Origin: a virus
Taxonomy: Duplodnaviria > Heunggongvirae > Uroviricota > Caudoviricetes
Virus record (IMG/VR): IMGVR_UViG_2706794662_000007
Reading direction: 5' to 3' (one strand)
Length of the DNA: 64,000 nucleotides
Positions 1 through 64,000 of this stretch are shown here, piece after piece. Positions within the stretch are counted from its first letter, which is position 1. The number at the start of each line of letters is the position of its first letter. The translations under genes were made by a program, and so were the position numbers. The notes beneath the pieces were generated by a model. The model did not search any database and had not been told where the DNA came from. It was given only the letters and a program-made list of their open reading frames with translations.

Positions 1-17
1 GCTGGCTTTGGTTGGGC

Positions 18-365
18 TTACGCGAATATCGCAAGGAAGTCCTGAACGTCCCAATGCTGGACGAGGTGAAGATAGACCTTAGAAATCACGTCATTTTCGC
101 TATCGCATGTGAAGTAGTACTTCTGGCTGCGGTTGTATGTGTCCACACAAAATTCGCTCATATCCATAAAGTCAGCATCTTCACCCATGTCGCAAATCAT
201 CAAAGCAGGTGCGTCATCACGAGTCATCAGCTCCAGCACCCATCTTGAATTAATCAGAGTGGAAGACCAACCTTCCAGCTCATAAAACTGGTCAAACTCT
301 TTTTGAGTCAATTTCTTAATTTGGTTGATGTCGATATTTGCAAACATAAAGCAATCCTTAAACAT
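18..365 (-). CDS. hypothetical acidic protein (start uncertain: ATG at 365 or 347)
   Basis: ORF track 18..413 begins at TTG; in-frame ATGs at 365 and 347, the latter with AAGGA 9 nt upstream; D/E-rich, no recognisable motif. Confidence 0.35.
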   Translation of the reverse strand: MFKDCFMFANIDINQIKKLTQKEFDQFYELEGWSSTLINSRWVLELMTRDDAPALMICDMGEDADFMDMSEFCVDTYNRSQKYYFTCDSENDVISKVYLHLVQHWDVQDFLAIFA

Positions 366-485
366 GTTGTTTTCTGAATTACGTAAACAATACCAGTAAG
401 AAAACGGCCACAAAGTATATCGTTACGGTGCTGCGCTGCCCCGAGGTTAATAGCGACAAAAGCCACCGTGCTGGTGGCCTCACTC

Positions 486-704
486 TTAATCTTGGTCGTC
501 CGGGAACTCGCTGTGTACCGCGCCCACCAGCTCCCGCTTTTCATCTTCACTCAGCAGGTGCCAGATATCCTTCCCTTTGGGCGATTCCCCTTCTGCCGGG
601 ACGAACGACCACAACTTGCGGTACAACTCCGGCCCCACTGCATCCAGACACTCAGCCAGGGAATCCACGCCCCACACCTCAACCGTCACAGGCATCTTAA
701 TCAT
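486..704 (-). CDS. hypothetical small protein
   Basis: 72-aa ORF, ATG start preceded by GAGGA. Confidence 0.35.
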   Translation of the reverse strand: MIKMPVTVEVWGVDSLAECLDAVGPELYRKLWSFVPAEGESPKGKDIWHLLSEDEKRELVGAVHSEFPDDQD

Positions 705-1019
705 CTCTTCATCCTCACTTCGTTTCTATAACGTCTAAATATGCTGTTTACTTGTTGGTGTTATTATCGCAATAAGATAAAGGCGAAAAAGGATTTTATG
801 TCGGGAAAGCCAGGCTGGGCAGTGAATATCCGGGAACGACACGAGAGCCAGTATTTACGATATTCTGCTCTACGCGCGCCGCGGGGCTGGTGGGTAGAAT
901 AATCCTCTCCCCGAAAACCTACTGAAATCGATTGTGACCCGCTGGCTGTCTGGCACAATTACGCTGTATCTGGCATTCAGAGGGAATCCAGCGGTAAGCA
1001 AGTCAGCCTGCACGTGAGC

Positions 1020-2270
1020 GCCTCTCTTCTTCCCGCACATTACAGGTGGGTAGCTGCAACTCTCTCTCTCTCGCTATACCGGTACGCCGCCGTTCCAGAA
1101 CCGGCATCGAGCCTTTTCCCGAAATCCACACAGGCAACTCGACCGTTTCCCTGAAAATCCCCAGCCGTTCCCCCGAAGGCAACCCAGCCGTTTCTGTAGC
1201 TGGATGCAACCTTTTCCCTGTATGGACCGAAGGCTGACCGTAGGGGGTGTTACGGGGGATAAAATCAGGAGTTGAATAAATACGAAAAAGGAGGCGACCC
1301 CCCTCCTTCCCTCTCCACTTATACATACCTGGCTTCTTCGCTATACATGTTGTGTTTTATCTGTCTCAACCTCTCTATAGGCGTTAATGCTCACTCCTTC
1401 CAGAATGTTCTATACGGCGACTATTTCTGTTGGTGAATTGGGTGTGTTGTTTTCTCTGTCGGTGTATGTGGTTTCGTTAGTTTTGCGGTGGTTCTTCTAT
1501 GGGGGTGTTCTCGTCGTTTTGGTGATTGTTCTTCTCCGTGTATGGAGTAATGGCAGGTGGGCGATTGCTTTCGTTATTGTGTTTGAGTTGTTTGTCTGGA
1601 GTGTGTGAAGGCTTTTGTAGTTATTCGTGTATTGGGTAATGGCGTTTCCCGTGATTGTTATGTTTCGTGTCTTTTGGGATTGAGAGAAACCTTGCGGTTA
1701 CAGGCTTCGTTAGGGTTTCAGCGGTTCAGGTGTTTCTTCGCTGTTTGGGTAATGGCGTGTCGTGGGTATCGCGCGTATGAATGTTTTCGGATTGCCTGTG
1801 AAAGTTAGGTTGGTTGTCCGGTAGCCTGGGGAGAAGAGGTGGGTCTTTTCGGTAGCCTGCCATAAAGAGGTTGGTTGTTTTGGGTAATGGCATATGTGTT
1901 ATTTGGTTGTTTTGTTATGCCTGAAAATAAGTTGTTTATATGGTTGTGTAACGCAACGGGAGCGATTTTGAGCGTGTGTTTTTGTTGGTAGTGTGTTGAG
2001 TCGTCTGTGGTGAAATTTGGACGCTGTGGCGCTATCTGCTGCGTAGAATTACGGGTATAAGAAGTGATGTGTGATAACGTCAATTTTTTAGACCAAATCG
2101 GGAGAAAGCGTTGATGTTTCGTTGATCTGTTATTTAGTTGTTTTCTTATTGGTATAAACAACCATAACCTATTGATATTTAATGATGTGATTGCTGGTAT
2201 GGGAGGGTAGTAGTGGCGATCAACGGGTTCTTATAGAAAAGAATCAAATTGTGACCGCCATTATCAACGG
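1020..2270. other. ORF-poor, strand-skewed non-coding region with direct repeats (candidate packaging site, origin or ncRNA locus)
   Basis: no convincing ORF; top strand almost A-free (G+T rich) across ~1380-2100; TGGGTAATGGC-like 11-mer at 1544, 1633, 1746, 1881; CCGTT(T)CC motif at 1088, 1142, 1164, 1186. Confidence 0.5.
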
Positions 2271-2275
2271 TTTGA

Positions 2276-2461
2276 TTAGATGAGATGGTCTAATTCATCA
2301 TCTATCATGGCTTTGACGCTGGAGTCGTTCACTCCATATTTATTTATGAGCTGTTTCAGCTCTGTCGAAAACTGAAGGTAGATATCGTGAGCGTTTTTCA
2401 CTGTAGGTTCAACGCCACTCATTTCAAGCGCCTTTAGTAGATATGAGTCTTCTTTAAGCAT
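2276..2461 (-). CDS. hypothetical small protein
   Basis: 61-aa ORF in phage-like context. Confidence 0.3.
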   Translation of the reverse strand: MLKEDSYLLKALEMSGVEPTVKNAHDIYLQFSTELKQLINKYGVNDSSVKAMIDDELDHLI

Positions 2462-2497
2462 AAATTCTCCGTTATCTAGTATGAAGCGATTGCCGGA

Positions 2498-2797
2498 TTA
2501 CCATTGCCAGCACTCAAGCCCTTCAACGACCGGTGCGCCACAATCAAAATGTACAGAGTTAAAGCCTACATCAAGTACTTTCTGAATGTTCGCAATCGCA
2601 CCCTCGGATATACCATATCGACGCAACTCATCTTTCCAGTCATCGTCCTGTAACCCGGCGTGGACAATGCAACCGTACTCAATTTGTGAAACCCAATCCA
2701 GCTCATTGCTTGCGATCATGAATCGGCGAGCATCTTCCTCTGATGTATGAGATGAACTGATCAATGCCACCTGGTAGGCTTGGGTAATGTTCAACAT
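2498..2797 (-). CDS. hypothetical protein
   Basis: 99-aa ORF, ATG at 2797, palindromic motif AAAACAAGTTGTTTT 13 nt upstream. Confidence 0.45.
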   Translation of the reverse strand: MLNITQAYQVALISSSHTSEEDARRFMIASNELDWVSQIEYGCIVHAGLQDDDWKDELRRYGISEGAIANIQKVLDVGFNSVHFDCGAPVVEGLECWQW

Positions 2798-2809
2798 TTC
2801 AACTACTCC

Positions 2810-2875
2810 AAAACAAGTTGTTTTCTTATGTGGCTTATTATCTCAATCAACAAAAGGTAGAAAACAAATTGTTTT
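2810..2875 (-). promoter_or_regulatory. two copies of palindromic motif AAAACAA-N1-TTGTTTT (2810-2824 and 2861-2875), candidate operator/promoter
   Basis: perfect 7-bp inverted arms; same motif recurs upstream of many minus-strand genes. Confidence 0.5.
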
Positions 2876-2909
2876 AGGGCTTGTGTAAATCAGGAGGGAT
2901 TGTGTCTAT

Positions 2910-2938
2910 ATGAAAATGCCCGGCGTGTTGCCGGGCAT
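2910..2938 (-). terminator. rho-independent terminator downstream of metG
   Basis: GC hairpin ATGCCCGGC/GCCGGGCAT followed by T-run in minus sense. Confidence 0.7.
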
Positions 2939-2958
2939 TGCGAAGAGAGGTTGTTTAA

Positions 2959-4897
2959 TTACTTAACCTGGTGGCCAGGTTTAGCACCAGCATCCGGGCT
3001 TAACAGGAAGATATCTTTCCCGCCAGGACCGGCAGCCATCACCATGCCTTCAGAGATACCGAAGCGCATTTTACGTGGTGCCAGGTTAGCCACCATAATG
3101 GTGTGACGACCAATCAGTGCCTGTGGATCTGGATAAGCGGAACGGATGCCTGAGAAGACATTACGCTTTTCACCACCGAGATCCAGCGTCAGGCGAAGCA
3201 GTTTGTCAGAACCTTCGACAAACTCCGCGTTTTCAATCAGCGCCACACGCAGGTCAACTTTGGCGAAGTCGTCAAAGGTGATGGTTTCCTGAATCGGTTC
3301 GTCAGCCAGTGGGCCAGTTACCGGTGCAGCTGTGGCTTTCACTTCTTCTTTGGATGCTTCCACCAGTGCTTCCACCTGTTTCATATCGATACGGTTATAC
3401 AGTGCCTTGAACGGATTCACTTTATGGCCCAGAAGCGGTTGCTGGATACCATCCCAGGTCAGTTCTGTATTCAGGAATGCTTCTGCACGTTCAGTCAGTT
3501 TCGGCAGTACCGGTTTCAGGTACGTCATCAGCACGCGGAACAGGTTAATGCCCATAGAGCAAATCGCCTGCAGATCTGCATCGCGACCTTCCTGCTTCGC
3601 CACCACCCACGGAGCCTGTTCATCGACATAGCGATTAGCCAGGTCAGCCAATGCCATGATTTCACGGATAGCTTTACCAAATTCGCGGCTTTCCCATGCT
3701 TCGCCAATCACTTCAGCGGCATCAGTAAAGGTTTTGTACAGTTGCGGGTCAGCCAGTTCGCTTGTCAGCACGCCGTCAAAACGCTTGTTGATAAAGCCTG
3801 CATTACGGGAGGCCAGGTTAACCACTTTGTTCACGATATCGGCATTCACGCGCTGAACGAAATCTTCCAGGTTGAGATCGATATCATCAATGCGCGAAGA
3901 GAGTTTCGCAGTGTAGTAGTAACGCAGGCTGTCAGCGTCAAAATGATTCAGCCAGGTGCTGGCTTTAATAAAGGTGCCGCGAGACTTGGACATCTTCGCG
4001 CCGTTCACCGTCACATAGCCGTGAACAAACAGGTTGGTCGGCTTGCGGAAGTTGCTGCCTTCCAGCATGGCAGGCCAGAACAGACTGTGGAAGTAAACGA
4101 TATCTTTGCCGATGAAGTGGTACAGCTCGGCGGTGGAGTCTTTCTTCCAGTATTCGTCGAAGCTTACGCTGTCGCCGCGCTTGTCGCACAGATTCTTGAA
4201 AGAACCCATGTAGCCAATCGGCGCGTCCAGCCAGACGTAGAAATATTTGCCCGGCGCGTTCGNNNNNNNNNNNNNNNNNNNNNNNNNNNNNNNNNNNNNN
4301 NNNNNNNNNNNNNNNNNNNNNNNNNNNNNNNNNNNNNNNNNNNNNNNNNNNNNNNNNNNNNNNNNNNNNNNNNNNNNNNNNNNNNNNNNNNNNNNNNNNN
4401 NNNNNNNNNNNNNNNNNNNNNNNNNNNNNNNNNNNNNNNNNNNNNNNNNNNNNNNNNNNNNNNNNNNNNNNNNNNNNNNNNNNNNNNNNNNNNNNNNNNN
4501 NNNNNNNNNNNNNNNNNNNNNNNNNNNNNNNNNNNNNNNNNNNNNNNNNNNNNNNNNNNNNNNNNNNNNNNNNNNNNNNNNNNNNNNNNNNCTCTTCGCT
4601 GTGCGTCGAGTGATAGTTGTCATAGCTGATGTTAAAGCCTGCGAAATCAGTCTGATGTTCCTGACTCATTTCGCCAATCATCTGTTCCGGTGTGATACCA
4701 AGCTGCTGTGCTTTCAGCATGATTGGCGTACCGTGGGCATCGTCGGCACAGATGAAATTAACCTCGTGGCCGCGCATTCGCTGGTAACGAACCCAGACAT
4801 CAGCCTGGATGTGCTCCAGCATATGGCCGAGGTGGATTGAGCCGTTAGCGTACGGCAGCGCGCACGTCACCAGAATTTTCTTCGCGACTTGGGTCAT
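2959..4897 (-). CDS. metG: methionyl-tRNA synthetase (interrupted by N-run 4263-4591)
   Basis: N-terminus [29 protein letters not shown] (HIGH motif) and C-terminus ...GAKPGHQVK match enterobacterial MetG as recalled; KMSKS present; ~140 residues hidden in the gap. Confidence 0.95.
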
Positions 4898-5054
4898 AGT
4901 AGGCATTACTTCTTTGTAGTGAAAAGGGGCTTGATAGTAACAAAATGGCCTTATGTCTGCCATGTGATAACAGCATTTCTCATAAATGATTAAATGTCGT
5001 AGCTGGAGTACACTACAAGGCGACAATTGCGCAAATTAAAATAAAGGAGACGGG

Positions 5055-6155
5055 ATGAGCGAGTCCAAATCGCCGGATGCCCTGAGAGCAATGGTAGCCG
5101 GTACGCTGGCTAATTTTCAGCACCCAACCCTGAAACACAACTTGACTACGCTTAAAGCGTTACACCATGTTGCGTTGATGGATGACACACTGCATGTCGA
5201 ACTAATCATGCCTTTCGTGTGGAATAAGCCTTTTGAAGACCTGAAAGAGCAATGTAGTGGTGATCTGCTCCGTATCACTGGCGCAAAGGCTATTGACTGG
5301 AAGCTGTCGTACAACATTGCCACGCTTAAGCGCGTCAAAAACCAACCAGGCATTAATGGCGTTAAGAACATTATCGCCGTCAGCTCAGGCAAGGGCGGCG
5401 TGGGTAAATCCTCCACAGCAGTAAACTTGGCACTGGCTTTGGCTGCTGAAGGTGCGAAAGTTGGTATTTTGGATGCCGATATCTATGGTCCATCAATTCC
5501 AACCATGCTGGGCGCGGAAAACCAACGTCCAACCTCACCGGACGGTACTCACATGGCACCTATCATGTCTCATGGCCTGGCAACCAACTCTATTGGTTAT
5601 CTGGTCACCGATGACAATGCAATGGTGTGGCGTGGACCGATGGCGAGCAAGGCGCTGATGCAGATGTTGCAGGAAACACTGTGGCCTGATCTGGACTATC
5701 TCGTTCTCGATATGCCACCGGGCACTGGTGATATTCAATTGACGCTGGCGCAGAACATTCCTGTAACTGGTGCGGTTGTGGTAACTACGCCGCAAGACAT
5801 CGCGCTGATCGATGCGAAGAAAGGCATTGTGATGTTCGAAAAAGTCGAAGTGCCGGTACTGGGTATCGTTGAAAACATGAGTGTGCATATTTGCAGTAAC
5901 TGCGGTCATCACGAGCCAATTTTTGGCACCGGTGGAGCACAGAAACTGGCCGAGAAATACAACACGCAGTTGTTAGGCCAAATGCCACTTCATATCTCTC
6001 TTCGTGAAGATCTGGATAACGGAACACCAACCGTTATTAGTCGTCCAGATAGCGAATTTACGGCTATTTATCGTGACCTCGCAGATCGCGTTGCTGCCCA
6101 AATGTATTGGCAAGGTGAAGTAATACCTGGCGAAATCGCATTCCGCGCAGTGTGA
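5055..6155 (+). CDS. apbC: Fe-S cluster carrier ATPase ApbC/Mrp
   Basis: 366 aa, P-loop GKGGVGKSS, CxxC near C-terminus, near-identical to E. coli Mrp as recalled; divergent from metG as on the chromosome. Confidence 0.95.
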   Translation: MSESKSPDALRAMVAGTLANFQHPTLKHNLTTLKALHHVALMDDTLHVELIMPFVWNKPFEDLKEQCSGDLLRITGAKAIDWKLSYNIATLKRVKNQPGINGVKNIIAVSSGKGGVGKSSTAVNLALALAAEGAKVGILDADIYGPSIPTMLGAENQRPTSPDGTHMAPIMSHGLATNSIGYLVTDDNAMVWRGPMASKALMQMLQETLWPDLDYLVLDMPPGTGDIQLTLAQNIPVTGAVVVTTPQDIALIDAKKGIVMFEKVEVPVLGIVENMSVHICSNCGHHEPIFGTGGAQKLAEKYNTQLLGQMPLHISLREDLDNGTPTVISRPDSEFTAIYRDLADRVAAQMYWQGEVIPGEIAFRAV

Positions 6156-6180
6156 TAAAAAGGCGGTGCATTGCACCGCC
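6156..6180 (-). terminator. terminator of the UmuD'-like gene, abutting the apbC stop codon
   Basis: hairpin GGCGGTGCA/TGCACCGCC followed by T-run in minus sense. Confidence 0.6.
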
Positions 6181-6192
6181 TAATCAGTTCTC

Positions 6193-6582
6193 CTACATCA
6201 CAGGACAATCATCAAACTCGCCACTTCTTGCGTCGTTGATAATGTGAGTGATCACACCAAACACGGCATTGCTGCCCGTGCATCCATCGTCATCCTTTGG
6301 CAATGCTTCCTTCTTACCGGTTCTTAAATCCTCCAGATGCTGACGTGGAGACTTCCGGTATCTTTTTACGCGATATTCCCCATCCAGAGCGCATACAAGC
6401 AGAGAACCATCAACCGGGGTAAGTGAGGAATCAACCACCAGCAATGCACCCTGTAATATTCCCTCACGATGATGACTATCAGCTGCTCTCATGAAGTAGG
6501 TCGCTGAAGGATGTCTAATTATCTGCTGATCAAGAGAAATACGGCTCTCAGCATAATCCGCCGCAGGAGAAGGGAAGCCCAT
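6193..6582 (-). CDS. UmuD'-like S24 peptidase-family protein (P1 HumD-like, natively lacking the UmuD N-terminal arm)
   Basis: starts MGFPSPAADYAESRISLDQQIIRHPSATYF, matching the UmuD region just after its RecA-mediated cleavage site; Ser and Lys positions retained; in-frame stop 4 codons upstream of ATG. Confidence 0.8.
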   Translation of the reverse strand: MGFPSPAADYAESRISLDQQIIRHPSATYFMRAADSHHREGILQGALLVVDSSLTPVDGSLLVCALDGEYRVKRYRKSPRQHLEDLRTGKKEALPKDDDGCTGSNAVFGVITHIINDARSGEFDDCPVM

Positions 6583-6767
6583 AGCGTTTTGCCCTCAATA
6601 CTGTTCATTTACACAGTATACATGAAAGAAGCTCACTCAGTGCAACTGATCGGTACATAGCACCAGACAAAGGAACGTTATTTTCTCGAACAAGAAAAGG
6701 TAGAAAACAAATTGTTTAAGGCCACAACTAGTGGCCTTAATGGAGAAGGGATGCTTATTGGCTATGG

Positions 6768-7286
6768 CTAAAAATCAAANNNNNNNNNNNNNNNNNNNNN
6801 NNNNNNNNNNNNNNNNNNNNNNNNNNNNNNNNNNNNNNNNNNNNNNNNNNNNNNNNNNNNNNNNNNNNNNNNNNNNNNNNNNNNNNNNNNNNNNNNNNNN
6901 NNNNNNNNNNNNNNNNNNNNNNNNNNNNNNNNNNNNNNNNNNNNNNNNNNNNNNNNNNNNNNNNNNNNNNNNNNNNNNNNNNNNNNNNNNNNNNNNNNNN
7001 NNNNNNNNNNNNNNNNNNNNNNNNNNNNNNNNTTTAAAGGAAGATAGGTTCCCCATAGTAGCTGTCTGCCGTGCGCTCGTGTGAAATACCGGGCCATCTT
7101 CGGATTGCTATGCTGCTTAGGAGCGCCTGGTCTGTATGTCTGATACCCGGCCAACATCCCATCAAACCTGTATAGAGGGAATGTAACAACTCCTTCGCTT
7201 TCATCGATCCACTGTCTATATGGATGCACATCATAGCGGTAGTTACGAGTTAGCAAATGAGCTTCCAGCTTTCCAAATTTAGTCAT
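6768..7286 (-). CDS. hypothetical protein, C-terminal part masked by N-run
   Basis: ATG at 7286 with GAGGGA SD; ORF runs into N-run 6780-7032, so the end is unreliable. Confidence 0.3.
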   Translation of the reverse strand: MTKFGKLEAHLLTRNYRYDVHPYRQWIDESEGVVTFPLYRFDGMLAGYQTYRPGAPKQHSNPKMARYFTRAHGRQLLWGTYLPLXXXXXXXXXXXXXXXXXXXXXXXXXXXXXXXXXXXXXXXXXXXXXXXXXXXXXXXXXXXXXXXXXXXXXXXXXXXXXXXXXXXXXFDF

Positions 7287-7299
7287 AACTTCGCATCCC

Positions 7300-8154
7300 T
7301 CATAACACTTCCCATTTATCACCATATTTCTCCATAGCTCTTAGCCAATAAACATGGCCACTAGGCATAGTGATGTGAGGCTCGCCAAACTCTTCTCCAT
7401 GTACATCAAAGATGTCCCCAACAGAAAATTGGGGGATTTCTGTTCCGTTTTCACCTATATGTGTAATTCGTATACGTTTCGGTTGGGATTGTCCACCTTT
7501 GAGCGAGTTGTTCACTGCTCTGGCAATTTTCTCCCGCAATTGCTGCGTTCCGTGATACGTAACCGCAATATCCCGCAACTCATTCACTAGTTCTCGAATT
7601 TGGTGATCTTTAAGCTCATTATTTGGGTGATTGGTAACAACTCTGGTTAATTCCCCATTGTCTTTTGCTCTTACGTATGCAGCTCTTGTGCATTCGCCCC
7701 ATGTATTACCGCCTACATTAACTTCGTAGATTAGGCTGGACTTATCTGTCAATTCGGAACAAATACGGGCCGTGGTCTGGCAACTAGAGCATTCGCAGTT
7801 ATCGCGGAAACCGTGGTCTACTGGCTTCGGTTTAACATCATCAACTTTTTCTACCCTATTGGAATTTAAATACTTCGAAGCCTTGCTATGCCAATCGCTG
7901 GTTTTAGGATCTTGTCCATCCATCAAACGCCAGGCTTCAGCTATTAACTCATAACTAGTGACTGTAGCTTCCTGCGCATCACCAATAAGTCGTGTAATCT
8001 CTCTTTCAAGCCGACCGCCTAACTCCGTTTTAGTGCAATGTTCTGACCAATCGCCAGTCTCAAGAAGCGCGAGAATGCTTAAAATATCGTCCAATAGAAC
8101 GGTAGTATTATCGACTTCCTTCTGAAACTCACCGGCTACTGATTTATGCATCAT
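7300..8154 (-). CDS. hypothetical protein
   Basis: 284-aa ORF, ATG start, Cys cluster CECSSC, no family recognised. Confidence 0.5.
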   Translation of the reverse strand: MMHKSVAGEFQKEVDNTTVLLDDILSILALLETGDWSEHCTKTELGGRLEREITRLIGDAQEATVTSYELIAEAWRLMDGQDPKTSDWHSKASKYLNSNRVEKVDDVKPKPVDHGFRDNCECSSCQTTARICSELTDKSSLIYEVNVGGNTWGECTRAAYVRAKDNGELTRVVTNHPNNELKDHQIRELVNELRDIAVTYHGTQQLREKIARAVNNSLKGGQSQPKRIRITHIGENGTEIPQFSVGDIFDVHGEEFGEPHITMPSGHVYWLRAMEKYGDKWEVL

Positions 8155-8432
8155 TCGTCATCCTCATCCGAGTCATCCTCATCACAGGATGAGAGTAGTG
8201 GGTTAGTCATTCGCCCTACTTGAGTGGCGTAGCAACGCCGACAGAGATTGCGCAGCACACTGTATATTTCGAACATCTCGGTTCGTTCATCGCCAACATC
8301 AAGCTCAGATGCTATAGCGTGGCATTCAGTCGCGAGAGCCGATATTTTCTGAAATAACTCTGCTTTATTCACTCTTCGACTCCTGCGGAGGTTCTGGTAG
8401 CGGCATCCAGTGAGTTGCTTGCTCAATACCAT
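8151..8432 (-). CDS. hypothetical protein
   Basis: 93-aa ORF, ATGA overlap with downstream gene. Confidence 0.4.
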   Translation of the reverse strand: MVLSKQLTGCRYQNLRRSRRVNKAELFQKISALATECHAIASELDVGDERTEMFEIYSVLRNLCRRCYATQVGRMTNPLLSSCDEDDSDEDDE

Positions 8433-8940
8433 TACCCGGCTTAATCGTTACATCTCCGCGCCGAAAGGTGATTCCGGTATAGCGTGCGGAGCATATTAGC
8501 GGTTCAACCAGAGAGCTATCGAAATTCACCGAAATAAGCACGTTCTGGCCCTTTTCAGGCATTCGCTCACTACAGCTTATCCAACCATCCGGAGTTACCG
8601 GATGGGGTCCAGCGAACTCGGGAATGTCAGGACCTTTTCTGATAGCTTTAGCCAGATCCAGCGGGTCATCGTAAAGCCAGTCGCCAGTTTGTGGGTGATT
8701 TGCTTCTGCAAGCTGCGCAGCCCATTCAAGACCATCTTTTTGACCTTGGAGATAATCAAGCGGCAACTCTTCATGATTACTTGCAGGTTCTGCACTATCA
8801 GCTTCGCGCCGCTTCTGTAGCTCTGCTGCCATCGCTCTCACGACTTCAACTGGTGCCCTTGCAGCAAACTCTATGTTGGTGATCAGCTCATTAAGATATT
8901 GCTCGCCTGGATACTGTTTCTTATCGGTTATAGTGGTCAT
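8365..8940 (-). CDS. DUF551-like phage protein
   Basis: start MTTITDKK with AGGAGAG SD; C-terminal ATHWMPLPEPP signature common in enterobacterial prophage proteins. Confidence 0.55.
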   Translation of the reverse strand: MTTITDKKQYPGEQYLNELITNIEFAARAPVEVVRAMAAELQKRREADSAEPASNHEELPLDYLQGQKDGLEWAAQLAEANHPQTGDWLYDDPLDLAKAIRKGPDIPEFAGPHPVTPDGWISCSERMPEKGQNVLISVNFDSSLVEPLICSARYTGITFRRGDVTIKPGNGIEQATHWMPLPEPPQESKSE

Positions 8941-8941
8941 A

Positions 8942-9328
8942 TCACTCTCCTTTTCCCTGAAGCATAGCAGCGCGGCAGGCATTCCAGCCTCTCACCTCTG
9001 CAATAGCGGCAACAGCATCAACCGCGTACATGCTAAGAGGATTAGGCATTGGTTTTTCTTCCGGTACTACTGGAACGGGTGGAGCGGCGTAGACCTCAAT
9101 AATTCCATTATCAATAGGCCATTCTCCATCCTTGAGGTAGTCACTTGTGCCGTCAACTTGCTGTTCTGCAATGTGGAATGCACCTATTGGTTTTGCTTCC
9201 AGCGATGCCAGAGCAATTCGTGCCAGTTCTTCCGCTTCTTCTGCTGGCAGTACAACGTTGCTACCAGGTCCGTATGTTTCGCGCCACTGTTTGATTGTCA
9301 GTAGTCGCTCTTTGGTAATAGTGGTCAT
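8942..9328 (-). CDS. hypothetical phage protein
   Basis: 128 aa, MTTITKERL start with AAGGAG SD. Confidence 0.5.
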   Translation of the reverse strand: MTTITKERLLTIKQWRETYGPGSNVVLPAEEAEELARIALASLEAKPIGAFHIAEQQVDGTSDYLKDGEWPIDNGIIEVYAAPPVPVVPEEKPMPNPLSMYAVDAVAAIAEVRGWNACRAAMLQGKGE

Positions 9329-9338
9329 GTGTTACTCC

Positions 9339-9611
9339 TTAACCCGCAGTGCNNNNNNNNNNNNNNNNNNNNNNNNNNNNNNNNNNNNNNNNNNNNNNNN
9401 NNNNNNNNNNNNNNNNNNNNNNNNNNNNNNNNNNNNNNNNNNNNNNNNNNNNNNNNNNNNNNNNNNNNNNNNNNNNNNNNNNNNNNNNNNNNNNNNNNNN
9501 NNNNNNNNNNNNNNNNNNNNNNNNNNNNNNNNNNNNNNNNNNNNNNNNNNNNNNNNNNNNNNNNNNNNNNNNNNNNNNNNNNNNNNNNNNNNNNNNNNNN
9601 NNAGTTGCCAT
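9339..9611 (-). CDS. hypothetical protein almost fully masked by N-run
   Basis: ATG at 9611 (MAT...) behind conserved junction GGAGAGTGATATG; body is N. Confidence 0.25.
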   Translation of the reverse strand: MATXXXXXXXXXXXXXXXXXXXXXXXXXXXXXXXXXXXXXXXXXXXXXXXXXXXXXXXXXXXXXXXXXXXXXXXXXXXXXXXXXXXXTAG

Positions 9612-9612
9612 A

Positions 9613-10134
9613 TCACTCTCCTTTGATGCGAATGCCTGCTGCAATGCTGTTTATGATGCTGTCAGTGCATGGAGTAGAAAGCTGGGCATCTCCAGCAATT
9701 TTCATGACCTCAACATCCGCATATCGAATACCGAGGTGTATCAGACCGGCTATACCTGACTTAAGTCGAACATTTTCCATAAACAGATCTTTTTCCCGCT
9801 GTTTAGCGGCTTCCAACTCCATCGACAATTTTTCCAACTGCTCTTTATGCTTCTTGTATTCCTGATACGCGTGCCAAGACTGACCTTTGCGCACACTATC
9901 AGTGATATCAGCAACCTGCTCCGGTGTTAGCGTGGTCAGTGGCTGTGCTGGAAAAATCATCACTTTCCCGGCATCCCAATCAAAACCCGCCTGAATTGAC
10001 TGAACCTCAACTGATGGTGTTGAACCGATGCGACCAGGCGAATGAACAACGATCGTTACATCCATATCGCGACGATGGCTGTGGTTGTTGGACAAAATAC
10101 GATTCACCAACTCAGAAAATTTGGAAAATTTCAT
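9613..10134 (-). CDS. hypothetical phage protein
   Basis: [10 protein letters not shown] start; C-terminus AAGIRIKGE shared with gene 10456..10986 because of a repeated junction sequence. Confidence 0.5.
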
Positions 10135-19444: not shown

Positions 19445-19631
19445 GTTGGTTTCCTTAAAGTGGTTCATAAAATCGATTTTAAAGCGTCTGGGAAGGGGGT
19501 CTAGTGGATTCTGTAGTGATGTTCAGGTCTGGAGTCTCTGATACAAAACAGCCTGCTTCCGTATATTAATAATTAATATGTAGTTATTTATATATATACA
19601 GAAGCAGGCTAATTACAGACGCCAGAACAAA

Positions 19632-20225
19632 CTAAGCAGCCTTCTTTGATGGTCTTTTTTTCCTGATCACATTCGCAGGATCATACCCTCCCAGACTTTT
19701 CATGACGTCCAAAGGGATCTTGCTTATAGAGTGCCCAGCGTCCTGACAGAATCCTCGAAAAACAACGAGCATACTGCCACCGGGGTTGATGTTTACTTCT
19801 ACCTGACCCAAATTGACGTCAGGCTCGACAAACGCTACGCGGCCACCAGACAGAATAATCGTCTCATTCGCATACTCTGTTGCACGCTCATACCACTTTG
19901 TATCGAGGGATTGAGGAATTAGCATCACTGTAGTAACTCCGCGAGCCTGCTCACGTATAGCAGCATCAATCCAGGGGGAGATTTTGGAGTAGGGTGGATT
20001 GAGGAAGGCAATTGTACCTGGCTGTCCCCATTCAGATTTCAAAGCATCACGCTCAATGCCTATGAAATTAGGCAGCTTTGCGTTGTCCTTGTTGCAGGCA
20101 ACGTCAACATCAAATGTCACTCCAAGATAACGTTGAATGGCAGAAAACAGCCAATCAGGTGTTCTCCAGAGGTCACGAAGAGAGTTGTCGCGCTTTCGCT
20201 GTTTGATTTTTTCGGCTGCAATCAT
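19632..20225 (-). CDS. dam: phage-type DNA N6-adenine methyltransferase (Dam-like)
   Basis: 197 aa with AFLNPPYS (NPPY catalytic motif). Confidence 0.8.
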   Translation of the reverse strand: MIAAEKIKQRKRDNSLRDLWRTPDWLFSAIQRYLGVTFDVDVACNKDNAKLPNFIGIERDALKSEWGQPGTIAFLNPPYSKISPWIDAAIREQARGVTTVMLIPQSLDTKWYERATEYANETIILSGGRVAFVEPDVNLGQVEVNINPGGSMLVVFRGFCQDAGHSISKIPLDVMKSLGGYDPANVIRKKRPSKKAA

Positions 20226-20283
20226 CTTCTTTCTCGATAGGTAAGTAAATACCTATTTTTGCATTTGATTTTATGTATGGCAA

Positions 20284-20326
20284 TCAAATAAAACGCGCCA
20301 GAAATGCGAACAAGAAGCTCTCTGGC
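20284..20326. terminator. bidirectional hairpin terminator
   Basis: CGCGCCAG...CTGGCGCG stem flanked by A-run and T-run. Confidence 0.5.
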
Positions 20327-20407
20327 GCGTTTTTTTGGTGCTGGGTATGGGTTATCTTACCCAGCACTATAAAGCTCTCTATGGGCTTTATTTTCAGTAG
20401 GGGAACG

Positions 20408-21217
20408 TCATCCAATAGTGTACTCCGCGACAAACTTCTTAACGATCGGTGATTCTTCGTTCAATGTTAGATTTCCACCGTCTCTAACGGCAATTCCTGT
20501 AGCTGGAAATACAGCCATCATTTGCCCAGCCTGAGTTGACGCAGTGTTAAGCGGATACGGTTTTTCTGGATTGCTCATTAAAGCAATCTTAATACTATTA
20601 CTTGTAGCCTTCTTTTCTGTAAGAAGGTGTCTCATGGAAATTACCGTGTAAACACTAATATCTGGACCTCCGCTAAACCAATTAAGAAGGTTTAATATCT
20701 TATCCTTCGCTTTGACAGGCGCGTTTTCGTAAGCGTCTAAGAAAATATCTTTTTCTAAGCCTGCTTTATTGAAAAACGAATCATCTTTATCACTTAAAGT
20801 AAAACTAGGACCTCTTGCAGCACGAGTTTTTTTATTTGTATTGCTATCATTTGACTGTTGAACTTTTAATTCATCATTAACCTCAACACAATCTTCAACC
20901 TCAATGATCCCCAACTGTTCTGGCTCATTTTCGGCAGCTTCACCACTTTCAGCGTTAATTACGTTTATAGGCTCATGCGCTAACTCCAACTCATTTAAAG
21001 CAGAGCTGAAATCACCTGCTTTTTCTTCATTGAACAGTTCTTCGGCAACATCATCAGAACTCATGGCTACGCCAGCATCGAGGCCGAGAAGCAGATCGTC
21101 AATATCATCAGTATTTTCAACCTGTGCAGCTTTTTTTACTGGTTCATCAAGTGATTGCAACATGGCTGTCAGCTCATCCAGATCATCATTTGTCATTACA
21201 TTTTCAACCGAACTCAT
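20408..21217 (-). CDS. hypothetical protein with strongly acidic N-terminal half
   Basis: 269 aa, first ~120 residues D/E-rich. Confidence 0.5.
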   Translation of the reverse strand: MSSVENVMTNDDLDELTAMLQSLDEPVKKAAQVENTDDIDDLLLGLDAGVAMSSDDVAEELFNEEKAGDFSSALNELELAHEPINVINAESGEAAENEPEQLGIIEVEDCVEVNDELKVQQSNDSNTNKKTRAARGPSFTLSDKDDSFFNKAGLEKDIFLDAYENAPVKAKDKILNLLNWFSGGPDISVYTVISMRHLLTEKKATSNSIKIALMSNPEKPYPLNTASTQAGQMMAVFPATGIAVRDGGNLTLNEESPIVKKFVAEYTIG

Positions 21218-21377
21218 GTAAGTCTCCTTCTGTTTAGTTGCATTTGCGTTTCGATGGCTACATTTTGACTAAACCTATCAGGCGGAAAAGTATTAAATAC
21301 AGGCAGGAAATGATTGAAAGGCGACTGTTCTTTAAAAGAAAGCCTGCTTCAAACTCTCTTTAAAGCAGGCTTTTGTT

Positions 21378-21935
21378 TTACACAATTTCAGAGGGTAATT
21401 TAAAAAATCCGTATTTATTACGTGCCTTAAAGAAGCATTGCATCATTAAGTTTGTGTCATATAAGGCACTATGTGCTTTGGCATGATCGTATATAAAGCC
21501 AAGAGAGAAGGCCAATTCTTCAAGGCGAGGACGTTTACCGTCTTCTGTGGCCCACAATCCCGATAACATAGTATCTATAACGGGAACGTCTGGCAGTCTT
21601 ACTCCATACCCTGAAAACTCGTGTCTAATAAATGGTATATCAAACGCTTCGCCGTTATGAGCAACCCACGCACTACATGCCTCCATATAAGCGCCAATTT
21701 CGCTAGCATGATTTGACAACAAAGGTTCAGCTGCGAGCTGTTCTAATGAAATGCCATGAACGGCTTGAGCTTTCGGATCTATGTTTCTGCGAGGGTTAAA
21801 ACGCATCTCCAGACTATCAATATGTCTCTGTGTCTCCAGTTCATAGCGGGTAATTGCGATTTCAATAATTTTATGACCAGCAAGGAAATCCAGTCCCGTA
21901 GACTCGATATCGATGCCTGCAACAATCGTTGTCAT
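21378..21935 (-). CDS. DnaQ-like 3-prime to 5-prime exonuclease (DNA polymerase III epsilon-like)
   Basis: GIDIESTGLD (Exo I), HNGEAFD (Exo II), HSALYD (Exo III). Confidence 0.8.
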   Translation of the reverse strand: MTTIVAGIDIESTGLDFLAGHKIIEIAITRYELETQRHIDSLEMRFNPRRNIDPKAQAVHGISLEQLAAEPLLSNHASEIGAYMEACSAWVAHNGEAFDIPFIRHEFSGYGVRLPDVPVIDTMLSGLWATEDGKRPRLEELAFSLGFIYDHAKAHSALYDTNLMMQCFFKARNKYGFFKLPSEIV

Positions 21936-21944
21936 CAGAACTCC

Positions 21945-22364
21945 TTACAACTTCTTAGCGCCCTTAAGTAGTGCGCTACGTACAAATTGAGCCGCTTTTT
22001 TCAAAGTTTCTTCACTGGTTTCACAGACAATCGGATCTTTCCACTTACCTGACGCAGTGTTGAGAATATTGATTTGGTTGCTATCCAGACAAACAGAGAT
22101 ATAAAGCACCGTGCCACCAGCCAGCATCAAATGCATAGGAAACAGAGGCTTTTTACTGTCTTCACTGAACTGAGACATGGCGATGTTAATGGCTTCACCT
22201 ACTTGTGCGCCAACAAGCCCCTGCGCAGTTTCGAATATGGCACGAATAGCCAGACGAGCCTCTCGATCGCTCATAAGCGACCGGGAATGTTCGTCCGCTA
22301 CACGAATCAAAGCCTCTGTTGTTTTCCGATCCAGTTCATCTTCAAGCAACATTTCACTAAACAT
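21945..22364 (-). CDS. hypothetical protein
   Basis: 139-aa ORF. Confidence 0.4.
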   Translation of the reverse strand: MFSEMLLEDELDRKTTEALIRVADEHSRSLMSDREARLAIRAIFETAQGLVGAQVGEAINIAMSQFSEDSKKPLFPMHLMLAGGTVLYISVCLDSNQINILNTASGKWKDPIVCETSEETLKKAAQFVRSALLKGAKKL

Positions 22365-22425
22365 TTTTTATCCTTAACCCATTTTGAGAGTTTTATTGTC
22401 GCAATGTCGAAGAGGCGAACAATTT

Positions 22426-23070
22426 CTAATGAACGGTCACTCGACCACAGAACCGGTTTTCTATCTTTTCTACAGCGTTATCTAGCATTCTCATCACTGA
22501 TCTGGCTCTTGCTTCAACCGTGCGATATCGGTTGGAAACGACGAAGGTTTGCAGATCCCCCCTTTGCGGATGCAGGTGAATTTTTGTCAGTTCCCCGCAC
22601 ATCAACGCATCAATACGAGCGACATACAGACGGTCTAATGATGCTCGTTGTGATCGCAAGTAATCTCGCTCTGAGAGAGCGACTCCCGGGCGTAGGCCAG
22701 CAATGGCGTTAAAGTTTGAAATAGCAGTTTTGTGGCAAAACTTTTCGATATCGAGGGCTAACTCAATACATCGATCTTCATTGGTATGGCCGACCAAATC
22801 CAACGTGTAGGCCATAACATCAGCAGGTGTGCGATCGATAACAAAGCCTTCAACACCACGCGTAAGTAGCTCTATATGCTTTGCGATTTCCATTTGAATC
22901 TGAAGCCGCTCATATAGAGGCATAGACTCACCTACTCGAACACCGAGTCGGCTCATCAAACTTCCGACACCAGCATCCACGTAAGGGATTCCGTAATGTT
23001 TGTCGATATATTTTGCCAGGGTTGTTTTCCCACTGCCCTGAGCACCAGTGATCCCAATCCGGTAATCCAT
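22426..23070 (-). CDS. P-loop nucleotide kinase (dNMP/thymidylate kinase-like)
   Basis: Walker A GAQGSGKTT near N-terminus, 214 aa, inside nucleotide-metabolism operon. Confidence 0.5.
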   Translation of the reverse strand: MDYRIGITGAQGSGKTTLAKYIDKHYGIPYVDAGVGSLMSRLGVRVGESMPLYERLQIQMEIAKHIELLTRGVEGFVIDRTPADVMAYTLDLVGHTNEDRCIELALDIEKFCHKTAISNFNAIAGLRPGVALSERDYLRSQRASLDRLYVARIDALMCGELTKIHLHPQRGDLQTFVVSNRYRTVEARARSVMRMLDNAVEKIENRFCGRVTVH

Positions 23071-23546
23071 TACGACCTTCTGTATACGATCTGCGAAAAG
23101 CCAGGCTCTTCCTCGCTGGCTCGTTGGGTAAAAACTGTTTCAACAGGCACAAAGCCTAAATTACGCATCATGCTTGCCGGGAAGAATGCATCGGCGTTTG
23201 GCACATCAACGCCGATGTGGGAGAGCCAAATCTCTTCAACATGCGGCATGAATAGCGAGTAAATTTGTTCCCCGCCAATCACCCACACAGGCTCTGGTAA
23301 TCGCAACACATCATCCACACCAGCAGGGTAGAATCCATTTGGTACAAAGCCATGAGAGCGCGTCAAAACGAGGTTATGACGCTCTGGAAGAGGGCGTTTG
23401 AGACTTTCCATCGTTTTACGCCCCATAACGACAGTGGCGTTTTTGGTGAGTCTCTTAAATAGCTTCAGATCGGTAGAACAACGCCAGGGCAGTTCGTTCG
23501 CTATGCCGATCTCATAGTTACGGCCAACAGCAGCTATCATCTTCAT
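23070..23546 (-). CDS. folA: dihydrofolate reductase
   Basis: 158 aa; MIAAVGRNYEIG...LPW...VVMGRKT pattern typical of DHFR. Confidence 0.8.
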   Translation of the reverse strand: MKMIAAVGRNYEIGIANELPWRCSTDLKLFKRLTKNATVVMGRKTMESLKRPLPERHNLVLTRSHGFVPNGFYPAGVDDVLRLPEPVWVIGGEQIYSLFMPHVEEIWLSHIGVDVPNADAFFPASMMRNLGFVPVETVFTQRASEEEPGFSQIVYRRS

Positions 23547-23956
23547 TTGCTCACCTCATAGATGACCGGTCTATGATGAGAGTCAGCTAAAGCGGCACGG
23601 AGTCGAGGATCGTGCACCAGCGCAGCGATAAGCAGATCGCCTTTATGCTCCGCTAATGTGCGCTTAATATGCTTCTCATAACTGGTGCCATTCGGTACGA
23701 GATGAAGCCAGTCGTAATCAACGCCAAAATCTTTCAGCCATCGTTTAGTGGGCGCTTCAAGAGTTTCAGAGCGGCTACTGATAAGCACCACTTCAGCCCC
23801 TGAGCGAGCAAAACCACGCAACATACGGCTGGTGGGGAAAATGAGTTCATCACCGGCAATGAGCTGGCCTGCATCCGTGTCAGGTACAGATTTACGATGG
23901 CTGGTATTTGCCAGCACACCTTCAATTTCGCATAAGACATACATACCTCTTGCCAT
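23543..23956 (-). CDS. hypothetical protein, possible HAD-like phosphatase
   Basis: ORF track 23543..24004 starts at TTG; internal ATG MARGMYVLCEIEGV resembles a degenerate HAD motif I. Confidence 0.3.
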   Translation of the reverse strand: MARGMYVLCEIEGVLANTSHRKSVPDTDAGQLIAGDELIFPTSRMLRGFARSGAEVVLISSRSETLEAPTKRWLKDFGVDYDWLHLVPNGTSYEKHIKRTLAEHKGDLLIAALVHDPRLRAALADSHHRPVIYEVSK

Positions 23957-23957
23957 A

Positions 23958-25061
23958 TCACACCGCCACTGGAACCTTGATCCACGGTAGAGGGTCATAG
24001 CCAAGAATCAGAATATCGTCCCATTTGAAATCATCCAGCTCAGACCATTCATGAGGGAAAATAACGACCGGATCTGAATGCTCTGGAGCCTGTCGTTTCA
24101 TTAGCTCACACACACCTTCCATGTGGTTGTTGTACAAATGCACGTCAAAGCCAAAATGCACAAATGCACCGGCCATGTGACCCGTAATCTTCGCGAGAAA
24201 ATGAGTGAGAATGCCATAGCCAGCAATATTGAATGGCATACCAACAAAAGTGTCTACGCTACGCTGTACGAGGCAGGAGTTGAGGATGCGTTTGGGGATT
24301 CCAAGTTCATCCAGTTCAGTTTCAGTAACACTGCCGTCCATCTCCAGATCGTATAGCATCTTGGTGTAGATAGACTCATAACCGAAGCGACTGTGTTGAA
24401 GACCAATGTCAGTTGCCATCGTTAAACGGGTTTCAAAATCAAGCTCACGACTCCACAAAGAGAAGACAAAGTGGCAAGGTGGCAGTTTCATATCCTCAAG
24501 CTCGCCTACGTTCCATGCGTTAAGCATGATGCGACGATCGGTAGGGTTCGTGCGCAGTGTGTCGACAATACGCTGTAGCTGATCGATTTCACGGGACAGC
24601 ACTACGCGATCTTCACTGATACCCAGGTATCCCTCGACTTTGTACCCGCGTTCACGGAAAGTAGCGATCTTGCTCAGATATTCACTATGGCTCACGATGC
24701 GGGTATCTTCCCATCGACGCCACTGCTTACCGTAAACCGGCCCCAAATCGCCATTCTCATCGGCCCATGCATCCCAAATCTTAACGCCGTTATCCTTAAG
24801 AAATTGGATGTTGCCCGTGCCTTTCAGATACCACTCAAGTTCGACAAGCAGTGGCTTAAGATTTACCGCCTTTCCAGAAATAAGCGGCACAGTCCCACCA
24901 GTAAGCATGTAGTAAGAGGGAACGTAGCAGGTGCTTAAAGTACCAGTGCCTGTGCGATCATCAGTCTGCACGCCGCTTTTAAGCACCGTCTCAATAACTT
25001 TTGCATACGATGCGTTTGTTACCTGACCGTTCGTATGCTCACGATTCAAAAGGAGTGACAT
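23958..25061 (-). CDS. thyA: thymidylate synthase (ThyA family) with two insertions
   Basis: DRTGTGTLS, IWDAWADENGDLGPVYGKQWR, active-site PCH, QRSVDTFVGMPFNIAGY; 367 aa vs ~264 for E. coli ThyA. Confidence 0.85.
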   Translation of the reverse strand: MSLLLNREHTNGQVTNASYAKVIETVLKSGVQTDDRTGTGTLSTCYVPSYYMLTGGTVPLISGKAVNLKPLLVELEWYLKGTGNIQFLKDNGVKIWDAWADENGDLGPVYGKQWRRWEDTRIVSHSEYLSKIATFRERGYKVEGYLGISEDRVVLSREIDQLQRIVDTLRTNPTDRRIMLNAWNVGELEDMKLPPCHFVFSLWSRELDFETRLTMATDIGLQHSRFGYESIYTKMLYDLEMDGSVTETELDELGIPKRILNSCLVQRSVDTFVGMPFNIAGYGILTHFLAKITGHMAGAFVHFGFDVHLYNNHMEGVCELMKRQAPEHSDPVVIFPHEWSELDDFKWDDILILGYDPLPWIKVPVAV

Positions 25062-25144
25062 AAAACCTCACGAAGATAAGTAATCAATTATTTATCACGT
25101 GAGTTTACATTCATTGATAAAACAAGACCAGATAGATAAAAAAT

Positions 25145-25161
25145 GGTGGCCATAGGCCACC
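25145..25161 (-). terminator. hairpin terminator (minus sense)
   Basis: GGTGGCC-ATA-GGCCACC followed by T-run in minus sense. Confidence 0.5.
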
Positions 25162-25228
25162 AAAAAGAATAGTCGTTCCAGAGTTTTATACGCAAATCAA
25201 ATATACATTAGTAGATAATCACCTACAA

Positions 25229-26098
25229 TTATTTTTTGATCATTCCGTACATTGCTGAGGCTTTAGCTTGCTCAACAAAGGAGGATAAATCGACATCACT
25301 ATAGGTTGGAGACTTCAGAATCTTTCCATCGGAAATTCGAAAACCGATCATCTTATCGGTGCCATCAGCATGGCGAAATCCCAGGTCTGAAGAGTCGTAT
25401 TTGCAGTTGGCCACAGCCTGGCGACGTTCCTCTACATCAGCAGGCCATAATTTTGTCATGTTAGACCGATGAATTTCGCCAACCAGCTCGACTACATTGA
25501 TACCGAGGAAATCAGCCAGTCGATAGGTCATCATGCACGCCACATAGATTTTGTTCATGACACGGCGCAGTTCCTGAATCAGCTCAGAATCCTTAACAGT
25601 CTTGTTCTCAAGTTTATCTGCCAGCTCTTCGAGCATACATGACGCCTCACGAGCTTCCTGAAATGGCATTGCCATATCATCGAAAACAGTGTTACCGGGC
25701 ACAAAAATTGTCTGCATAAAGCGATCAATGCTCTGTTCCTGCGTGTAATAGGTCATGCCGGTAGAAATACCACCTTTGATGGCGACCATCGTACCAACAC
25801 CAACGTATAAAAAGTCGGCCATTGCATCCAGCAGTTGCTCAATATCCCCATTCATTGCAGCTGGAATACCTTCCACTACAGCTTCTTCATGAATCAGGCT
25901 TGCACGGAGACGAAGCAGCTCTGGTGTCGGCATAACGCGTCTCGGATGCTGGAAGAGTTCATGAAACTGATCGACCATCTTGTAAATACTTTCAGTAGCT
26001 ACACCATGACCTTCATGCAACTCATATGGTTCTGGCTTAAATCCAATGAGACGATCGGTGGCAAGTTTCAGGTGGTCAGTCAGTTTGGTAAAGTTCAT
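25229..26098 (-). CDS. MazG-like nucleotide pyrophosphohydrolase (putative)
   Basis: ATG at 26098 with AAGGAA SD; two EExxE...D-type MazG-like motifs. Confidence 0.4.
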   Translation of the reverse strand: MNFTKLTDHLKLATDRLIGFKPEPYELHEGHGVATESIYKMVDQFHELFQHPRRVMPTPELLRLRASLIHEEAVVEGIPAAMNGDIEQLLDAMADFLYVGVGTMVAIKGGISTGMTYYTQEQSIDRFMQTIFVPGNTVFDDMAMPFQEAREASCMLEELADKLENKTVKDSELIQELRRVMNKIYVACMMTYRLADFLGINVVELVGEIHRSNMTKLWPADVEERRQAVANCKYDSSDLGFRHADGTDKMIGFRISDGKILKSPTYSDVDLSSFVEQAKASAMYGMIKK

Positions 26099-26175
26099 GC
26101 TAGTTTTGTTCCTTCTTAATTCTTGTGATCCATTGTGGCCCAGCGTTGCCAGGTTACATAATGCTTTGTATCGGT

Positions 26176-27318
26176 TCACAGGTCTGCAAACTGGCTTAGA
26201 GAAGCCTTGTCCACGGTAGAATCGATCTGACCTACCAGATATGTGCTTTGCTCTGCCTCTTGTGGTGCAATTTGCAGTGTGTCGGTTAACAACCACTTGT
26301 TCATCCAGACCAGCGGATCGGTGGTAACCTCTGGAAATAAAGCCTTCAGGCCAAGACGATTCATAGCCAGATTGGTGCGGTATTTTACATAGGTCTTCAA
26401 AATATCCGCGTTTAAACCAATCATCGAACCGTCTTTGAAGAGATACTCGGCCCAGTTCATTTCTTGTTCGGCGACTGATTTCATGGTGTCGTAAATGACG
26501 TTTTCTTCATCAGCAGCAATCTCTTTCCACAATAAACCTTCGCGACCGGTACGCATGAAGCGGATCATGCGTTCAGTTCCTTCGCAATGCAGAGCTTCAT
26601 CACGGGCAATAAAGCGCATAATTTTGGTGTTACCCTCAAGCAACTTCCGTTCGCCAAAGGCAAACGTACATGCAAAACTTACATAGAAACGGATCGCCTC
26701 AAGCGCATTAATGGACACCAACGTGCGGAAAAGCTGACGGTGCAAAGGATATGGCTCCCAGCCATATTCATTTACGTACAGACGCTCAAATTCCTTCTCG
26801 CCTAACGACTGGCGCTCGCAGGTCATCCCATAAAGCCTGTCATATTCAGCAGAGATACTGATCGCTCGGTTGATGATTTCTTCATCCGTAACAATACCGT
26901 CAAAAACAATGCTCGGATCGTCCACCATGCCACGAATAATGTGGGTGTAGCTGCGGCTATGGATAGTCTCAGAGAAAGACCATGTTTCAACCCACGTTTC
27001 CAGTTCAGGAATAGAGATAAGCGGCAGCAGCGTTGCATTTGGGCTACGTCCCTGAACTGAATCGAGTAACGTTTGATAACGGAGATTGCTCAGAAAAATG
27101 TGACGTTCGTGGTCCCGCAGCTTCGTGTTGAAGTCGATACGATCGCTCGAAATATCAACTTCTTCCGGCCGCCAGAAGAAAGACAATTGACGTTCAATCA
27201 ACTTTTCAAAATCACGGTATTTTTGCTGATCGTAACGTGCCACGTTGACAGATTGTCCGAGGAACATAGGCTCTTTGGTTGCATCATTAGCACCCAAACG
27301 GAACGTTGAATATGACAT
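26176..27318 (-). CDS. nrdB: ribonucleotide reductase class Ia beta subunit
   Basis: MSYSTF...[20 protein letters not shown]...[32 protein letters not shown] closely parallels E. coli NrdB. Confidence 0.9.
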
Positions 27319-27346
27319 GTGTTTTTCCTTTTGCTTTTTGATGTGT

Positions 27347-27380
27347 TTAAACAAGTTGTTATCCTATTTGTTTAAACAAG
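27347..27380 (-). promoter_or_regulatory. palindromic motifs (TAAACAAGTTGTTA and TTGTTTAAACAA) upstream of nrdB
   Basis: two inverted-repeat elements within 35-60 nt upstream of nrdB ATG. Confidence 0.45.
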
Positions 27381-27423
27381 GCTTACAAATCAAAGAGAAG
27401 GTGGGGATACACCCCACCATATG

Positions 27424-29739
27424 TCAGATTTTGCAGGCTCCGTCGCACTCATCTTCTGGCTCGACGGCTACAGCTTGCGTCAGTGGATTCTGCGGTTCGT
27501 CGTCATCACGCTTTCCTGCCCCATCTCTGGTGTTGTGGTAGTAAAGCGTTTTAACTCCCATCTTGTAGGCGAGAAGCAAATCTGACAGTAGCGTCATCAT
27601 TGGGACTTTATCGCCTTCAAAGCGAGAAGGGTCATAGTTGGTATTGGCCGAAATAGCCTGGTCAAAGAACTTCTGGATGATCGCCACCTTTGTCAGATAG
27701 CCGCGGTTGTCCGGCATATCCCACAGGTATTCATACTGTTCCTTCAGTTTTTCAATCTCAGGCACGACCATCTTAACGATGCCGTCCTTAGAAGATTTCA
27801 CCGACACCGGTCCACGAGGCGGTTCGATGCCGTTTGTGGAATTAGTGATCTGGCTGGAAGTCTCGCATGGCATTTGTGCCGTCAGTGTGGAGTTGCGAAG
27901 ACCGTATTTTGCAATACGTTCACGCAGTTCTTCCCACGGCATCTTTAACTCAAAGTTGGTTTCGCCACTTTCGTCTAATGAAGAACGGTAATGGTCGATC
28001 GGCAACTGACCAATTGCGTACTTGGTCTGCTCAAACCAGTCACACTCACCTTTTGCTTCAGCAAGTTGGCAGCTGGCATCAAGAAGGTAATACTGGATAG
28101 CTTCGAACGTTTCATGCACCAGTTTATTACCAGCGGTATCAGAATAACGAATGCCATTCTTTGCCAGGTAATAAGCAAAGTTGGTTACACCGATCCCCAG
28201 GCTACGACGAGCTTTGGCAGGCACTTCGGCTGCCTCCATCGGATAGTCTTGATAATCCAGTAACGAATCCAGTGCAGCAACGGCATAGAACGCCACCTCT
28301 TTAAGAGACTCCAGTGAACGGATGGCTCCGAGGTTAAAAGCGGATAAAGTGCATAGCGCGATCTCACCGTTCGGGTCGTCGGTAAATGCCAGTGGACGGG
28401 TAGGTAGGGTGATCTCCATACACAGGTTTGACTGGCGGACAGGTGCAAGAGCAGGAATGAAAGCGCCATGCTCATTAATATGATCGACGTTCGCAATATA
28501 AATTCGGCCCGTGGACGCTCGTTCCTGCATCAGAGATGAGAACAGCTCAATGGCAGGTACTGACTTCTTGCGAATTGAATCATCGGCTTCGTATTTATGG
28601 TACAGCTTTTCAAACAGCTCCTGGTCTGTGAAGAAGGCTTCGTACATATCAGGCACATCATGCGGGCTGAACAGAGTGATGTTCTCGCTTCTGACGAGTC
28701 GACGGTACATTAGACGGTTACTCATGACGCCGTAATCAAGATGGCGAACGCGGTTTTCATCAATACCACGGTTATTTTTCACCACCAGCAGACTTTCAAC
28801 TTCAAGATGCCAGATCGGGTAAAACGCTGTTGCTGCGCCACCACGAACACCACCTTGCGAACAAGATTTAACAGCCGTCTGGAAATGCTTCAGGAATGGA
28901 ATAACTCCGGTATGGGTGGCTTCACCATTGCGGATCTCGCTGCCCAGCGCACGGATACGGCCAAAACCAATACCAATTCCAGCACGACGTGAAACGTAGT
29001 CGATAATTGCGGCTGAAGCTGCACTAATCCCTTTCAGACTATCGCCAGACTCAATCAGCACACAACTGGAGAACTGACGGGTTGGAGTACGGACGCCGGC
29101 CATGATTGGTGTGGGCAGAGACAGTTTGAACGTACTTGTAACGTCATAGAAACCTTTGACCATCTCCATACGTGTTTTGCCAGCGCAGTCGTCTTCCCAA
29201 TTCTGGAACAGACACATGCCTACCAGCATATAGATATGTTGCGGCCCCTCATGAATCTCACCAGTAACACGGTTTTGAACGAGGTATTTGCTTTGCAACT
29301 GCACCGTAGCTGCATAGCCAAAAAGATCGTCACGTTTCGGCTTAATGTAATTACCGAGTTCTTCGATCTCTTCAAACGAATAATGTGTCAGCAAATCCTT
29401 GTCATAAACGCCCTTGTTAACGTTCTTGACAATGTGTTGGTAGAAGTTCGGATAGTCGTAACGACCGAAGGCATCTTTGCGGATTTTAAAAATGTTCAGG
29501 CGGGCAGCCACCTGTGAGTAATTTGGTGCTTCTGGTGAGATCAAATCAGCGGCAGATTTAACCAAAGCCTCATGCAACTGGCTGGTGGTCATCCCATCAA
29601 AAATGCTGGCCGCAGCTCCCATTGCTACAGCGGATGCGCTTACACCACGAATGCCTTCTACGCCATACATTACGACGCGGTTGTATTTTTCTTCGGATAA
29701 CGGCTCTGTTTGGCCGTTACGTTTTACGATGCTTATCAT
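27424..29739 (-). CDS. nrdA: ribonucleotide reductase class Ia alpha subunit
   Basis: 771 aa; LPTPIM, TRQFSSCVLIE, SCSQGGVRGGAAT, RVRHLDYGV, terminal DECDGACKI; divergent from E. coli NrdA as recalled. Confidence 0.95.
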   Translation of the reverse strand: MISIVKRNGQTEPLSEEKYNRVVMYGVEGIRGVSASAVAMGAAASIFDGMTTSQLHEALVKSAADLISPEAPNYSQVAARLNIFKIRKDAFGRYDYPNFYQHIVKNVNKGVYDKDLLTHYSFEEIEELGNYIKPKRDDLFGYAATVQLQSKYLVQNRVTGEIHEGPQHIYMLVGMCLFQNWEDDCAGKTRMEMVKGFYDVTSTFKLSLPTPIMAGVRTPTRQFSSCVLIESGDSLKGISAASAAIIDYVSRRAGIGIGFGRIRALGSEIRNGEATHTGVIPFLKHFQTAVKSCSQGGVRGGAATAFYPIWHLEVESLLVVKNNRGIDENRVRHLDYGVMSNRLMYRRLVRSENITLFSPHDVPDMYEAFFTDQELFEKLYHKYEADDSIRKKSVPAIELFSSLMQERASTGRIYIANVDHINEHGAFIPALAPVRQSNLCMEITLPTRPLAFTDDPNGEIALCTLSAFNLGAIRSLESLKEVAFYAVAALDSLLDYQDYPMEAAEVPAKARRSLGIGVTNFAYYLAKNGIRYSDTAGNKLVHETFEAIQYYLLDASCQLAEAKGECDWFEQTKYAIGQLPIDHYRSSLDESGETNFELKMPWEELRERIAKYGLRNSTLTAQMPCETSSQITNSTNGIEPPRGPVSVKSSKDGIVKMVVPEIEKLKEQYEYLWDMPDNRGYLTKVAIIQKFFDQAISANTNYDPSRFEGDKVPMMTLLSDLLLAYKMGVKTLYYHNTRDGAGKRDDDEPQNPLTQAVAVEPEDECDGACKI

Positions 29740-29755
29740 GTATCACCAAATAAAG

Positions 29756-29778
29756 AGGGCCACTAAATATAGTGGCCC
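29756..29778 (-). terminator. hairpin terminator downstream of RuvC-like gene
   Basis: GGGCCACTA...TAGTGGCCC stem. Confidence 0.5.
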
Positions 29779-29812
29779 ATGTTAATAGATAAGCACTTAC
29801 CTATCAATGAAA

Positions 29813-30382
29813 TCAAATGAGAGACTTAAGAACATCGCGCACCTGGCGGAACTGATCTGTTTGCATACCGGTATGGATGGCAGCCACCGCATCAGCCAAA
29901 TGTTCGTTTTTGTTCACGAGAACATCCTGTCCAGATTGCTTACGACGCAGCCACGGTGCTTTAGAGTGTTTTTTCGTAGCCCACTGGATAATCTCTTCTT
30001 TCGATGTAGTAAGTTTATTGCCGACAAAATGCTTGATTTCGTTTGGAGTAACCTGGATCAATGGCTTATCCACACACGCAAGTACACCGATACAAATACC
30101 GTAAGACGTCTGCGAACGAGAGTTTTGGCTCCCAACCGGTAGCTCACAAAAAACCATATTTGCCTTATCAATGATTGGCTTCGCAACACGCCATATTTCA
30201 CTGGCTCGGCGCAGATCGTCACTGTTCACACGAACGGTCTTTTTGTTACTCCCCGCTTTAGTCTCAACAAGAGTAAGGTCGTGAATCTCAAGTTCGTCCG
30301 TTTCAAGGTCTAAAGTGCCCACAGCAAGCCCAAAGTTGCTCATTGAGGGATCAACACCAACTACGCTGATTTTTTTACTCAT
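29813..30382 (-). CDS. RuvC-like Holliday junction resolvase
   Basis: N-terminal VVGVDPSMSNFGLAVG, FCELPVG and HLADAVAAIH resemble RuvC catalytic motifs. Confidence 0.6.
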   Translation of the reverse strand: MSKKISVVGVDPSMSNFGLAVGTLDLETDELEIHDLTLVETKAGSNKKTVRVNSDDLRRASEIWRVAKPIIDKANMVFCELPVGSQNSRSQTSYGICIGVLACVDKPLIQVTPNEIKHFVGNKLTTSKEEIIQWATKKHSKAPWLRRKQSGQDVLVNKNEHLADAVAAIHTGMQTDQFRQVRDVLKSLI

Positions 30383-30391
30383 ATAGTCTCC

Positions 30392-31135
30392 TTACCATGT
30401 TCCCCATATAGGGTTTTCCAATAATCTCGCCTCCAACGAATTGGTTACTATTGCCGTTTGCAACGTTGGTTGGGGAGAGTTTGCAAAGTCTGAATACTCA
30501 TTTTCCTGCGTGACACGTTTATCTACGGCATGTTTAACGCCACTTGCTATGAAATGACGCATGATGCCCAACAGCCTCCGACTGTCTGCACTATCGTTTG
30601 CTAAAACATGCGGGAGCTGAAGTTCGATTTCTACCATTTCTCCATACTTACCAACAAACTGTAGTTTGTCCGCACTGTACTTTTTATCCCTCCTTTGGAT
30701 AAGGAAACCAGTAAAAGCATCACCTGGCGATGCCAAACTATCCACCCGCTTATTGGCAAGTCGAATAAGGTTGGTGAAAGCCATACAGTGATGCGCACCC
30801 ATTCCCCCAAAGAACCCTTCGCTATTAATGTTAAGATCTTCATTTTCATGGGATGCAATAAACCCAGGCCCGACGTTGGGAAGATATCCCCCCTCAACAA
30901 AAGGATTAATCAGGATCGGCGCAATACATCCAGGTGGTAGTGATTTCAAACTTTGCATCAATGGCGTCTCGGATATTAGACCAAGCAACGCGGCAAATTG
31001 TACTCCGTCAATATTGTTGCTGCCCCACAGAATACGTGGAGCCGCACCATTGGAAGTATGCCCATTGATCAGTTTTATCGACTGCATCACTGCAAATACC
31101 TGCAAAAACTGCGAGCGGCTTAATTTAAACGACAT
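30392..31135 (-). CDS. hypothetical protein
   Basis: 247-aa ORF. Confidence 0.45.
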   Translation of the reverse strand: MSFKLSRSQFLQVFAVMQSIKLINGHTSNGAAPRILWGSNNIDGVQFAALLGLISETPLMQSLKSLPPGCIAPILINPFVEGGYLPNVGPGFIASHENEDLNINSEGFFGGMGAHHCMAFTNLIRLANKRVDSLASPGDAFTGFLIQRRDKKYSADKLQFVGKYGEMVEIELQLPHVLANDSADSRRLLGIMRHFIASGVKHAVDKRVTQENEYSDFANSPQPTLQTAIVTNSLEARLLENPIWGTW

Positions 31136-33058
31136 AGCTGCGCCCCTCTTTAACTTCCAGCGTAATAGTTTCCCGGAACCATGACTTCATCTCTTTATGG
31201 GAGATAATCAGCACAGTACCTCGCTCGCGAGCTTTGGACTCCAGAATACCCATGAGGCGTTCAAGACCGGCTGTATCGAGTGCATCGTCAATTTCGTCGC
31301 CGATAAACAAATCGATGTTTTTACTCGCCCGGTTACTAACCAGATCCTGCAATGCCAAAGAACACGCAATGCGAACCTTCCGCTTCTCACCACCAGAGAG
31401 GGTCTGGAACGACTTACTTGAACCTTTCTTCTGCACACTAATGTTGAATTTGTCGCGATACTCACCTTTTTTGGTGACATCCATCGTCGACCACTCAGCA
31501 GTAATATTCCCGTCAGACAACGTATTGAGATACTCGGCAGTGCGTGTATTCAGGAAAGGCGTAACAGACGTCAAAATATGAGAACGCACCCCGGCAGGAG
31601 AGTAGACCTGACGAGCTTTTTCCAATAGCAACGTTTGTTCCTGAATAGCCTTCAACTCATCTTTTAAGGACTTGAAGGTAGACTTACTGGATACCAGGTT
31701 ATCTTCGTGTCTGGCGATAAGAGCAATAAACGGATTAATCTCTTTTGATATACGATCGACCTCAGTACGAGCACGAGTCACAAGAGACTCAATAGCAACA
31801 ATCTCCTTCTCACGATGACGCAAAGATGAGAGTTGTTTCGTAAGCTCTTCAATCCGGGCAATGATAGCCGTTACATCAGGTGTCGTTTTAACAAGGGCAG
31901 ACTCAATGCTTAACGCTTTCTCAAGATTCGTTTTGTGTTTAGCCATTGCCTCTGCAAGTGTCTTCGCCTGACCAATTTCCTGACGTGCTTGTTCAATGAA
32001 ATTCTCCTTCACCGTTGATAGATCTTCTTCGCAGTAGGCTTTGCCACAAGTAGGGCATGGTGATCCCACTTTAGTACCAACCTCTTCTGCTTTGGTCTTA
32101 AAATTACGCGCGCGGTTCATTGCATCAGCCTGACTATTTTCTGTAGCTTTGATGCTTGCCCGAATATCAGTTATCGCACCACGAACNNNNNNNNNNNNNN
32201 NNNNNNNNNNNNNNNNNNNNNNNNNNNNNNNNNNNNNNNNNNNNNNNNNNNNNNNNNNNNNNNNNNNNNNNNNNNNNNNNNNNNNNNNNNNNNNNNNNNN
32301 NNNNNNNNNNNNNNNNNNNNNNNNNNNNNNNNNNNNNNNNNNNNNNNNNNNNNNNNNNNNNNNNNNNNNNNNNNNNNNNNNNNNNNNNNNNNNNNNNNNN
32401 NNNNNNNNNNNNNNNNNNNNNNNNNNNNNNNNNNNNNNNNNNNNNNNNNGATTGTCGACTCCAATTTGGTTTTAACCACATCCATACGTGCGGCAGCTGC
32501 ATTAGCTCGCTCACGAGCAATAGCGTAGGCGCGTGTCAGTCTGTCAACGCCAGCGGCTTCTTCTACGATGGTTTTGAGGTTTTTGTCGGACATTCCAGGT
32601 AAATCTGGCATAGCTTCTTGGCTCGCATAGATGGAAGCCATGAAAACCTCTTTAGATGCACCGATCAGACGCTCGACGAACTCTTGCGTCAGCGCATCTT
32701 TGCCTTTCGTCATATCGCCGTCTTCACCACGAACGATAAGCCGATTTTTGAACTCTTTGTGTTTACGGTGACGAATGATCGCATATCTCTTGCCTTCATC
32801 CTCGATGGTTACTGCAACACGACAGTTCTTTTCATGGTCGGTAGACAACACATCGTCACCCTTCACACCATGAGCTGTTTCGCCATAAAGACACCACATC
32901 AGGCTATTCATTAGCGTTGACTTTCCAGAGCCATTACTTGATGCGGAACTATCATCACTATTAACACCCTGAATGAGCACTAAACCACGCTGATCTAACT
33001 CGACCTCCGCGCTGGCGATAGCCATAAAATTCTCAACCTGGAGCTTTAAAAACTTCAT
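31125..33058 (-). CDS. sbcC: SbcC/Rad50-like ATPase (interrupted by N-run 32187-32449)
   Basis: N-terminal Walker A GSGKST; C-terminal signature LSGGE and Walker B DEIDDALD; coiled-coil middle. Confidence 0.75.
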
Positions 33059-33333
33059 ATAACACCTTTGATACCGTGTGTTAGCTTTTGACCTTCTTTC
33101 AATCTGAACTCCGTATGCGCCGGGAAGGATCTGCGCCTCAATACGCCTTTTCTGGTTAACCTTCCAAGATAAAACGCTACGGGATTTCCTTGTGGCGGGT
33201 AGGGCTTGTGAAACATCACCGTCTGGCCTCGTTCAAGTCTTTTCATCGTGATGGCAAAGTCTCGAAAGCTCCCATAACGACTTTGTCTCACACAGCCTCC
33301 GAACTCTCCGCTTCGGTGAGGATTTCCTGACAC
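33055..33333 (-). CDS. hypothetical small ORF overlapping SbcD end
   Basis: 92-aa ORF, weak support. Confidence 0.2.
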   Translation of the reverse strand: MSGNPHRSGEFGGCVRQSRYGSFRDFAITMKRLERGQTVMFHKPYPPQGNPVAFYLGRLTRKGVLRRRSFPAHTEFRLKEGQKLTHGIKGVI

Positions 33334-34373
33334 AAAATATCCAACTTGCTCAGATCAAATCCGCCGTCAGTATCGTGGACAATCTTGCAATAAGCAGATA
33401 CCGACTCTCCCAGGCTATCGATTTTGCTGGTTTCAGTTGTGCTGGCTGTCCCTTCCATCATTGATGACTTACGGATGAAGTTGCACACGACACCTTTTGC
33501 GCCCATTGTTTTGAGGATGTTCTGGTACTTAATGCCTTCTTCATCGTTCTCAATTACGGCGCGGAAACGCACGTAGTTGCCGCGAATTTGGTCATCAGCA
33601 ACATCATCTTCCAGGTTAATGAATTTAGGCGCACTGGTTTCGTAGTGACTGAAACTGCCGTCCGGGTTTACGATCATGTAACCAGCCAGAGATCCAACAT
33701 CTCCCCAATTTTGATGGGTCAGTGCACCGACACTGATAACTCCAGGAATGACCTCTTTGTGGTTGTGGTAATGCCCACTAAGCACGAGACGAAAGCCGAT
33801 ATCCTTTAACTCCTGCGCATCGATACCGACGTCAGGCATTGTTGGAATGGCTTTGTTAATGGATGTATGGATAACAACGTCATGATTATCACCTTCTACG
33901 CTCTTACGTAATGCTTTCAGATCGCTGATAAGCTCCGCATGATTGTTACGCCAGCTAATCAGGTGGACAGTCACATCACCAATTTTTATTGAGTGTGGGC
34001 GTTTGCCACATACGATTACCACGCCGATAGAACTCAGCGATGCTGCTGCGTTGGCGCTATATACTGAATCGTTGGTTTCAAGATCGTGATTACCGGCCAG
34101 CATTACTACTGTCAGATCAAGCTCGTTGATAATCCACTTGTACGTTTCAGTTACGTAATGCAAAACAGAAGGGGACACAGTTCCTCGGACGTGAAATGTA
34201 TCACCGGCAACCAACATGTACTTACAACCGGCCTTCTTCATGGCGATGGCTGCTTCTTTCGTTGCTTCCAACTGTATTTCAAGTCTGGAGTTAAGCCCCT
34301 CTGCGTTCGTCGTGGAGAACGCATCCCATTTGTGGTAGTGGCAGTCAGAAATGACGCCGTATGGCAAAGTCAT
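33288..34373 (-). CDS. sbcD: SbcD/Mre11-like metallophosphoesterase nuclease
   Basis: calcineurin-like motifs ISDCHYH, GDTFH, GNHD, GHYH. Confidence 0.8.
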   Translation of the reverse strand: MTLPYGVISDCHYHKWDAFSTTNAEGLNSRLEIQLEATKEAAIAMKKAGCKYMLVAGDTFHVRGTVSPSVLHYVTETYKWIINELDLTVVMLAGNHDLETNDSVYSANAAASLSSIGVVIVCGKRPHSIKIGDVTVHLISWRNNHAELISDLKALRKSVEGDNHDVVIHTSINKAIPTMPDVGIDAQELKDIGFRLVLSGHYHNHKEVIPGVISVGALTHQNWGDVGSLAGYMIVNPDGSFSHYETSAPKFINLEDDVADDQIRGNYVRFRAVIENDEEGIKYQNILKTMGAKGVVCNFIRKSSMMEGTASTTETSKIDSLGESVSAYCKIVHDTDGGFDLSKLDILCQEILTEAESSEAV

Positions 34374-34627
34374 GTGTTTTTCCTTTGTGGTTATTTTGAT
34401 ACAAATTTTAAGAGCAATGAGAAGGTAAACAACTATGCATAACGGTATGTTAGGAATGAAACGAGCGTCTTAATATACAAAATTTATAAGTAAGTATATA
34501 CCTATTTGTTGTGGCGCAACTTTGCTTGTCTGTATGACTAAAAATAAGACAGGATCACTGTAGAACGCTATGAGAGCTATTTTGAGGAGGCGTAGATTCT
34601 ATCTACGCCAATATACGATCTGGAGGG

Positions 34628-35272
34628 TTACAGCGCGTCAGTGGGCTTTTTACGCGCTGCGTTTATGCTTATGACGCCAGCTTTTGGACGTGGGTCAACA
34701 AGGTTAAGCTCTTCTTCGCTGTGGTATTCGAGGTCGAACTCACGTTTTACATGTCTGATGTAGATTGCGGTGAGCAGGCTATCTTTGGTCAGAAAGTGTC
34801 CGTAGGATTTGCGGATCACTTCTTCTACCTTCTCGATTTTCTCACCACCCATACAGAGATGATTAAACCGGCTGTGTTTCCGCAACATTTCGTCTACTGG
34901 GCCTGAGTAAACCTTGTCTACTTTCCCAAAACGGATGATTTTTCCTGTGTCTGCGGATACGAGGCAAATCAGCTTGTCTGGTGATAAACGATCTCGCCAC
35001 GTCACACCTGAACGGAGTGTGTTGAAGTAGGGGGCATCCAATCCGATGATCGGTTTACGAAATGCGAGTAATGGAACGTACCTGATGCAACTGTTTAAAT
35101 GAAAATTCACACCAGCCTTATCAAGTTTAATTCTGGTTTCGTAGATCGGGCACTTCGCCGCTATACCGCAGATGTCACAAAGCAACTTCTGCTTATTCAG
35201 GTTGGAATTTGATTCGATAGTGTAGGAGCCGTCTTCAAGACGACGAACCCAGCGCGTGCGTTTTAGATCCAT
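34628..35272 (-). CDS. hypothetical protein divergent from repA
   Basis: 214-aa ORF. Confidence 0.45.
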   Translation of the reverse strand: MDLKRTRWVRRLEDGSYTIESNSNLNKQKLLCDICGIAAKCPIYETRIKLDKAGVNFHLNSCIRYVPLLAFRKPIIGLDAPYFNTLRSGVTWRDRLSPDKLICLVSADTGKIIRFGKVDKVYSGPVDEMLRKHSRFNHLCMGGEKIEKVEEVIRKSYGHFLTKDSLLTAIYIRHVKREFDLEYHSEEELNLVDPRPKAGVISINAARKKPTDAL

Positions 35273-35350
35273 ATGTCATTTTTCTGTGATTGTTAGCCGA
35301 GGCAACGATAACCCACCAGGTGCGCCGAAGGTAGTAAATGCCTGTTTTAA

Positions 35351-35367
35351 TTATTCACATATCCACA
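35351..35367 (+). promoter_or_regulatory. two tandem DnaA boxes (TTATTCACA, ATATCCACA)
   Basis: match TTWTNCACA consensus immediately left of GATC repeats and iterons. Confidence 0.6.
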
Positions 35368-35371
35368 GGAT

Positions 35372-35431
35372 AGATCCTAATAAAGAGATCCATAGATAGA
35401 TCCTTATATAGATCAAATAAGATCCCCGATC
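35372..35431. repeat. cluster of six GATC sites in five heptamer-like repeats ((T/A/G)AGATC(C/A))
   Basis: GATC at 35373, 35387, 35399, 35411, 35421, 35428; arrangement resembles P1 oriR as recalled. Confidence 0.6.
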
Positions 35432-35472
35432 GCTGTAAGCCGCGCCACGACTGGTCTGAAGTCATGTTCATG

Positions 35473-35573
35473 TATGCTGTCAGCGGTAATTGATAGTCTG
35501 TCAGCGGTTCACCGTATGCTGCCAACTGTTTTTGGTATTCTGTCAGCGGCAAATCAAGTATGCTGTCAGCGGT
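35473..35573. repeat. upstream iteron array: five 15-bp repeats TATGCTGTCAGCGGT at 21-22 bp spacing
   Basis: copies at 35473, 35494, 35515 (degenerate), 35537, 35559; overlaps repA promoter region. Confidence 0.8.
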
Positions 35574-35593
35574 TGAATGACAAAGGTGTCCAC

Positions 35594-36688
35594 ATGTCCA
35601 CAAAAAATAAAAAAGGTAAAAATAACAAAGAAGTAGAAGATAACATCGACAACTTTGAAGAAGGTTCCCTTGAATTGTACACAGGGGAACTTGTCCCTAA
35701 TAGCAACAATACAGTCCAACCAATTGCGTTGATGCGACTGGGGTTGTTCGTCCCCACGCTTAAGGGAACAAAATACAGTAAACGTAACAAGCCAAATGAG
35801 ATCGATGCTTCAAAGGAGCTTGTCCAGCTCGAAGTAGCCCGTTCTGAAGGCTATTCCGATATCAAGATAACCGGTCCTCGTCTCGACATGGATCATGATT
35901 TCAAAACGTGGGTGGGCGTTGTGCGTTCGCTGGCAGAATACGGCGAACCTAACGGTCGTGTCGAGTTAAGCATCACGAAATTTGCTAAGTTTTGTGGCTA
36001 TCCATCGTCACAGATCCGCAAAACACTCCGCGACCGGCTTACAAACAGTCTTTTGAAGATCATGCGTACAACTCTGTCTTTCCAGAGAACGTATGAAGAA
36101 AAGAACGTCGACGGCTCTAACAAGATCTCGCTTCTGATGGTGCACCTCATCAATAGCGTGGACTACAACGAGCAGAAAGATACGGTGGTGTTCTATGCAG
36201 AACCGAAGCTGGCCGAACTATATCGCTTTGACCATAAGGTTCTTTTGCAGTTAAAGGTTATCAATAAGCTACCACGCAAAGAAACAGCACAGGCTCTGTA
36301 CACCTTCATCGAAAGTCTTCCAACCAAGCCTGCGCCGGTATCGCTTGCTCGATTGCGTGCGCGACTCAATTTGAGTAGCAGGAATGTCAGCTCGCAGAAT
36401 CAGACTATACGTAACGGCTTAAAAGCTCTCCAAGATTTGGGCTATCTCGAATACAGCGAGATTAAGCGTGGGCGGTCGATCTATATCCAGATTCACAGCC
36501 GCAATCCAAAACTCAAAGTCGCACCGCCAAAACCTGAAGACATCGAACCCAAAAAACCAGATGAGAAAGCTGGGGAAATTGATGCCAAACAGAACATTAT
36601 CAACAAGATAACCGAACTTTCGCAGAATTTGACGCCTGAAAATATCAAGATGATTGAGATCCTTTCCAATAGTCTCAAACTGCTTTGA
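35594..36688 (+). CDS. repA: plasmid replication initiator RepA (P1 RepA-like)
   Basis: MSTKNKKG start; NSNNTVQPIALMRLGLFVP, DIKITGPRLDMD, ALYTFIESLP, HSRNPKLK resemble P1 RepA as recalled; flanked by iterons on both sides. Confidence 0.8.
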   Translation: MSTKNKKGKNNKEVEDNIDNFEEGSLELYTGELVPNSNNTVQPIALMRLGLFVPTLKGTKYSKRNKPNEIDASKELVQLEVARSEGYSDIKITGPRLDMDHDFKTWVGVVRSLAEYGEPNGRVELSITKFAKFCGYPSSQIRKTLRDRLTNSLLKIMRTTLSFQRTYEEKNVDGSNKISLLMVHLINSVDYNEQKDTVVFYAEPKLAELYRFDHKVLLQLKVINKLPRKETAQALYTFIESLPTKPAPVSLARLRARLNLSSRNVSSQNQTIRNGLKALQDLGYLEYSEIKRGRSIYIQIHSRNPKLKVAPPKPEDIEPKKPDEKAGEIDAKQNIINKITELSQNLTPENIKMIEILSNSLKLL

Positions 36689-37220
36689 TATGCTGTCAGC
36701 GGTGAAATGTATGCTATCAGCGGCTATTTTTCTGAAAAGTATGCTGTGAACGGTTAAAGATATGCTACCAGCGGTATAGTGAGATGAACGTATGCTGTGA
36801 GCGGTAAATCATCTATCACCACTCAATGCTCTGTCATACCTCCCCAGTGGTTACTAACCTCGAAGAGTGCATTCCATATAGGTTTGCGCTCACTAACATT
36901 CTATTGCTATTGCGCTGATTGCTTGTAGTGAAAGGCATTTATTGCCTGCTACTCCCTGATAGAACGTATGCTGTCAGCGGTGTTTTATTGAGGAATTTTT
37001 GTTTGGATATGCTATCAGCGGTAATTAATGGCATATGTCAGACATTCGTATGCTGCCAGCGGTAATTTTGTTCTGGTTATACCCATACCGGTACACATTA
37101 TTCATGCAATGTCTTAAGTATGCTGTCAGCGGTAAAAAATCGAGTAAAGTATGCTGTGAGCGGTGAGATAGACTCTCGATATGCTATCAGCGGTAGTTGA
37201 TTGTGTATGCTGTCAGCGGT
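36689..37220. repeat. downstream iteron arrays: 12 copies of TATGCT(G/A)(T/C)(C/G)AGCGG(T/C) in two clusters (incA-like)
   Basis: copies at 36689, 36710, 36740, 36761, 36791, 36967, 37008, 37049, 37119, 37150, 37180, 37206. Confidence 0.8.
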
Positions 37221-37267
37221 GACGACTATGAAATATGACTGCGGAACGTGCCGCAGTCAGTTTGCAT

Positions 37268-37480
37268 TTAGTGTATTTTCTTTAACAGACCCCAAAGTGT
37301 ACCGGCTTTTGTAGTCAGTTTTCCTGTTTCTGGATCGTACATACGCCATTCACGCCGCTGGTGGACGATATACCCATCTTCACGTTCCAGACGCTCAAGA
37401 ATGCCAGGCTGCTTGAAACCCTTAGCACGCCAGTAGCCGCTTGTTTTCTCGATTTCCAGACCTGCCAGTGTTAATGCCAT
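37268..37480 (-). CDS. hypothetical small protein
   Basis: 70-aa ORF. Confidence 0.35.
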   Translation of the reverse strand: MALTLAGLEIEKTSGYWRAKGFKQPGILERLEREDGYIVHQRREWRMYDPETGKLTTKAGTLWGLLKKIH

Positions 37481-37815
37481 TACCCAACCTCCTTGCAGTC
37501 ATCGAAAAGGTAGCTTTGCTGAGAAGCGTGAACGCCATAGAAGCCCTTGTATTTGTTGTATACGAAGTGGTCTTCTCCGACGCCGGTTAATTTGCCATTA
37601 CGATTTGTGAGATATGGGGATGACAACACTCGATCGTCACGCACAACATAGAACTGGTCGCCGCTGTCTACGACCATCGCTCCATATGGTGCTTTTATGA
37701 CGTCGGTAAGAGCGCCATTCTTAACGTCGGCTACAGACATTTCACACTGATAAACAGTGGTGTCGGCCACAACGATCGAAGAAAGAAACAACAGCGCGAA
37801 TGGGATGGTCTTCAT
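37480..37815 (-). CDS. hypothetical secreted protein
   Basis: 111 aa with N-terminal signal-like segment MKTIPFALLFLSSIVVA. Confidence 0.4.
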   Translation of the reverse strand: MKTIPFALLFLSSIVVADTTVYQCEMSVADVKNGALTDVIKAPYGAMVVDSGDQFYVVRDDRVLSSPYLTNRNGKLTGVGEDHFVYNKYKGFYGVHASQQSYLFDDCKEVG

Positions 37816-37991
37816 GCTGCCACCTCTTTGATTACATCAAATGCTGAATTAAATACGAGCACGATAGCCAAAGCGTTTATGACTACGTCGTGCACCGGGG
37901 AAAAGACTTTACGAATGACACCAGTGAAAATGCAGTCGATGACAAAAGCTATTGAAACGATGAGTAACAAGTATTCAATAAAAATCTTCAT
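37812..37991 (-). CDS. small membrane protein (59 aa), translationally coupled
   Basis: below ORF-track cutoff; ATGA overlap with downstream gene; hydrophobic. Confidence 0.3.
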   Translation of the reverse strand: MKIFIEYLLLIVSIAFVIDCIFTGVIRKVFSPVHDVVINALAIVLVFNSAFDVIKEVAA

Positions 37992-38030
37992 GATAGGTAG
38001 ATACTAACTTATATAAACTTTACTGTAAAC

Positions 38031-38306
38031 TCACTCAAAAGTGCTGATGCTTAAAATACGCTCAAGATGTTCAGCATCTTCATTACTGATTTGTTGAGTC
38101 TCTTCTACGTACCAACAGTTGCCGTTATGCCAACAAACACCATCATCATCAACCATCACTGAATCAGCGTCATGACCTGTATATTCAACAAGAGTACGCT
38201 GGATCAGCGCGTCAGTTTCTTCATCGTTAAGGCCATCGACTTTGACCATAAAAAGCGGAAACACGTCATAGACAGTGCTGGTAACGATTCGAACTAAAAC
38301 TCTCAT
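38031..38306 (-). CDS. hypothetical protein
   Basis: 91-aa ORF with conserved start region. Confidence 0.4.
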   Translation of the reverse strand: MRVLVRIVTSTVYDVFPLFMVKVDGLNDEETDALIQRTLVEYTGHDADSVMVDDDGVCWHNGNCWYVEETQQISNEDAEHLERILSISTFE

Positions 38307-38361
38307 GTGTTTTTCCTTTTGTGGTTAGTGTTTACTTATTTTGTTAGTTATGAATAGGCGA

Positions 38362-38787
38362 TCAATCTTCTTGGTTAGGGAAAAACTGTTCAATAACTCT
38401 GTCAACGGCTGTGTCTATATGGAGTAGATGCCACACAACCATATCTTTGCTTCCCATGCCTTGTGTGAATATCACGTCATACTTACGCCATGCGCAGTGG
38501 AACCAATATGCTGAGTCATCAATTGGTAAATCCTCTCCCGCCTCTTTGAAGTATTTCAGCAGCATTGCCTGCTCTGCCGTTGGCGTTGGACCTATTTCCT
38601 GAGCGTACATACGGATGAATCGCTGCCAGTCTGTCTCGTCGGGGGTTGGATCTGGTGGGGTCATTTCTGCGATAGCGTTTCGTAGCTGATGCGCCCAATC
38701 AGGTTCAGGAAAGCCTTTTGCTACTTCATCATCAATAACATCCAGAGCCACGTTTGCGGCATCGTAGAGTTTCTTAATTGCTGCCAT
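38362..38787 (-). CDS. hypothetical protein
   Basis: 141-aa ORF. Confidence 0.45.
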   Translation of the reverse strand: MAAIKKLYDAANVALDVIDDEVAKGFPEPDWAHQLRNAIAEMTPPDPTPDETDWQRFIRMYAQEIGPTPTAEQAMLLKYFKEAGEDLPIDDSAYWFHCAWRKYDVIFTQGMGSKDMVVWHLLHIDTAVDRVIEQFFPNQED

Positions 38788-38848
38788 GTTTACTTCTCCT
38801 TATAAATAGGAAAATAATCACCTTTGAAAAAATAAAGCAAAGATATAT

Positions 38849-39238
38849 TCACTCCGATACAAGACGTTTATATGCTTCGATGTCTCGACGTGCTTCACCG
38901 AGTTTTCTTCTTAGGTCCATATTTTCTGATTCAAGTTTTTCAATGTTTTTTTGGTATCGGCCACGATGTTCTTCCCAGGCATCCTGATATGCCTTCATAT
39001 ATGTCGTATTAGCCTTTCTTTTTGCCTGACGAACCGCGTGGTGATTTTCTACAAACCAGTCAGGGTCGTTAAATGCTGCTCTTGCGCATTTATACCAATA
39101 ATCGGTTGACTCTCTGTTTAACCAATGAATGGTGATAAATGGTAATCGAATAGACAGAATTTTTCGTTTGGAATCTCGCTCACCAAACATATGCCCTTTT
39201 TTTATCTTTAAACCGAACCCAGGTTGAATTAAAAGCAT
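38849..39238 (-). CDS. hypothetical protein (low-GC block)
   Basis: 129-aa ORF. Confidence 0.4.
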   Translation of the reverse strand: MLLIQPGFGLKIKKGHMFGERDSKRKILSIRLPFITIHWLNRESTDYWYKCARAAFNDPDWFVENHHAVRQAKRKANTTYMKAYQDAWEEHRGRYQKNIEKLESENMDLRRKLGEARRDIEAYKRLVSE

Positions 39239-39258
39239 TGTCAGTACCTCAGATGCAT

Positions 39259-39999
39259 TTATGGCAGTAATTCTTTACCGCTTTCCATTTTGGTGATAGA
39301 GACAGTAGGATCATCGTTAATGCATGATTCTGTGCCTAATGCTGCTAACCCTTTACGCATAACCGTGCCCGCAACATACGCCTCAATCTCCGCCTTTCCA
39401 GATGAGACAATTTCATCCATTTGTTCCTGCATTAATTCGGTAGCAAAGCACAGATTTTCAGGAAGGTTAGCTACAGCAGATGCTAGTTTTCTATATAGTT
39501 CTTCAAGGTCACGTTTTCCAGCTCTTCCTTTTTTCACAAGTTCACCTAGCTCTGAAACTTGCTGATTAAGTCGATCAATCTCACTATTCGTAGCGGCCTT
39601 TATTTGATCGTTGAATTTTTGCCGAATACTTTTTTGCTCGGCAATATCATGAACTCTAATTGAGTCTCCAATGGTTTTATATGAAATAGTGCATGGCACA
39701 CCTTCGCCCACTCCAAAACTGCTAACCATAGCAGCCCATTGTGCCTGGCTAAGTCTAATTTCAACTAAAGGCCGTCTATTGCAACTTCTTTGTGGGCGGG
39801 TTCGTTCATTGTCTAAGGACAGTTCCGCCTCGTAAACGCCTATTTCAATATAGTCTCTATGTTCCAGTTCTGAATCAAATAGGCGAATGCCAGTTGTGCT
39901 AACACGGCTTGTTTTCACAAGACCGAACGCTGGATGTGTTTGAATTTTTTCCCCATGTTTATTAAGGGTCGTTTTTGGTTCTTCAATTTTTCTTTTCAT
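39259..39999 (-). CDS. hypothetical protein (low-GC block)
   Basis: 246-aa ORF. Confidence 0.45.
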   Translation of the reverse strand: MKRKIEEPKTTLNKHGEKIQTHPAFGLVKTSRVSTTGIRLFDSELEHRDYIEIGVYEAELSLDNERTRPQRSCNRRPLVEIRLSQAQWAAMVSSFGVGEGVPCTISYKTIGDSIRVHDIAEQKSIRQKFNDQIKAATNSEIDRLNQQVSELGELVKKGRAGKRDLEELYRKLASAVANLPENLCFATELMQEQMDEIVSSGKAEIEAYVAGTVMRKGLAALGTESCINDDPTVSITKMESGKELLP

Positions 40000-40046
40000 C
40001 TTATTAACCTCTATGCTTCATGCGTAAAGCTAAATGACAATTTTTT

Positions 40047-40871
40047 TTAATATCCGGCGTATTCGTATTCTTCATTTAGACCGTATTCTTGTGGAGTGAT
40101 ACCAGGACAACATAACTCAAAGGCGAACTTGCGCCATTTGATTTTTTCTTCTGACGATTGTTTGTTATTCGCCGGTGCAATGTAGTCATATTCCCATTTG
40201 CCGTTGCGAAGTAAAATGAATCCGCAGTTATTGCCGAAGTCTTCGTCTGCATAACGTATTACAAACTCAAGGTGCGGGAACTTTCTAGCCATCGCTTGAT
40301 AAATTGGTTTTGGCATAGACCAGGCTGTTTCAAAGCGAATCACCAACTCACCACCAGTTGCGGCATGTCTTGCAAGACGTTTTTTATAGATTCGTTTTGC
40401 ATATGCTCGAACGTGTGTATGGCGGAAATTATGGCCGTACTTAATACGTGTAGGGATACGTTTTACGGGCATTTCGATGTTGTAGGCATTCCATTTTGTT
40501 CCCCAATTAGCTCGCGACCAGTCAAACCATGAGTAATAGCCATAGCGACGATAATTCTCAAGCCGCATAAGAGCCTGCTCTTTGATTTTGCGAATTTCCT
40601 TGCGTGTCATTCCTGATTCACGCATAGCTAATTCGACCTGTTCTGGAGTCTTTAATTCACCGAACATGTGGTCGTAAACTGTTTCGCCCGCCATTGCAGA
40701 GGCCATGCGCCTGATATGATTGTTTTCTTCCATTTCTATACTTTTCGGACGTCTGCAAATGGTATTAAAGTCAATTAGACCTTTTTTGTTAGTTATGGCA
40801 CGTATGAAATCTAAGCGTTGTTTATTTGTACCACCTATGACTCGGATTTCGTTTGTAATGTGGTTGGGCAT
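40047..40871 (-). CDS. hypothetical protein (low-GC block)
   Basis: 274 aa; contains His-hydrophobic-His (HTHV) and nearby YAKRIY, weak and non-canonical resemblance to HUH-type nucleases. Confidence 0.45.
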   Translation of the reverse strand: MPNHITNEIRVIGGTNKQRLDFIRAITNKKGLIDFNTICRRPKSIEMEENNHIRRMASAMAGETVYDHMFGELKTPEQVELAMRESGMTRKEIRKIKEQALMRLENYRRYGYYSWFDWSRANWGTKWNAYNIEMPVKRIPTRIKYGHNFRHTHVRAYAKRIYKKRLARHAATGGELVIRFETAWSMPKPIYQAMARKFPHLEFVIRYADEDFGNNCGFILLRNGKWEYDYIAPANNKQSSEEKIKWRKFAFELCCPGITPQEYGLNEEYEYAGY

Positions 40872-40878
40872 AATTAAC

Positions 40879-40892
40879 TTAACCTTTTAACA
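40879..40892 (-). promoter_or_regulatory. palindromic motif AACAAATTGTTTT upstream of gene 40047..40871
   Basis: same motif family as at 2810, 16403, 17131. Confidence 0.45.
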
Positions 40893-40966
40893 AATTGTTT
40901 TCTTGTGTGTGATAATAACGAGAATAAAACGGCGTCCAACTGGACGCCTGATCTTCTTAATGAGAG

Positions 40967-41797
40967 TTATTTCACTGTAATGAAAGGAGTGTTAGCCCCT
41001 TGAGTCATGTACTGCGGTAACTGGCCATTCCATTTATTGATGGCTTCCAGTTCCATAACGTTCGGGTTTTGACGCAGAGCTTCACCGCGCAGACGAATGG
41101 CGTCTGCTTCTGCTTGCGCACGAGCACGGATAGCATCAGCTTCACCATTAGCCTGTTCACGTAGCATATTCGCCTCAGCTTTACGTTGTTCAACTTCCTG
41201 CTGACGTTGCAGAGTACGCTGGTTAGCCGTTACTTTGGCGTTGATAGATTCAATGACGGTTTTTGGGTAATCAGGCTTTCCAACCCATGACAGGCTCAGT
41301 ACCTCAATACCAACCGGAGACATCTCTTTCTGAATATCTTTCAGTGCGTTGTCCAGCAATTGCGCCTTACCACCGTCGATAAATGAGTCAGTGGTCATAC
41401 GGCTGGCCAAACGGTTTAGAGAGTCGGCAATTTTCTGACGCAGATCTGATTCGGTGATATCGTCTACGCCTTTGCGATAGGTCTGGAACACCGTCGTTAC
41501 CTTGTCACGATTAACCAGATACGCAACGCCAATTTTGTGACCAATAGCAGTACCGTCACTCATCTGGAATGTGAACGGTTCGTCGTAGGTCTTCATTTGT
41601 TTGAAGGTCGGGAATACGTAAAGTTCGGTGTTAAGACCTGTCCATTGGCGACCAACGCCAACCACTTCACCGATCCCTTTGTCTTCACCTAATTTGTTTA
41701 CTTTGATGCCAACGTATCCAGGCTCCACGCGATCACAGCCAGTAAGACCCATTGTGCAAATAGCCGCCAGAGCAACTGCAAGTAAACCTTTCTTCAT
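40967..41797 (-). CDS. SPFH/band-7 family lipoprotein
   Basis: 276 aa, lipobox LTGC after signal peptide, prohibitin-like core and C-terminal coiled coil. Confidence 0.65.
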   Translation of the reverse strand: MKKGLLAVALAAICTMGLTGCDRVEPGYVGIKVNKLGEDKGIGEVVGVGRQWTGLNTELYVFPTFKQMKTYDEPFTFQMSDGTAIGHKIGVAYLVNRDKVTTVFQTYRKGVDDITESDLRQKIADSLNRLASRMTTDSFIDGGKAQLLDNALKDIQKEMSPVGIEVLSLSWVGKPDYPKTVIESINAKVTANQRTLQRQQEVEQRKAEANMLREQANGEADAIRARAQAEADAIRLRGEALRQNPNVMELEAINKWNGQLPQYMTQGANTPFITVK

Positions 41798-41800
41798 TAC

Positions 41801-42001
41801 TTATTTCCCCTTTGCTTTGATTAATGAGTTGATAAACTTACGACCAGCAATAAGACCGATTACAGGAGCACCAAAACCAACGATAACTCCAAACATGACG
41901 GCTAAATCACTCTTGGTAGAAATCAGCGACGGAACCAGTAAACCGTAGATGAGAGCCACTGAAACGCCTGTGGCTACTGCCAATAGATAGATTTTGATCA
42001 T
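41801..42001 (-). CDS. small membrane protein, likely partner of SPFH protein
   Basis: 66 aa, two hydrophobic segments, immediately upstream of the SPFH gene. Confidence 0.4.
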   Translation of the reverse strand: MIKIYLLAVATGVSVALIYGLLVPSLISTKSDLAVMFGVIVGFGAPVIGLIAGRKFINSLIKAKGK

Positions 42002-42093
42002 GTGTTTTCCTATGTGGTTGTTATGCGAAAATAATAAGTAAGTACTTATATATTTTCAAGAGATAAAAAAGGCGTCCTGTGGACGCCTTGTGT

Positions 42094-43184
42094 TTACTCT
42101 TCTACTGACTCGGTGGGGTTGTCTTTTGCTCTTCGGTCGTCGATTGCCTGCAAAGCCGCAATGATTTCAGCCAGTGGCTTCTCCCGATACATCTCGACGA
42201 TCTGCGATTTGGTGTATTTCTTGTCACCAATTTCAACTCGCCCGCTGGCGTTCTTTGGCAGGTATCCTTCTTCCAGCATGTACTCGACGAGCGATTCGAT
42301 AACGTCGAGGCCACGAGTAGGATCGAAGTAGAATTTCCAGGTGCATTTGCCATACGGTGGTGCAACTTTGTTTTTGATGCATTCTGCGCCTACGTCCTGG
42401 CCGATCTTCTCTTTACCATCCTTCATCACCGATGCACCAAGACGGATACGTACAGAAGCGTAGAACTTCGGTGAATCTCCACCTGGAGACGTAGTAGGGT
42501 CGCCAAACATTACACCGATTTTTGTGCGAACCTGATTCAAGAAGATGATGCAGGCGTTGTATTTGCGTGCCCACAAAGCCAGAGTAGGGAAGTTCGCACT
42601 TGTCGCACGAGCCAGTGCCGTATTGTCGTTCATGTTTAGCTGATCTTTGTCTTTGGCAGTGCCTTCAGCCATCTTTTCGAACTTCTCGGCTTTGGAGTTC
42701 GGAACCATAGACGCAAGTGAGTCAGCCACGATACAGATAGGTGCTGATTCAGGAATAAGCTCTTCATCACGTACCAATTTAAGAATTGTGCCGATCAACT
42801 CTACAGAGTCTTCGAAGGTATCAGGCTGCTTGTATACCCACTGACCGTCATCCTCATCTGCATTCAAACCATTGGCTACAGCCAGGCCAACGTCAAAACT
42901 GTTCTCATGATCGAGGANNNNNNNNNNNNNNNNNNNNNNNNNNNNNNNNNNNNNNNNNNNNNNNNNNNNNNNNNNNNNNNNNNNNNNNNNNNNNNNNNNN
43001 NNNNNNNNNNNNNNNNNNNNNNNNNNNNNNNNNNNNNNNNNNNNNNNNNNNNNNNNNNNNNNNNNNNNNNNNNNNNNNNNNNNNNNNNNNNNNNNNNNNN
43101 NNNNNNNNNNNNNNNNNNNNNNNNNNNNNNNNNNNNNNNNNNNNNNNNNNNNNNNNNNNNNNNNNNNNNNNNNNNTTTTGCCAT
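42094..43184 (-). CDS. RecA-like recombinase (interrupted by N-run 42918-43175)
   Basis: IIFLNQVRTKIGVMFGDPTTSPGG...FYASVRIRL matches the RecA core; ATG at 43184 with AAGGAG SD. Confidence 0.75.
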
Positions 43185-43186
43185 GA

Positions 43187-43459
43187 TCAGGCTCCTTTTG
43201 TTTCGTTGATTCGTTTTAAAGCGGCGGATTCGTCGAATACAATCGCATCGTGGTTAAGGAGTCTGGATACACGAGCGAGGATTTTTACGACCTGCTCGCT
43301 GACTAATCCAAACTCGCGATCTGTCGCTTTCATTCCGGCAGCGCCTAGAATTGACGGCAGTGCGATGACAGCGTACTCACCGTGATAAAAGACAATCTCT
43401 TTTGCCAGTTGGGTAGGGGTGGTTGTAGCGCCATTAATAATCGATTTAAGCATTAGCAA
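43187..43459 (-). CDS. hypothetical protein
   Basis: 90-aa ORF upstream of RecA-like gene. Confidence 0.35.
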   Translation of the reverse strand: MLMLKSIINGATTTPTQLAKEIVFYHGEYAVIALPSILGAAGMKATDREFGLVSEQVVKILARVSRLLNHDAIVFDESAALKRINETKGA

Positions 43460-44448
43460 TACCTTTCGAATGGAAGAACAAACACTTCAAGGTCTTCAAG
43501 GAACGAACGGAAATTCAGCTCGTAGCACAGTTGCTCGAATGCTTTCACGTCACGATTGCCTTTGATTGTTTCGATTTCGGTAGGCGGAAACTTCGTCTCA
43601 ATCAGGTTCATTAGCGTGATGTTTCTCTTGAACGCTTCGAGCATTCGACAGCCTGTTTTCTCGTTGAAGGCATTCTTCGCTAGTTTGTTGAAGGCGGTCT
43701 TATGGCGTCCTTTGTCAACCACGATTGAGCCGTCGTTGATGCCGCGTACCATCGTTGCGACACTTCCCCATTCATGCAGCAGCTCTTTCGCACCGCCAGC
43801 ACCAATGCCACCAACACCGCTAATGTTGTCCGATTTATCGCCTTGTAATGCTTTTGCTTCCAAAAATGCGCGAGGAGTAGCGAATCCTGTCAGCTCCGCA
43901 AATTGCTCAAAATTAACCTGCTTGTTTTTGGCGTCTTCGCGCAGGCTTACCCAGCTTACGTTTTCGCGAACTAACTGAAGCCAGTCGCTATCGCCTGTTA
44001 ACAGATAGATGTGTTCAACAATTGGCTGCGGTGCAATGCTGGCTACCAGCAGCCCGGCCAGATCATCCGCTTCTGCATCTTTTGCAATGAGTTGGGTAAC
44101 TCCAAGCGCGGTCATCATTTTGAGGATGTATGGCTTCTGGATAGCAAAGCCTTCCTTCATCTTTTTCATATCAGGATCGTCGTCGCGATTTGCTTTGTAG
44201 TCCGGGTAAAAGTCGCGACGCTTGTCACTAAATCCATCCCAAAGAATCATAGGTCGGGCATGGAGGATGGAGGCATAACGACGGACGTTCTTAACAAAGC
44301 CGAAAGCAGCCTGTACTTCCATTTCGCCGTTGTGCAATTTGTCAGATTGTTGGTGGTAATAACCCAGGCTATTGCCATCTACGAAGAGATAATTCACCGG
44401 TACATTCCTTCCAAAAAGTAAGGCGTCCGTAGACGCCTTACTGGTCAC
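43453..44448 (-). CDS. 5-prime to 3-prime exonuclease / flap endonuclease
   Basis: DGNSL, AKDAEADDLAG, LLTGDSDWLQL, GDKSDNISGVGGIG motifs of Pol I-type 5-prime nuclease domain. Confidence 0.8.
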   Translation of the reverse strand: MTSKASTDALLFGRNVPVNYLFVDGNSLGYYHQQSDKLHNGEMEVQAAFGFVKNVRRYASILHARPMILWDGFSDKRRDFYPDYKANRDDDPDMKKMKEGFAIQKPYILKMMTALGVTQLIAKDAEADDLAGLLVASIAPQPIVEHIYLLTGDSDWLQLVRENVSWVSLREDAKNKQVNFEQFAELTGFATPRAFLEAKALQGDKSDNISGVGGIGAGGAKELLHEWGSVATMVRGINDGSIVVDKGRHKTAFNKLAKNAFNEKTGCRMLEAFKRNITLMNLIETKFPPTEIETIKGNRDVKAFEQLCYELNFRSFLEDLEVFVLPFERYC

Positions 44449-44457
44449 GTAATGGGA

Positions 44458-45486
44458 TTACAGAGAGTCCAGCTCTCTCAGTAGGTCATCCAGACCTTCA
44501 TCTTCCGTCGCAGATGCGGCTGCTACAGATGTCGCTGCGACTGCTTCAGACTCTTTGACTGATACGGCAACGGCAGCGGAACTTGCCTCTGGTTTAAATT
44601 CAGTTTCAACGGCACGGAGGATTTCTTCATCAACCAGACTGGTTGGTTCAGAAGCCGGTGTGTGCGCGGTTGCTACAGCCGTCGCTCCTTCTGTATGACC
44701 AGTGACAGAGCCAAATCCAGGTAGTGCCGCAGCCGATGTTTTCGCGGTTGAGGAAATTGCTGGTGCAGATGCTGCGGCAGTTGGTGCAGCGATGCCAATC
44801 AGACGACCCATAGTGCGAACTGTCGACAGAAGACGAGTTTCATCAGCCTGATTTGCGTATGCGATCAGATCATGCTGGGTGTTCCAGAATTTATCTTCGA
44901 TATCGCCTTTGTAGACTTTACGCTTAGGCGAGACGTCATATTTGGTATCGCGACCAGAGCCAGTACGTTTAATCAGGAATGCGTAGCCTTCCTCTTTGCT
45001 CAGTGGATTGCCGATATCATCAGCGATGTCTTCGGTGATTGCTTTGCAGATATCATCGAATACAGTAGACGGCAGCTCGATTAATTGGCATTTCTCAGCA
45101 TCTGCGAAATCCTCACGAGCAGAAAGAATGCCGTTGACCAGGTAGCGAGGAGTGGCACGCATTTGACCGATGCGTTCTTCCATTGCTTTGTTACCCTTGT
45201 GACGAGCGCGACCTTCCATCACCATTTCGCATAGCTGACAAGCGCGACCGTGAGTATGTTGCTCACAAATATAAGCGTTGGTTGCTTCTTTACCTTCCTC
45301 GTTCTGATACTTAACGTAGTGCATACCGAAAGTCTGGAAGAACTTACCGTTTGGGTCGTCTTTATTCGGGAAGATGCGGATATAGTTGACGCCGTCTTTT
45401 AAGCGAGTCAGATCAACGTTGTTGCCACGTTTGGCGGCAATGTCTTCACGAGTTTTGTTAAGCAAATCAAGTAATGTCTTAGACAT
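44458..45486 (-). CDS. single-stranded DNA-binding protein, T4 gp32-like
   Basis: IRIFPNKDDPNG and Zn-site-like YICEQHTHGRACQLC resemble gp32 as recalled; acidic C-terminal tail. Confidence 0.6.
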   Translation of the reverse strand: MSKTLLDLLNKTREDIAAKRGNNVDLTRLKDGVNYIRIFPNKDDPNGKFFQTFGMHYVKYQNEEGKEATNAYICEQHTHGRACQLCEMVMEGRARHKGNKAMEERIGQMRATPRYLVNGILSAREDFADAEKCQLIELPSTVFDDICKAITEDIADDIGNPLSKEEGYAFLIKRTGSGRDTKYDVSPKRKVYKGDIEDKFWNTQHDLIAYANQADETRLLSTVRTMGRLIGIAAPTAAASAPAISSTAKTSAAALPGFGSVTGHTEGATAVATAHTPASEPTSLVDEEILRAVETEFKPEASSAAVAVSVKESEAVAATSVAAASATEDEGLDDLLRELDSL

Positions 45487-45603
45487 GTGTTTCTCCTTGT
45501 TGTGATTTGGCCGATGGCGCTATGCGCGTTGGGCTTTCGTTCATTCGTGGCTCTTTCGAGCTGTTAAATGATAGATCAGTACTTACTTATTATCTATCAA
45601 AAA

Positions 45604-46035
45604 TCAACGGGGAGTAATAAAGCGTTCAGAGCCTAATCGCTCTAATTCAACGATGGCCATCTTTGACGCCTGAACGATCATGTCTCGGCGATGCGAAAAG
45701 GCGGCGACAGCATGTTTGTATATGTCTGCTATGTGCCGTGCGTCATCCAACTTCTGACGTTTAGATAGATACTGTGGGTTCGTTTTAACCTTAGCGTCCA
45801 GTACAGACTCGTTGAACTTAATGCCGTTCATACTCAAGTTCTTACGCTCTGTGTCGTATAGCTTTGCTTCAACAGCTTCAAGGTTAAGTTTTGCCTCTGC
45901 GACACTTCTTTCTGCATGAGCGAGTTTTGAGCCATACTCCATTAAAAGGCGGGGTTGTCTACGCCAGACTTCCTCCAGATTGTCTCGGTCAAACTCGAGA
46001 TCAGACATTATTTTCTCGTAAATATCGGTGATCAT
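45604..46035 (-). CDS. hypothetical protein (possible recombination mediator)
   Basis: 143-aa ORF between SSB and polymerase; weak resemblance to UvsY-like proteins. Confidence 0.3.
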   Translation of the reverse strand: MITDIYEKIMSDLEFDRDNLEEVWRRQPRLLMEYGSKLAHAERSVAEAKLNLEAVEAKLYDTERKNLSMNGIKFNESVLDAKVKTNPQYLSKRQKLDDARHIADIYKHAVAAFSHRRDMIVQASKMAIVELERLGSERFITPR

Positions 46036-46132
46036 GTGCTTTCCTTTTTACTTATCATCTTATATTGATTATATCATTGTGATGATAAGGCAAGGAGTTC
46101 GAGGATAGGGGATATGAGGGGATAAGAGAAAA

Positions 46133-46151
46133 CATGGCCATAGAGGCCATG
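46133..46151 (-). terminator. hairpin terminator downstream of polymerase gene
   Basis: CATGGCC-ATAGA-GGCCATG followed by T-rich tract in minus sense. Confidence 0.5.
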
Positions 46152-46160
46152 TTTATTGGA

Positions 46161-49100
46161 TCACGACTTAATAGTTTCTGCTACGTCGGCTAATATCGCT
46201 TCTAGTCGTTCTCCCTCTTCAGGTCTGAAGTAAAGAATGTTGGGGTTAAACCCGTAAAAGACTGTAACGTCAAGGTCTGGAAGATACTCCTTCCTACCGA
46301 CTAAATCGGATGGCTTGTTTTTGTTGTTAAACAATGCCGTTGCCCGACTGCCACACGTCAGCACATAGGTCGGACGTACCAGATTGATCTCTTCACGCAT
46401 AAAGTCGGTGAACTGGCCGATCTCGTCTTTGGTGTAGTCCTTTTCTTTGTCTTTCACCTTTTTGCAAACGCCTGTGACATAGAGATCGCCCATGCGCAAA
46501 TCTCCAGCCGTCAACAGCTTGGCCTTAAAATCGTCGTATCCGTTCTCCATGAAGTAACCGGTTCGAGCATCATTGCCGTTTGCATTGTCCAGAATGATCA
46601 TGATTTTCGGCTTAATACCAATGCTGGGGCGGATTAGTTCATCACCTAAGCCCATTTCAGCCGCCATCCGCGTCATAAGTACGTTAATTTCAGCCGAACG
46701 TTTGGAGTTCATCTCAAACGGACGTGAGGCTTTAACTGCGTCTATGACAAGATTTCCCATCAATTCCGCTTGGTCGCGGAGACGTTCTGGATCAGTTGCT
46801 GGCAGACTGCCTGGCTCGATGGATGCAAACGCCCCTACTTTTTGCAGTGATTCGCGCACTCGACTATTACAGGCACGTTTCTCGACAGCTTCTTCGAATT
46901 GCGCCAGTGACTCGAATTTGCCGCCAACTTTTTCTCGCGCTCTCATGATGGCCTGGCAGCCATTCTCAGAACAACCTTTCACAGCAGAGAAGGGCGCATA
47001 CAGCACCTGGCTGCCATCTTCAAGCGTGCGGATCTCAATTCGGTTAGATGACACGTTAACGTCTGGTGGCAATACGCGAATACCATAGGTCAGCGCATCT
47101 TTAACCAGCCCCTGGTGTTTATCTTCGCCAAGAATAGTGAGAGCAGCAGCGAAAAACTCTGCGGGATAATGAGTTTTCAACCACATAGATTGATAACTGA
47201 TTAAGGAGTAAGCAACAGAGTGTGATTTGTTGAACTGGTAGGCACCATTCTTTTCGAATGCGGTCCAGATCTCCTTCGCTTTCATCTCTGATAGCCCTGG
47301 ATGTGACGCTGTAACGCGTACTGCGTTTATAGGTAGTTTTGCGCCGTACTCAAGTGCCTCTTCGACAGTTTTCATAGTTCCGTCTTCGCATTTAAAATGT
47401 TCCGCACGGTGAATGCGCTGTGTAGTGCCATCTTCCAGCTCAACGTCTATCCAGCCAGCTTGAGCCTGAACGATGAACTTCTCGCCCATGCTCTTCATTT
47501 TTTCCATGTCTTTTTTGCCTATCGCTTTACGAACGCCGTCAGCTTCAGCCATTGTGAAGCCAGCAAGCAATCGAGTCGCGTTCATCGTCTGTTCCTGATA
47601 GAGAATCACGCCATTTGTTTCTGCGGTAAGTTCATCAAGAACGGGGTGTAATGATTCCGGCGTCATAAAGCCTTTGGCGACAGAAACATAATCATCCAAC
47701 ATGCCTGACTGAATTGGTCCCGGCCGGAAGAGCGCAGTCGTGGCGACAACGGTTTTAAAGCTCATTGGCTCAATGCCACCGCCCAGATCTTTAAGCAGCT
47801 TGCGCATTGGGCCTGATTCAAGCTGGAAAACACCTTGAGTGTACCCAGCAGCAAAACCATCCAGCACCTTGCGATCTTCAAGAGAAATGGTATCAAGATT
47901 GATATCTTCACCTGTGTTCTCTTTAATGTAGCGTTTTGCACTATCGAGCAAATCGAGAGTTGCCAGGCCAAGCACGTCCAGCTTAATTAGGCCCATAGCC
48001 TCGCAGTAACGCTTGTCAAATGCGATACAACGCGCGTCACCACGGCGCTCAACCGGTGTACGTTCTGTCAGAGGAACACCTGCTACGATCATCCCTGCCG
48101 CATGTCTACCAAAGCCACGCATAAGGCTTTGTAACTTGCAGGCTGCATTGAATGCATCAGGATATTTTGTTGCGTATTTGTCGAGACTTGCCAGTTGTTC
48201 GCGCAGCTCTTCCAATGGAAGGCTATCATCCTCGACGTTCTTCAGTTCTTTTGATACCGCCATATCTGCGGACTCCACACCATAAATACGAGCGGTATCA
48301 CGTAGTGCAGAGGCTGCGCCCAGGTAGGTGAAGTTCGGAATGCCTGCAACGTAATCTTCGCCGTAGCGTTCATTCAGATACTCGATCACTTCATGGCGAC
48401 GTGCCTGGCTGAAGTCCAAATCCGCATCCGGCAAGTCGAGACGCTCAGGGTTGATGAAACGTTCAAACAGAAGACCGTGACGGATTGGGTCGACGTTGGT
48501 TATGCCTATGCACCATGCCACCAGAGATCCAGCGGAGGAACCACGACCAGGCCCGACAGGAATGCCAGTTTCACGACTATGATTCATCAGATCGCGCACC
48601 ATCAGGAAGTAACCACAGAATCCCAGGCGAGTCAGCGTGTCCATTTCGTACTTTAGCCGCTCAACATAAACCCTGTTCTCAGAAGCAGGTGGTGTGTATC
48701 CAAACTCTTTTGTGGTAAGACGTTTACGCAGCCCTGCAACAGCCAGTTTCATCAGCGTTGCAGGTTCGTCGTCTGCCATCTTGGGCAGTGCTGGTGGCAA
48801 TTCATGCCAGCGCCATGTGCAGGCATCGATAATGGTATCCTGCGTTGTTGAGGCCATTGCAGCTGTTACCGGCACATCCATGCGAACGGAGAAGGCTTTA
48901 AGCGCCTCAAGGAGATGGCGGCGACCATTGACGGCGTTATCTCGCTGGTGGGGGATACGCAGACGATGCGGCTGGTCGATTTTTATGTTGTTCGTAACCA
49001 TGTGCGCAATGTCTTTAATGTCTGCATCGTCGATCGATTCGTAATAAGCGGGATAGAACGCCACTGGCTCTATTTTCAATGCGCTGGCGACTTTCATCGC

Positions 49101-49679
49101 CCGGACGTTAATCTGGTCGTAGAATGGGGTAGGGTGCGGATAAACCACACTATAGAAGTTGTCTTTTCCACCCGGTGTAATCAGTGTGCTTATGATTTTT
49201 GCAAAATCGTTGCGTTGGAACACGCTACCGATGTCGGAAGTGAGCAGGATGATGTTGCCTTTGGCATATGTAGAAACCAACTGTTCGAGCGAGAGACGCG
49301 GTACAAAGTAGAACTGTTCTCGTGTGTTGGCCACCGTCATTAGTTCGCAGATGTCGCGATATCCTTGCTCATTTTTAATTAGAGCGGTAAACGAGTAGTT
49401 ACGTCCTCGCTCTAATGATTCCATACATCCCTTAGATTCTTTAGCAAGTTTATCCCGGTGCTCGTATGTGGGATCATCAACGATGTTTAGTTTCACACCA
49501 CAAATAACCGCCATGTCGTCACCAGCGGCACGTTGTAGTGGAATAACACTCGCAATATTCATGCTATCTGCTGAAATTACAGCGGTGTAGCCAGCTTCTC
49601 TGGCAATCTTCACCGCGTTTTCTGCTTTTAGAGCCGACTCCCCAAGTGAGAAGTCAGTTCGAACCATCAGTGCCTTCAT
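46161..49679 (-). CDS. dnaE: DNA polymerase III alpha-like (DnaE-family) replicative polymerase
   Basis: 1172 aa; N-terminal PHP domain; GFCGYFLMVRDLMNHSRETGIPVGPGRGSSAGSLVAWCIGITNVDPIRHGLLFERFINPER matches the DnaE palm region. Confidence 0.9.
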   Translation of the reverse strand: MKALMVRTDFSLGESALKAENAVKIAREAGYTAVISADSMNIASVIPLQRAAGDDMAVICGVKLNIVDDPTYEHRDKLAKESKGCMESLERGRNYSFTALIKNEQGYRDICELMTVANTREQFYFVPRLSLEQLVSTYAKGNIILLTSDIGSVFQRNDFAKIISTLITPGGKDNFYSVVYPHPTPFYDQINVRAMKVASALKIEPVAFYPAYYESIDDADIKDIAHMVTNNIKIDQPHRLRIPHQRDNAVNGRRHLLEALKAFSVRMDVPVTAAMASTTQDTIIDACTWRWHELPPALPKMADDEPATLMKLAVAGLRKRLTTKEFGYTPPASENRVYVERLKYEMDTLTRLGFCGYFLMVRDLMNHSRETGIPVGPGRGSSAGSLVAWCIGITNVDPIRHGLLFERFINPERLDLPDADLDFSQARRHEVIEYLNERYGEDYVAGIPNFTYLGAASALRDTARIYGVESADMAVSKELKNVEDDSLPLEELREQLASLDKYATKYPDAFNAACKLQSLMRGFGRHAAGMIVAGVPLTERTPVERRGDARCIAFDKRYCEAMGLIKLDVLGLATLDLLDSAKRYIKENTGEDINLDTISLEDRKVLDGFAAGYTQGVFQLESGPMRKLLKDLGGGIEPMSFKTVVATTALFRPGPIQSGMLDDYVSVAKGFMTPESLHPVLDELTAETNGVILYQEQTMNATRLLAGFTMAEADGVRKAIGKKDMEKMKSMGEKFIVQAQAGWIDVELEDGTTQRIHRAEHFKCEDGTMKTVEEALEYGAKLPINAVRVTASHPGLSEMKAKEIWTAFEKNGAYQFNKSHSVAYSLISYQSMWLKTHYPAEFFAAALTILGEDKHQGLVKDALTYGIRVLPPDVNVSSNRIEIRTLEDGSQVLYAPFSAVKGCSENGCQAIMRAREKVGGKFESLAQFEEAVEKRACNSRVRESLQKVGAFASIEPGSLPATDPERLRDQAELMGNLVIDAVKASRPFEMNSKRSAEINVLMTRMAAEMGLGDELIRPSIGIKPKIMIILDNANGNDARTGYFMENGYDDFKAKLLTAGDLRMGDLYVTGVCKKVKDKEKDYTKDEIGQFTDFMREEINLVRPTYVLTCGSRATALFNNKNKPSDLVGRKEYLPDLDVTVFYGFNPNILYFRPEEGERLEAILADVAETIKS

Positions 49680-49863
49680 GTGTTTTTACCTTTCTGGTTT
49701 TTTTGATTTTGTCATTTGGGAAGCCTACGAACTTCCCATGCATCGAAATCGCAACTTCTTTTGCTGATTGGTGACAATAAGGCTTGTCTGGACACTCCAG
49801 ACAAGCCTTACCAGTTTCAGAAGCAGCGATAAGAGAGCCGAAACATCCTTTACGCACGATCAA
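49654..49863 (-). CDS. hypothetical small Cys-rich protein
   Basis: 69-aa ORF overlapping the polymerase start. Confidence 0.25.
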   Translation of the reverse strand: MIVRKGCFGSLIAASETGKACLECPDKPYCHQSAKEVAISMHGKFVGFPNDKIKKTRKVKTHEGTDGSN

Positions 49864-51095
49864 CCAAATATTTTTTGAACAACTTCACGAGCCGCTTGTG
49901 CAGAAGCTGAAGGGAGTTTGTTAATGAAAGAACGCTCAATACCTGTCACAAAATCGCCTCGCATCATTCCAATCTTGGCCGACAACAAAAGCTCACGAGG
50001 CCCAATCGGTTGGCTGATATTGTGTTCTTCGTATCCATCGCGAACGATACCGGCAAACTTAACCATCTTTTCAGCGTATTCATCCACGATGCCTGCATTT
50101 GTCAACATGTTGATCTCTGCGTCTTTGCTCATGTATTTCACATTCGAAACGATGCCAAAACGCGAAAAGTTCGCGGCGTTCTGGATGTTTGTACCCTGGT
50201 ACAAGCCGGTTTCATCACCAGATCCGTTCGTGTTGCCAGTGCCAATGAAAGCAAACCGTTCATGCGGAGTAATGCGACGCCATTCTGGAGTTGCCTCTTT
50301 GATGACCAACGCTTCACCTTCCAGCACTGGCTGATACACGCCAAGAATTTGTGGAAACGCAAAGTCGTATTCATCCGCGAGGTAAACCCAGCCATGCTTC
50401 ATTGCGAGCGCAAGCAAGCCAGGTTCGAAATACGTAGAGCCATCACGCGCCAGAATTTGCCCCGTAACATGTGCCTCTTCCATTGATGCTGTATGTTGGG
50501 CACGGATCAACGGACGATTGAGCAAAGCACATAGCTGTGTAGGCAATGACGATTTGCCTGTTCCTGCATGACCCCACAAATAGCCAGGTATGCCAAGTTC
50601 AAGCATCATGAAAATATCTTTGATCAGTTCGAAGTCGCCATATACGTAGCCTTTCTTCACTTCGGGAACGAACTCTGGATACGGCGTATTGACGTTGACG
50701 CTAACCATGAGCGGCGTCCCACGTTTTGTTCCGAGTTCTTCCACCGTTACGTTTAGCAGTTCGTGAGCTGCGACCAGATCTGTCTTGTACTCAACTGTGC
50801 CTGTGTAGCCAGGGCTACTGGTCAAGCCAGAAGATTTGGCCATTTCGCTTTTTTGCTCGGCACGTTTAGCTTGAATTGCATCAAGTGCCTTTTTCGATAG
50901 CGTTGGCTCATCTGGAAACTGTGTTGTGTACATTTTCAGTACGGTGTCAGGATCGGCATCTTTTACTGACTCAGGAATGCCCTCGCAATTACCATTGGCT
51001 ACATGGGACTTAAAATAGTGAAATGATTTTCCGCACCACTTGCAAACAAGGTAATCAGAAGGATTTTTTTCATTTTGCAGTGCAGTAGTAGTCAT
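49860..51095 (-). CDS. cobS: CobS-like (MoxR-type) AAA+ ATPase
   Basis: Walker A GHAGTGKS, Walker B-like YLADEYD; N-terminal Zn-ribbon-like CKWCGK. Confidence 0.65.
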   Translation of the reverse strand: MTTTALQNEKNPSDYLVCKWCGKSFHYFKSHVANGNCEGIPESVKDADPDTVLKMYTTQFPDEPTLSKKALDAIQAKRAEQKSEMAKSSGLTSSPGYTGTVEYKTDLVAAHELLNVTVEELGTKRGTPLMVSVNVNTPYPEFVPEVKKGYVYGDFELIKDIFMMLELGIPGYLWGHAGTGKSSLPTQLCALLNRPLIRAQHTASMEEAHVTGQILARDGSTYFEPGLLALAMKHGWVYLADEYDFAFPQILGVYQPVLEGEALVIKEATPEWRRITPHERFAFIGTGNTNGSGDETGLYQGTNIQNAANFSRFGIVSNVKYMSKDAEINMLTNAGIVDEYAEKMVKFAGIVRDGYEEHNISQPIGPRELLLSAKIGMMRGDFVTGIERSFINKLPSASAQAAREVVQKIFG

Positions 51096-51190
51096 GCGTT
51101 TTTCCTTTGTTTTCTAATGAGCTTTCAACTTCTTATATAAATATACCATCAAATATCGTAAGTGATTACTTATCATTAAGGCTATTCTAA

Positions 51191-53299
51191 TCACTTCAAA
51201 ATGATACGAGATAGTTCAGTAACTACAGATGAACCAAGACTATCAACGCTCGTTACCAGGGCATGATTTGAGTAAAATCTCTCCGGTGCGTCAGTCATGA
51301 TGCCAATTGCCATCAAATCAATGTCAGTCTGCGTTTCAATTTGCTTCGCAACCGAACGCAAATGAGCGTCAAAACCTCTCCCAACAGCCCACGGCGCGCC
51401 ATCACTCAGAACAAGCATGATCTTCCTGTCCTCCATGCGACCGGAAAATAACGATGCAAGGCTGGCTATGCTTTCACCATCCACGTTATTAAGAAGTGGG
51501 AATGTGTAGCCTACGCACCCCATACGTGAGCGAACTTCGCGAGAACTTACCTTTTCATTCCAATTTTTGATGATAGGTAGCATTAAAGATTCAAAGCGAG
51601 AGAACTCATACTTGACAGCCTTAAGTTCTCCTGCCGCCATATGACTACCAAATGTAGTGAAGCCGGTGATAATGTTGGGAACATTTATTCGATCAAGGGC
51701 ATCGGCGATGGTATATGAACTTGCAAGAGCCAATTGTATCGTTATACCACTCATTGAACCTGATAAATCAATCACTTGTTGAACACAGGCGTTAACGGCT
51801 TTAGATTCTTCTTTTTTACGAAACACGCGATCATCATTCATTGCTAATCTGTAGATACTAGAACCATGAATGCGCCCCCGACGCTGGCCCGGTATAAACT
51901 GAACTCTGTTTCTGCTTGCTATTGCTCGCTCCAGGTCTTTTGCCAGCGTCGACGAAACACCTGACGAAAGATGCTTTTCAATATATTTGTCGAAGAGCTG
52001 GTTGCCTTCAGGAACGATGCGATAGCGGCTGATTGGATATCCTCCTAAATCAATATCGGAGAATGTTTTAATAAGCCGTTTGATATGGGCTTCTGCCTGA
52101 TCAATCGAGCCGATGAAGTCGTATGAGCGATTGTATGGCCTGTATTCGCTTTTCGAGCTTTCTGTTAACTCGCTTTTAATCGTTTCGGATAGAGCATCTT
52201 CTGTCATGCCTCCGACTTCATCTTCTATGCTATCCAGCTCCTCTAAAGCCTCTTCCAGACTCATTTTTGACGGAGTTGGAATATCTGAAGAGCCGTCTTC
52301 TGTCGTTTTTCTTTTTTCGTGGTCAGCGGTTAATGATTCTGACGCCGCGTTATCAGAAGCATCAGAATCTGATACCTCTTTATCATTTTCTGTATCATCG
52401 AATATTGTTTCTGATGATTCAGAATTATCTGAATCATCACTGTCGTTATTATCATGTTTGTGCTTACTGTGTGATTCTGATTCGATAGATTTGTGATTAT
52501 CTAACGCTGAGGGTGTCTCATGATCTTCGTTGTCTTCATTGTTTTCTCCAGAGGCATCCGTCTGGTCAGCGTCTGAAGGATCGGAAGTTTTTCCCGGAGC
52601 TGACTCCTTACCTTTGCTTTCACTTTCAGTGTCTTTGAGGATCTTAGCTATGGTCGCAGCCACCTTTACACAATCCTCGGTGCAAGACATGTTACGCACG
52701 GCCACATCGATACCATGTTCTTTTAATAATGAAATTGGTTTCTCAATGACAGGCCAGTATTCATCCATGAAATCTACGAACGGTGCTTGGCCATCCCAGG
52801 CTCTTACAACCGGACAGAGAAAGAAGTTTAGAAAAAGCGCGCGCTGATCTTTGCCACAATAAGCAATAGCCTCTGAAGCCTTTGGTTTAAAGACTTTTTC
52901 GATTATAAGGCGCTGAGTTGCCATCAGATTACGTCTCGTTCCGTTAAAGACCTGCCCCATTTTTCGCTCGATGAACACGTCTTCTAATGCATTCCATAGT
53001 GACCGGGAAGGAACGCGTCCTTTTTCTCTCATTTTGTTGGAGACACGAATATCGGTAAACAAAATGTGAGCAACCTCATGATCGAGAAATCCGCGCACAG
53101 CATTCATCAATGCCGGTGTTGCGTTATCCGGAATTGATGGGATGTTTACGAGAATTGGCTCTCCATCATCGTTATAGCGTACATAAGCGTCGTCTCCTCG
53201 TTCTGCAACAGGGATGTTTTTACCTGAAAGGAGAGCGACTACTCGTTTTACACTGTCACGGAAGTCCTGAACCTCTTTGATGGAACGTTTTTTAGACAT
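51191..53299 (-). CDS. cobT: CobT-like von Willebrand factor A domain protein
   Basis: 702 aa; MIDAS motif DLSGSMSG; long acidic D/S/E-rich linker; adjacent to AAA+ partner. Confidence 0.6.
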   Translation of the reverse strand: MSKKRSIKEVQDFRDSVKRVVALLSGKNIPVAERGDDAYVRYNDDGEPILVNIPSIPDNATPALMNAVRGFLDHEVAHILFTDIRVSNKMREKGRVPSRSLWNALEDVFIERKMGQVFNGTRRNLMATQRLIIEKVFKPKASEAIAYCGKDQRALFLNFFLCPVVRAWDGQAPFVDFMDEYWPVIEKPISLLKEHGIDVAVRNMSCTEDCVKVAATIAKILKDTESESKGKESAPGKTSDPSDADQTDASGENNEDNEDHETPSALDNHKSIESESHSKHKHDNNDSDDSDNSESSETIFDDTENDKEVSDSDASDNAASESLTADHEKRKTTEDGSSDIPTPSKMSLEEALEELDSIEDEVGGMTEDALSETIKSELTESSKSEYRPYNRSYDFIGSIDQAEAHIKRLIKTFSDIDLGGYPISRYRIVPEGNQLFDKYIEKHLSSGVSSTLAKDLERAIASRNRVQFIPGQRRGRIHGSSIYRLAMNDDRVFRKKEESKAVNACVQQVIDLSGSMSGITIQLALASSYTIADALDRINVPNIITGFTTFGSHMAAGELKAVKYEFSRFESLMLPIIKNWNEKVSSREVRSRMGCVGYTFPLLNNVDGESIASLASLFSGRMEDRKIMLVLSDGAPWAVGRGFDAHLRSVAKQIETQTDIDLMAIGIMTDAPERFYSNHALVTSVDSLGSSVVTELSRIILK

Positions 53300-53397
53300 G
53301 GCTAATCCTTTGTTATGAAAACAAATTATTTACTAGTGTGTTTAATGTAGCACTGCGCGAACAGGGAACTAAGCCATTCGCGCAGGTAGCAGAGGGG

Positions 53398-53610
53398 TTA
53401 ACAGGTTCTGACGGCTAAAGAGCCAGAGCCGGTATTGATAAGCGTGAAGCGTTTGTTATTAAGTAGGAATATAAAGGCTGTTGCGTCATGCATACCAACC
53501 TGAATCTGCTCATTTGGTAATTCGGTGAGAATGTCAGCTACACATTCATCAGCTAATTTTTCAACGTGTCCGATCTCAAGAGTGATTAGGCTGGAAATAG
53601 TTGTTTTCAT
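53398..53610 (-). CDS. hypothetical small protein
   Basis: 70-aa ORF divergent from XRE regulator across an AT-rich 250-bp region. Confidence 0.35.
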   Translation of the reverse strand: MKTTISSLITLEIGHVEKLADECVADILTELPNEQIQVGMHDATAFIFLLNNKRFTLINTGSGSLAVRTC

Positions 53611-53857
53611 TCAATCAATCCATTCTAACTTAAAATATGGTAGGGAGTACTATTAAATCTTATATCATAATTGAACTTATCTATATCATATCTGAGTTAG
53701 TTTTGTTACATGTTATTAGTCGTTTTTCTCCATTAATGAATGCTGATTGGTTAATATTTGTGCCTGTAGAAAAAATGATTATATCTTTACAACCCTAACC
53801 TTTGATGTAATATCGGTAAGCACTTACCAGAGAGTTTAACGCGCAAAGGTCGCAATA

Positions 53858-54244
53858 ATGTCTGACAAAAACATTGAATTTATAGAAAGTCGCTATGCTG
53901 CTTTTATCGCAGGGCTGATTGAATCCTCACCTATGAGTCAGGCCCAAATAGCCAGACTTATTGGTTATAAAAATGCCAACAACCTTTCTTTAATTAAAAG
54001 TGGTAAAATTCCTTTGCCTATCGATAAGGTTCGTCCGCTGGCGTTGGCGCTGGGTATTGAGCCAAGTCGTCTTATGATGATGGTGCTGGAAGAACGCCAA
54101 CCTGAACTCGCAGCATTTTTATACAAAGAAGGTACCGCTCCTCTTAACGAGGACGAAAAACAGGTTCTTGCTGCATATAACGAGCGATTCGGTAAAGAGA
54201 AAGGCGCATCACAAAAGGTTGTTGAGGCCATAAAGTCTCTATGA
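53858..54244 (+). CDS. XRE-family helix-turn-helix transcriptional regulator
   Basis: MSQAQIARLIGYKNANNLSLIKSGKIPLP resembles HTH_XRE; only clear plus-strand gene in this region. Confidence 0.6.
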   Translation: MSDKNIEFIESRYAAFIAGLIESSPMSQAQIARLIGYKNANNLSLIKSGKIPLPIDKVRPLALALGIEPSRLMMMVLEERQPELAAFLYKEGTAPLNEDEKQVLAAYNERFGKEKGASQKVVEAIKSL

Positions 54245-55342
54245 AAAATTTAGACGAATAAGCTCTGTTGATAGACGATCTCCCTTGAATTTGTGGTCAA
54301 TTTCGTCTAAATCCGGTTGCTCTACGATTGATGCGATGTACGTTGAGAAACTTTCTAAGGCGTCTCGCATCTCGTCCATATAATCGTGCCGGTCGTAGAC
54401 CCGATCTATCCCCTCAAGACTGTGGTTCATTATTTTGCGTGATACCTCCTGGCTTATGCCTAATGCTGGGAAGTAACTACGCGCAGTACGGCGCAAATCT
54501 CGGGGTGTAAATGGCGCAAGCTCCATCAGTTCTGGTCGTTCCAGAATACGACGTAATGCCTGGGCTATTGCCACTTTAGACATAGGAAGGTCTTTCCCGA
54601 TTTTTTTATTCGAAGGCACGAGCCACTGGCTGTCTTTACCGTATTCGAACAACTCTTCAATGCATGTGCGCATTAATGTGCTTAAAGGTAGCGAATGCTC
54701 ACGTGCTGACTTGTTTCTCTTGCCTTGATTCCAAACTCCACGCTTAAGATTGAACTCACTTTTTTTAGCCCTCAGTACTTCGTCAGGTCGTCTTGCTGAT
54801 ACAAGACATAGCCTGGCCGCCCATTTTGTACCAGCGCACACATTGAAGTAGTCCCATATATTCCAGAACACCCATACCTCTGCGTCGGTCAGCTTCCGCT
54901 CGCGAGGTGTGGGCTTTGCGCCACCGGCAACTTTGTTTAGTGACATATCGTTTAACGGTGACACGTCTATCATCCCCTGGAAGGCGCACCAGCTAAGGAA
55001 CTGCTTCATCAGAGAGAAAACGCGGCGGCCCATAACAATTTTGCCATCCAATATTAGAGGGTTGACCAGTTGGTTAACCATGAACCTATTAATGTCACTT
55101 ACTTTTACATCAGCAATGTGCGGCAAAACATGTATCAAAATACAATGAACAGCGATCTCTGGCCGACGTCTGGTTATCAGCAGAGATAAGCGAGTGAATA
55201 ACATGAATGCGTCCGAGAATATCATGTTATTGTTGATCTGTGAGATCATAATGGCCTGCATTTGAGATGCTCTTTCGAGATACTCAATTGCCTCTTTTGA
55301 GGTGTTTTCTGCTGCGCGTGCTCTGTCAAAGCTATTTTTCAT
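54239..55342 (-). CDS. tyrosine recombinase (integrase or dimer-resolution recombinase)
   Basis: C-terminal RDLRRTARSY...MNHS...RVYDRHDY consistent with R-H-R-Y catalytic arrangement; box-I-like SARRPDEV. Confidence 0.6.
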   Translation of the reverse strand: MKNSFDRARAAENTSKEAIEYLERASQMQAIMISQINNNMIFSDAFMLFTRLSLLITRRRPEIAVHCILIHVLPHIADVKVSDINRFMVNQLVNPLILDGKIVMGRRVFSLMKQFLSWCAFQGMIDVSPLNDMSLNKVAGGAKPTPRERKLTDAEVWVFWNIWDYFNVCAGTKWAARLCLVSARRPDEVLRAKKSEFNLKRGVWNQGKRNKSAREHSLPLSTLMRTCIEELFEYGKDSQWLVPSNKKIGKDLPMSKVAIAQALRRILERPELMELAPFTPRDLRRTARSYFPALGISQEVSRKIMNHSLEGIDRVYDRHDYMDEMRDALESFSTYIASIVEQPDLDEIDHKFKGDRLSTELIRLNFS

Positions 55343-55549
55343 TTATTGGCATTCACCTAGTTACGCTGATCACCTGTATAAGTAACCAGTATATTAGGCA
55401 TTGATTCTTTTGGAATCAAGCTAAAATCTTTCATGCGGAAAATGATTCCATACCTAAAGAGTATGGAATCATTTTTTTCTGTAGAGCTAGTTTTAAATAT
55501 TTGATTCGATATGAAGCCAGGCAATTTCATGCCTGGCTGTTACTTTGTG

Positions 55550-57463
55550 TTAGGTTGGGTTGTTGATGCTAATGGTAAGTGTTTCGATAGCAAGATCATG
55601 AGTTTGGTTGTTTGTTATATCTGTTAAAACAAAAGCCTCATCACCAAGAGCAATATTGTCTTTAACCAGCTTGAATTTACTCCCCGCCTTGCCATCGAGA
55701 ACGGGAATTACAGTTCCTGTGCCTTTCTCATATTGCAACTCAAGAGTGTGCCAATTGTTGTCGTAGTCACCATATGAGTCTATCTGAACATTTCGATTAT
55801 TGCCTGTCCTGTGCATCATAATGTTCAACTTGCCTCCAATTGTTTGAAGGAAGAAGTTAGCCAGAAACAGGCTCCCAGTACCGTCGAATGATATATCGTC
55901 AGCAACAGGTTTACTGGTTTTGTAATATATACCAAAGCCAAACTTAGCTTTTTTTGGATCAGGGTTTCCAGATAATTTAAACTTACAAAGTAATTTACCT
56001 CCATTCTCAAGAAGAGCCTGTGCTATGTCAGTAGCTTTACTGATCGTCCAAGTTTCGTTGGAAACCGCTTTAGTTAAAGCAATTGCTTTTCCGTTTTCAA
56101 CTGACTGAATATTTGCACCAGTTACAGTCCATCCTTGTTCAGTAGCGACATCACCACCAGCTCCAGTTAAGGAAATAACCGTTCGCGGGGTTGGAGTTGT
56201 GACAATGTTGTCATTTTTAGGTTGAGTAGGTTGTTCTTGTTTAATAATCTCACCTGTAACGCCATTCACAAAAGCAGATGATTTCGCTGAATGTGCAAGC
56301 AGCGCAGTTGCGAGACGATCAGATATTATTCCGCGTCGCTGCCATGAACCAAAATGACTCTCTCTACTCTCGGAAGTCCATGTTTTATTATCCTTGCGAT
56401 GACCGGAACCATAATAGCCAATAGATGTGATGTCTGGATCATCTGTAGGGCTATTGGTTAATACGTTATTATCATTCTCATCTTTCATGAATGGAACGAA
56501 ATAAATTGCTTGTGAGGTTTTTCCCTTATAACCACCATAAACAATTTCGTACTGTTTTGGATATTTGTTTTTCCACCAGTGGGTCGTATCGCCACAAATC
56601 CAGGGTACATTTGCAGCACTTCCGAAAACACATTGTGCGTCGTATTGAGATAGCTCTTTTCTGAAACCTTCGACCATCTTGAGGAACAGTTCGTTATGCT
56701 GCGAGTACTTGCCAGTTGCCAAATCAGCTTCGCCTTGCATCCAGACAACACCAAGAAATACATTCTTTTTGTTTTTACTTAAGGCCGCTTTTGTTCTGGC
56801 TACAATATCCTTATACAAAGGAGTATTTAATCCCCATTTTAAAGATGATTCGATTGCACCTGACTCTTCATAATATTGGCCTTCAGAGCCTGTAACAGTG
56901 AAACCAGAACCACCTCTTCCGCAAGGAACGAGCAAAATACCTGCGTTTGCTGGAATGAATGGTAATAGTTTTTTGCCAATGTGTAGTCCCTGACCAACAC
57001 ATCCATATTCAGAGTCGTTTGCTTTTGGATGCTTGAATTTAGTCATGTCTTGTACATCATGAAGACAGTGATCAGCGGGAATTATTTCATTGTACTTACA
57101 GGCAAAACCACCTGGTTTAATATTGCTGCGTCGAGCTAACTGTTTTACGCGAGGATGTGGCCGATCAAAAGTTTTTGGCATAGGCAGTCCTTCGCCGTAT
57201 GACATTGAGTTGGATTGACCTGCGATAGTAACTACATAATAATAGTCAGGCTCTTCATCTTCATTTGATACCGGTGTGGGCAATTGTGATAAATCACCAG
57301 ATCGCACAATTGCTTGATTGTACGCATTTGGTCCGCCCTTACTTGGTTCAACAATGTTTGGTGACTCGAAAGGTTGCCAACCCTCTGCGATTTTCTCCGC
57401 AAGTTTTTCTCTAAGCTCTTTGCTTGATGATGCTGACAAAATATCATAGTCAATGAATGACAT
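55550..57463 (-). CDS. NanS-p-like sialate O-acetylesterase (DUF1737 N-terminus, SGNH esterase, C-terminal beta-rich domain)
   Basis: YYYVVTIAGQSNSMSYGEG (GQSN block); N-terminus MSFIDYDILSASSSKELREKL resembles prophage NanS-p family as recalled. Confidence 0.6.
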   Translation of the reverse strand: MSFIDYDILSASSSKELREKLAEKIAEGWQPFESPNIVEPSKGGPNAYNQAIVRSGDLSQLPTPVSNEDEEPDYYYVVTIAGQSNSMSYGEGLPMPKTFDRPHPRVKQLARRSNIKPGGFACKYNEIIPADHCLHDVQDMTKFKHPKANDSEYGCVGQGLHIGKKLLPFIPANAGILLVPCGRGGSGFTVTGSEGQYYEESGAIESSLKWGLNTPLYKDIVARTKAALSKNKKNVFLGVVWMQGEADLATGKYSQHNELFLKMVEGFRKELSQYDAQCVFGSAANVPWICGDTTHWWKNKYPKQYEIVYGGYKGKTSQAIYFVPFMKDENDNNVLTNSPTDDPDITSIGYYGSGHRKDNKTWTSESRESHFGSWQRRGIISDRLATALLAHSAKSSAFVNGVTGEIIKQEQPTQPKNDNIVTTPTPRTVISLTGAGGDVATEQGWTVTGANIQSVENGKAIALTKAVSNETWTISKATDIAQALLENGGKLLCKFKLSGNPDPKKAKFGFGIYYKTSKPVADDISFDGTGSLFLANFFLQTIGGKLNIMMHRTGNNRNVQIDSYGDYDNNWHTLELQYEKGTGTVIPVLDGKAGSKFKLVKDNIALGDEAFVLTDITNNQTHDLAIETLTISINNPT

Positions 57464-57607
57464 AATCGTTACTCCTTTAACGATAAACTTTAGCTAAAAT
57501 CGTATCGATTTTAGCAGTTAAAAAACGACAATAAAATATAAGAGTAATGTATGAAAGAACAATAAAAATTGCGTAAATGGATATGTGTAAAATATGTGGA
57601 ATTTCAC

Positions 57608-57687
57608 ACACAGCGTTGAGCGGTCTGGTTTATGTTAGCGGAGTCTTAATCGAGTTGATTAAAAGGCCAAACCGCTCAACGCTGTGT
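57608..57687. repeat. 17-bp perfect inverted repeat (ACACAGCGTTGAGCGGT) with 46-bp spacer, abutting tRNA-Ser
   Basis: arms 57608-57624 and 57671-57687. Confidence 0.8.
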
Positions 57688-57688
57688 C

Positions 57689-57775
57689 TGGCGGAGAGTA
57701 ATGGAATCGAACCATCATCGCTTGCGCAATGGGACGGTTTTCAAGACCGCTTGAGCACCATGCTCCCTACTCTCC
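57689..57775 (-). tRNA. tRNA-Ser (anticodon UGA), type II with long variable arm
   Basis: 7-bp acceptor stem GGAGAGT/ACTCTCC, anticodon loop CTTGAAA, T-loop TTCGATT, encoded CCA; short D-loop. Confidence 0.65.
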
Positions 57776-57939
57776 AGTCGTTGTGGTTACCGGTACTGAT
57801 CTCCGGCTTAGCGACCCCGGCTACTGACTGCATTGCAGTGTGTGAACTCGCCTCGTGTGTCGCTGGGGCATTTCTTTCCGCGCATCAGTCTGCGCATCAA
57901 CCACAACGGAAAGAGCATTCACGTCTCGCGTGCCACCAC

Positions 57940-58035
57940 GAATGGCAACTCAGAGAGTCGAACTCTGAAAATGTTCTTACCTGTTGTGCGCTCCGTTTCG
58001 TGGAGCTAACGGCGGGTGAACAGGCCGCACCAGGT
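57940..58035 (-). pseudogene. tRNA-like remnant (T-arm intact, no pairing acceptor stem)
   Basis: perfect T-arm CAGAG-TTCGACT-CTCTG but no complementary acceptor stem found. Confidence 0.3.
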
Positions 58036-58265
58036 TGGACATATTTCAGCGTTATGCTGTTGCAAGAGAGCCAAATTGTGATGGTCGGCGCTGATCTCCG
58101 ACACAGGGTTGTAGCAAGCCCCGCAAAGCGCGCACTACTGTAGTTGCGGCACATCAGCCTGTGCATTCACCACAATGTTGAGAACACTGGTTGTCACGCG
58201 GCAACGCAACATTTATTCATAGATTGGGATATGACCCCGTTACGCCAATGTTCTCAATATTATGT

Positions 58266-58341
58266 TGGTGCCGATTAACGGGATCGAACCGATGACCATT
58301 CGCTTACAAAGCGACTGCTCTACCAACTGAGCTAAATCGGC
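58266..58341 (-). tRNA. tRNA-Thr (anticodon UGU)
   Basis: acceptor GCCGATT/AATCGGC, D-arm TAGCTCAGTTGGTAGAGCA, anticodon loop TTTGTAA, T-loop TTCGATC, encoded CCA. Confidence 0.8.
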
Positions 58342-58345
58342 AATT

Positions 58346-58432
58346 TGGTGGGGAGTGATAGAGTCGAACCACCCGAGTCGCAATGACAGTAGATTTACAG
58401 TCTACCCCGCTACCTCTACGGACTAACTCCCC
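58346..58432 (-). tRNA. tRNA-Tyr (anticodon GUA), type II
   Basis: acceptor GGGGAGT/ACTCCCC, anticodon arm GTAGA-CTGTAAA-TCTAC, long variable arm, encoded CCA. Confidence 0.8.
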
Positions 58433-58437
58433 TAAAT

Positions 58438-58512
58438 TGGCGATGGTGGGTGGATTCGAACCACCGACCAATTGGTTAACAGCCAACTGCTCTACCGCTG
58501 AGCTACACCATC
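58438..58512 (-). tRNA. tRNA-Asn (anticodon GUU)
   Basis: perfect 7-bp acceptor GATGGTG/CACCATC, anticodon loop CTGTTAA, T-arm GGTGG-TTCGAAT-CCACC, encoded CCA; differs from E. coli tRNA-Asn as recalled. Confidence 0.85.
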
Positions 58513-58760
58513 AATTCGGCACTGCCAGTATTTATTACTCAACAGTGCCAATCGCGGCGGTGTTAGTTTCTGCCAGGAAACGCACCGCTACTTGCACTTT
58601 TCGTTAGTGTCAGACGCTTTCGACTTCTCTCAATAGAAGGCAAAATCTTTAAGTAGATGATGTTTCTGAGGACAGCACCTACTTTGTAATTTATACAATG
58701 TGATGTATGGAATCATTTGTTGTGGAAAAGTGGTTAAACCTACACAACAATCCTGTCTTC

Positions 58761-58880
58761 ACAACGTTGAGGCCACTACTCCGATTGAATGTTTGCCCAA
58801 CATGTTACATATCAACGCTCGCCGGTATCTCTGTGAATAGAACCTTAGAATTGATAAAAATGTAATGGCCTCAACGTTGT
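58761..58880. repeat. 15-bp perfect inverted repeat (ACAACGTTGAGGCCA) with ~90-bp spacer, related to the repeat at 57608
   Basis: arms 58761-58775 and 58866-58880; shares core CACARCGTTGAG with 57608-57687. Confidence 0.8.
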
Positions 58881-58958
58881 GTGCTGGCTAACCATACCAG
58901 CCGGGCTACGTCGCCGCTTTTTAACCCAGTATAAACGACATAATTGAACAAAATGACG

Positions 58959-59066
58959 TAACAGAATGGGCGGTCAGTGGCTAAGAATCCGGGAGTCATA
59001 TGGAGTTGAAAATATACCGACCGCCCATTCTGTTACTTCATCGGAGGGAACATGAGTGTTCCCTCC
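58959..59066. repeat. two further perfect inverted repeats (17-bp arms with 43-bp spacer; 10-bp arms with 4-nt loop)
   Basis: arms 58959-58975/59019-59035 and 59043-59052/59057-59066. Confidence 0.8.
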
Positions 59067-59271
59067 TGCGTTCTGCAATCACACTCGCTCAGTGTGTCCC
59101 ATTTCGGTAACGAGGCTGGAAACTGACCTCGCTGGTGTTTGGCTTATTAGGCTACTGCCAGATAGACTTCTTCGTTTGCACTTGTATTTAAGTTCAAACA
59201 GTCGCATCTCAACGAAAACAAAGTCATCTTATACACAAAGGATAAGTAAGTAAATACTTATCGATATGTTT

Positions 59272-59562
59272 TTATTCGGTTGTGACTTTTTTGATCAAGG
59301 CCACTCTACGACTAGGTGTTCTTGTGATGGTGGCAGTGAATCGTTTCGCTTGGATAGTAATGGTTTCGTTCTCCTTAAGTTGCCCGTAGCGAGTTTCCAC
59401 CAGGGTGCCAAGACGCCACAGACCATCATCGATACGTTTATGACTAGCAAATTTAATCAGCAACAGTTTTACGACTAACTGACCTACGTAAAAGGCGAAT
59501 GCGACTCCGACCGCTAAGAAATAGGTGGCCAACCACCAGTCCCAAGAAGTTAAATTGCTCAT
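59272..59562 (-). CDS. hypothetical membrane protein
   Basis: 96 aa with N-terminal hydrophobic segment. Confidence 0.4.
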   Translation of the reverse strand: MSNLTSWDWWLATYFLAVGVAFAFYVGQLVVKLLLIKFASHKRIDDGLWRLGTLVETRYGQLKENETITIQAKRFTATITRTPSRRVALIKKVTTE

Positions 59563-59712
59563 TTTCTAACCTTTGTTTCATGAACTACCCGATACACACG
59601 CTTTCCGATGCACAGTGTTTTGGTTTTAAGTTCCTGCTTAATTAAATCACGACAGATGCCGAAGCCGATAAGGAAGCCACCAATAAAAGCTAATGAGATG
59701 TATGGAATCATT
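59560..59712 (-). CDS. small membrane protein (50 aa), translationally coupled
   Basis: below ORF-track cutoff; ATGA overlap with downstream gene. Confidence 0.3.
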
Positions 59713-59923
59713 TTAACACTCCTGATTCTACTAATTGCTGTAGCAATACTTTCCCTTTATCAGTTAACTGGTAGTTGGCTGAGCACCACGTTTCCGAAAT
59801 GTTTGCAACCAACCCTAAACGCTCTAAATTAGCTCGCGTTTTAGGCTTCCAGTACTGAGGGAACTCCGGCCACTTACTTATTTCATGAAGCGTTTCTTTC
59901 TCCCGTTTACTTAATACGATCAT
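59708..59923 (-). CDS. hypothetical small protein
   Basis: 71-aa ORF overlapping neighbours by 4 nt. Confidence 0.4.
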   Translation of the reverse strand: MIVLSKREKETLHEISKWPEFPQYWKPKTRANLERLGLVANISETWCSANYQLTDKGKVLLQQLVESGVLK

Positions 59924-61242
59924 TCTTTATCTCCGATTCGATCTTCGGTATCGCGTAAGCAACGCGGCCATTTCAGTCGTGGGTGGCGTAAGCTGCCATC
60001 AGGTGTTTTCTCGTGACAATGAACCTCGACAATACGACCACGGTACTTCTCTTTGTTGTTCCAGATCTCGTCCAGATATTTATGCTTAATGCCGCTCGCA
60101 CGAACGATGACGCCGTTTTCAAGACGAATAACTATTTTTCCAAGCGTGTTGGCAAAACCAGAGTCCGGGTCGCCCGGCTCAAAATCGATAATTTCACCAT
60201 CTTCTGAATCTTCGTCTTTTAACTTCCACCAGCTGCGGGTACGTTTAAACTCGTAAACAGAGTTCGGATCTTTGCCCATCTCCCCTTCTTCGTTATCGTC
60301 CAGGCGTTTCATGAAGCGTTCGATGAAGTCTTCGTGGCTATGGATGATATAGAACGGATGCAGGTGAATGTCTTGTGTGTAGCCTTCACTGCGATCGTTT
60401 TTAAACAACGCCACCAGCATAGCCAGGCGCTCTTTCAGCTTCATACCTGTCTTTGCATACTCTTTGGATTTAGCCTGTGCTCGCCATTCCGGTAGGAAGA
60501 AGTCGAAAACATGATAAATAGCGCCAATTGCCTGCACGTTCTTTTTGCGCAATGCAGATACGGACTGGTTAAATGAACCGGCAGTTCCTTCACCATCGAA
60601 GAAGATGTGTTTGTGGCCTGAAAGTTTGCCTAATTCTAGCATTGCTGGCTTTAGGTGATCGAGAGACGTGATTGGATTACCAGTACGAGAAAGGAAGTTA
60701 ACCTCTTCCTCGTCAACAATAACCTCGCAAATTACTCGCAAACCATCGAGCTTAAGACTGCCAATCATCGGCCATTTTGCTTTAGGATTTGGCTTGAAGG
60801 GGTATTTGTCGCCTTTTTCTTTATACGGTGACGCCAGCTGCACCTCGAATTTCGGAATGGGATTTTCAAAAACCTTGTTGCATAGGCTAATCCCAACACC
60901 TGCTTTCGGGTCTTTTAAGAGGAAACGACGGAACACGTCCTGCCCATCGGCGCACATTGACGCCACGATAGACTCAACAGCTGCTATTGCTGCGTTCCCC
61001 GTTAGCTCGCGAGAGGCCAGCTTATTCAGTACATCAATGGCTTTTTCGTCACTTGGGATGGACTCACTAAGCGGCTCTGCCACTTTGTATTTCTTTACCC
61101 CAAAACGGATGAAAGGGTTGAGCATCAATGAAACCATGCTTTGCTCGAAGTCATCCATGTTGGCCAATGCCTCTTTTTTTGCATTGGTTCCCATAGCTTT
61201 CATTTCGTCCAGCTTATGCTTAAGTGCGATCAACTTTTTCAT
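59920..61242 (-). CDS. ATP-dependent DNA ligase
   Basis: nucleotidyltransferase motif I KLDGLR (K-x-D-G-x-R), motif III-like FFDGEG, 440 aa. Confidence 0.8.
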   Translation of the reverse strand: MKKLIALKHKLDEMKAMGTNAKKEALANMDDFEQSMVSLMLNPFIRFGVKKYKVAEPLSESIPSDEKAIDVLNKLASRELTGNAAIAAVESIVASMCADGQDVFRRFLLKDPKAGVGISLCNKVFENPIPKFEVQLASPYKEKGDKYPFKPNPKAKWPMIGSLKLDGLRVICEVIVDEEEVNFLSRTGNPITSLDHLKPAMLELGKLSGHKHIFFDGEGTAGSFNQSVSALRKKNVQAIGAIYHVFDFFLPEWRAQAKSKEYAKTGMKLKERLAMLVALFKNDRSEGYTQDIHLHPFYIIHSHEDFIERFMKRLDDNEEGEMGKDPNSVYEFKRTRSWWKLKDEDSEDGEIIDFEPGDPDSGFANTLGKIVIRLENGVIVRASGIKHKYLDEIWNNKEKYRGRIVEVHCHEKTPDGSLRHPRLKWPRCLRDTEDRIGDKE

Positions 61243-62539
61243 TGTTGTTTTACCTCCATATGTTGATCGATTTGCTCATGTGTTTCTTTTGTTGTTTCTT
61301 CAAGCAACGCCGCATACACGTCAGTGATCGCTGTTTGTGATGTGGTGCTCTTCTTAACCATGCTATTAATCGTTACACTGTCACGTTTTCGTTTTAAAGT
61401 TCTGGCTTGTTTATTCCGTTCTTCAACCTCCTTAATGAGCGCGGTCATATCTTCGAAATACAGAGATTCTCCTTTACGAATCTCTTCAACCATCATTTTT
61501 AACGCCTTGCATTTGCCTGCTTTGATAGCGGTTGCGCACGACTGGAATGAAGTTCGAGGAAGACGGTTTTCTTTGAAGGCAAGAATGGTGTGCTGGCAAA
61601 CGGAGTAGCTGCAATATGCCGACTCACCGTTTATNNNNNNNNNNNNNNNNNNNNNNNNNNNNNNNNNNNNNNNNNNNNNNNNNNNNNNNNNNNNNNNNNN
61701 NNNNNNNNNNNNNNNNNNNNNNNNNNNNNNNNNNNNNNNNNNNNNNNNNNNNNNNNNNNNNNNNNNNNNNNNNNNNNNNNNNNNNNNNNNNNNNNNNNNN
61801 NNNNNNNNNNNNNNNNNNNNNNNNNNNNNNNNNNNNNNNNNNNNNNNNNNNNNNNNNNNNNNNNNNNNNNNNNNNNNNNNNNNNTAGCAATCCTGACCAC
61901 CTTCCAAGCAAATTCCGCCATTACGCCATCACATGCCTTCCCAGCATCAATAACGATATGCACCAGATCCAACTGGCTTTTGCACATGTCGCAAAGAGAC
62001 GCATACTCACTCTCTCTGATTACATTTACGGCATCATTAGCCCCTTTATTAAGCAAGACTTCCAACAGATTTTTCGGGGTAACGAAATCTGCTTTCAGAG
62101 ATAATGTCTTTTCACCACTTATCGAACGCAAGTACTCTTCGTAGTTATTCTTCATCAAACCGCTGCTGCGCATTGCTAGAACTGCTTCTTGAATGGCCGC
62201 TTCAATAGTTTCGTCGTTTGAAAGACAAAAAACGGTATTTGTGTAGATCACTCTGCCATCAAGCCATGCTCCAACCTGCACTTTAAGACTGAGCGGGTTT
62301 TCTTTGCTAATAAAAACAACTAATGCAGAACGTCGTGCACAAGAAGGTTCACCCCATACGTGTAACTTAACCTTCAGATAAGGTAGCCCCGGTAGCGGGA
62401 TCTCGACCAAACGAGTGGCGATATGATCCATTGCTGTTTTTACCGCTTTTTCAATGATGTCTAGTCGATTGCTCTCGCTGATTTCTAAACCAGTTTTATC
62501 AATGATGTCGCAGGCTAATTTCTGAATTTCGTCTTTCAT
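61239..62539 (-). CDS. hypothetical replication-associated protein (interrupted by N-run 61635-61884)
   Basis: two ORF pieces either side of the gap, between primase and ligase; frame continuity cannot be verified. Confidence 0.35.
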
Positions 62540-62614
62540 ACCAACTCCTAGCTAACAGATGAAAGTATTCTCACAGAAAGATAAGTAATCATCTACTTAT
62601 TTTAAAGGTGATTG

Positions 62615-63796
62615 TTATGATAGAGCCTTAATGCCCAAAACCTTGCTTTGCAACTCCAACTGTTTGGTATACGGTTTTGCCCGATAATAGGCTTTGATAA
62701 TTTGTTCTGGCGTTGCACCGCCCGGGTCGAGTCCTTCCTCACCCAAACACGCAACTTTGACATTAAGACCGATACTGGTCAGTCGCCTGGCTGCGGCCAT
62801 CGTGTTGCGTATAGCTTGCTTTTCACTATCCCACATCATGATCACATTACGTAATCCACGCGCCTTGAGCGTCAGGAACGCGCCCAACTGATCTTCTGCA
62901 TCCTGAGTGGTGTTGCCAGATAGATGCATCCCGAACGTTCCTATTGGCTCCACGTAATCACGTAATGTTTCTTCGTCGAAAATAGCTCGTTTGACCCCCA
63001 TAACATCGAACGCACCCTCACAGACAACTACAGTCTGTTTGCCGACTGCATTATGGCCGTTGTAGAGAAATTTACCTGAAGCTGGAAGCTGCATAGGAAA
63101 GAGGTAGCGGCGTTCTGCTGTACCGGTAATGTCTCGTCCCTGAAATGTCTTCATTACCCCATCCAGATCGTAAACCGGTATCAGTATTCGCATATCGAAT
63201 ATCTGCCCTTTTACCTGATCTGTATACGGATCTACATAAGCGTGCTTGCCTTCGACGCAGTATCGTAGGTCAAAATACTTTGCCATTTCAGGTGATATGT
63301 TTCGTTCAACCAGATAATCTGGAAGACGGCCATCTATAGGAAGCTCGTAATGACGAGGGAGTGCAACTGGCCCCTCTAACTCGACTGTGCTTGCAAGCAC
63401 TAGCTCTTCTTTCTTTGGTGCCCACCCCTGGGAAAGAAGAGCGTTCTGCACATATTCCTCGAACTGTCGTCGTGATTTACCGCTGTAGTGCTTGAGGAAG
63501 ACCAGCTTATTGAACTGAATCTCTTCGGGATGATCACCAGCGAAGCATTTGCCGACGCCACTGGTCAGATTGAAATATACCTTCCAGTTGGAGCTGCCGC
63601 ATACCGGACACTCCTTGATATTCACTTCACGACCGCGAGTACTCACGCCTCCACGTCGATAAACGATACCTTCAGTATCCAACCATTGTTCAAAATCTAA
63701 TTCGGCAATTAGCTCTTTCAGCTCGCTCACGATAATTCCACTTTTAACAGGCAATATTGTGACCAATCTAAATGTTGATATAACATAAAGGCTCAT
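62615..63796 (-). CDS. DnaG-type DNA primase (zinc-binding plus TOPRIM)
   Basis: zinc ribbon CPVCGSSNWKVYFNLTSGVGKCF, TOPRIM VVVCEGAFD and DxD-like MMWDSE; ATG at 63796 with conserved start region. Confidence 0.75.
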   Translation of the reverse strand: MSLYVISTFRLVTILPVKSGIIVSELKELIAELDFEQWLDTEGIVYRRGGVSTRGREVNIKECPVCGSSNWKVYFNLTSGVGKCFAGDHPEEIQFNKLVFLKHYSGKSRRQFEEYVQNALLSQGWAPKKEELVLASTVELEGPVALPRHYELPIDGRLPDYLVERNISPEMAKYFDLRYCVEGKHAYVDPYTDQVKGQIFDMRILIPVYDLDGVMKTFQGRDITGTAERRYLFPMQLPASGKFLYNGHNAVGKQTVVVCEGAFDVMGVKRAIFDEETLRDYVEPIGTFGMHLSGNTTQDAEDQLGAFLTLKARGLRNVIMMWDSEKQAIRNTMAAARRLTSIGLNVKVACLGEEGLDPGGATPEQIIKAYYRAKPYTKQLELQSKVLGIKALS

Positions 63797-64000
63797 GTGT
63801 TTTTCTTTTGTGGTTTGGCAAAAGAAAAGTTGTTTCACCAATGAATCAAGCGTGGAGGTGTTCTCCACGCTTATTTTTTAGGTAACGTCTAAGATTCGCT
63901 CAATGAAGCGCATTTGTTCGAGGTTTTGTTTAACGCGAATGCTGATCCCTCCCTGCTGGTTACGTGAACCAGCAAAGTAGAGACGAGCCTCTCCTTTCGC

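Follow-up and report, generated by a model that had tools for sequence, protein, structure and literature searches.

Extent and distribution of the non-coding block

The 64,000-nucleotide stretch analysed here (the window) belongs to an SSU5/pHCM2-type phage-plasmid and is 100% identical to the S. sonnei plasmid LR213459.1. Its gene-free gap of 1.57 kb (positions 705–2275 of the window) is the largest conserved non-coding element of this family, and is most likely a cis-acting non-coding control region at the place where variable cargo meets a conserved operon of small genes. The block lies between two ORFs of the − strand (486..704 and 2276..2461), which is also the strand of the neighbouring genes and of nearly all of the others, in a genome that is tightly packed elsewhere. 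A previous sequence-only reading had proposed a cis-acting element with repeated recognition sites at 1020–2270. This general idea is supported and the block is real, but those coordinates missed its left 300 bp.

The absence of any credible ORF, also claimed in that reading, is borne out. In a nine-sequence alignment of the block we found no ORF common to the homologues and no codon periodicity of the substitutions (p = 0.85), with 3–12 frameshifting indels per pair. A Pfam search with all of the ORFs within the block gave no match, PGAP places no annotation there in a 95%-identical relative, and the short ORFs called by other annotators disagree in strand and position. These results give no support to a protein-coding gene. 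The neighbouring small proteins are all of unknown function in Pfam and PHROG searches, and none belongs to a Pfam family.

Among 5426 complete E. coli genomes, 245 carry the block, in each case on a plasmid. It is also present in 839 database plasmids, and a scan of viral contigs gave 59 contigs. It can be aligned in relatives from Escherichia, Shigella, Salmonella, Enterobacter, Klebsiella, Cronobacter, Kluyvera and Buttiauxella. When species genomes were scanned with an 18-nt motif, the block was found only in Kluyvera, Buttiauxella and one MAG contig; nearly all of the matches looked unrelated, many of them lying in conserved enterobacterial sequence without the features of the block. In the literature searched we found no description of the packaging, origin or non-coding RNA of SSU5, nor of the lysis–lysogeny wiring of SSU5/pHCM2-type elements; a preprint on heteroresistance was set aside, as it concerns another phage-plasmid family.

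The full-length block is found with unchanged position and orientation in every genus examined, invariably with conserved small genes on one side (the left flank) and variable cargo, different in each lineage, on the other (the right flank). When the window clade is compared with the SSU5 clade, the block is 68–70% identical and the third codon positions of the adjacent gene 88–89%, and the spacers between its repeats are poorly conserved (0.51–0.64 identical between clades). Such divergence is what would be expected of a decayed duplicated sequence that has no present function and is merely retained between useful parts. We find this explanation hardly likely, given the constant length, place and orientation, the tight packing of the rest of the genome, the identity of the repeat motif cores across genera (0.81–0.93, F3 and F4 included, against 0.51–0.64 for the spacers) and a strand skew that is kept across all lineages despite their divergence.

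A composition-constrained core

This skewed core extends over 1390..2100 and has 71% G+T on the + strand. Over 1380–2100 the + strand contains 16.0% A, 12.9% C, 31.9% G and 39.3% T; A and C are thus depleted about equally and the skew is one of G+T (keto). The extreme skew noted in the sequence-only reading is therefore real, but its description of the strand as ‘almost devoid of A’ is wrong, with A at 16% and C at 13%. The highest G+T content over 500 bp, 0.74, exceeds that of the remainder of the window by 8.2 SD; no value there goes beyond 0.59. Every homologue keeps a G+T content of 0.66–0.73 despite the drift of the spacers. The core is constrained in composition and not in exact sequence, and a strand-specific compositional constraint on spacers points to a property of a single strand, either RNA or ssDNA. 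Two other signals were dropped: a helical phasing of the T- and G-tracts, whose 10.2-bp peak in the window is absent from the homologues and within background, and an excess of G↔T substitutions as a sign of compositional selection, which is uninformative once base composition is considered.

Read in the sense of the genes, the − strand transcript of 1390–2100 would contain 39% A, 32% C, 13% G and 16% U. Its C/G ratio is 2.46, compared with 0.91 ± 0.11 for the background (maximum 1.22), and exceeds 1.5 in every 78-nt window. Its folding energy is −0.134 kcal/nt, compared with −0.285 ± 0.025, with 29% of the bases paired, and only six start codons (AUG, GUG or UUG) occur in its 711 nt. An RNA that is untranslatable, barely folds, and is C-rich and G-poor corresponds to the physical description of a Rho-loading (rut) site.

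The same data do not support the structured non-coding RNA that the sequence-only reading had offered as an option, since the gene-sense transcript is exceptionally unstructured. A search of the block against Rfam gave no match at the gathering score, the best one at E ≤ 10 being far below its threshold. Consensus folding of eight homologues in 160-nt windows, over the core and on both strands, did no better than column shuffles (z of −1.5 to +1.2), with only small local signals on the − strand at 1860–2019 and 2180–2275.

Repeat families and flanking modules

The F2 family (1084..1225, + strand) is an iteron-like array of six direct repeats CC(G/T)TTTCCC, 22–31 bp apart and mostly 22–23 bp, or about two helical turns. 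It is composed of the four CCGTT(T)CC elements already reported in the sequence-only reading, which we find at 1090, 1143, 1165 and 1188, together with two CCTTTTCCC variants. In relatives, a second, smaller F2 array is conserved approximately 3.5 kb further left.

The F3 repeat (TTCTTCTCCGTGTATGGAGTAATGGC) occurs on the + strand at 1527..1554, 1616..1643 and 1729..1756, with a shorter fourth copy at 1872..1891. An 11-mer, TGGGTAATGGC, had been said to recur four times at 89–135 bp; the spacing and the four sites hold, but the exact 11-mer is found only three times (1633, 1746 and 1881, for a chance expectation of about 0.03 copies in the window), the copy at 1544 being the variant TGGAGTAATGGC. 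What the four sites share is the 8-mer GTAATGGC at 1547, 1636, 1749 and 1884, which places them 89, 113 and 135 bp apart. A CRISPR array, which has identical repeats and a regular 55–75 bp period, was rejected: the spacing of the repeats here is 41–144 bp and the copies are degenerate.

The F4 family is formed by three tandem 31-nt units, CGGTAGCCTG-N6-AGAGGTGGGT, at 1787..1880 (+ strand), the third of which is invariant in all relatives. F2 and F4 both recur at a second site 3–4 kb away, which looks like protein binding at the DNA level, and also at promoter-proximal sites elsewhere.

The core of F4 resembles the RfaH ops element (GGCGGTAGCGTG). Units 2 and 3 match it at nine of 12 positions (3–9, 11 and 12), so that CGGTAGCCTG at 1819 and 1850 carries the ops core, C3–G8 plus T11 and G12, on the non-template strand, twice in tandem. 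Positions 3–8, 11 and 12 matter most for RfaH recruitment and pausing, and among the mismatches at positions 1, 2 and 10 only G2C has been reported to be without effect on RfaH stimulation (PMC5995543). The block could then be a + strand leader, in which rightward transcription from the candidate promoter at 932–959 would pause at CGGTAGCCTG, recruit RfaH and resist termination; the invariance of the third unit fits this proposal, and the G-rich RNA of the + strand would not be a Rho substrate. We nevertheless regard it as very improbable. F4 is not part of the leader transcript of a long operon in the same orientation: the phage-plasmids have no + strand genes downstream, and a transcript of this kind would run antisense to the cargo. 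Unit 2 has G4T and G5A in the SSU5 clade, changes that abolish RfaH recruitment, and the single extra F4 copy of SSU5 is upstream of a promoter and not within a leader. Moreover, conservation spans the whole 26-nt unit, beyond the ops core.

On the left of the block, a promoter/operator-like module for the downstream small gene (735..800, − strand) contains a palindrome-type F1 motif, AAACAnnTTGTTT...TTATTATC, which is also found upstream of many − strand genes, and a conserved candidate −10 element, TAAAAT, at about 793–798. F1-like motifs (GTTGTTTTGTTAT and the palindrome AAAATAAGTTGTTTAT) also occur inside the block at 1906..1943 (+ strand). A Chi octamer, GCTGGTGG, at 886..893 (+ strand) is kept in seven of the nine aligned relatives; a switch in Chi orientation as a marker of an origin or end was suggestive in one E. 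coli plasmid but not in SSU5, and was dropped. Two candidate promoters point into the block, a σ70-like TTGTGA-16-CACAAT at 932..959 on the + strand, conserved in eight of nine homologues, and a conserved TTGACG-18-TATACC at 2054..2083 on the − strand, directed leftwards into the core. An intrinsic-terminator-like hairpin, GGAGG-N7-CCTCC followed by a U-run (1284..1309, − strand), is strong in the window lineage and in Klebsiella and weak in the SSU5 clade. Finally, the right module (2100..2275, no strand assigned) is associated with six TCAACG/CGTTGA half-sites (2078, 2109, 2120, 2220, 2264 and 2270) and has an F1-like motif at 2125–2165 and a sharp junction with the variable cargo at about 2267. 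In a single complete plasmid, an IS2 insertion in this module is tolerated.

A proposed role in transcription termination and insulation

Our preferred reading, which we hold tentatively, is that the block serves as a zone of termination and insulation where Rho is loaded, with arrays of putative protein-binding sites on its flanks. The core has what is required of the RNA at a Rho-dependent terminator: it is untranslated, has more C than G, is unstructured, exceeds the minimum of 70–80 nt and, as we infer from the strand of all of the neighbouring genes, would be transcribed in the C-rich sense. Transcripts from the cargo genes or from repressible promoters of the right module would run into the block, lose their ribosome cover, be loaded with Rho and terminate, with the intrinsic terminator at 1309–1284 acting as a back-up in the window lineage. 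The downstream small-gene operon would thereby be insulated and driven only by its own promoter/operator at 735–800, and proteins of the phage-plasmid or of the host may bind the F2, F3, F4 and TCAACG sites and adjust this control.

Published RNA-seq data for the relative Cyrano in E. coli LF82 (supplementary table; PMC9928086) are consistent with this proposal. In lysogens, and in data whose strand-specificity is not established, the log2 signal is 5.6–9.2 for the cargo gene that abuts the block (CYRAN_102), 2.3–4.3 for CYRAN_103 (window 1805–2161; the floor is 2.32) and 2.6–4.7 for CYRAN_104 (window 919–1326). The RNA signal thus falls to about the floor inside the block. It is, however, already at the floor 110–470 nt past the end of the cargo gene, so that an action of Rho is not separable from another stop in the right module.

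The block resembles rut sites and Rho terminators, such as λ tR1 and those through which Rho silences prophages and foreign genes, in that its gene-sense RNA is untranslated, C-rich, G-poor and unstructured, that it lies downstream of expressed genes and that the RNA signal is lost within it. The lack of conserved RNA structure in the core, the G+T composition that stays while the spacers drift, the position with variable cargo on the right and conserved genes on the left, and the terminator hairpin on the − strand also argue for it. The block is, however, about tenfold the length of an ordinary rut site, and its repeat families are conserved in sequence across genera (0.81–0.93 identity for F3 and F4), whereas Rho terminators are normally little conserved. 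A 40-bp intrinsic terminator could do the same job, and 700 bp with four conserved repeat families therefore exceed the needs of insulation. The second F2/F4 site, with its appearance of protein binding to DNA, and the opposite direction of the conserved candidate promoter at 932–959 are further points against termination as the role of the block.

The strand-specific constraint and the repeated motifs, together with candidate promoters at both ends of the block and the terminator at 1309–1284, could also suit a long non-coding RNA that would be produced in the lytic cycle and act in trans, for instance as a decoy or sponge directed at a host RNA-binding protein or a defence system. This appears improbable: besides the missing Rfam match and conserved fold, Hfq-type (ARN)n motifs are not enriched (one found, for 1.0 ± 0.9 expected), the RNA is at the floor in lysogens, and the promoter-proximal F2 and F4 copies elsewhere fit DNA binding.

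A possible lytic replication origin

The main rival to a termination zone, possible but in our judgement less probable, is a lytic replication origin of the phage-plasmid. Untranslated nascent RNA is prone to form R-loops, and the RNA properties that favour Rho favour R-loops too. After induction, the repressible promoters of the right module would fire and the untranslated transcript would stay on its G/T-rich template as an R-loop, as at T4 oriF/oriG or ColE1. A helicase would be loaded on the displaced, unstructured strand, with F2, F3 and F4 as the binding arrays of an initiator or a loader. In this scheme the other F2/F4 site, at a distance of 3.5 kb, would play the part that crr, the cis replication region, has in the satellite phage P4. 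As in iteron-type or transcription-primed origins (P4 ori/crr, T4 oriF/oriG, ColE1 and λ ori), there are several direct-repeat arrays, all in one orientation and some with units about two helical turns apart (mostly 22–23 bp in F2), a second conserved array a few kilobases away, and candidate promoters that point into the block. Among the genes of the element is a set for replication and recombination that is T4/T5-like (gp32-like SSB, RecA, SbcCD-like nuclease, RNase HI, DnaB-like helicase, primase and DnaE). In lysogens the block is silent, and we found no lytic origin of the SSU5-type family described in the literature searched.

Such origins differ from the block in several respects. No initiator gene is recognisable beside it, its neighbours being without a Pfam family. 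Within the block there is no DnaA box of the TTATCCACA type, even with one mismatch allowed, and no marked AT-rich unwinding element, the highest A+T content being 77.5% over 40 bp and within 2122–2193 only; a DnaA-dependent origin was rejected on these grounds. Neither GATC clusters nor IHF sites were found in the block, where GATC is depleted and one weak IHF match lies at the right edge. The iterons of the element's own RepA (GTATGCTGTCAGCGGT) are a different, unrelated motif and flank repA 33 kb away, at 35450–37230; none occurs in the block, and the plasmid origin that depends on them was likewise rejected. Over the whole plasmid, cumulative GC skew changes monotonically and thus gives no origin signal. 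In addition, G makes up only 32% of the + strand, and the gene-sense RNA of an R-loop would be rich in C and A, and not in G.

Possible roles in packaging, partition and DNA entry

A protein of the phage-plasmid could also read the block directly as DNA, be it as a partition centromere, a packaging-initiation or terminal-repeat boundary, or a T5-like DNA-entry signal, which we consider rather unlikely. ParB-domain proteins without an assigned site are encoded 8–10 kb away. A pac or cos terminase site is unlikely: these normally adjoin the small terminase gene, and the terminase genes are approximately 11–13 kb from the block. The R sites of λ cosB, which are bound by gpNu1, have a CGTTTCC core, and this heptamer is common to the F2 repeats; this short match is probably coincidental, and the large terminase is of the T4/Terminase_6 type and not of the λ gpA type.

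In architecture the block resembles a region of T5. The large terminase shares about 25% identity with the large terminases of T5-like phages. The T5 genome has a non-coding, repeat-rich region of 1662 bp, better conserved than its variable coding neighbours and located some 10 kb from the genome end (10.1101/866236). This untranslated region, part of the T5 terminal repeat, holds the injection stop signal. Both it and the block are about 1.6 kb long, non-coding and repeat-rich, lie beside variable genes and are approximately 10 kb from the terminase genes or a genome end, the SSU5 record starting where the terminase genes are. The DRD repeats of T5, like those of the block, are direct repeats in the same orientation, irregularly spaced in a stretch where G greatly exceeds C. 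However, there is no sequence similarity between the two regions; the skew of the block is in G+T, and not in G>C alone; and the start of the SSU5 record may be a convention rather than a physical end. The paired DnaA boxes within large inverted repeats that characterize the T5 region are absent from the block, and a T5-type injection stop region was rejected on this basis. More generally, an array of protein-binding sites would leave the strand-specific composition of the spacers unexplained, and the IS2 insertion seen in one plasmid shows that the right module can be interrupted.

A rather doubtful possibility is that the core acts in cis through a single-stranded state. The compositionally constrained 700-bp track would keep either the gene-sense transcript or the displaced strand unpaired, as part of an R-loop-primed lytic origin or of a T5-like DNA-entry or recombination signal, with F3 and F4 recruiting a phage-plasmid protein. 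If true, this would represent an origin or control element of a kind not described before, in a clinically widespread phage-plasmid family.

Significance for SSU5/pHCM2-type phage-plasmids

SSU5/pHCM2-type phage-plasmids are common in clinical Enterobacteriaceae and carry resistance and cargo genes, and the block sits exactly at the junction where cargo is exchanged. Knowledge of its role would spare annotators the spurious genes now called within it, and would offer a handle for engineering or curing these elements. Once an insulator, an origin and an entry signal have been told apart, the block may explain how lysogens express cargo without switching on the phage genes.

Non-coding status of the block and the element that carries it

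The absence of a credible ORF, as noted in the sequence-only reading, is borne out: the (−) ORFs 486..704 and 2276..2461 leave 1.57 kb between them, which the block (705-2275) fills. PGAP annotates zero features inside it, and the short ORFs called by other annotators disagree in strand and position. In a nine-sequence alignment of the block, codon periodicity is absent from the variable sites (p = 0.85), frameshifting indels number 3-12 per sequence pair and no ORF is common to the homologues; none of the block's ORFs has a Pfam match. The C/A-rich strand contains long stop-free stretches because T and G are scarce.

Window 700-2300 is 100% identical in the S. sonnei plasmid LR213459.1 (108 kb), 90-97% identical in E. 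coli plasmids of ~110 kb (present in 245 out of 5426 complete genomes, with zero chromosomal copies) and ~68-75% identical in Salmonella phage SSU5 and in phage-plasmids of Salmonella, Enterobacter, Klebsiella and Cronobacter; the block is present in contigs of Kluyvera and Buttiauxella too. In a close relative, the mapped genes include RepA, tRNAs, a captured pair (metG-apbC) and two modules, one for siphovirus structure and a large one for DNA metabolism, with almost all genes on the (−) strand. The window is an SSU5/pHCM2-type phage-plasmid. Its cargo includes a chromosomal-type pair, metG (−) and apbC/mrp (+), at 2959-6155, and a three-tRNA-gene cluster lies at 58269-58512 (−). Seven masked N runs of ~250-330 nt each (4263-4591, 6780-7032, 9353-9602, 13174-13428, 32187-32449, 42918-43175 and 61635-61884) break genes, including metG, and ORF lists cannot be relied on where they span these runs. 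Immediately to the left of the window, a relative (L001 422-943) encodes a 173-aa protein of the FljA family (phase-1 flagellin repressor; E = 3e-70).

Motif arrays and conservation

From left to right, the block has a promoter/operator-like module (735-800), whose palindromic motif (F1) recurs just upstream of many (−) genes, followed by a Chi octamer (886), a conserved candidate promoter (932-959, +), six units of the CC(G/T)TTTCCC motif (F2; 1084-1225) and a terminator hairpin (1309-1284, −) that is strong in this window, as in Klebsiella, and weak across the SSU5 clade. Within the skewed core (1390-2100) are four F3 repeats, each of 26-30 nt, and a tandem run of three F4 units of 31 nt. 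The right module (1900-2275) contains F1-like motifs, six TCAACG/CGTTGA half-sites and a conserved candidate promoter, TTGACG-18-TATACC, pointing left. The four CCGTT(T)CC elements first noticed by eye are indeed present, as part of the six-unit F2 array with its 22-31 bp spacing. The 11-mer described as recurring four times at 89-135 bp has three exact copies and one variant, and the spacings hold for the 8-mer GTAATGGC (n = 4). F3 numbers six repeats in the SSU5 clade (41-144 bp spacing), F4 has four units in some relatives, and both F2 and F4 recur, each at one further conserved site 3-4 kb leftward (E. coli plasmid and SSU5).

The palindrome AAACAAGTTGTTTT(CTTAT), always in (+) orientation (366, 745, 2817, 16409, 17138, 27355 and 40894), stands close upstream of many (−) genes and looks like a dispersed operator or 5'-leader element of small-gene promoters. 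The window has 14 Chi octamers, ~7 times the estimate of ~1.9 for a random octamer; those at 470 and 886, and at L001 2963 and 3677, are within or beside small-gene terminator hairpins. A switch in Chi orientation is seen in one plasmid and is absent from SSU5.

Between clades, motif cores are 0.81-0.93 identical, compared with 0.51-0.64 for the core spacers, and the G+T content of every homologue is 0.66-0.73; motifs and strand composition are thus maintained, whereas spacer sequence is not. Identity of the block between the two main clades is 68-70%, against 88-89% at third codon positions of the adjacent gene, which shows weak constraint outside the motifs; we attribute the greater divergence to mosaic histories, one E. 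coli plasmid being recombinant within the block.

The left flank is conserved, and what lies on the right depends on the lineage (metG and DUF5983 in the E. coli/Shigella type; IS1 and an autotransporter; a GIY-YIG nuclease; DUF1380; Ivy), with a sharp cargo junction at ~2267 in every lineage. At exactly this point a cassette of 730 bp (L002 4596-5330) is present in most E. coli relatives, with a 186-aa ORF that is hydrophobic-looking by eye in translation; the 9-bp direct repeat CCATTATCA on both sides suggests that it was inserted site-specifically or by transposition. In Klebsiella, large IncFIB plasmids (180-340 kb) contain 775 bp of the block, which share 93% identity with the Klebsiella phage-plasmid and end at the same junction, evidence that phage-plasmids and large plasmids have exchanged DNA. 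In the two examined (L007 5717-6477 and L008 5727-6490) it lies upstream of a DUF262 gene, with a type I restriction-modification system next in one. An IS2 in the right module (~2231 equivalent; L198 ~1862-3191) of NZ_CP104844.1, an otherwise complete 112-kb plasmid, indicates that the site tolerates disruption in the plasmid state. Beyond the junction, the L001 counterpart of the 61-aa ORF 2276-2461 (−) has a sub-threshold Pfam match to the T7 gp5.9 RecBCD inhibitor (E = 0.006), the window copy having none; the neighbouring ORF 2498-2797 is DUF5983.

Strand composition and transcription

The (+) strand at 1380-2100 is 16% A, 13% C, 32% G and 39% T: the extreme skew stands, and the description 'almost devoid of A' gives way to joint depletion of A and C. 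G+T peaks at 0.74 over 500 bp, 8.2 SD above the remainder of the window. Neighbouring genes are all transcribed right to left, and in their sense the core RNA is 39% A, 32% C, 13% G and 16% U, with a C/G ratio of 2.46 compared with 0.91 ± 0.11 elsewhere (all 78-nt windows >1.5), a folding energy half of background, 29% of bases paired and six potential start codons in 711 nt. Since strand composition is constrained and sequence is not, a single-strand property is indicated; from established knowledge of rut sites, we infer that this RNA is a textbook Rho substrate. The structured non-coding RNA proposed earlier is not favoured, as alifold energies of the core are no better than those of column shuffles on both strands; a known RNA family was also rejected, none being assigned to the block.

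Published RNA-seq of E. coli LF82 lysogens of Cyrano, a relative, fits the Rho-substrate reading: the cargo gene abutting the block is at log2 5.6-9.2, the intervals equivalent to 1805-2161 and 919-1326 are at 2.3-4.3 (floor 2.32) and 2.6-4.7, and CYRAN_105, the next gene downstream, reaches 7.8 (PMC9928086). CYRAN_105 corresponds to 18-364, as Cyrano has no counterpart of ORF 486..704. We tentatively read the block as a zone of termination and insulation with arrays of candidate binding sites on each side, which would keep cargo transcription from entering the conserved small-gene operon. Confidence is held down because a short hairpin would insulate equally well, sequence conservation is unusual for Rho terminators, and the four conserved repeat families, of which two have a second site, have the look of recognition at the DNA level.

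F4 units 2 and 3 are CGGTAGCCTG; of the 12 positions in the ops element of RfaH, GGCGGTAGCGTG, they match 9. Ops acts on the non-template strand of a leader; there are no (+) strand genes downstream of F4. Unit 3 is invariant across all relatives, unit 2 carries changes in some clades that abolish RfaH recruitment, and the single extra copy in SSU5 is upstream of a promoter. The matches include positions 3-8, 11 and 12, which have the greatest weight for RfaH recruitment and pausing; among the mismatches (1, 2 and 10), G2C alone is reported to have no effect on stimulation by RfaH (PMC5995543). We treat the ops likeness as a resemblance within a longer, putative protein-binding unit.

Replication and packaging

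The RNA properties that attract Rho favour R-loops as well, and the main rival, compatible with termination, is that the block serves as a lytic origin, which we consider possible though rather unlikely. The element encodes a T4/T5-like replication-recombination set (gp32-like SSB, RecA, SbcCD-like nuclease, RNase HI, helicase, primase and DnaE), and no lytic origin is described for the SSU5-type family in the literature searched. In a relative, the gene annotated just as 'regulator' (L009 40579-41607) encodes a single-strand DNA-binding protein of the gp32 kind (Pfam gp32, E = 2e-66). Its presence alongside RecA, RNase HI, a 5'-3' exonuclease and the SbcCD-like pair points to recombination-dependent replication in the style of T4/T5. 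The origin and control array of the plasmid mode lies elsewhere: at least 15 iterons GTATGCTGTCAGCGGT flank repA (35474-36688), at 35450-35590 and 36688-37230. These differ in sequence from the block repeats, and a RepA origin was rejected for the block, as was a DnaA-type origin.

A terminase site, also proposed earlier, is unlikely because the terminase genes are 11-13 kb away, at the start of the SSU5 record, and encode a large subunit of T4/Terminase_6 type; no paper mapping the physical ends of SSU5-type phage-plasmids was found in the literature searched. A role in DNA entry, packaging or partition, suggested mostly by the architectural likeness of the block to the 1662-bp untranslated repeat region of T5, is improbable, and sequence similarity between the two is absent.

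No description of the block was found in the literature searched. Its function as given here is inferred. As a non-coding control or cis-acting region on a mobile element, the block is of an ordinary kind; its size, the strength of its skew and its motif content are unusual, and the phage-plasmid family carrying it is clinically widespread.

Follow-up and report, generated by a model that had tools for sequence, protein, structure and literature searches.

Operators that recur in many copies are a known kind of control element in phages and plasmids. The C1 repressor of P1 acts at many operators, asymmetric 17-mers (ATTGCTCTAATAAATTT), which are scattered over the plasmid prophage and overlap the promoters of unlinked operons. 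In the IncP plasmid RK2, the KorB site OB is a 13-bp palindrome, TTTAGC-S-GCTAAA (two 6-bp arms around one base), with about 12 repeats before operons, class I OB lying just upstream of the -35 element, and in the KorA/KorB regulon, as in the omega regulon of pSM19035, the regulator doubles as a partition protein. The stoperators of mycobacteriophage L5 and the conserved inverted repeats (CIR) of Streptomyces phage phiC31 number in the dozens and lie in the short gaps between genes of a temperate phage, where they serve as repressor sites that silence the lysogen; those of L5 lack symmetry, depend on orientation and are often distant from promoters. Single operons provide further parallels, such as lac O1, a dyad centred at about +11 to +14 between the transcription start and the ribosome-binding site and accompanied by an upstream auxiliary operator. 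T4-type PeSL are near-identical promoter cassettes with a hairpin before small accessory genes in plastic genome regions, and FljA of Salmonella reportedly acts on RNA, in the 5′UTR of fliC.

The palindrome described here, AAACAA-N-TTGTTT, is apparently undescribed so far in the SSU5-like family. We analysed a 64,000-nt stretch of DNA (the window) that is 100% identical to 'Escherichia phage CMS-2020a' and represents an SSU5-like phage-plasmid of E. coli. The first-pass annotation had surmised that the two flanks of the metG-apbC block are the same element, and this proved correct: the entire window is one SSU5-like phage-plasmid, in which metG and apbC are cargo. Our preferred reading, which we give a probability of about 0.6, is that the palindrome is a double-stranded DNA operator common to most promoters of the phage-plasmid, and that one putative regulator switches them together.

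Copies of the palindrome in the window and in related elements

A recurrent palindrome upstream of many operons, AAAACAA-N1-3-TTGTTTT, had been noted in the first-pass annotation, and its recurrence is real. Exact matches number three in the window (2810, 2861 and 17131) against 0.01 expected, and a search for AAAACAA-N-TTGTTTT with up to two mismatches and a 1-bp spacer gave 11 against 0.72 expected (Table 1), a number reached by none of 100 sequences in the shuffled control which that annotation had called for. The spacer is 1 bp in every copy, not 1–3 bp as first supposed, and we take as the core the 13-bp 6-1-6 dyad AAACAA-N-TTGTTT, which was also the commonest perfect palindrome (five copies) in an unbiased count of all 6-N(0-4)-6 palindromes in the window. 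Nine of the 11 copies are intergenic on a crude ORF map that leaves 14.3% of the window non-coding (binomial P ~1e-6), those at 359 and 1924 lie outside the CDSs of the (incomplete) PLSDB gene table for the matching plasmid NC_018651.1, and annotated CDSs hold none of the 11. The gap to the start codon is 11–30 nt for copies after a -10 element and 63–121 nt for copies before a -35 element. Several entries of the initial list required revision: the supposed copy at 27368 is an everted TTGTTT-AAACAA, the one placed at 40879 exists but occupies 40887–40901, that at 63824 is only a degenerate site with three mismatches, the half site assigned to 2134 is present at 2137–2145 on the minus strand, and the copies at 359, 1924 and 53318 had been missed.

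Table 1. The 11 copies of the palindrome in the window, with associated sites and genes. Class 1, copy after the -10; class 2, copy before the -10.
Feature	Position	Strand	Sequence and promoter	Context
Class 1 copy	359..373	-	AAAACAACATGTTTA; -10 TATTGT with TG at 387-392	11 nt before listed start (347) of gene 18-347
Copy, 2 mismatches	1924..1938		no -10 at either fixed distance	within 1.5-kb stretch without listed CDS
Half site	2137..2145	-	GAAAACAAC, preceded by CCAATAAG	edge of ORF-poor stretch
Class 1 copy	2810..2824	-	AAAACAACTTGTTTT on gene strand; 12 nt after -10	12 nt before ATG of gene 2498-2797 (DUF5983; Pfam)
Predicted extended -10	2837..2842	-	TGaGATAAT; missed by strict two-hexamer promoter scan	common to palindromes 2810 and 2861
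Class 2 copy	2861..2875	-	centre 26 nt upstream of -10 (~-38)	
Class 2 copy	6704..6718	-	TAAACAATTTGTTTT; -10 GAAAAT at 6680-6685, exactly 26 nt from centre	doubles as tail of terminator-like hairpin 6716-6740
Class 2 copy	11840..11854	-	TAAATAAATTGTTTT; -10 TGtGAAAAT at 11816-11821	hairpin GGCCATAAGTTGTGGCC directly before; heads operon 11224-11766
Class 1 copy	16402..16416	-	-10 CACAAT at 16429-16434	17 nt before ATG of gene 15815-16384
Class 1 copy, perfect	17131..17145	-	no strict -10 at fixed distance	23 nt before ATG of TerB/TciA-like gene 16682-17107
Class 1 copy	27348..27362	-	ATAACAACTTGTTTA; weak -10	nrdB leader, 30 nt before ATG
Class 1 copy	40887..40901	-	AAAACAATTTGTTAA; -10 TATTAT at 40912-40917	15 nt before ATG of gene 40047-40871
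Class 1 copy	53318..53332	-	TAAATAATTTGTTTT; -10 TGcTACATT at 53344-53349	18 nt before ATG of cobT-like gene 51191-53299
Second palindrome family	53814..53829		CGGTAAGCACTTACCA	promoter region of XRE gene
XRE-type regulator gene	53858..54244	+		CYRAN_45 homologue
Degenerate copy, 3 mismatches (doubtful)	63822..63836	-	GAAACAACTTTTCTT	upstream of primase gene

The palindrome is not confined to the window. Salmonella phage SSU5 has 21 copies against about 0.5 expected, all of them intergenic by the SSU5 annotation, and these include orthologues of the copy at 1924 and of the nrdB-leader copy (L005 40739 and 20218, respectively). AAACAA-N-TTGTTT is also the commonest perfect palindrome of SSU5 and of a distant Klebsiella plasmid (L019), and it ranks first in nearly all loci of at least 12 kb among 76 viral loci. 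In a 40-kb region examined of an Acinetobacter relative, the palindrome was not enriched.

A promoter cassette with the palindrome at two fixed positions

An alignment of 39 sites (A1) revealed that the palindrome is not free-standing, being one module of a promoter cassette of ~70 bp which comprises, in order, a weak -35, a conserved CC-TTTT spacer, a -10 (GATAAT, TATTAT or GAAAAT, often TG-extended) and AAC-CCAA-AAG. Two positions are used. In the first, which is the commonest form in the phage-plasmid, the palindrome lies 10–13 nt after the -10 and just before the Shine-Dalgarno sequence (predicted ~+7 to +21, centre ~+14), and a good -10 ends 10–13 nt upstream in 17 of 25 such copies. In the second, its centre is exactly 26 nt before the -10 (~-38; ~-45 to -31), over the -35, and this was the case in all seven upstream copies of the alignment. 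Some promoters have both, 51 bp or about five helical turns apart, as do the copies at 2861–2875 and 2810–2824. A TG extension is present in 10/25 downstream and 6/7 upstream copies, and the sites with a good -10 (17/25 and 7/7) conform to a sigma-70 extended -10 (A2 and T6, TG at -15/-14). Across 565 distinct contexts, hexamers resembling a -10 are most frequent at offsets -25/-26, in 204 sites, the median per offset being 7. A strict two-hexamer sigma-70 scan found no canonical -35 at 16–18 bp from the -10 at the cassettes; it misses these promoters because their -35 hexamers are weak, the best scoring 3–5 of 6 with spacers of 15–19 bp. Transcripts had been expected in the first-pass annotation to start just downstream of the motif, whereas the start predicted from the cassette is 5–8 nt upstream of most copies, which places the palindrome in the initially transcribed region, and the remaining copies overlap the -35.

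The same annotation had observed that the copies at 6704 and 11840 directly follow hairpins, and this was borne out: a terminator scan classes 6740–6716(-) as terminator-like, the palindrome forming the T-rich tail, and 11840, like two SSU5 copies, comes after the same GGCCAC hairpin. The copies might then belong to intrinsic terminators of the operons upstream, for which they would supply the U-rich tail. A G+C-rich hairpin followed by a T-run is, however, present at 6704, plausibly at 11840 and at none of the other nine copies; those at 2810, 16402, 17131, 27348, 40887, 53318 and 359 have no hairpin before them and are located after a -10. In addition, two relatives have a complete hairpin and T-tract 15 nt before the palindrome, and the A-rich half would break up a U-tract, so that a reading of the copies as terminator tails is hardly credible.

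It is also improbable, although less so, that the palindrome has no dedicated binder and is a matter of promoter architecture. The copy at -38 would then act as an A/T-rich UP-like element and that at +14 as a conserved part of the initially transcribed region or leader, both having spread with a mobile promoter cassette whose main use is in recombination and the shuffling of genes, as in T4 PeSL. The entire 70-bp cassette does recur before small accessory genes, in some cases accompanied by the same GGCCAC...GTGGCC hairpin, and conservation extends upstream of the palindrome to an A at -9 and a G at -8. Furthermore, many promoters of the distant plasmid L019 keep only the left half site, GAAAACAA, in the downstream position, which may mean that this half has a separate function in the promoter or the leader. 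Against this, the same 13-bp dyad is kept at two unrelated promoter positions, its C and G at ±3 are 86–88% conserved although an UP element needs A/T only, its centre base is free, and across genera with ~78% DNA identity the palindrome is far better conserved than its flanks.

Symmetry, leader RNA and expression in the lysogen

The pattern of conservation in the palindrome bears on whether it acts as DNA or as RNA. Positions ±1 to ±6 are conserved at 83–98% on both sides in the 565 contexts, and the centre base is unbiased (25/24/28/21%). Among 130 sequence types, only three of the 10 changes affecting both sides were compensatory, with none in five of the six pairs, and the predicted leaders form no stable hairpin (fold z -0.67 to +1.43). 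Symmetry, a free centre, few compensations and the lack of a hairpin favour a double-stranded DNA site for a symmetric protein. Together with the fixed spacing, the overlap with the promoter core and the rigid distance to the -10, they leave a dimeric-regulator site, as the first-pass annotation had suggested, as the best reading.

Potentially, the conserved element could be RNA. The FljA-like protein of the element would then target the leader motif AAGAAAACAAnUUGUUUA just before the Shine-Dalgarno sequence, preventing translation and making the mRNAs less stable, in the way that FljA acts on the leader of fliC in Salmonella. All SSU5-group genomes examined encode a full-length member of PF03614, 'repressor of phase-1 flagellin' (E 1e-80), the family is found in 831 plasmid records with no Acinetobacter plasmid among the matches, in line with the lack of enrichment in the Acinetobacter region, and the downstream copies fall in the leader as predicted. 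In Salmonella, the leader of fliC contains CCAATAAC-ATCAAGTTGT, which has a CAAGTTG core 24 nt before the ATG and resembles CCAATAAG-AAAACAAGTTGT. We nevertheless regard an RNA target as unlikely, since the -38 copies, exactly 26 nt from the -10, are outside the transcript of their own promoter, the leaders show neither covariation nor a stable hairpin, the fliC leader did not come first in a scan with a rigid matrix derived from phage sites, and the FljA-like protein is only 36–39% identical in lineages with an unchanged palindrome.

Published RNA-seq of an LF82 lysogen of Cyrano, a phage-plasmid 93–97% identical to that of the window, allows expression to be compared. Of 13 first genes behind palindrome promoters, 12 are below the expression cutoff of that study; these first genes read 5.7–25.5, the background median being 9.8, with 49.8 for parA and 96–590 for genes with other promoters. 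Ciprofloxacin induces Cyrano 39-fold. The low reads in the lysogen suggest repression, although promoters needing an activator would fit equally well, and translational repression alone, as in the FljA-like alternative, would not lower RNA to background.

Candidate binders and comparison with known systems

Under the operator reading, a symmetric dimer or dimer of dimers encoded by the element would bind the palindromes and keep their promoters shut in the plasmid-prophage state, such that one protein might control about 20 operons, among them accessory genes, nrdB, the cobT-like gene, a helicase gene, parA and the late terS operon. The XRE-type protein proposed in the first-pass annotation makes a poor candidate for that protein. 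Its gene, expressed at 96 in the lysogen of Cyrano versus the background of 9.8, is annotated there as a putative repressor, and in SSU5-like plasmids it is about as widespread as the palindrome. Yet the 247-bp divergent control region of the gene has no copy of the palindrome, nor has 53333–53857, and its promoter carries the second palindrome instead, GGTAAG-NN-CTTACC, in the E. coli element and, at the orthologue, in the Klebsiella element, with AGTAAG-NN-CTTACT in an Acinetobacter relative that has an XRE homologue. SSU5 keeps its 21 copies without an XRE/integrase module at the corresponding locus, and XRE is 59–65% identical between genera in which the palindrome is invariant. That XRE binds AAACAA-N-TTGTTT is therefore very improbable; it is probably tied to the GGTAAG-NN-CTTACC family, which may instead provide the operator of the lysogeny repressor. 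The second family is closer to the L5/phiC31 model than is the AAACAA palindrome.

The most plausible binders are small lysogen-expressed proteins encoded outside the window, such as a 119-aa protein encoded directly behind the type Ib parA; the palindrome is present in the promoter of its own operon (L003 6584–6598). This protein has an invariant segment, KSRTMSxEDE...FTRSDVIRAAI, and yielded no significant fold or sequence match, its AlphaFold model being poor (pLDDT 64). The palindrome is unchanged while all candidate regulators diverge, which also fits a conserved host factor.

A broader scheme, which is speculative and to which we give little weight, is that one 13-bp site links the two halves, plasmid and phage, of elements in the SSU5/pHCM2/pMT1 family. 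A maintenance-module protein, either the small partner of ParA (KorB/omega-like) or the FljA-like protein with its tandem Hfq fold, would silence phage operons at about 20 promoters or leaders, and a second regulon marked by GGTAAG-NN-CTTACC, probably under XRE, would govern the other operons. Were the binder the FljA-like protein, FljA of Salmonella and a global silencer of phage-plasmids would be members of one protein family, and the target of FljA in the fliC leader, with the CAAGTTG core, would be a relic of the palindrome operator.

Among the described systems, T4-type PeSL share the recurrence of the cassette and hairpin but lack a dyad operator that is conserved at two fixed positions. 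The FljA/fliC pair has in common with the element a PF03614 protein and a leader with CCAATAA and the CAAGTTG core, spaced similarly from the ATG, although a DNA site is favoured here and the resemblance is not significant in the rigid matrix scan. The sites in short intergenic gaps recall L5 and phiC31, but the palindrome is symmetric and locked to promoter geometry, and is thus not an L5-type stoperator. As with P1 C1, one repressor would act at scattered operators overlapping the promoters of unlinked operons; the two have no sequence relation, and a 6-1-6 dyad at two stereotyped positions replaces the 17-mers. KorB OB is matched in form only, in the 13-bp 6-1-6 palindrome before many operons and in the -38 copies just upstream of or over the -35, and the palindrome at the parA operon may parallel the partition role of KorB and omega; the sequence differs, and the +14 placement is the commonest here. 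That placement is shared with lac O1, as is an upstream auxiliary site, which could allow cooperative binding, with the difference that here the putative regulon spans the phage-plasmid and the paired operators are 51 bp apart.

An invariant palindrome between genes

When every perfect 6-N(0-4)-6 palindrome was counted without bias, the 13-bp AAACAA-N-TTGTTT (fuller form AAAACAA-N-TTGTTTT), a candidate operator, came out on top for the window, for SSU5 and for a distant relative from Klebsiella. Its observation in the window is solid. A motif search with a shuffled-sequence control bore out the recurrence described in the first-pass annotation: 11 copies with ≤2 mismatches and a 1-bp spacer were found versus 0.72 expected, a number reached in 0 of 100 shuffles, and the exact AAAACAA-N1-3-TTGTTTT pattern occurred three times versus 0.01 expected. 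Nine of the 11 copies are intergenic on a crude ORF map in which 14.3% of the sequence is non-coding (P ~1e-6), and the copies at 359 and 1924 lie outside the CDSs of the PLSDB gene table for NC_018651.1, a table that is incomplete. Matches with three mismatches are mostly chance occurrences within genes, the exception being that at 63822. The positions listed previously were essentially right apart from 27368, which is an everted arrangement, and 40879, which is really 40887; the copies at 359, 1924 and 53318 were absent from that list, and in place of the 1-3 bp spacer described there, the spacer is 1 bp in every copy, with no real copies having 2-3 bp spacers found in the window.

Megablast comparisons identified the window as an SSU5-like phage-plasmid of E. 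coli, with positions 7001-32000 and 37001-62000 being 100% and 98.8% identical, respectively, to "Escherichia phage CMS-2020a" (CP054387.1, 109 kb, circular), and with identities of 95.7-98.9% to PhiR41_1 and Cyrano (the pLF82 element) and ~78% to Salmonella phage SSU5 and Klebsiella phage-plasmids. The FljA-like (PF03614) protein has an identical counterpart on plasmid p09EL50 from E. coli O104:H4 (NC_018651.1, 109,274 bp), the gene map of which fits the window. Genes in the window lie almost all on the minus strand, and its seven N runs (~250-330 bp each) reflect masking. The PhiR41_1 and Cyrano elements likewise contain metG and apbC/mrp, and therefore the earlier proposal that both flanks of the metG-apbC block are one element was correct. 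The 637-aa ORF that lies between the integrase gene and the tRNAs has no Cyrano counterpart at that position and may be a cargo or defence gene. SSU5-like phage-plasmids account for 800-960 plasmid records in database searches and are common in Escherichia, Klebsiella, Enterobacter, Salmonella (pHCM2) and Yersinia pestis (pMT1-related).

The palindrome is conserved in these relatives. Eight further copies are present in the remainder of the CMS-2020a genome (0.7 expected), 21 in SSU5, all between annotated genes (~0.5 expected), and 10 perfect copies in 32 kb of a Klebsiella plasmid with an FljA-like protein of only 38% identity. Among 76 viral contigs retrieved via the FljA-like gene, it leads the palindrome ranking in almost all loci of at least 12 kb, without any change in sequence. 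No enrichment was seen in 40 kb of a syntenic Acinetobacter phage-plasmid (3 copies versus 1.0 expected). The Acinetobacter plasmid NZ_CP061522.1 encodes a sigma-70-family sigma factor between dnaE and a MoxR-like ATPase gene that is the counterpart of the SSU5-group cobS-like gene; the enterobacterial elements have no sigma factor there.

Coordinates of features in the window and in comparison loci
Feature	Position	Strand	Remark
Stretch without credible ORF	~700-2250		1.5 kb
metG (methionyl-tRNA synthetase)	2959-5026		cargo inside phage-plasmid; N-masked in part at 4263-4591
apbC/mrp	5055-6155		cargo inside phage-plasmid
S24 peptidase (UmuD-like) gene	6193-6582		
CTGT-N8-ACAG (LexA-box-like) site	6601-6616		within TACTGTGTAAATGAACAGTA on gene strand
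GGCCAC-GTGGCC hairpin	6716-6740; ~11855-11873		
GGCCAC-GTGGCC hairpin, SSU5 (locus L005)	~35580; ~37605		
Second palindrome	13034-13049; 18025-18040; 20239-20254; 29787-29802; 34488-34503; 42036-42051; 45573-45588; 53814-53829		
Second palindrome, further sites	near 38001; 38332; 51166; 59250; 62593		
TATATCATA(A/T) direct repeats	53661-53674; 53682-53695		
XRE gene	53858-54244	+	
637-aa ORF	55550-57463	-	
CYRAN_43 equivalent	57577-58143	+	
tRNA-Ser(tga)	57689-57775	-	
tRNA Thr, Tyr, Asn	58266-58512	-	
terS late-operon leader, locus outside window (L003)	34615-34740	-	
terS late-operon leader, SSU5 (locus L004)	12-137		
Sigma factor gene, Acinetobacter plasmid (L020)	15101-15766		

Geometry of the promoter cassette

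Alignment of 39 sites in gene orientation revealed that the palindrome is one module of a ~70 bp cassette, which runs from a weak -35 through a spacer with a conserved CC-TTTT and a -10 (GATAAT, TATTAT, GAAAAT or CACAAT, often with TG) to AAC(G/A)CCAA(C/T)AAG, and then to the palindrome, the Shine-Dalgarno sequence and the ATG. At class 1 sites, where the palindrome follows the -10, it begins 10-13 nt past that hexamer, which is a good one in 17 of 25 sites, 10 of them with TG. At class 2 sites, where the palindrome comes first, its centre is exactly 26 nt before the -10 in all seven cases, six having TG. Over all loci (565 distinct contexts), -10-like hexamers peak at offsets -25/-26 from the centre, with 204 sites versus a median of 7 per offset. 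Sigma-70 promoters start transcription ~7 nt after the -10; with such a start, class 1 copies would cover ~+7 to +21 and class 2 copies ~-45 to -31. Both types of copy, 51 bp apart, occur in the promoter at 2810-2875 and in two SSU5 promoters. A strict two-hexamer sigma-70 scan at three cassettes called no promoter because their -35 hexamers are weak, and it is the fixed -10/TG geometry that supports the promoter assignment.

GGCC-rich hairpins precede the copies at 6704 and 11840, and one of these hairpins was scored as terminator-like, the palindrome forming its tail. The previous suggestion that these two copies could be terminator tails is retained as a possible secondary role, but it cannot account for the other nine copies. 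A symmetric protein that recognises double-stranded DNA is favoured because the centre base is free to vary (25/24/28/21%), both halves are conserved (83-98%), changes are one-sided, with pairing kept in only three of 10 both-side changes, and the palindrome is not folded into a stable hairpin in predicted leaders (MFE 0 to -3.8 kcal/mol, z -0.67 to +1.43). In addition, class 2 copies are outside their own promoter's transcript, yet have base-pair-exact spacing from the -10.

Several arrangements around the copies were also observed. The hairpin GGCCAC-(4-5 nt)-GTGGCC recurs directly before upstream-type copies in different loci and genomes, which suggests that it moves together with the palindrome and the promoter as a single cassette. 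In the terS late-operon leader, two copies 25 bp apart are followed by a G+C-rich hairpin and T-run before the Shine-Dalgarno sequence, a layout that suggests an attenuator or antitermination step. The stretch lacking a credible ORF, for which no CDS is listed in the matching plasmid, is shared with Cyrano and PhiR41_1 at 93-95% and with SSU5 at 68% over 1.3 kb, and holds the copy at 1924 and a half site with a promoter-like flank (2137). An Rfam scan of the whole window returned tRNAs only, with no match in this stretch, which could be an origin or a non-coding RNA.

Expression in the lysogen and candidate regulators

In RNA-seq of strain LF82, which carries Cyrano, the element has a background median of 9.8, and values of 5.7-25.5 are given for the genes placed first after class 1 promoters (PMC9928086, supplementary file 2), among them terS (7.1), helicase (21.1), cobT-like (7.8), nrdB (12.9), TciA-like (7.0) and CYRAN_101 (7.5); parA reads 49.8 (PMC9928086). 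Genes with other promoters are far higher, including those for XRE (96), RepA (133) and toxin-antitoxin systems (140-590) (PMC9928086). Ciprofloxacin raises Cyrano virions 39-fold. The silence of good extended -10 promoters in the lysogen fits repression, and a missing activator instead would give the same picture; the sign of regulation, like the identity of the binder, is something that we infer. The sole LexA-box-like site in the window (0.84 expected by chance) lies 19 nt before the S24 peptidase gene, whose Cyrano homologue is well expressed in the lysogen (148). The highest-read ORF in the lysogen, CYRAN_43 (723-fold over background, as reported), was rejected as a regulator: its equivalent in the window overlaps tRNA-Ser on the opposite strand and its translation is implausible as a protein. 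The signal is probably the tRNA.

The XRE protein, previously put forward as a candidate regulator, is unlikely to be the binder and was rejected as the leading candidate, since its 247-bp control region has no copy of the AAACAA palindrome and its own promoter has a different one. The FljA-like gene, ~4.4 kb before the window start, is universal in the SSU5 group. Structure prediction modelled its product as two Hfq/Sm folds with no HTH, which points to RNA rather than duplex DNA as its likely target, and a classical DNA-binding repressor role was rejected on that basis. We keep the palindrome as an RNA-level target of this protein as a rival only. The Salmonella fliC leader (from two genomes, Salmonella diarizonae and arizonae) shares CCAATAA and a CAAGTTG core, lying similarly far from the ATG, but it was not top-ranked in a rigid matrix scan built from the phage sites and, not being singled out, was rejected as a match to that matrix. 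When the palindrome was compared with FljA-like divergence over the 76 viral loci, it stayed unchanged throughout, which leaves this co-variation test without power. Alternatively, the binder of the DNA site may be a conserved host factor.

A second palindrome family, AGGTAAG-NN-CTTACCT (longest form ATAGGTAAG-NN-CTTACCTAT), has 10 intergenic copies in the window versus 1.25 expected. It heads operons that have no AAACAA palindrome (nrdA, cobS-like, ssb and the ligase region) and is found in short gaps of the SSU5 late operon. The copy CGGTAAGCACTTACCA is 29-44 nt before the XRE start codon, GGTAAGTACTTACC is at the same place in a Klebsiella element, and an Acinetobacter relative sharing the XRE homologue has the counterpart AGTAAG-NN-CTTACT. 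The XRE protein probably governs this second family, which would be the operator of a repressor. The divergent region separating the XRE gene from the gene at 53398-53610 contains two direct repeats of TATATCATA(A/T) at a distance of 21 bp, which are a possible further operator pair of the immunity switch.

Relationship to known operator regulons

Full-text literature searches found nothing on regulation of the SSU5 family and no description of the palindrome in work on SSU5, pHCM2, or phage-plasmid repressors, promoters, operators and motifs. An invariant putative operator with fixed places in the promoter, taken with the second family, provides a concrete map of two candidate regulons in a clinically widespread family. 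Both palindromes are defined DNA probes for the regulators that set the choice between plasmid maintenance and lytic growth, and the AAACAA palindrome offers a simple way to recognise the promoters and operon boundaries of SSU5-like elements from sequence.

By analogy, the system would be a multi-copy operator regulon in kind. Such regulons include the P1 C1 operators, RK2 KorB OB sites, pSM19035 omega sites, L5 stoperators and phiC31 CIRs. The KorB OB sites are also 13-bp 6-1-6 palindromes, some of them just upstream of the -35. Set against these systems, the AAACAA palindrome has a different sequence and two rigid positions within a single cassette, and occurs alongside a second putative palindrome regulon.

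Follow-up and report, generated by a model that had tools for sequence, protein, structure and literature searches.

A probable host-derived metG–apbC cassette in SSU5/pHCM2-type phage-plasmids of Escherichia and Shigella

Organization of the metG–apbC locus

The window, the whole stretch of 64,000 nucleotides analysed here from a Caudoviricetes virus record (IMG/VR IMGVR_UViG_2706794662_000007), contains metG on the minus strand and apbC on the plus strand, between phage-plasmid transcription units. The features of the locus are as follows.

2498–2797, minus strand: backbone gene of 99 aa, DUF5983/DUF1380 family, left neighbour of the cassette (open reading frame; Pfam DUF5983 in related loci)
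2810–2824, no strand assigned: operator-like 15-bp palindrome AAAACAAGTTGTTTT, 13 nt upstream of the start codon of the 2498–2797 gene
2835–2880, minus strand: promoter/operator-like module, copy 1, with the palindrome at 2861–2875 (repeat family; conserved in SSU5, pHCM2-like, and E. fergusonii plasmids)
2912–2938, minus strand: intrinsic terminator of metG, GCCCGGC-AACAC-GCCGGGC followed by TTTT (by eye from the sequence)
2959–4897, minus strand: metG, methionine–tRNA ligase, 677 aa in identical records (NCBIfam NF001100; 4263–4591 masked)
4898–5054, no strand assigned: divergent metG–apbC control region, 157 bp (131 bp in K-12), from comparison with chromosomal loci
5055–6155, plus strand: apbC/mrp, iron-sulfur cluster carrier P-loop ATPase, 366 aa (NCBIfam NF008669; stop codon 6153–6155)
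6161–6181, minus strand: GC-rich hairpin between the convergent apbC and humD genes, common to both, scoring as a minus-strand (humD) terminator
6193–6582, minus strand: humD, UmuD'-like S24 peptidase, a separate cargo module adjoining the cassette (NCBIfam HumD)
6599–6618, no strand assigned: predicted LexA box TACTGTTCATTTACACAGTA upstream of humD (sequence reading; in the P1-homologous stretch)
6678–6741, minus strand: promoter/operator-like module, copy 2 (repeat family; terminator-like hairpin at 6716–6740)
11814–11877, minus strand: promoter/operator-like module, copy 3 (repeat family)

All positions given in the original prediction hold. The stop and start codons of metG lie at 2959–2961 and 4895–4897, respectively. 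The N run at 4263–4591 places 329 N where there are 424 real bases, and the break that it causes in the metG reading frame is thus artificial; the complete gene was taken from two records (L086 and L002) that are identical to the window apart from the masked run. The metG terminator was called by eye, because a simple consensus scan gave no entry there, and comparison with the metG terminator of E. coli and with 81 chromosomal loci revealed no homologous sequence.

Outside the masked run, the window is 100% identical to LR213459.1, a Shigella sonnei plasmid of ~108 kb. A record filed as Escherichia phage CMS-2020a is likewise 100% identical, and p09EL50 is 98.5% identical. The backbone is homologous to and syntenic with those of SSU5 and pHCM2, which assigns the S. 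sonnei plasmid to the SSU5/pHCM2-type phage-plasmids: the left flank shares 73.5% identity with SSU5, and the gene order, from ParB, helicase, and repressor through the DUF1380 gene to the DUF4942 methylase, is that of SSU5 and pHCM2. The element also carries four tRNA genes. The sister element Cyrano, which is the same as pLF82, is present at 5.5 copies per cell, is induced by genotoxic stress, yields encapsidated genomes 32-fold above contamination, and forms siphovirus particles as observed by electron microscopy (PMC9928086), whereas the S. sonnei element is known here from sequence alone.

Coding capacity of metG and apbC

The plasmid MetG is identical to the K-12 protein at 670 of 677 residues (99.0%; 95.1% at the nucleotide level), and none of the seven differences falls in the catalytic motifs. 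The L002 sequence scored far above the cut-offs of the equivalog model NF001100 (1018 bits vs 587), of TIGR00398 (696 vs 336), and of TIGR00399, which describes the C-terminal tRNA-binding domain (163.7 vs 116.65). The HLGH (...GSIHLGHML...) and KMSKS (...GAKMSKSRG...) motifs are present, as are the four zinc-knuckle cysteines, CPKC...CEVC, in ...CPKCKSPDQYGDNCEVC..., which were read from an identical record since they are masked in the window.

ApbC is identical to its K-12 counterpart at 347 of 366 residues (94.8%; 81.5% at the nucleotide level), and residues 87–295 are the same as those of K-12 Mrp. Thus, the original description of both proteins as matching E. coli almost residue for residue fits MetG and only roughly fits ApbC. 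The ApbC equivalog NF008669 gave 759.3 bits against a cut-off of 348, and both the deviant Walker A motif (GKGGVGKS) and the C-terminal CxxC motif (CSNCGH) are present. The exact protein occurs in 12,090 blocks of public assemblies (index). The Cyrano homologue, CYRAN_99, has been annotated as a septum site-determining (MinD-like) protein in a study that addresses neither metG nor where the pair came from (PMC9928086). This label is a misnomer, because the scores against MinD models (57 vs a cut-off of 213, and 26 vs 508) are far under the cut-offs. The equivalog scores and the intact catalytic motifs suggest that the plasmid metG and apbC are both competent for function.

Boundaries of the cassette and the cargo slot

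In a blastn comparison with K-12, one alignment of 3,298 bp spans both genes, from the metG stop codon to 4 nt inside the end of mrp, with nothing beyond, so that the divergent chromosomal arrangement is preserved as predicted. The block is a compositional island, with a GC content of 50.7% vs 45.4% for the remainder of the window. It has been cut to within tens of bases of both stop codons, and in every chromosome tested the homology ends at these two codons; the flanks are therefore not the ordinary DNA beside a chromosomal metG.

On the left, the junction lies at ~2880, and the homology to SSU5 stops at position 2879 of the window. When the module was aligned with those of SSU5, a pHCM2-like plasmid, and an E. 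fergusonii plasmid, the similarity stopped after ...TTTTAGGG. The palindrome at 2861–2875 (AAAACAAATTGTTTT, 15 bp) is 36 bp from the metG terminator hairpin, consistent with the proximity first noticed, and has five copies in the window, where chance would give 0.02. It belongs to a 64-nt module with copies at 2835–2898, 6678–6741, and 11814–11877, which bears out the earlier observation that one motif family flanks the block on both sides. The backbone gene at 2498–2797 is homologous to the SSU5 region that ends at SSU5_104, and an NCBIfam profile search of its product gave no match. The palindrome AAAACAAGTTGTTTT upstream of this gene has further copies at 16402–16416 and 17131–17145, located 18–24 nt upstream of the leftward open reading frames that start at 16384 and 17107.

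On the right, the border is the terminator of the adjoining humD unit: the apbC stop codon is followed by the hairpin at 6161–6181, as had been proposed. Two stem variants of this hairpin, GGCGGTGC/GCACCGCC and GGTGGTGC/GCACCACC, are one compensatory pair apart, and the hairpin was found neither in P1 nor in the chromosomal loci tested. HumD scored 218.7 bits against its profile cut-off of 120, and the gene region is 85–87% identical to phage P1 at the nucleotide level across 6194–6629; in P1, a LexA site is annotated upstream of humD.

The cassette occupies a hypervariable slot between the DUF1380-family backbone gene on one side and the DUF4942 methyltransferase gene on the other. In SSU5, the pHCM2-like plasmid, and the E. 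fergusonii relative pRHB38-C07_2, the slot contains SSU5_103-ydfZ-LprI and lacks the cassette. The ydfZ cargo takes the same position, to the right of the DUF1380 gene and the promoter module, and is likewise a host-like gene on the strand opposite to the surrounding leftward operons, although its gene content is unrelated to metG–apbC. These results suggest that the slot is a general cargo site and is not specific to metG. Among the Escherichia and Shigella elements, the right-hand neighbours of the cassette differ.

A repeat search of the window revealed no attachment-site remnants or flanking direct repeats bracketing the block, promoter modules aside. Capture by specialised transduction or aberrant excision was considered and rejected: the neighbours are the DUF1380-family gene and humD, and the integrase, CYRAN_44, is tens of kilobases away.

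Distribution and copy state

Essentially all members of the Escherichia/Shigella clade of SSU5/pHCM2-type phage-plasmids carry the cassette. In PLSDB, 173 plasmids carry at least 80% of window positions 2400–6700, and 208 match at 90% identity or above; among phage records, the cassette is found in Cyrano and PhiR41_1. Searches of complete E. coli genomes (n = 5,426) yielded 223 plasmid places with 95–99% identity to the cassette and 5,430 chromosomal places, all with ~89–91% identity. A chromosomal match was found in all 5,426 genomes, and the carriers therefore hold a second copy.

One of the three options offered at the outset was an assembly chimera, in which reads from the chromosomal metG–apbC had been joined wrongly to phage-plasmid sequence. 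Assemblies from short reads do show breaks or false joins within metG: several contigs of ~100–109 kb (L107, L108, and L110) stop inside the gene, and one IMG/VR scaffold joins phage-plasmid genes to a chromosomal metG over a 10-nt gap. Nevertheless, this explanation can be dismissed, because the arrangement recurs in the PLSDB plasmids, in the plasmid places of the E. coli genomes, and in phage records, with the same junctions in hundreds of independently closed plasmids. In addition, the plasmid alleles (95–99%) are distinct from every E. coli chromosomal allele (89–91%), and the plasmid apbC, being 18.5% diverged from the chromosomal gene, cannot represent mis-assembled host reads.

The second option, insertion into an integrated prophage, would make the window an ordinary chromosomal metG locus with a prophage beside it. 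Plasmid-type apbC was indeed found beside chromosomal yehH/yehI in three long contigs and inside three chromosome-sized records. However, the unmasked window matches a 108-kb plasmid record at 100% identity, neither flank of the block contains the chromosomal neighbours yehE and yehF, homology to the chromosome ends at the stop codons, and a junction of chromosome, metG, plasmid-type apbC, and humD was observed in 0 of the 5,426 complete E. coli genomes. Integration beside metG is thus extremely improbable as an account of the window. The third option, capture of host DNA by a phage-plasmid, is the one that the evidence supports.

Sequence evolution and origin of the pair

The two genes differ in their histories. 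The synonymous divergence (dS) from K-12 is 0.23 for metG and ~1.7 for apbC. In metG trees, the plasmid clade lies inside Escherichia, whereas in the ApbC tree it forms a long branch beside Citrobacter and Salmonella, outside Escherichia. Of the ApbC differences from K-12, 13 of 20 are common to other genera, and apbC together with its intergenic half is as distant from E. coli as from Citrobacter or Salmonella. The third-position GC content of apbC is 0.51 vs 0.60–0.66 in the chromosomes compared. The chromosomes drawn on for these comparisons did not include E. albertii, E. fergusonii, or E. marmotae. An Escherichia-derived apbC that has evolved rapidly is less likely but conceivable, because amelioration inflates distance. 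The implied E. coli source of the block is therefore only partly upheld: metG is of the Escherichia type and still recombines with the host, but apbC and its intergenic half are no closer to E. coli than to the other genera.

The plasmid metG is a mosaic with E. coli-identical patches, and the K-12-like patches differ between elements. One allele contains a run of 344 nt identical to K-12, which 0 of 5,000 permutations reached; Cyrano is 91–92% identical there. This mosaic structure indicates that gene conversion with the host metG has recurred.

Both genes have been under strong purifying selection while on the element. Among 20 metG sequences, 230 of 254 segregating sites are in codons without an amino-acid change, as are 91 of 103 sites among 39 plasmid-type apbC sequences; between elements, apbC shows 0 nonsynonymous vs 14–29 synonymous differences. 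This selection points to a putative physiological benefit of the cassette.

These features bear on whether the cassette is a recent neutral passenger, an E. coli fragment acquired by illegitimate recombination or aberrant excision and awaiting loss. The 99% identity of MetG to the E. coli protein and the location in a fast-turnover, hypervariable cargo region would be expected of such a fragment. However, the closest E. coli chromosome is only ~91% identical, and the cassette is not a recent E. coli copy. Moreover, apbC is of a non-Escherichia type and ameliorated toward the GC content of the element, the cassette is clade-wide despite its variable right-hand neighbours, and the segregating sites are overwhelmingly in codons without an amino-acid change. 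A recent passenger is accordingly quite unlikely.

A further possibility is that the selected role is that of a homology arm, in which ~2 kb of 95%-identical metG would allow recombination with the host chromosome, leading to Campbell-type integration, to Hfr-like mobilisation or transduction of adjoining genes, and to the movement of metG alleles from strain to strain. The two metG copies, on plasmid and chromosome, have clearly undergone gene conversion several times, and three independent draft or metagenome contigs contain a hybrid metG, with the chromosomal 3' part and terminator joined to the plasmid-type 5' part, apbC, and humD, and with the crossover near nt 1100–1200. Conversely, such a junction was seen in 0 of 5,426 closed E. 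coli genomes, and the hybrid contigs could be assembly artefacts at the repeat. A homology arm needs no intact, purified reading frame; apbC would be superfluous and is too diverged for efficient recombination, yet purifying selection on it is at least as strong. Selection for a homology arm is therefore an unlikely explanation. The related proposal, that metG is a portable arm for reversible RecA-dependent integration at metG and that alleles of an essential gene, with or without neighbouring DNA, are shuttled among E. coli, Shigella, and E. albertii by infection, is doubtful; were it true, an infectious element would be mediating allelic exchange at a housekeeping locus with a link to antibiotic tolerance.

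We consider it likely that the block is a host-derived two-gene moron, or auxiliary cassette, fixed in the Escherichia/Shigella clade of SSU5/pHCM2-type phage-plasmids by an old single capture, followed by gene conversion and providing extra dosage in the lysogen. A single ancient event would have taken the pair from the chromosome of an enterobacterium outside present-day Escherichia. After the capture, apbC would have drifted toward the lower GC content of the element, and metG would have been overwritten repeatedly, in patches, by gene conversion with the chromosomal metG of the resident host. In the lysogen, the cassette may supply an extra, repressor-independent dosage of MetRS and ApbC, given the ~5.5 copies per cell of pLF82, and this dosage would climb further during lytic replication.

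Intergenic control region and expression

The metG-proximal ~47–50 nt of the intergenic region are 89–100% identical to the Escherichia and Citrobacter loci, and the conservation of these ~50 nt suggests that the promoter is retained. The apbC-proximal half shares with Citrobacter werkmanii a ~25-nt segment that E. coli, Escherichia sp. E1V33, and Salmonella lack. Within the metG–apbC intergenic region, a palindrome scan found no copy of the operator and a simple sigma-70 scan found no consensus promoter.

In Cyrano lysogens grown in LB, the counts were 148 for humD, 92 for apbC, 16 for metG, and ~7–10 for structural genes, and CYRAN_99 was catalogued as a lysogen-expressed moron, 9-fold above background (PMC9928086). 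The metG signal in this single lysogen transcriptome was ~1.6-fold above background (16 vs ~10) and may be affected by reads common to the 94–95% identical chromosomal copy (PMC9928086). In macrophages, humD of Cyrano rose from a log2 value of 7.4 to 12.3 by RNA-seq (PMC9928086).

Comparison with known systems

Virus-borne accessory host genes are a familiar kind of phage cargo, and the metG–apbC cassette is real, widespread, and conserved. Prophage morons, cargo genes that are expressed autonomously and have no part in the lytic cycle, have been catalogued for the LF82 prophages, including Cyrano (PMC9928086). Like them, the cassette is set between phage transcription units, with a control region and a terminator of its own. 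Consistent with a dispensable insert, it is absent from the SSU5, pHCM2-like, and E. fergusonii relatives and is bounded by the 2835–2880 module and the humD terminator. However, the typical cargo of morons consists of virulence, defence, or surface genes with no chromosomal twin, whereas this cassette duplicates an essential housekeeping gene together with its chromosomal neighbour.

Aminoacyl-tRNA synthetases are encoded by giant viruses and huge phages, where, as here, a core translation enzyme is found on a virus alongside tRNA genes. Those enzymes are usually deeply diverged and reside in very large lytic genomes, whereas MetG of the cassette is 99% identical to that of the host, is borne by a temperate phage-plasmid, has stayed with its neighbour and the intergenic region of the chromosomal locus, and continues to exchange sequence with the host copy. 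Genes for ribosomal proteins are further translation-related auxiliary genes of viruses (PMC6375957). F-primes and specialised transducing elements resemble the cassette in that a contiguous chromosomal segment in native gene order is placed on a packaged episomal element, but the cassette is ancient, clade-wide, and tightly trimmed, not a one-off product of aberrant excision.

Mobile second synthetases that coexist with the chromosomal enzyme include the plasmid-borne isoleucyl-tRNA ligases MupA and MupB, which confer inhibitor resistance; a second MetRS is present in Streptococcus pneumoniae. Resistance alleles are strongly diverged from the sensitive enzyme, and the MupA and MupB profiles gave only remote, sub-threshold matches to the plasmid MetG. 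With 7 differences from K-12 in 677 residues, a resistant auxiliary synthetase of this type was rejected. Since it is 99% identical to the host enzyme, the plasmid MetRS cannot be an inhibitor-insensitive variant, and any effect of it would be exerted through dosage.

Extra MetRS, with or without ApbC, could also act as a counter-measure that shields the element or the lysogen where charging of Met-tRNA or Fe-S delivery is limited, for example by a toxin acting on Met-tRNAfMet, by a MetRS inhibitor, or by host shut-off in lytic growth. AtaT acetylates Met-tRNAfMet, and among the genes of the sister element Cyrano is one for an AtaT-like GNAT toxin (E = 1e-79 against AtaT structures 6GTS and 6AJM); the four tRNA genes would also fit such a role. 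However, neither the window nor the syntenic part of the source plasmid contains the toxin gene, which is therefore unlinked to the cassette. A protective role of this kind is very unlikely.

Significance of the cassette

Of the 5,426 complete E. coli genomes, ~4% (223 plasmid places), together with Shigella and E. albertii isolates, have on an infectious element a second gene for an essential tRNA ligase and a second gene for an Fe-S carrier; no discussion of the cassette or its origin was found in the literature searched. If extra MetRS or ApbC alters lysogen physiology, such as translation capacity, stress or antibiotic tolerance, or Fe-S enzyme maturation, this would represent a new type of lysogenic conversion by a phage-plasmid. 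The cassette also provides a natural illustration of opposite fates for two linked, captured genes: apbC drifts toward the composition of the element, and gene conversion keeps metG close to the host sequence.

The ~2-kb metG repeat, which is 95% and locally fully identical to the host gene, breaks or mis-joins short-read assemblies, and the plasmid metG can contaminate metG allele calls. The mislabelling of apbC as MinD-like stands in the Cyrano record. Several "phage" database records with metG–mrp are actually chromosomal DNA.

Layout of the metG-apbC block and its junctions

The host-derived block and its right-hand neighbour occupy the following positions, assigned from open reading frames and, for metG and apbC, also from alignment.

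2959-4897, minus strand, metG
5055-6155, plus strand, apbC (mrp)
6193-6582, minus strand, humD-like S24 peptidase gene

The divergent host order of metG and apbC, proposed from the sequence alone, was borne out by a single 3,298-bp alignment to the E. coli K-12 chromosome, which runs from the metG stop codon to 4 nt inside the mrp end. The K-12 homology ends there, with none beyond either limit, and yehE and yehF, the K-12 neighbours of metG-mrp, are absent around the block. The GC comparison proposed with the original prediction showed the block to be a GC island (50.7% vs. 45.4%). A near residue-for-residue match to the E. coli proteins had also been described; this holds for MetG (670 of 677 residues, 99.0%) and only roughly for ApbC (347 of 366, 94.8%). 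Three local features also lie where they had been placed: a palindrome at 2861-2875, a hairpin at 2912-2938 that forms the metG terminator, and a second hairpin, at 6161-6181, which scores as a minus-strand humD terminator, in agreement with its assignment to the UmuD'-like gene.

At the left junction, the module that encloses the palindrome aligns with SSU5-type relatives as far as ...TTTTAGGG, at about 2880, and diverges thereafter (alignment A1). When the flanks were compared using blastn-short, the approximately 80 bp past this junction, which include the metG terminator, had no match in 81 chromosomal loci, nor did they resemble the terminator of E. coli metG. No chromosomal locus among the 81 shares the 3' flanks, which argues against the possibility that the phage-like flanks are ordinary chromosomal DNA next to metG.

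At the right junction, the stop codons of apbC and humD lie 37 bp apart, and the interval contains one hairpin, in the stem of which a C-G pair of one variant is replaced by T-A in another, a compensatory change. The humD region (6193-6629, including a consensus LexA box at 6599-6618) is 85-87% identical to that of phage P1 and has therefore been exchanged between two unrelated phage-plasmid families; humD is a module separate from the cassette. In the sister phage Cyrano (pLF82 of strain LF82), humD expression increases from log2 7.4 (LB) to 12.3 (macrophages) by RNA-seq (PMC9928086). In one variant (L096), an IS1 end lies within the apbC/humD hairpin and humD is missing, and in the E. albertii plasmid p3RM15116 other genes follow apbC. 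In SSU5, the pHCM2-like S. Typhi plasmid and the E. fergusonii plasmid pRHB38-C07_2, the cassette slot holds SSU5_103-ydfZ-LprI, in which ydfZ, a host-like gene for a putative selenium delivery protein, stands on the opposite strand.

L005 (SSU5), 13932-14135, ydfZ
L090 (E. fergusonii plasmid), 13051-13254, ydfZ
L091 (pHCM2-like plasmid), 12587-12790, ydfZ

The junction anatomy thus places the cassette in a hypervariable cargo region, flanked there by a transcription unit on each side, a classic moron site. A few kilobases to the right of the cassette, in the accessory region, two loci (L095 and L102, 11843-14236) carry an inserted beta-lactamase gene and DDE transposase, an ISEcp1/blaCTX-M-like insert as described for pECOH89.

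Identity of the element and masked runs

The first 12 kb of the window resemble E. coli plasmids of about 109 kb (p09EL50, 98.5% identical), and the left flank shares 73.5% identity and its gene order with Salmonella phage SSU5; the window is therefore an SSU5/pHCM2-type phage-plasmid. Positions 2400-6700 show complete identity (100%) to two records, 'Escherichia phage CMS-2020a' (CP054387.1) and plasmid 2 of Shigella sonnei AUSMDU00008333 (LR213459.1), and the unmasked parts of 1-9716 show zero mismatches to the latter.

Seven runs of N, 250-329 nt in length, mask the window.

4263-4591, masked run inside metG
6780-7032, masked run
9353-9602, masked run
13174-13428, masked run
32187-32449, masked run
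42918-43175, masked run
61635-61884, masked run

Their length differs from that of the true sequence (329 N for 424 bases at 4263-4591; 253 N for 246 bases at 6780-7032), and frame shifts in open reading frames that cross them are artificial. The metG gene appears broken in the ORF list because 329 N replace 424 real bases; its full-length sequence was taken from records identical to the window outside the masked run (L002 and L086).

Distribution of the cassette

The cassette with the same junctions was found in 173 PLSDB plasmids at a coverage of at least 80% (208 at an identity of at least 90%) and in the phage records Cyrano and PhiR41_1. In 5,426 complete E. coli genomes, matches were located at 223 plasmid and 5,430 chromosomal places. 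Identity to the query is 95-99% for the copies on plasmids and approximately 89-91% for the chromosomal ones, the two populations being non-overlapping. An assembly chimera, one of the origins first considered, is refuted by this recurrence of the junctions and by the separation of the alleles. A chromosomal match was present in all 5,426 genomes, and therefore about 4% of them hold two copies. The left flank, at an identity of at least 90%, was found in about 197 PLSDB records, almost all from Escherichia or Shigella; essentially the whole Escherichia/Shigella clade of the element carries the cassette. In an index of public assemblies, 12,090 blocks contain precisely this ApbC protein. Both RefSeq and the Cyrano record annotate the cassette, and the searchable papers on SSU5, pHCM2 and phage-plasmids, including those on metG and MetRS, leave it and its origin undiscussed.

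Recurrent capture of metG-mrp by other phages was considered and rejected, the records being chromosomal, unverified or fragmentary. The matches in 'Acinetobacter phage MD-2021a' are chromosomal contigs with emrB, dcyD, pfs and dcd as neighbours, the 'Pseudomonas phage Y5' record is marked UNVERIFIED and is unannotated, and the 'Salmonella phage S.Kent' records (e.g., 1-2-1) are fragments of 2.5-5 kb with chromosomal metG-apbC. The metG-apbC locus of a contig labelled 'Enterobacter hormaechei B56' (L007) scores identically to K-12. This contig, two others (L093 and L094) and the phage-collection matches H20-H24 are probably database mislabels. A number of seeming parallels in phage databases are chromosomal DNA under the wrong label; the metG-apbC cassette itself is real and ordinary in kind.

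A palindromic motif and promoter-like module

Five copies of the palindrome AAAACAANTTGTTTT are present in the window (0.02 expected), and members of its family lie just upstream of leftward ORF starts.

2810-2824, palindrome family
2861-2875, palindrome family
6704-6718, palindrome family
11840-11853, palindrome family
16402-16416, palindrome family
17131-17145, palindrome family
2835-2898, module enclosing the palindrome
6678-6741, module enclosing the palindrome
11814-11877, module enclosing the palindrome

The copies at 2810 and 2861 are spaced 51 bp apart, and those outside the module stand 13-24 nt upstream of leftward ORF starts. The module of approximately 45-64 nt was recovered in three copies with a 23-nt core pattern; those at 2835-2898 and 6678-6741 bracket the host genes, as the original prediction had it. 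In SSU5, the pHCM2-like plasmid and the E. fergusonii plasmid, the module is kept upstream of a DUF1380-family gene (alignment A1). To judge from its sequence, this motif family resembles a promoter/operator that belongs to the element; the palindrome probably acts as the operator for a regulator that the element itself encodes.

Apparently discordant origins of metG and apbC

The metG gene is 95.1% identical to that of K-12 at the nucleotide level (dS 0.23), comparable to the distance between K-12 and the Escherichia sp. E1V33 chromosome, and was placed inside Escherichia in trees of both gene halves. In contrast, apbC is only 81.5% identical to K-12 (dS approximately 1.7) and 81.6% identical to Citrobacter werkmanii, compared to 84% between K-12 and Citrobacter. 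By protein phylogeny, plasmid-type ApbC sequences form a long branch beside Citrobacter and Salmonella, not Escherichia. Of the 20 differences between this ApbC and that of K-12, 13 are states present in other genera, and one occurs in Citrobacter alone. In addition, the apbC-proximal half of the intergenic region has a segment of about 25 nt in common with C. werkmanii that is absent in E. coli, E1V33 and Salmonella. GC3 is 0.51-0.53 for plasmid apbC vs. 0.60-0.66 in the compared chromosomes, and 0.61 for plasmid metG vs. 0.625 in K-12. Judged by these comparisons, the origins of the two genes appear discordant.

The identity of metG to K-12 is patchy, and the patches differ from element to element. 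The window allele is 100% identical to K-12 over nt 427-770, a 344-nt run reached in none of 5,000 permutations, and the Cyrano and PhiR41_1 alleles are only 91-93% identical there. K-12-like patches lie at 301-500 in p09EL50 and at 1351-1500 and 1651-1900 in PhiR41_1, and the 3' third is 85-92% identical to K-12 in most alleles.

The donor search covered, within the genus, the E. coli-like L007 and Escherichia sp. E1V33 among the matches listed, and the chromosomes of E. albertii, E. fergusonii and E. marmotae were not part of it; no compared chromosomal locus shares the 3' flanks of the cassette. We suggest that a non-Escherichia, or early-branching, enterobacterial chromosome supplied the pair in a single capture, and that apbC then evolved on the element. 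metG, because it is the more conserved, would have undergone repeated, partial replacement through gene conversion with the hosts' chromosomal metG as donor. The opposite fates of two linked genes and the apparently ongoing gene conversion with an essential host gene are mildly interesting twists.

Hybrid contigs and exchange with the chromosome

A different role for metG, as a homology arm for exchange with the chromosome, is attractive because such exchange clearly occurs and because, in three draft or metagenome contigs, a hybrid metG joins yehH/yehI to plasmid-type apbC-humD. In these contigs (L095, L098 and L103, metG at 5810-7843 in each), a chromosomal 3' part with the E. coli terminator and yehH/yehI is fused to a plasmid-type 5' part that leads into apbC and humD; the crossover lies near nt 1100-1200. 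An IMG/VR scaffold (L135 and L140) likewise joins phage-plasmid genes to chromosomal metG, over a 10-nt gap. Such structures reflect homologous recombination that integrated the element at metG, or else they are artefacts of assembly. However, short-read assemblies demonstrably break or mis-scaffold at metG, and a junction query found no integrated form among the 5,426 closed E. coli genomes, a collection without CP043541.1. A look-up of the left-flank protein returned plasmid-sized contigs only. Moreover, a homology arm leaves selection on the protein sequences, and on apbC, unexplained, and we regard this role as improbable compared with that of host-derived cargo.

The cassette was also seen within chromosome-sized records of 2.7-5.6 Mb (L096, VCZV01000001.1; L100, CP043541.1; L101, CASDMQ010000024.1). 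In L101, lambda-like tail genes replace most of metG directly upstream of apbC.

Function, selection and expression

Both proteins score far above their NCBIfam equivalog cut-offs (MetG, 1018 vs. 587; ApbC, 759 vs. 348) and keep their motifs: HLGH, KMSKS and the zinc-knuckle cysteines in MetG, the deviant Walker A and CxxC in ApbC. Differences between elements comprise 0 nonsynonymous and 14-29 synonymous changes in apbC, and omega for metG is 0.05-0.08. Segregating sites lie in codons without amino-acid change in 91 of 103 cases for apbC (39 plasmid-type sequences) and 230 of 254 for metG (20 sequences). Residue 134 of MetG, inside the mask and read from L002 and L086, is Cys in this element's allele, a private substitution; it is Gly in K-12, five other plasmid alleles and 31 enterobacterial MetG proteins.

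In LF82 RNA-seq, CYRAN_99 is listed as a moron, 9-fold over the prophage background (PMC9928086); this gene, annotated 'septum site-determining protein', is the apbC homologue. Counts in LB were 148 for humD, 92 for apbC, 16 for metG and approximately 7-10 for structural genes (supplementary table, PMC9928086). The cassette is intact, under selection, outside the element's promoters that bear the putative operator and equipped with its own terminator, and apbC at least is expressed in lysogeny. Cyrano is present at 5.5 copies per cell, produces virions and is induced by genotoxic stress (PMC9928086). The cassette would supply extra MetRS and ApbC to the lysogen and the replicating phage at element copy number.

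In its behaviour the cassette resembles a prophage moron or auxiliary gene, and its metG joins a short list of virus-encoded aminoacyl-tRNA synthetase genes. Its MetG is not an inhibitor-resistant synthetase, as it differs from K-12 at only 7 of 677 residues; nor does the cassette bear the signature of aberrant excision, since it lies far from the integrase.

A link to an AtaT-like toxin was rejected, the toxin being present in Cyrano and absent from the window and the syntenic LR213459.1 27000-40000 (13 kb). In Cyrano, a GNAT toxin (L147 14191-15025, CYRAN_26/27; E = 1e-79 to the AtaT structures 6GTS and 6AJM) and its antitoxin adjoin lysis genes and ParA.

Other features of the window

The element also carries tRNA genes; three (Asn, Thr and Ser) are annotated in Cyrano and two are reported for pECOH89.

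57689-58512, minus strand, cluster of four tRNA genes (Ser-tga, Thr-tgt, Tyr-gta, Asn-gtt)

About 1.4 kb of the window (approximately 800-2240) has no annotated CDS in p09EL50 and is kept at about 74% in SSU5-like plasmids of Klebsiella, Enterobacter and Cronobacter. Strand asymmetry is strong at 1001-2000 (GC skew +0.17, AT skew -0.34), and 28-nt direct repeats (...TTGGGTAATGGC...) occur four times, at 1532, 1621, 1734 and 1869. An Rfam scan of 1-12000, this region included, gave zero matches. To judge from its sequence features, the region may serve as an origin or as an array of binding sites, or it may specify a non-coding RNA.

Follow-up and report, generated by a model that had tools for sequence, protein, structure and literature searches.

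An orphan humD gene with a predicted LexA box on an SSU5-type phage-plasmid

The minus strand of the window, by which we mean the whole 64,000-nt stretch of viral DNA analysed here, carries a short reading frame whose product resembles UmuD' and which has no umuC beside it. Such a locus raises the questions of which protein is encoded, whether a product made in the cleaved form escapes the SOS response, and with which polymerase partner it would act. An earlier note on this DNA had read the product as a constitutively activated form of UmuD that needs no SOS processing. Our analysis confirmed the observation of a UmuD'-like reading frame without umuC, and the gene is an ordinary copy of humD, which was previously studied in phage P1 and is already known and common.

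The element and its UmuD'-type gene

The window was 96.6–99.97% identical, block by block (about 99%), to positions 25078–89277 of p09EL50 (NC_018651.1), a 109,274-bp plasmid of Escherichia coli O104:H4 2009EL-2050. The annotation of p09EL50 combines phage structural genes (capsid, portal, terminase and tail) with plasmid functions (a RepB initiator and ParB-type partition proteins), and includes its own DnaE, RecA, DnaB-like helicase, ligase, NrdAB, ThyA and DfrA51. Published work counts the plasmid, like pLF82, pHCM2 and phage SSU5, among the 'phage-like plasmids' (PMC3999498; PMC3486847). The window is an SSU5/pHCM2-type phage-plasmid and not chromosome. Its own methionyl-tRNA synthetase gene (metG) and ApbC/Mrp iron-sulfur carrier gene (apbC) give the region a chromosomal look; about 5800 E. 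coli records hold chromosomal copies, with only 80–90% nucleotide identity to those of the window. A chromosomal context was considered because of these neighbours and rejected because the identity is no higher than that.

Other landmarks of the element are listed in Table 1. It also encodes RNase HI, and DfrA51 is a trimethoprim-resistant enzyme. An Rfam search of the window returned only tRNAs and nothing near humD. Seven runs of N are masked in the window, and one of them falls within toprim, the gene next to humD on its upstream side. This run is 253 nt long, compared with 246 nt in the reference plasmid, and reading frames across the N runs are therefore unreliable.

Table 1. Features around humD and further landmarks of the element (positions in the window)
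Feature	Position	Strand	Remarks
humD coding sequence	6193..6582	minus	129 codons plus TAG stop (6193-6195), ATG start; from the ORF list
C-terminal extension SGEFDDCPVM	6196-6225	minus	residues 120-129, past the end of UmuD
Shine-Dalgarno sequence GAGGG	6592..6596	minus	9 nt before ATG; overlaps in-frame TGA (6595-6597); read from sequence
In-frame TGA	6597..6595	minus	fifth codon 5' of ATG
Predicted LexA (SOS) box TACTGTGTAAATGAACAGTA	6599..6618	minus	17-36 nt 5' of ATG; holds CTGT-N8-ACAG at 6601-6616
Putative -10 hexamer TATACT	6615..6620	minus	overlaps left arm of LexA box; kept in all upstream variants of related loci
Putative -35 hexamer TTGCAC	6640..6645	minus	19 nt 5' of -10
Terminator-like hairpin	6161..6181	minus	12 nt past humD stop, between convergent apbC and humD; 9-bp stem with 7 GC pairs, then T run; terminator scan
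Terminator-like hairpin	6716..6740	minus	after upstream toprim gene; terminator scan
End of toprim coding sequence	about 6755		from comparison with p09EL50
metG	about 2959-5000	minus	methionyl-tRNA synthetase
apbC	5055-6155	plus	ApbC/Mrp iron-sulfur carrier
Stand-alone ClpX N-terminal zinc-binding domain homologue	10131-10496	minus	phrog_6797; PGAP 'ClpX C4-type zinc finger protein'
dfrA51	about 23070-23545		mapped from p09EL50
repB	about 35470-36690		mapped from p09EL50
recA	about 42094-43167		mapped from p09EL50; partly masked
dnaE	about 46160-49680		mapped from p09EL50
Four-tRNA cluster	57689-58512	minus	Ser-TGA, Thr-TGT, Tyr-GTA, Asn-GTT; three confirmed by Rfam at gathering threshold
Masked N runs	4263-4591, 6780-7032, 9353-9602, 13174-13428, 32187-32449, 42918-43175, 61635-61884		6780-7032 lies in the toprim gene

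The reading frame encodes a natively truncated UmuD'-type protein of 129 aa. Its residue 2 aligned with Gly25 of UmuD, which is the first residue of cleaved UmuD'. In HMMER searches against the PDB, structures of UmuD and UmuD' ranked first: residues 2–118 aligned with residues 1–114 of the UmuD' chain 1UMU (E 5e-23) and also with residues 25–136 of full-length UmuD in 8GMT. A tblastn alignment with K-12 UmuD opened at UmuD residue 25, corresponding to window position 6579 in the second codon of the frame. These alignments bear out the claim of the earlier note that the frame begins right after the RecA-facilitated self-cleavage site. The sequence GFPSPAADY, which follows the initiator Met, equals the N-terminus of RecA-cleaved UmuD' in all nine residues. 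Among 121 representatives of the HumD family, 117 have M-G at the start position and the N-terminal arm M-GFPSPA-D hardly varies. As a rule, an initiator Met that precedes Gly is taken off by methionine aminopeptidase; with Gly as residue 2 of HumD, removal is expected and the mature end would match that of UmuD'.

Upstream of the ATG the frame translates as '...NEQY*GQNA MGFPSPAADY...'. Four sense codons separate the in-frame TGA from the ATG, and in this sense the stop had been placed correctly at four codons upstream. Reading the same frame between the TGA and the ATG, we found no ATG, GTG or TTG, and the upstream stop thus leaves no alternative start for humD. The GAGG of the Shine-Dalgarno sequence is kept in nearly all related loci.

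The protein scored 218.7 bits (cutoff 120; E 1.8e-65) against the NCBIfam equivalog NF051876, 'HumD family translesion DNA polymerase', and matched it at full length, with protein residues 1–129 on model positions 1–129. The UmuD model NF007621 (Pol V autoproteolytic subunit) gave 87.8 bits, under its cutoff of 110, and the features of UmuD proper, a cleavable arm with a Cys/Ala-Gly site and a umuC operon, are absent. Pfam Peptidase_S24 (PF00717) was matched with 38.1 bits (cutoff 23.3; E 1.4e-9), and the PHROGs assignment was phrog_811, 'UmuD-like protein'. The E values of the HumD and Pfam matches lie well outside the range of chance. P1 HumD proved to be the apt precedent, with 117 of 129 residues identical (91%) in an ungapped alignment. 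Identity to the window protein is 100% for the product of Escherichia phage CMS-2020a and 99% for that of phage Cyrano. An AlphaFold model computed from 50 family members reached a pLDDT of about 75–82 in the core and a mean of 66, which is enough for fold assignment but too low to judge active-site geometry; its best PDB matches in Foldseek (8GMT, 1UMU, 1AY9 and 1I4V) were all UmuD or UmuD'.

We also considered a LexA-family repressor and rejected it: TIGR00498 gave 27.9 bits against a cutoff of 110.95 and matched only at model positions 91–167, its C-terminal part, and a protein of 129 aa leaves no room for an N-terminal winged-helix DNA-binding domain. The identification as humD is useful as annotation, as many records call such genes 'S24 family peptidase', 'LexA family transcriptional regulator' or 'DNA repair protein'. 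It has little discovery value, the family being curated and named and P1 HumD, the closest characterised relative, having been the subject of experiments in 1999.

A gene that is shorter than umuD and stands without umuC might also be a decaying, functionless remnant of a 5'-truncated umuDC operon. Yet the dN/dS ratio of the window allele against P1 or other alleles was 0.04–0.07, and humD is under purifying selection. The 129 codons and the ATG start were found in 80/80 related viral loci, which hold 43 distinct nucleotide alleles, the LexA box and the ribosome binding site are conserved, and a viral contig collection contains at least 467 relatives. Judged by these conservation data, the remnant is effectively refuted.

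Promoter region and transcription unit

The motif CTGT-N8-ACAG occurs a single time in the 64-kb window, within the predicted LexA box of humD (Table 1). In the related viral loci it lies 34–37 nt 5' of the ATG in 80/80 cases; its arms CTGT and ACAG are fixed across the 80 loci and the spacer varies, with at least 13 variants. The equivalent site 5' of P1 humD is annotated as a LexA binding site, and P1 humD has been described as LexA-regulated (PMC9603915).

A sigma-70 consensus scan of positions 6100–6790 called no promoter. The hexamers that we assign to the promoter are separated by 19 nt, an unusual spacer that would account for the negative scan. TTGCAC or TTTCAC stands at the same 19-nt distance in the P1-type context and in two further upstream contexts of otherwise unrelated sequence.

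Because the LexA box overlaps the putative −10 hexamer, transcription of humD is still expected to be under SOS control, and from its sequence humD is probably LexA-repressed. The claim of a constitutively activated protein with no need for SOS processing therefore stands in part. It holds for RecA-facilitated cleavage and would fail for SOS control, given a predicted LexA box over the putative −10 that is kept in all 80 loci. The bypass is limited to the RecA-assisted self-cleavage step and does not extend to SOS control as a whole.

The terminator-like hairpin on the toprim side would set humD apart as its own transcription unit. Together with the hairpin past the humD stop and the predicted LexA box, it suggests that humD forms an autonomous single-gene unit.

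Polymerase partner and proposed mode of action

With K-12 UmuC as query, tblastn found no UmuC homologue in the 64-kb window (best match E 5.8 over 21 aa), as the earlier note had said, nor in the complete 109-kb p09EL50 (best E 6.5). Its suggestion to look for a Y-family polymerase in the rest of the element likewise turned up none among the 129 annotated features of the whole reference plasmid. The N runs of the window, 250–329 nt each, are too short to hide the 422-aa UmuC. Within 3 kb of humD, a UmuC match was found in 0 of the 80 related viral loci. In contrast to its absence from the element, umuC was present at ≥80% coverage in 5405 of 5426 complete E. coli genomes, adjoining umuD, so that a host partner is practically always available. 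These counts support the view that the partner must come from the host.

We consider it likely, on the combined evidence, that humD is made in the post-cleavage form under LexA control and works with host UmuC in Pol V-like translesion synthesis. Host LexA bound over the −10 would hold off transcription of humD until DNA damage and the SOS response release it. Removal of the initiator Met would then expose the N-terminus GFPSPAADY, as in UmuD'. HumD would dimerise and join host UmuC, which is itself the product of an SOS gene and would be induced as well, and the dimer with UmuC and RecA-ATP would form a Pol V-like translesion polymerase. There would be no wait for the slow RecA*-assisted self-cleavage of UmuD, and on damaged DNA of host and element, lesion bypass and mutagenesis could set in earlier or be stronger.

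P1 HumD reportedly dimerises, binds UmuC and the RecA filament, and complements UmuD'; we infer that the window protein would share these properties. P1 HumD is also said to be poorly expressed. By CRISPRi, P1 humD was dispensable for lytic growth (PMC10695390). On both counts, a benefit of the gene in nature is putative.

HumD could instead mainly modulate host UmuD. Heterodimers with uncleaved UmuD would cancel the UmuD2C 'checkpoint' or alter UmuD/DinB interactions, and replication of the element would resume early after damage. The UmuD'-type core and the N-terminal arm are conserved, the host almost always has umuD adjoining umuC, and UmuD/UmuD' heterodimers are preferred over homodimers, all of which fits this idea. 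We nevertheless regard it as unlikely: the positive complementation of UmuD' function reported for P1 HumD counts against it. It could coexist with Pol V-like action with host UmuC.

Another candidate set of partners is encoded by the element itself, which has its own RecA, Pol III alpha (DnaE), DnaB-like helicase and ligase. UmuD and UmuD' contact Pol III subunits, and P1 humD lies near hot, a gene for a Pol III theta homologue. HumD might thus serve the element's DnaE, RecA and helicase instead of host UmuC. This is very unlikely in view of phages N15, phiKO2, HK140, HK639 and Pocitis76, whose HumD-type genes share start, tail and LexA box with the window gene (the neighbourhood inspected was that of Pocitis76). 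At 40–50 kb, the genomes of these phages are too small for the DnaE/RecA set of the 109-kb element, which argues that the HumD family is independent of such genes.

Database labels such as 'S24 family peptidase' and 'LexA family transcriptional regulator', as well as the Pfam match, suggest an active S24 serine protease that would act in trans, for example by cleaving host UmuD, LexA or a phage repressor. In the window allele, Ser36 stands opposite Ser60 of UmuD and Lys73 opposite Lys97, with a one-residue alignment gap near the Ser. Among the 121 family representatives, however, 75 have Ser at the position of the nucleophile Ser60, 44 have Thr and 2 have Ala; the equivalent of Lys97 is kept in 118. 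Hafnia phage Pocitis76 (45% identity) has Tyr/Arg in place of the Ser/Lys pair, and yet its homologue retains the MGFPSPAADY start and the C-terminal tail, stands without umuC and has a LexA box 34 nt upstream. The GDSM motif is replaced in the HumD family by xS/T-H-F/Y-R-E, whereas full-length, umuC-linked homologues have both the cleavage site and GDSM. Self-cleavage chemistry thus appears not to be kept by selection in HumD, which counts against a peptidase. Considering further that a DNA-binding domain is absent and that the LexA model stays far under its cutoff, we hold a protease in trans to be highly improbable.

Pol V-like action with host UmuC is therefore the best-supported explanation and outranks UmuD modulation, element-encoded partners, protease activity and gene decay. 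One part of the protein, judging from the alignments, is not explained by simple mimicry of UmuD': the strictly conserved C-terminal tail, which has no counterpart in UmuD'. The family pattern of this 10-residue extension is ...(S/N)(G/A)EFDDCPVM. Across 50 diverse members no change was seen at E122, D124 or P127, and conservation reached 90% or more at F123, D125, C126 and V128. Residues 121–129 have an AlphaFold pLDDT <50, i.e. they are predicted to be disordered. The tail of Pocitis76, SEFDDNPCM, is kept though the Ser/Lys pair is lost.

An acidic tail that is conserved, predicted to be disordered and hydrophobic at its C-terminus has the look of a peptide for partner binding. The C-terminal tip of SSB is DFDDDIPF, to which the HumD tail bears a loose resemblance. 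HumD might accordingly be more than a pre-cleaved UmuD, its EFDDCPVM docking onto a partner that is not the UmuC surface which binds UmuD'; we give this idea a small chance. SSB-tip-binding pockets, a replisome component or a protease adaptor could be the partner. If the idea were true, orphan HumD would carry its own recruitment or stability signal and could capture a non-cognate host polymerase. The tail is the one point that might repay experiment.

As a separate observation, the stand-alone ClpX zinc-finger gene of the element lies 3.5 kb from humD. The zinc-binding domain of ClpX tethers UmuD for degradation of UmuD' by ClpXP, and a link between the element's ClpX-ZBD-like protein and the stability of HumD is conceivable.

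Distribution and comparison with known systems

Nucleotide homology to P1 (85%) spans window positions 6629 to 6194 and ends exactly at the stop, and the flanks are unrelated. The shared block comprises 47 nt 5' of the ATG, the LexA box, the ribosome binding site and the reading frame. The limits of homology and the unrelated flanks indicate that LexA box, ribosome binding site and reading frame are shared as one cassette. About 53 of the 80 viral loci are of the P1 type, with phd-doc downstream, and about 23 are of the SSU5 type, with apbC in that place. On the upstream side, the neighbour of humD varies in both types of element: it is a toprim, lxr or hot (Pol III theta) homologue, in differing combinations. 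This variation suggests that the region around the cassette is recombinationally active. The same LexA-box-plus-humD cassette occurs in the three main enterobacterial phage-plasmid types (P1, N15 and SSU5) and in several lambdoid phages.

In the protein database 562 protein clusters matched, many of them already named 'HumD family'. DNA resembling humD was found in 741 of 5426 complete E. coli genomes (about 14%), and 697 of the 781 places with such DNA in these genomes lie on plasmids. In about 14% of complete E. coli genomes, the cassette together with host UmuC could thus raise damage-induced mutagenesis. Some copies are incomplete. The homologues of BTP1-like Salmonella phages (LT714109.2, which is BTP1, MT774487.1 and CP051279.1; all Lederbergvirus) are 62–63% identical and were each found as two tblastn pieces, from which we conclude that this homologue is probably frameshifted. 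Several Stx1/Stx2 phages (e.g. NC_011357.1) have only a C-terminal humD fragment, corresponding to query residues 73–128, near one end of the record.

The closest known system is HumD of P1 (P1_gp103; McLenigan et al. 1999, J Bacteriol 181:7005), which shares with the window protein the length of 129 aa, the MGFPSPAADY start, the C-terminal tail and the orphan status without umuC. In both, the LexA box lies about 20–37 nt before the ATG. The two proteins differ by 12 substitutions, and the last residue is Met in the window protein and Ile in P1. Their flanks also differ: in the window, humD has convergent apbC downstream and the toprim gene with its terminator upstream, whereas in P1 it has phd-doc downstream and divergent lxr upstream.

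E. coli UmuD and UmuD' (1UMU, 1AY9, 1I4V and 8GMT) have the same S24 beta-fold core; over UmuD residues 25–139 the identity is about 42%. The window protein agrees with UmuD' in the first nine residues and, in this allele, in Ser and Lys at the dyad-aligned positions. Unlike UmuD, HumD is without the 24-residue N-terminal arm, the Cys-Gly cleavage site and the umuC operon, and it has a 4-residue insertion near residue 101 in addition to its conserved 10-residue C-terminal extension.

The genes of other temperate phages (N15 gp26, phiKO2 gp23, HK140, HK639 and Pocitis76) are likewise orphans. Their products of 125–129 aa are 45–71% identical to the window protein and align across the whole query, which takes in the start and the C-terminal region; for Pocitis76, the start, the tail (EFDDxPxM), the position of the LexA box and the absence of umuC were checked directly. 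They differ from the window gene in being more divergent and in residing in integrating or linear-plasmid prophages; in some, Pocitis76 among them, the Ser/Lys pair is gone.

The umuDC-type operons of Klebsiella phage ST846-OXA48phi9.2, Salmonella phage Oslo and Cronobacter phage ENT39118 and the plasmid-borne mucAB and rumAB also place UmuD homologues on mobile elements, some with a LexA box. In contrast to HumD, the homologues of ST846-OXA48phi9.2, Oslo and ENT39118 have no HumD tail; they are full length, with a Cys/Ala-Gly site, a GDSM motif and a umuC-type gene directly after.

What the first reader, a model, noticed from the sequence alone, without database searches (positions are those of the whole stretch)
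19632..20225. Element-encoded Dam-type methylase paired with a GATC-dense origin
The element encodes its own NPPY adenine methyltransferase while the putative origin at 35372-35431 packs six GATC sites into 59 bp. In oriC and P1 oriR, GATC hemimethylation times initiation. Self-encoded methylation of the origin would allow replication control or restriction evasion independent of host Dam.
Basis: inference. Interest (0 to 1): 0.5.

Follow-up and report, generated by a model that had tools for sequence, protein, structure and literature searches.

The report
Phage Dam methylase plus P1-type origin
An SSU5-type phage-plasmid carries a phage Dam-family methylase gene and a P1-like plasmid origin packed with GATC sites; both are real but already-known modules, and the evidence suggests the origin relies on the host's Dam while the phage methylase is silent in the plasmid state.

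Summary
ORF 19632-20225 (-) is an intact 197-aa PF05869 "phage Dam" methylase with an NPPY motif. Positions 35373-35431 hold six GATC in 59 bp, 25 times the window average and the only such cluster in the element.

The GATC block lies in a true origin that aligns base for base with phage P1 oriR: DnaA boxes, GATC heptamers, GC spacer, five iterons, repA (46% identical to P1 RepA) and a 12-iteron downstream array.

The proposed functional pairing is not supported:
- The GATC origin core occurs in 2,057 plasmid records and the methylase in 785. Yersinia pestis pMT1 keeps the six-GATC origin but has no PF05869 gene.
- In E. coli LF82 phage-plasmid Cyrano (methylase 195/197 identical), published RNA-seq shows the methylase at or below background in all ten samples, while repA is about 14 times background.
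- P1 itself has both a GATC origin and its own repressor-controlled Dam.

The methylase is most likely GATC-specific, because four characterised relatives are. It has its own promoter and shares a conserved palindrome with other DNA-metabolism genes, so it most likely acts during lytic growth. This is an ordinary member of known kinds and of low interest.

The parts
19632..20225 (-). Orphan phage Dam-family N6-adenine DNA methyltransferase gene (197 aa).
   Evidence: ORF. Pfam PF05869 at E = 5.4e-38. It is 27-34% identical to four GATC-specific phage Dams. It is 99% identical to Cyrano CYRAN_79. Comparison with pHCM2 gives pN/pS = 0.13.
19989..20000 (-). Codons for the catalytic NPPY motif (residues 76-79).
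   Evidence: Translation. The motif is invariant in alignment A2.
20255..20283 (-). Sigma-70-like promoter of the methylase gene: TTGCCA, 17-nt spacer, AAAAAT, preceded by TG.
   Evidence: Promoter scan. Conserved in pHCM2, a Klebsiella relative and Cyrano. This is a consensus match only.
20238..20255 (.). 18-bp palindrome TAGGTA-N6-TACCTA between the -10 element and the ribosome-binding site; a candidate operator.
   Evidence: Nine copies with up to 2 mismatches in the window against 1.0 expected; 0 of 100 shuffles reach nine. The half-sites are conserved upstream of the methylase in five diverged relatives.
20290..20333 (-). Terminator-like hairpin followed by a T-run upstream of the methylase promoter; it isolates the gene from the upstream ORF.
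   Evidence: RNA fold: -24.8 kcal/mol, z = -6.3.
19549..19611 (-). Long hairpin followed by a T-run just downstream of the methylase stop codon.
   Evidence: RNA fold: -28.6 kcal/mol, z = -5.5.
35351..35367 (+). Two adjacent DnaA boxes, TTATTCACA and ATATCCACA, at the outer edge of the origin.
   Evidence: Each has one mismatch to TTATCCACA. They align with the P1 oriR DnaA boxes.
35372..35432 (.). Five AGATC(C/A) heptamer repeats plus CGATCG, giving six GATC sites. This is the origin core and the predicted Dam/SeqA target.
   Evidence: The repeats align with the five annotated 'Dam methylation sites' of P1 oriR. Seven further replicons (P1 and six plasmids) hold 5-7 GATC in the same core.
35433..35460 (+). 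GC-rich spacer (GCCGCGCCACG.CTGG) shared with P1 oriR.
   Evidence: Alignment A1: the origin core is 75% identical to P1 against 40% across the iterons.
35472..35572 (+). Five direct iterons (GTATGCTGTCAGCGG) spaced 21-23 bp apart; the equivalent of P1 incC.
35587..35602 (+). Two tandem DnaA-like boxes (TGTCCACA twice) that overlap the repA start codon.
   Evidence: Read directly from the sequence. These are weak matches; the assignment is an inference from the P1 layout.
35594..36688 (+). repA, the iteron-binding replication initiator (364 aa from this ATG).
   Evidence: 46% identical to P1 RepA at E = 3e-86. Pfam Rep3_N.
36691..37219 (+). Twelve further iterons downstream of repA; an incA-like copy-control array.
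   Evidence: 22 matches in the window against 4.4 expected, with the rest scattered singly.

Best explanation
Two independently inherited, already-known modules sit on one SSU5-supergroup phage-plasmid (identical over the tested 2-kb methylase region to about 108-kb Shigella sonnei plasmids).

Module 1 is a P1-oriR/IncFIB-type plasmid replicon. Its parts are DnaA boxes, a core of GATC heptamers, five iterons, repA and a downstream iteron array. By homology with P1, the GATC core must be methylated for the origin to fire, and it is bound by SeqA when hemimethylated. In the plasmid state this methylation is supplied by the host Dam, which all known hosts possess.

Module 2 is an orphan phage Dam of family PF05869, most likely GATC-specific. 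It is its own transcription unit (terminator, promoter, palindromic operator, gene, terminator). The same palindrome precedes several replication and nucleotide-metabolism genes. The gene is silent in the plasmid state and is presumably switched on with the lytic DNA-replication genes. Its likely job then is to keep fast-replicating phage DNA fully GATC-methylated. That would protect against methylation-sensitive GATC nucleases and against MutH/SeqA effects when host Dam is outpaced.

If expressed, the enzyme would also methylate the origin's GATCs. That is a consequence of sharing a genome, not a dedicated pairing.

Shown here: the anatomy, the homologies, the decoupled distribution and silence in lysogeny in a 99% orthologue. 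Inferred: GATC specificity, lytic timing and the biological role.
For: Identity of the element. The methylase region (window 19000-21000) is 100% identical to S. sonnei and E. coli plasmids of about 108 kb. These belong to the SSU5 supergroup.

Origin.
- RepA is 46% identical to P1 RepA.
- The origin core is 75% identical to P1 oriR, with the GATC repeats in register.
- The P1 record annotates these positions as Dam methylation sites.
- Origin methylation is reported as essential for the P1 and ColV-K30 plasmids (PMC2865523).

Decoupling of origin and methylase.
- The origin core is found in 2,057 plasmid records, including 63 from Yersinia and 78 from Pantoea.
- The methylase is found in 785 records, with at most 4 from either of those genera.
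- All eight aligned origin cores hold 5-7 GATC.
- pMT1 has the origin and no PF05869 gene.

Methylase family.
- PF05869.
- 17 of the 21 positions invariant among VT2-type, HP2, T1 and Phi93 Dams are retained, and the protein is as similar to them as they are to each other.
- Those enzymes are reported as GATC-specific (PMC4190342; PMC6602927; PMC7556043).
- Purifying selection: pN/pS = 0.13.

Regulation.
- Flanking hairpins and a promoter-like site.
- The palindrome occurs nine times in the window against 1.0 expected, in each case in front of a minus-strand gene.
- It is conserved across diverged relatives.

Expression.
- Cyrano CYRAN_79 is 195/197 identical, and its upstream region is 96% identical.
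- Its log2(FPKM+5) is 2.32-4.14 in all ten samples. The LB mean is 6.0, against an element background of 9.8 and RepA at 133.

Precedent. P1 dmt lies behind a C1 repressor operator.
Against: - The enzyme's specificity has not been measured for any SSU5-group member, and 27-34% identity does not guarantee the same target.
- No expression data exist for the lytic cycle, so 'lytic' timing is inferred from silence in lysogeny and from the shared palindrome.
- The protein that binds the palindrome is unknown. In most copies the palindrome overlaps the -35 and spacer region, so it could be an activator site or a promoter element rather than an operator.
- Very low methylase levels could still be enzymatically meaningful.
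- pMT1 carries an unrelated PF01555 methylase of unknown specificity. It is therefore not a perfectly clean natural knockout.
Confidence: 0.7

Rival explanations
1. The element's own methylase is a dedicated partner of the origin. It methylates the origin GATCs in the plasmid state, so that initiation timing and copy control do not depend on host Dam.
For: The element encodes exactly one recognisable Dam-family enzyme. Its only dense GATC cluster is in the origin. The methylase is conserved throughout the phage-competent SSU5 group, with about 720 plasmid records at 60% identity or more, and it is under purifying selection.
Against: The methylase is transcriptionally silent in Cyrano lysogens while repA is expressed and the plasmid is maintained. 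The same GATC origin works in more than 1,200 plasmid records without this gene, including pMT1. Known hosts are all Dam+ enterobacteria (established knowledge). In P1 the equivalent phage Dam is repressor-controlled.
Confidence: 0.05
2. Coupling in the lytic or establishment phase. When it is induced together with the replication genes, the phage Dam rapidly re-methylates the origin core. That would abolish SeqA sequestration and allow repeated firing of the same P1-type origin for lytic amplification. Alternatively or additionally, it ensures that packaged DNA arrives fully methylated, so the methylation-dependent origin is competent immediately after infection.
For: No P1 RepL/oriL-like lytic replicon is annotated in the element. 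The methylase shares the palindrome with replication genes. P1-type origins need methylation. Lambda DNA made in dam+ cells is only about 50% methylated (PMC3299994), so host Dam is limiting during lytic growth.
Against: This is purely inferential. The lytic origin of SSU5-type phages is unknown. Most phages that carry PF05869 enzymes have no such origin, so a general genome-wide role is sufficient to explain the gene.
Confidence: 0.15
3. The enzyme is not GATC-specific. It has relaxed or different specificity and serves as a broad anti-restriction methylase, so it has no relation to the GATC origin.
For: Phage-borne adenine methylases with non-specific activity exist: Hia5, Hin1523 and M.EcoGII. 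Identity to the characterised GATC enzymes is only 27-34%. No solved structure is available to compare DNA-reading residues.
Against: The non-specific enzymes belong to other classes (alpha or beta, with DPPY plus FxGxG motifs), not to PF05869. Four PF05869 members that span Gram-negative and Gram-positive phages, and that are equally diverged from one another, are all reported as GATC-specific.
Confidence: 0.1

Closest known systems
Phage P1 plasmid replicon (oriR-repA-incA) together with the P1 Dmt methylase
   Same: The origin layout and sequence match: DnaA boxes, GATC heptamers in register, a GC spacer, five incC-type iterons, repA (46% identical) and a downstream iteron array. P1 is also a phage-plasmid that carries its own GATC methylase, and that gene is repressor-controlled.
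   Different: The iteron sequence differs (TGCTGTCAGCGG here). There are six rather than five GATC sites and twelve rather than nine downstream iterons. The methylase belongs to a different family: PF05869, 197 aa, against P1 Dmt, a 754-aa fusion of PF02086 and PF00145. No GATC-rich pac-like site was found.
PF05869 phage Dam methylases: M.EcoVT2Dam (Stx phages), HP1/HP2 Dam, T1 Dam, M.Phi93DAM
   Same: Same Pfam family. The NPPY and DxWxTP motifs are present, and 17 of 21 family-invariant positions are kept. All are small orphan enzymes without a partner nuclease.
   Different: Identity is 27-34%. The window protein has an extra basic C-terminal tail. It is carried on a phage-plasmid. Its target is untested.
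SSU5-supergroup phage-plasmids: pHCM2 (S. Typhi), Cyrano/pLF82 (E. coli LF82), p09EL50, pMT1 (Y. pestis)
   Same: The same backbone and gene order around both features. The methylase is 99% identical in Cyrano and 85% in pHCM2. The origin is syntenic in pMT1.
   Different: pMT1 has lost the nucleotide-metabolism and methylase block but keeps the GATC origin.
RepFIB/REPI replicon of pColV-K30 and other IncFIB plasmids
   Same: Same origin family. PLSDB types several of the sampled relatives as IncFIB. The GATC repeats are conserved. A methylation requirement is reported for ColV-K30.
   Different: These are ordinary or conjugative plasmids with no phage genes. The 12 conjugative of 785 methylase-bearing records, against 336 of 2,057 origin-bearing records, suggest most lack a PF05869 methylase, but the sampled plasmids were not checked individually.
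Vibrio cholerae chromosome 2 origin (oriII)
   Same: An iteron-type origin whose function depends on Dam and SeqA.
   Different: In oriII the GATC sites lie inside the initiator-binding iterons. Here, as in P1, they lie in a separate core outside the iterons.

Membership tests
PF05869 phage Dam (orphan N6-adenine DNA methyltransferase) | Match to the family profile above the curated cut-off. | tested here: met
   130.8 bits against a cut-off of 28.1, E = 5.4e-38, covering profile positions 5-160 of 169.
PF05869 phage Dam (orphan N6-adenine DNA methyltransferase) | Catalytic (N/D)PPY motif and the conserved N-terminal DxWxTP motif. | tested here: met
   NPPY at residues 76-79 and D18/W20/T22/P23 are invariant with four characterised members. 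17 of 21 invariant positions are kept.
PF05869 phage Dam (orphan N6-adenine DNA methyltransferase) | Methylates the adenine of GATC. | not testable with these tools
   Inferred only from four GATC-specific relatives. There is no solved structure and no methylome data for a dam- background.
PF05869 phage Dam (orphan N6-adenine DNA methyltransferase) | Orphan status: no cognate restriction endonuclease alongside. | tested here: met
   The gene is bracketed by hairpin terminators. The neighbours are a 269-aa and an 84-aa protein with no significant Pfam match, and RefSeq annotates them as hypothetical.
P1 oriR / IncFIB-type iteron replicon | A RepA initiator homologous to P1 RepA. | tested here: met
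   46% identity over 278 aa, E = 3e-86. Pfam Rep3_N.
P1 oriR / IncFIB-type iteron replicon | Five direct iterons upstream of repA and a second iteron array downstream of it. | tested here: met
   Five copies at 35472-35572 with 21-23 bp spacing, and twelve copies at 36691-37219.
P1 oriR / IncFIB-type iteron replicon | DnaA boxes followed by a core of GATC-containing heptamers at the repA-distal edge of the origin. | tested here: met
   Two boxes at 35351-35367. Six GATC at 35373-35431, aligned with P1's annotated Dam sites and conserved in eight replicons.
P1 oriR / IncFIB-type iteron replicon | Origin function requires Dam methylation, and the hemimethylated core is bound by SeqA. | not testable with these tools
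   Known for P1 and ColV-K30 (PMC2865523). Inferred here from sequence homology.
   The origin core occurs in 2,057 plasmid records and the methylase in 785. Yersinia and Pantoea replicons have the origin but not the gene. The methylase family occurs in about 2,000 phage records, the listed examples being non-plasmid phages.
   Published RNA-seq of the 99%-identical Cyrano orthologue. The methylase value (FPKM+5) is 6.0, below the element background of 9.8, while RepA is 133. This is indirect evidence because it comes from a sister element, not this isolate.

The most novel reading that the evidence does not exclude
The phage Dam is functionally tied to the GATC origin, but in the lytic or establishment phase rather than the plasmid phase. 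Switched on with the replication regulon, it would erase SeqA sequestration at the P1-type origin so that the plasmid origin can fire repeatedly as the lytic origin. It would also deliver fully methylated genomes whose methylation-dependent origin is competent the moment they enter a new cell. That would be a methylation-based switch between the plasmid and lytic modes of replication.
Probability: 0.12. Interest if true: 0.5.

Novelty: new member of a known kind. Interest (0 to 1): 0.17.

Why it matters
There is little here beyond correct annotation. The work places the plasmid origin of a clinically widespread Shigella/E. coli phage-plasmid lineage in the P1 oriR family, with exact coordinates for the DnaA boxes, GATC core, iterons and the incA-like array. 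It also predicts that the replicon depends on host Dam and SeqA. That prediction is useful for designing mini-replicons, for incompatibility typing and for curing strategies.

The phage Dam is probably one more example of phages carrying their own GATC methylase. Only the lytic-phase coupling hypothesis would add new biology, namely a methylation switch between plasmid and lytic replication.

Tried and rejected
1. P1-pac-like role. I looked for a second GATC cluster, for example near the terminase genes, in the window and in the full 109-kb relative. None was found; the origin is the only cluster of at least four GATC per 120 bp. A packaging-control role is therefore unsupported.

2. Global GATC bias. 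GATC is neither avoided nor enriched: 262 observed against 250 expected in the window, and 110 against 98 in the remainder of the relative. This is uninformative about restriction pressure.

3. Three GATC sites inside the 3' end of the methylase gene (19665, 19679, 19716). I considered autoregulation. I dismissed it as chance, because only seven clusters of three sites per 100 bp occur in the window, against roughly 15 expected by my own Poisson estimate.

4. Non-specific methylases (Hia5, Hin1523, M.EcoGII) as possible relatives. They belong to other classes with DPPY/FxGxG motifs, so they are not evidence against GATC specificity.

5. Search of solved structures by sequence: no hit at E <= 1. 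I did not run structure prediction because it could not settle target specificity.

6. Other DNA methylases in the element. None is annotated, and the DUF4942 protein gave no methylase domain.

7. Primary P1 papers (PMC206955, PMC553761) are not held in the library. I relied on a secondary statement in PMC2865523.

8. A 2026 preprint on phage-plasmid copy number concerns an unrelated 49-kb IncFII-like element.

9. Identity of the protein that binds the palindrome. The HTH gene at 53858-54244 has no Pfam hit, and no link could be made.

Full report
**What the window is.**
The 2-kb stretch around the flagged gene is 100% identical to plasmids of about 108 kb from Shigella sonnei. It is almost identical to E. 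coli O104:H4 plasmid p09EL50. The annotation of p09EL50 shows a siphovirus structural module. It also shows a large block of replication and nucleotide-metabolism genes: nrdAB, thyA, DHFR, dnaE, a DnaB-like helicase, ligase, RNase H and exonucleases. Partition genes and an iteron initiator are present too. This is the SSU5 supergroup of phage-plasmids, which includes pHCM2, pMT1 and a conserved S. sonnei clade (bioRxiv 10.1101/2025.09.12.675607).

**Checking the observation.**
- The ORF at 19632-20225 (-) encodes 197 aa. It matches Pfam PF05869 'DNA N-6-adenine-methyltransferase (Dam)' at E = 5.4e-38 and has NPPY at residues 76-79.
- Six GATC sites lie within 35373-35431.
- GATC is not enriched overall: 262 observed against 250 +/- 16 in shuffles.
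- The 59-bp block is about 25-fold denser than average. It is the densest cluster of any 4-bp palindrome in the window. Random placement reaches it in 4 of 5000 runs.
- No other cluster of at least four GATC per 120 bp exists anywhere in the 109-kb relative, including near the terminase genes.
- Both halves of the observation are therefore correct.

**What the GATC block is.**
The downstream ORF, read from the ATG at 35594, is 46% identical to P1 RepA (E = 3e-86) and carries a Rep3_N domain. The region between 35345 and 35460 aligns with P1 oriR at 75% identity, against 40% across the iterons. The shared order is:
- two DnaA boxes (35351-35367);
- AGATCC-type heptamers in register with the five sites that the P1 GenBank record annotates as Dam methylation sites;
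- a GC-rich spacer (GCCGCGCCACG.CTGG);
- five direct iterons with 21-23 bp spacing (35472-35572);
- repA;
- twelve more iterons at 36691-37219, the equivalent of P1 incA.

This is a complete P1-type replicon. For P1 and for the related ColV-K30 REPI replicon, origin methylation is reported to be essential, although not for initiator binding (PMC2865523). From my own knowledge, the hemimethylated P1 core is the site at which SeqA was discovered (Brendler, Abeles and Austin, 1995).

**What the methylase is.**
PF05869 enzymes occur in about 2,000 phage records, among them T1-like, Stx and Vibrio phages as well as HP1/HP2 and lactococcal 936-type phages. I retrieved four members with reported specificity: the VT2-type Dam of Stx phage 24B, HP2 Dam, T1 Dam and M.Phi93DAM.
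- All four hit PF05869.
- They are reported as GATC-specific. M.Phi93DAM was shown by SMRT sequencing and DpnI/DpnII digestion (PMC4190342). M.EcoVT2Dam is described in PMC6602927. References for HP1 and VT-2 are in PMC7556043.
- T1 Dam specificity rests on my recollection of Auer and Schweiger (1984).
- The window protein is 27-34% identical to them. They are 32-37% identical to each other. It keeps 17 of the 21 positions invariant among the four, and the other four changes are L>V, F>Y, I>L and G>N.

The non-specific adenine methylases Hia5, Hin1523 and M.EcoGII belong to other classes. GATC is therefore the best prediction, but it is unproven. No solved structure exists for comparison. The gene is under purifying selection: pN/pS is 0.13 against pHCM2, with synonymous sites saturated.

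**Is the pairing functional? Comparative test.**
- The 141-bp origin core has homologues in 2,057 plasmid records: 889 Escherichia, 601 Klebsiella, 237 Salmonella, 78 Pantoea and 63 Yersinia. Of these, 336 are conjugative plasmids.
- The methylase has homologues in only 785 records. Nearly all are non-mobilisable elements of about 105-130 kb. No more than four come from Yersinia or from Pantoea.
- I aligned the origin cores of P1, a Klebsiella SSU5-like element, Y. pestis pMT1, a 528-kb Pantoea plasmid, the 291-kb S. Infantis conjugative plasmid, a 216-kb Klebsiella conjugative plasmid and a Moellerella element. Each holds 5-7 GATC, and the first and last repeats are invariant.
- The GATC core is therefore an ancestral trait of this origin family and does not depend on an element-borne methylase.
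- pMT1 is close to a natural knockout. It keeps the syntenic gene order metallophosphoesterase, 645-bp gene, origin, repA, but it lacks the block that contains the methylase. Its only methylase is an unrelated PF01555 enzyme.

**Is the pairing functional? Expression test.**
E. coli LF82 carries the phage-plasmid Cyrano. Its CYRAN_79 'adenine methyltransferase' is 195/197 identical to the window protein. The gene order is the same, and the upstream region is 96% identical.

| Cyrano measure (S1 Table, PMC9928086) | Value |
|---|---|
| CYRAN_79 log2(FPKM+5), all ten samples (LB overnight, medium, macrophages) | 2.32-4.14 |
| CYRAN_79 LB values (FPKM+5) | 7.06 and 4.99 (FPKM about 2 and 0) |
| CYRAN_79 LB mean | 6.0 |
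| Element median background | 9.8 |
| Authors' 'moron' cut-off | 49 |
| RepA (CYRAN_63), LB mean | 133 |
| Plasmid copy number per chromosome | about 5.5 |

The origin therefore operates while the element's methylase is essentially off, and host Dam must be doing the methylating.

**How the methylase gene is organised.**
- A strong hairpin with a T-run lies upstream (20290-20333; -24.8 kcal/mol, z = -6.3).
- A sigma-70-like promoter follows (TTGCCA, 17 nt, TG.AAAAAT; 20283-20255).
- A perfect 18-bp palindrome TAGGTA-N6-TACCTA sits between the -10 element and the ribosome-binding site (20238-20255).
- Another hairpin with a T-run follows the stop codon (19549-19611).
- The palindrome occurs nine times in the window with up to two mismatches, against 1.0 expected; 0 of 100 shuffles reach nine.
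- Every copy lies just upstream of a minus-strand gene. These include nrdA, the epsilon-like exonuclease and the SbcD-like phosphoesterase.
- Its half-sites are conserved upstream of the methylase in pHCM2, two Klebsiella elements, Pectobacterium Drgb1 and Cyrano, even where the flanking DNA has diverged.
- The Cyrano genes of this region that appear in the retrieved rows of the table (SbcD-like, exonuclease, RNase H) are also at background in lysogens.

I infer a common regulator, most simply a repressor. This parallels the dispersed C1 operators of P1, one of which (Odmt) controls the P1 dmt operon. The binding protein is unknown, and in most copies the palindrome overlaps the -35 and spacer region, so an activator site cannot be excluded.

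**Most likely mechanism.**
In the plasmid state, RepA, DnaA and host Dam/SeqA run a P1-type origin, with copy number set by the iteron arrays. The phage Dam is off.

On induction it is probably expressed with the replication genes and methylates GATC across the rapidly amplifying genome. Host Dam alone leaves lambda DNA only about half methylated (PMC3299994). This would protect progeny DNA against methylation-sensitive GATC nucleases and limit the actions of MutH and SeqA.

A specific link to the origin in the lytic or establishment phase remains possible. It could work by relieving SeqA sequestration, or by pre-methylating packaged DNA. I rate that at about 0.12-0.15.

**Comparison with what is known, and verdict.**
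Every component is a member of a described family: the P1 oriR/IncFIB replicon and the PF05869 phage Dams. The coexistence of a GATC origin with an element-encoded GATC methylase already has a precedent in P1. The window sequence is public and the gene is annotated.

The functional inference is contradicted for the plasmid phase and untested for the lytic phase. Novelty: new (uncharacterised) member of known kinds. Interest: low.

Noticed in passing
window 13033, 18024, 20238, 21965, 29786, 34487, 37994, 59243, 62582 (each site 18 bp): The palindrome TA(G/A)GTA-N6-TAC(C/T)TA occurs nine times against 1.0 expected. Every copy lies just upstream of a minus-strand gene, among them nrdA, an exonuclease, an SbcD-like gene and the methylase. 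It is often followed by an extended -10-like TGnTAnAAT element. It looks like the operator or promoter element of a dispersed regulon, reminiscent of the C1 operators of P1. The regulator is unknown.
   Followed up: partly
window 36691-37219: Twelve same-strand copies of the origin iteron (TGCTGTCAGCGG, up to 2 mismatches) fill the gap after repA. This is an incA-like copy-control array; P1 has nine.
   Followed up: partly
window 35474-36688 versus 35594-36688: RefSeq annotates the initiator in the relative p09EL50 as 404 aa, which corresponds to the window ORF starting at 35474 inside the first origin iteron. Homology to P1 RepA begins after the ATG at 35594, which overlaps two DnaA-like boxes. 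The annotated start is probably too far upstream.
   Followed up: partly
window 18900-19034 (-): A 44-codon ORF between the methylase-proximal gene and RNase H matches Cyrano CYRAN_81 in size and position. CYRAN_81 is one of the most highly transcribed loci of that element in lysogens (117 against a background of 9.8). It could be a small protein 'moron' or a non-coding RNA.
   Followed up: no
window about 2900-5030 and 31125-33058: Relative to p09EL50, the plasmid-borne metG (methionyl-tRNA synthetase) and the SbcC-like AAA ATPase appear to be split into two ORFs each. The BLAST alignment breaks at window 4262-4592 and 32186-32450. They may be pseudogenes or variant alleles in this isolate.
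   Followed up: partly
window 13142-14755 (-): A 537-aa DUF4942 protein with no recognisable catalytic domain. I checked it as a possible second methylase and found no support.
   Followed up: partly
window 16682-17107 (-), 6193-6582 (-), 37268-37480 (-): Several further P1-related accessory genes are present besides the replicon: a TciA-like tellurite/colicin-resistance protein, an S24 UmuD/HumD-like peptidase, and a gene whose likely Cyrano counterpart (by gene order next to repA, not compared directly) is annotated 'P1 Cra protein'. The S24 peptidase is strongly expressed in Cyrano lysogens (148 against a background of 9.8).
   Followed up: no
L021 30298-30975 (Y. pestis pMT1, NC_017266): pMT1 lacks the PF05869 methylase. 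It carries a PF01555 (N6_N4) DNA methylase next to ArdA and ParB-like genes, an arrangement reminiscent (from my own knowledge) of conjugative-plasmid leading regions. Its specificity is unknown.
   Followed up: partly
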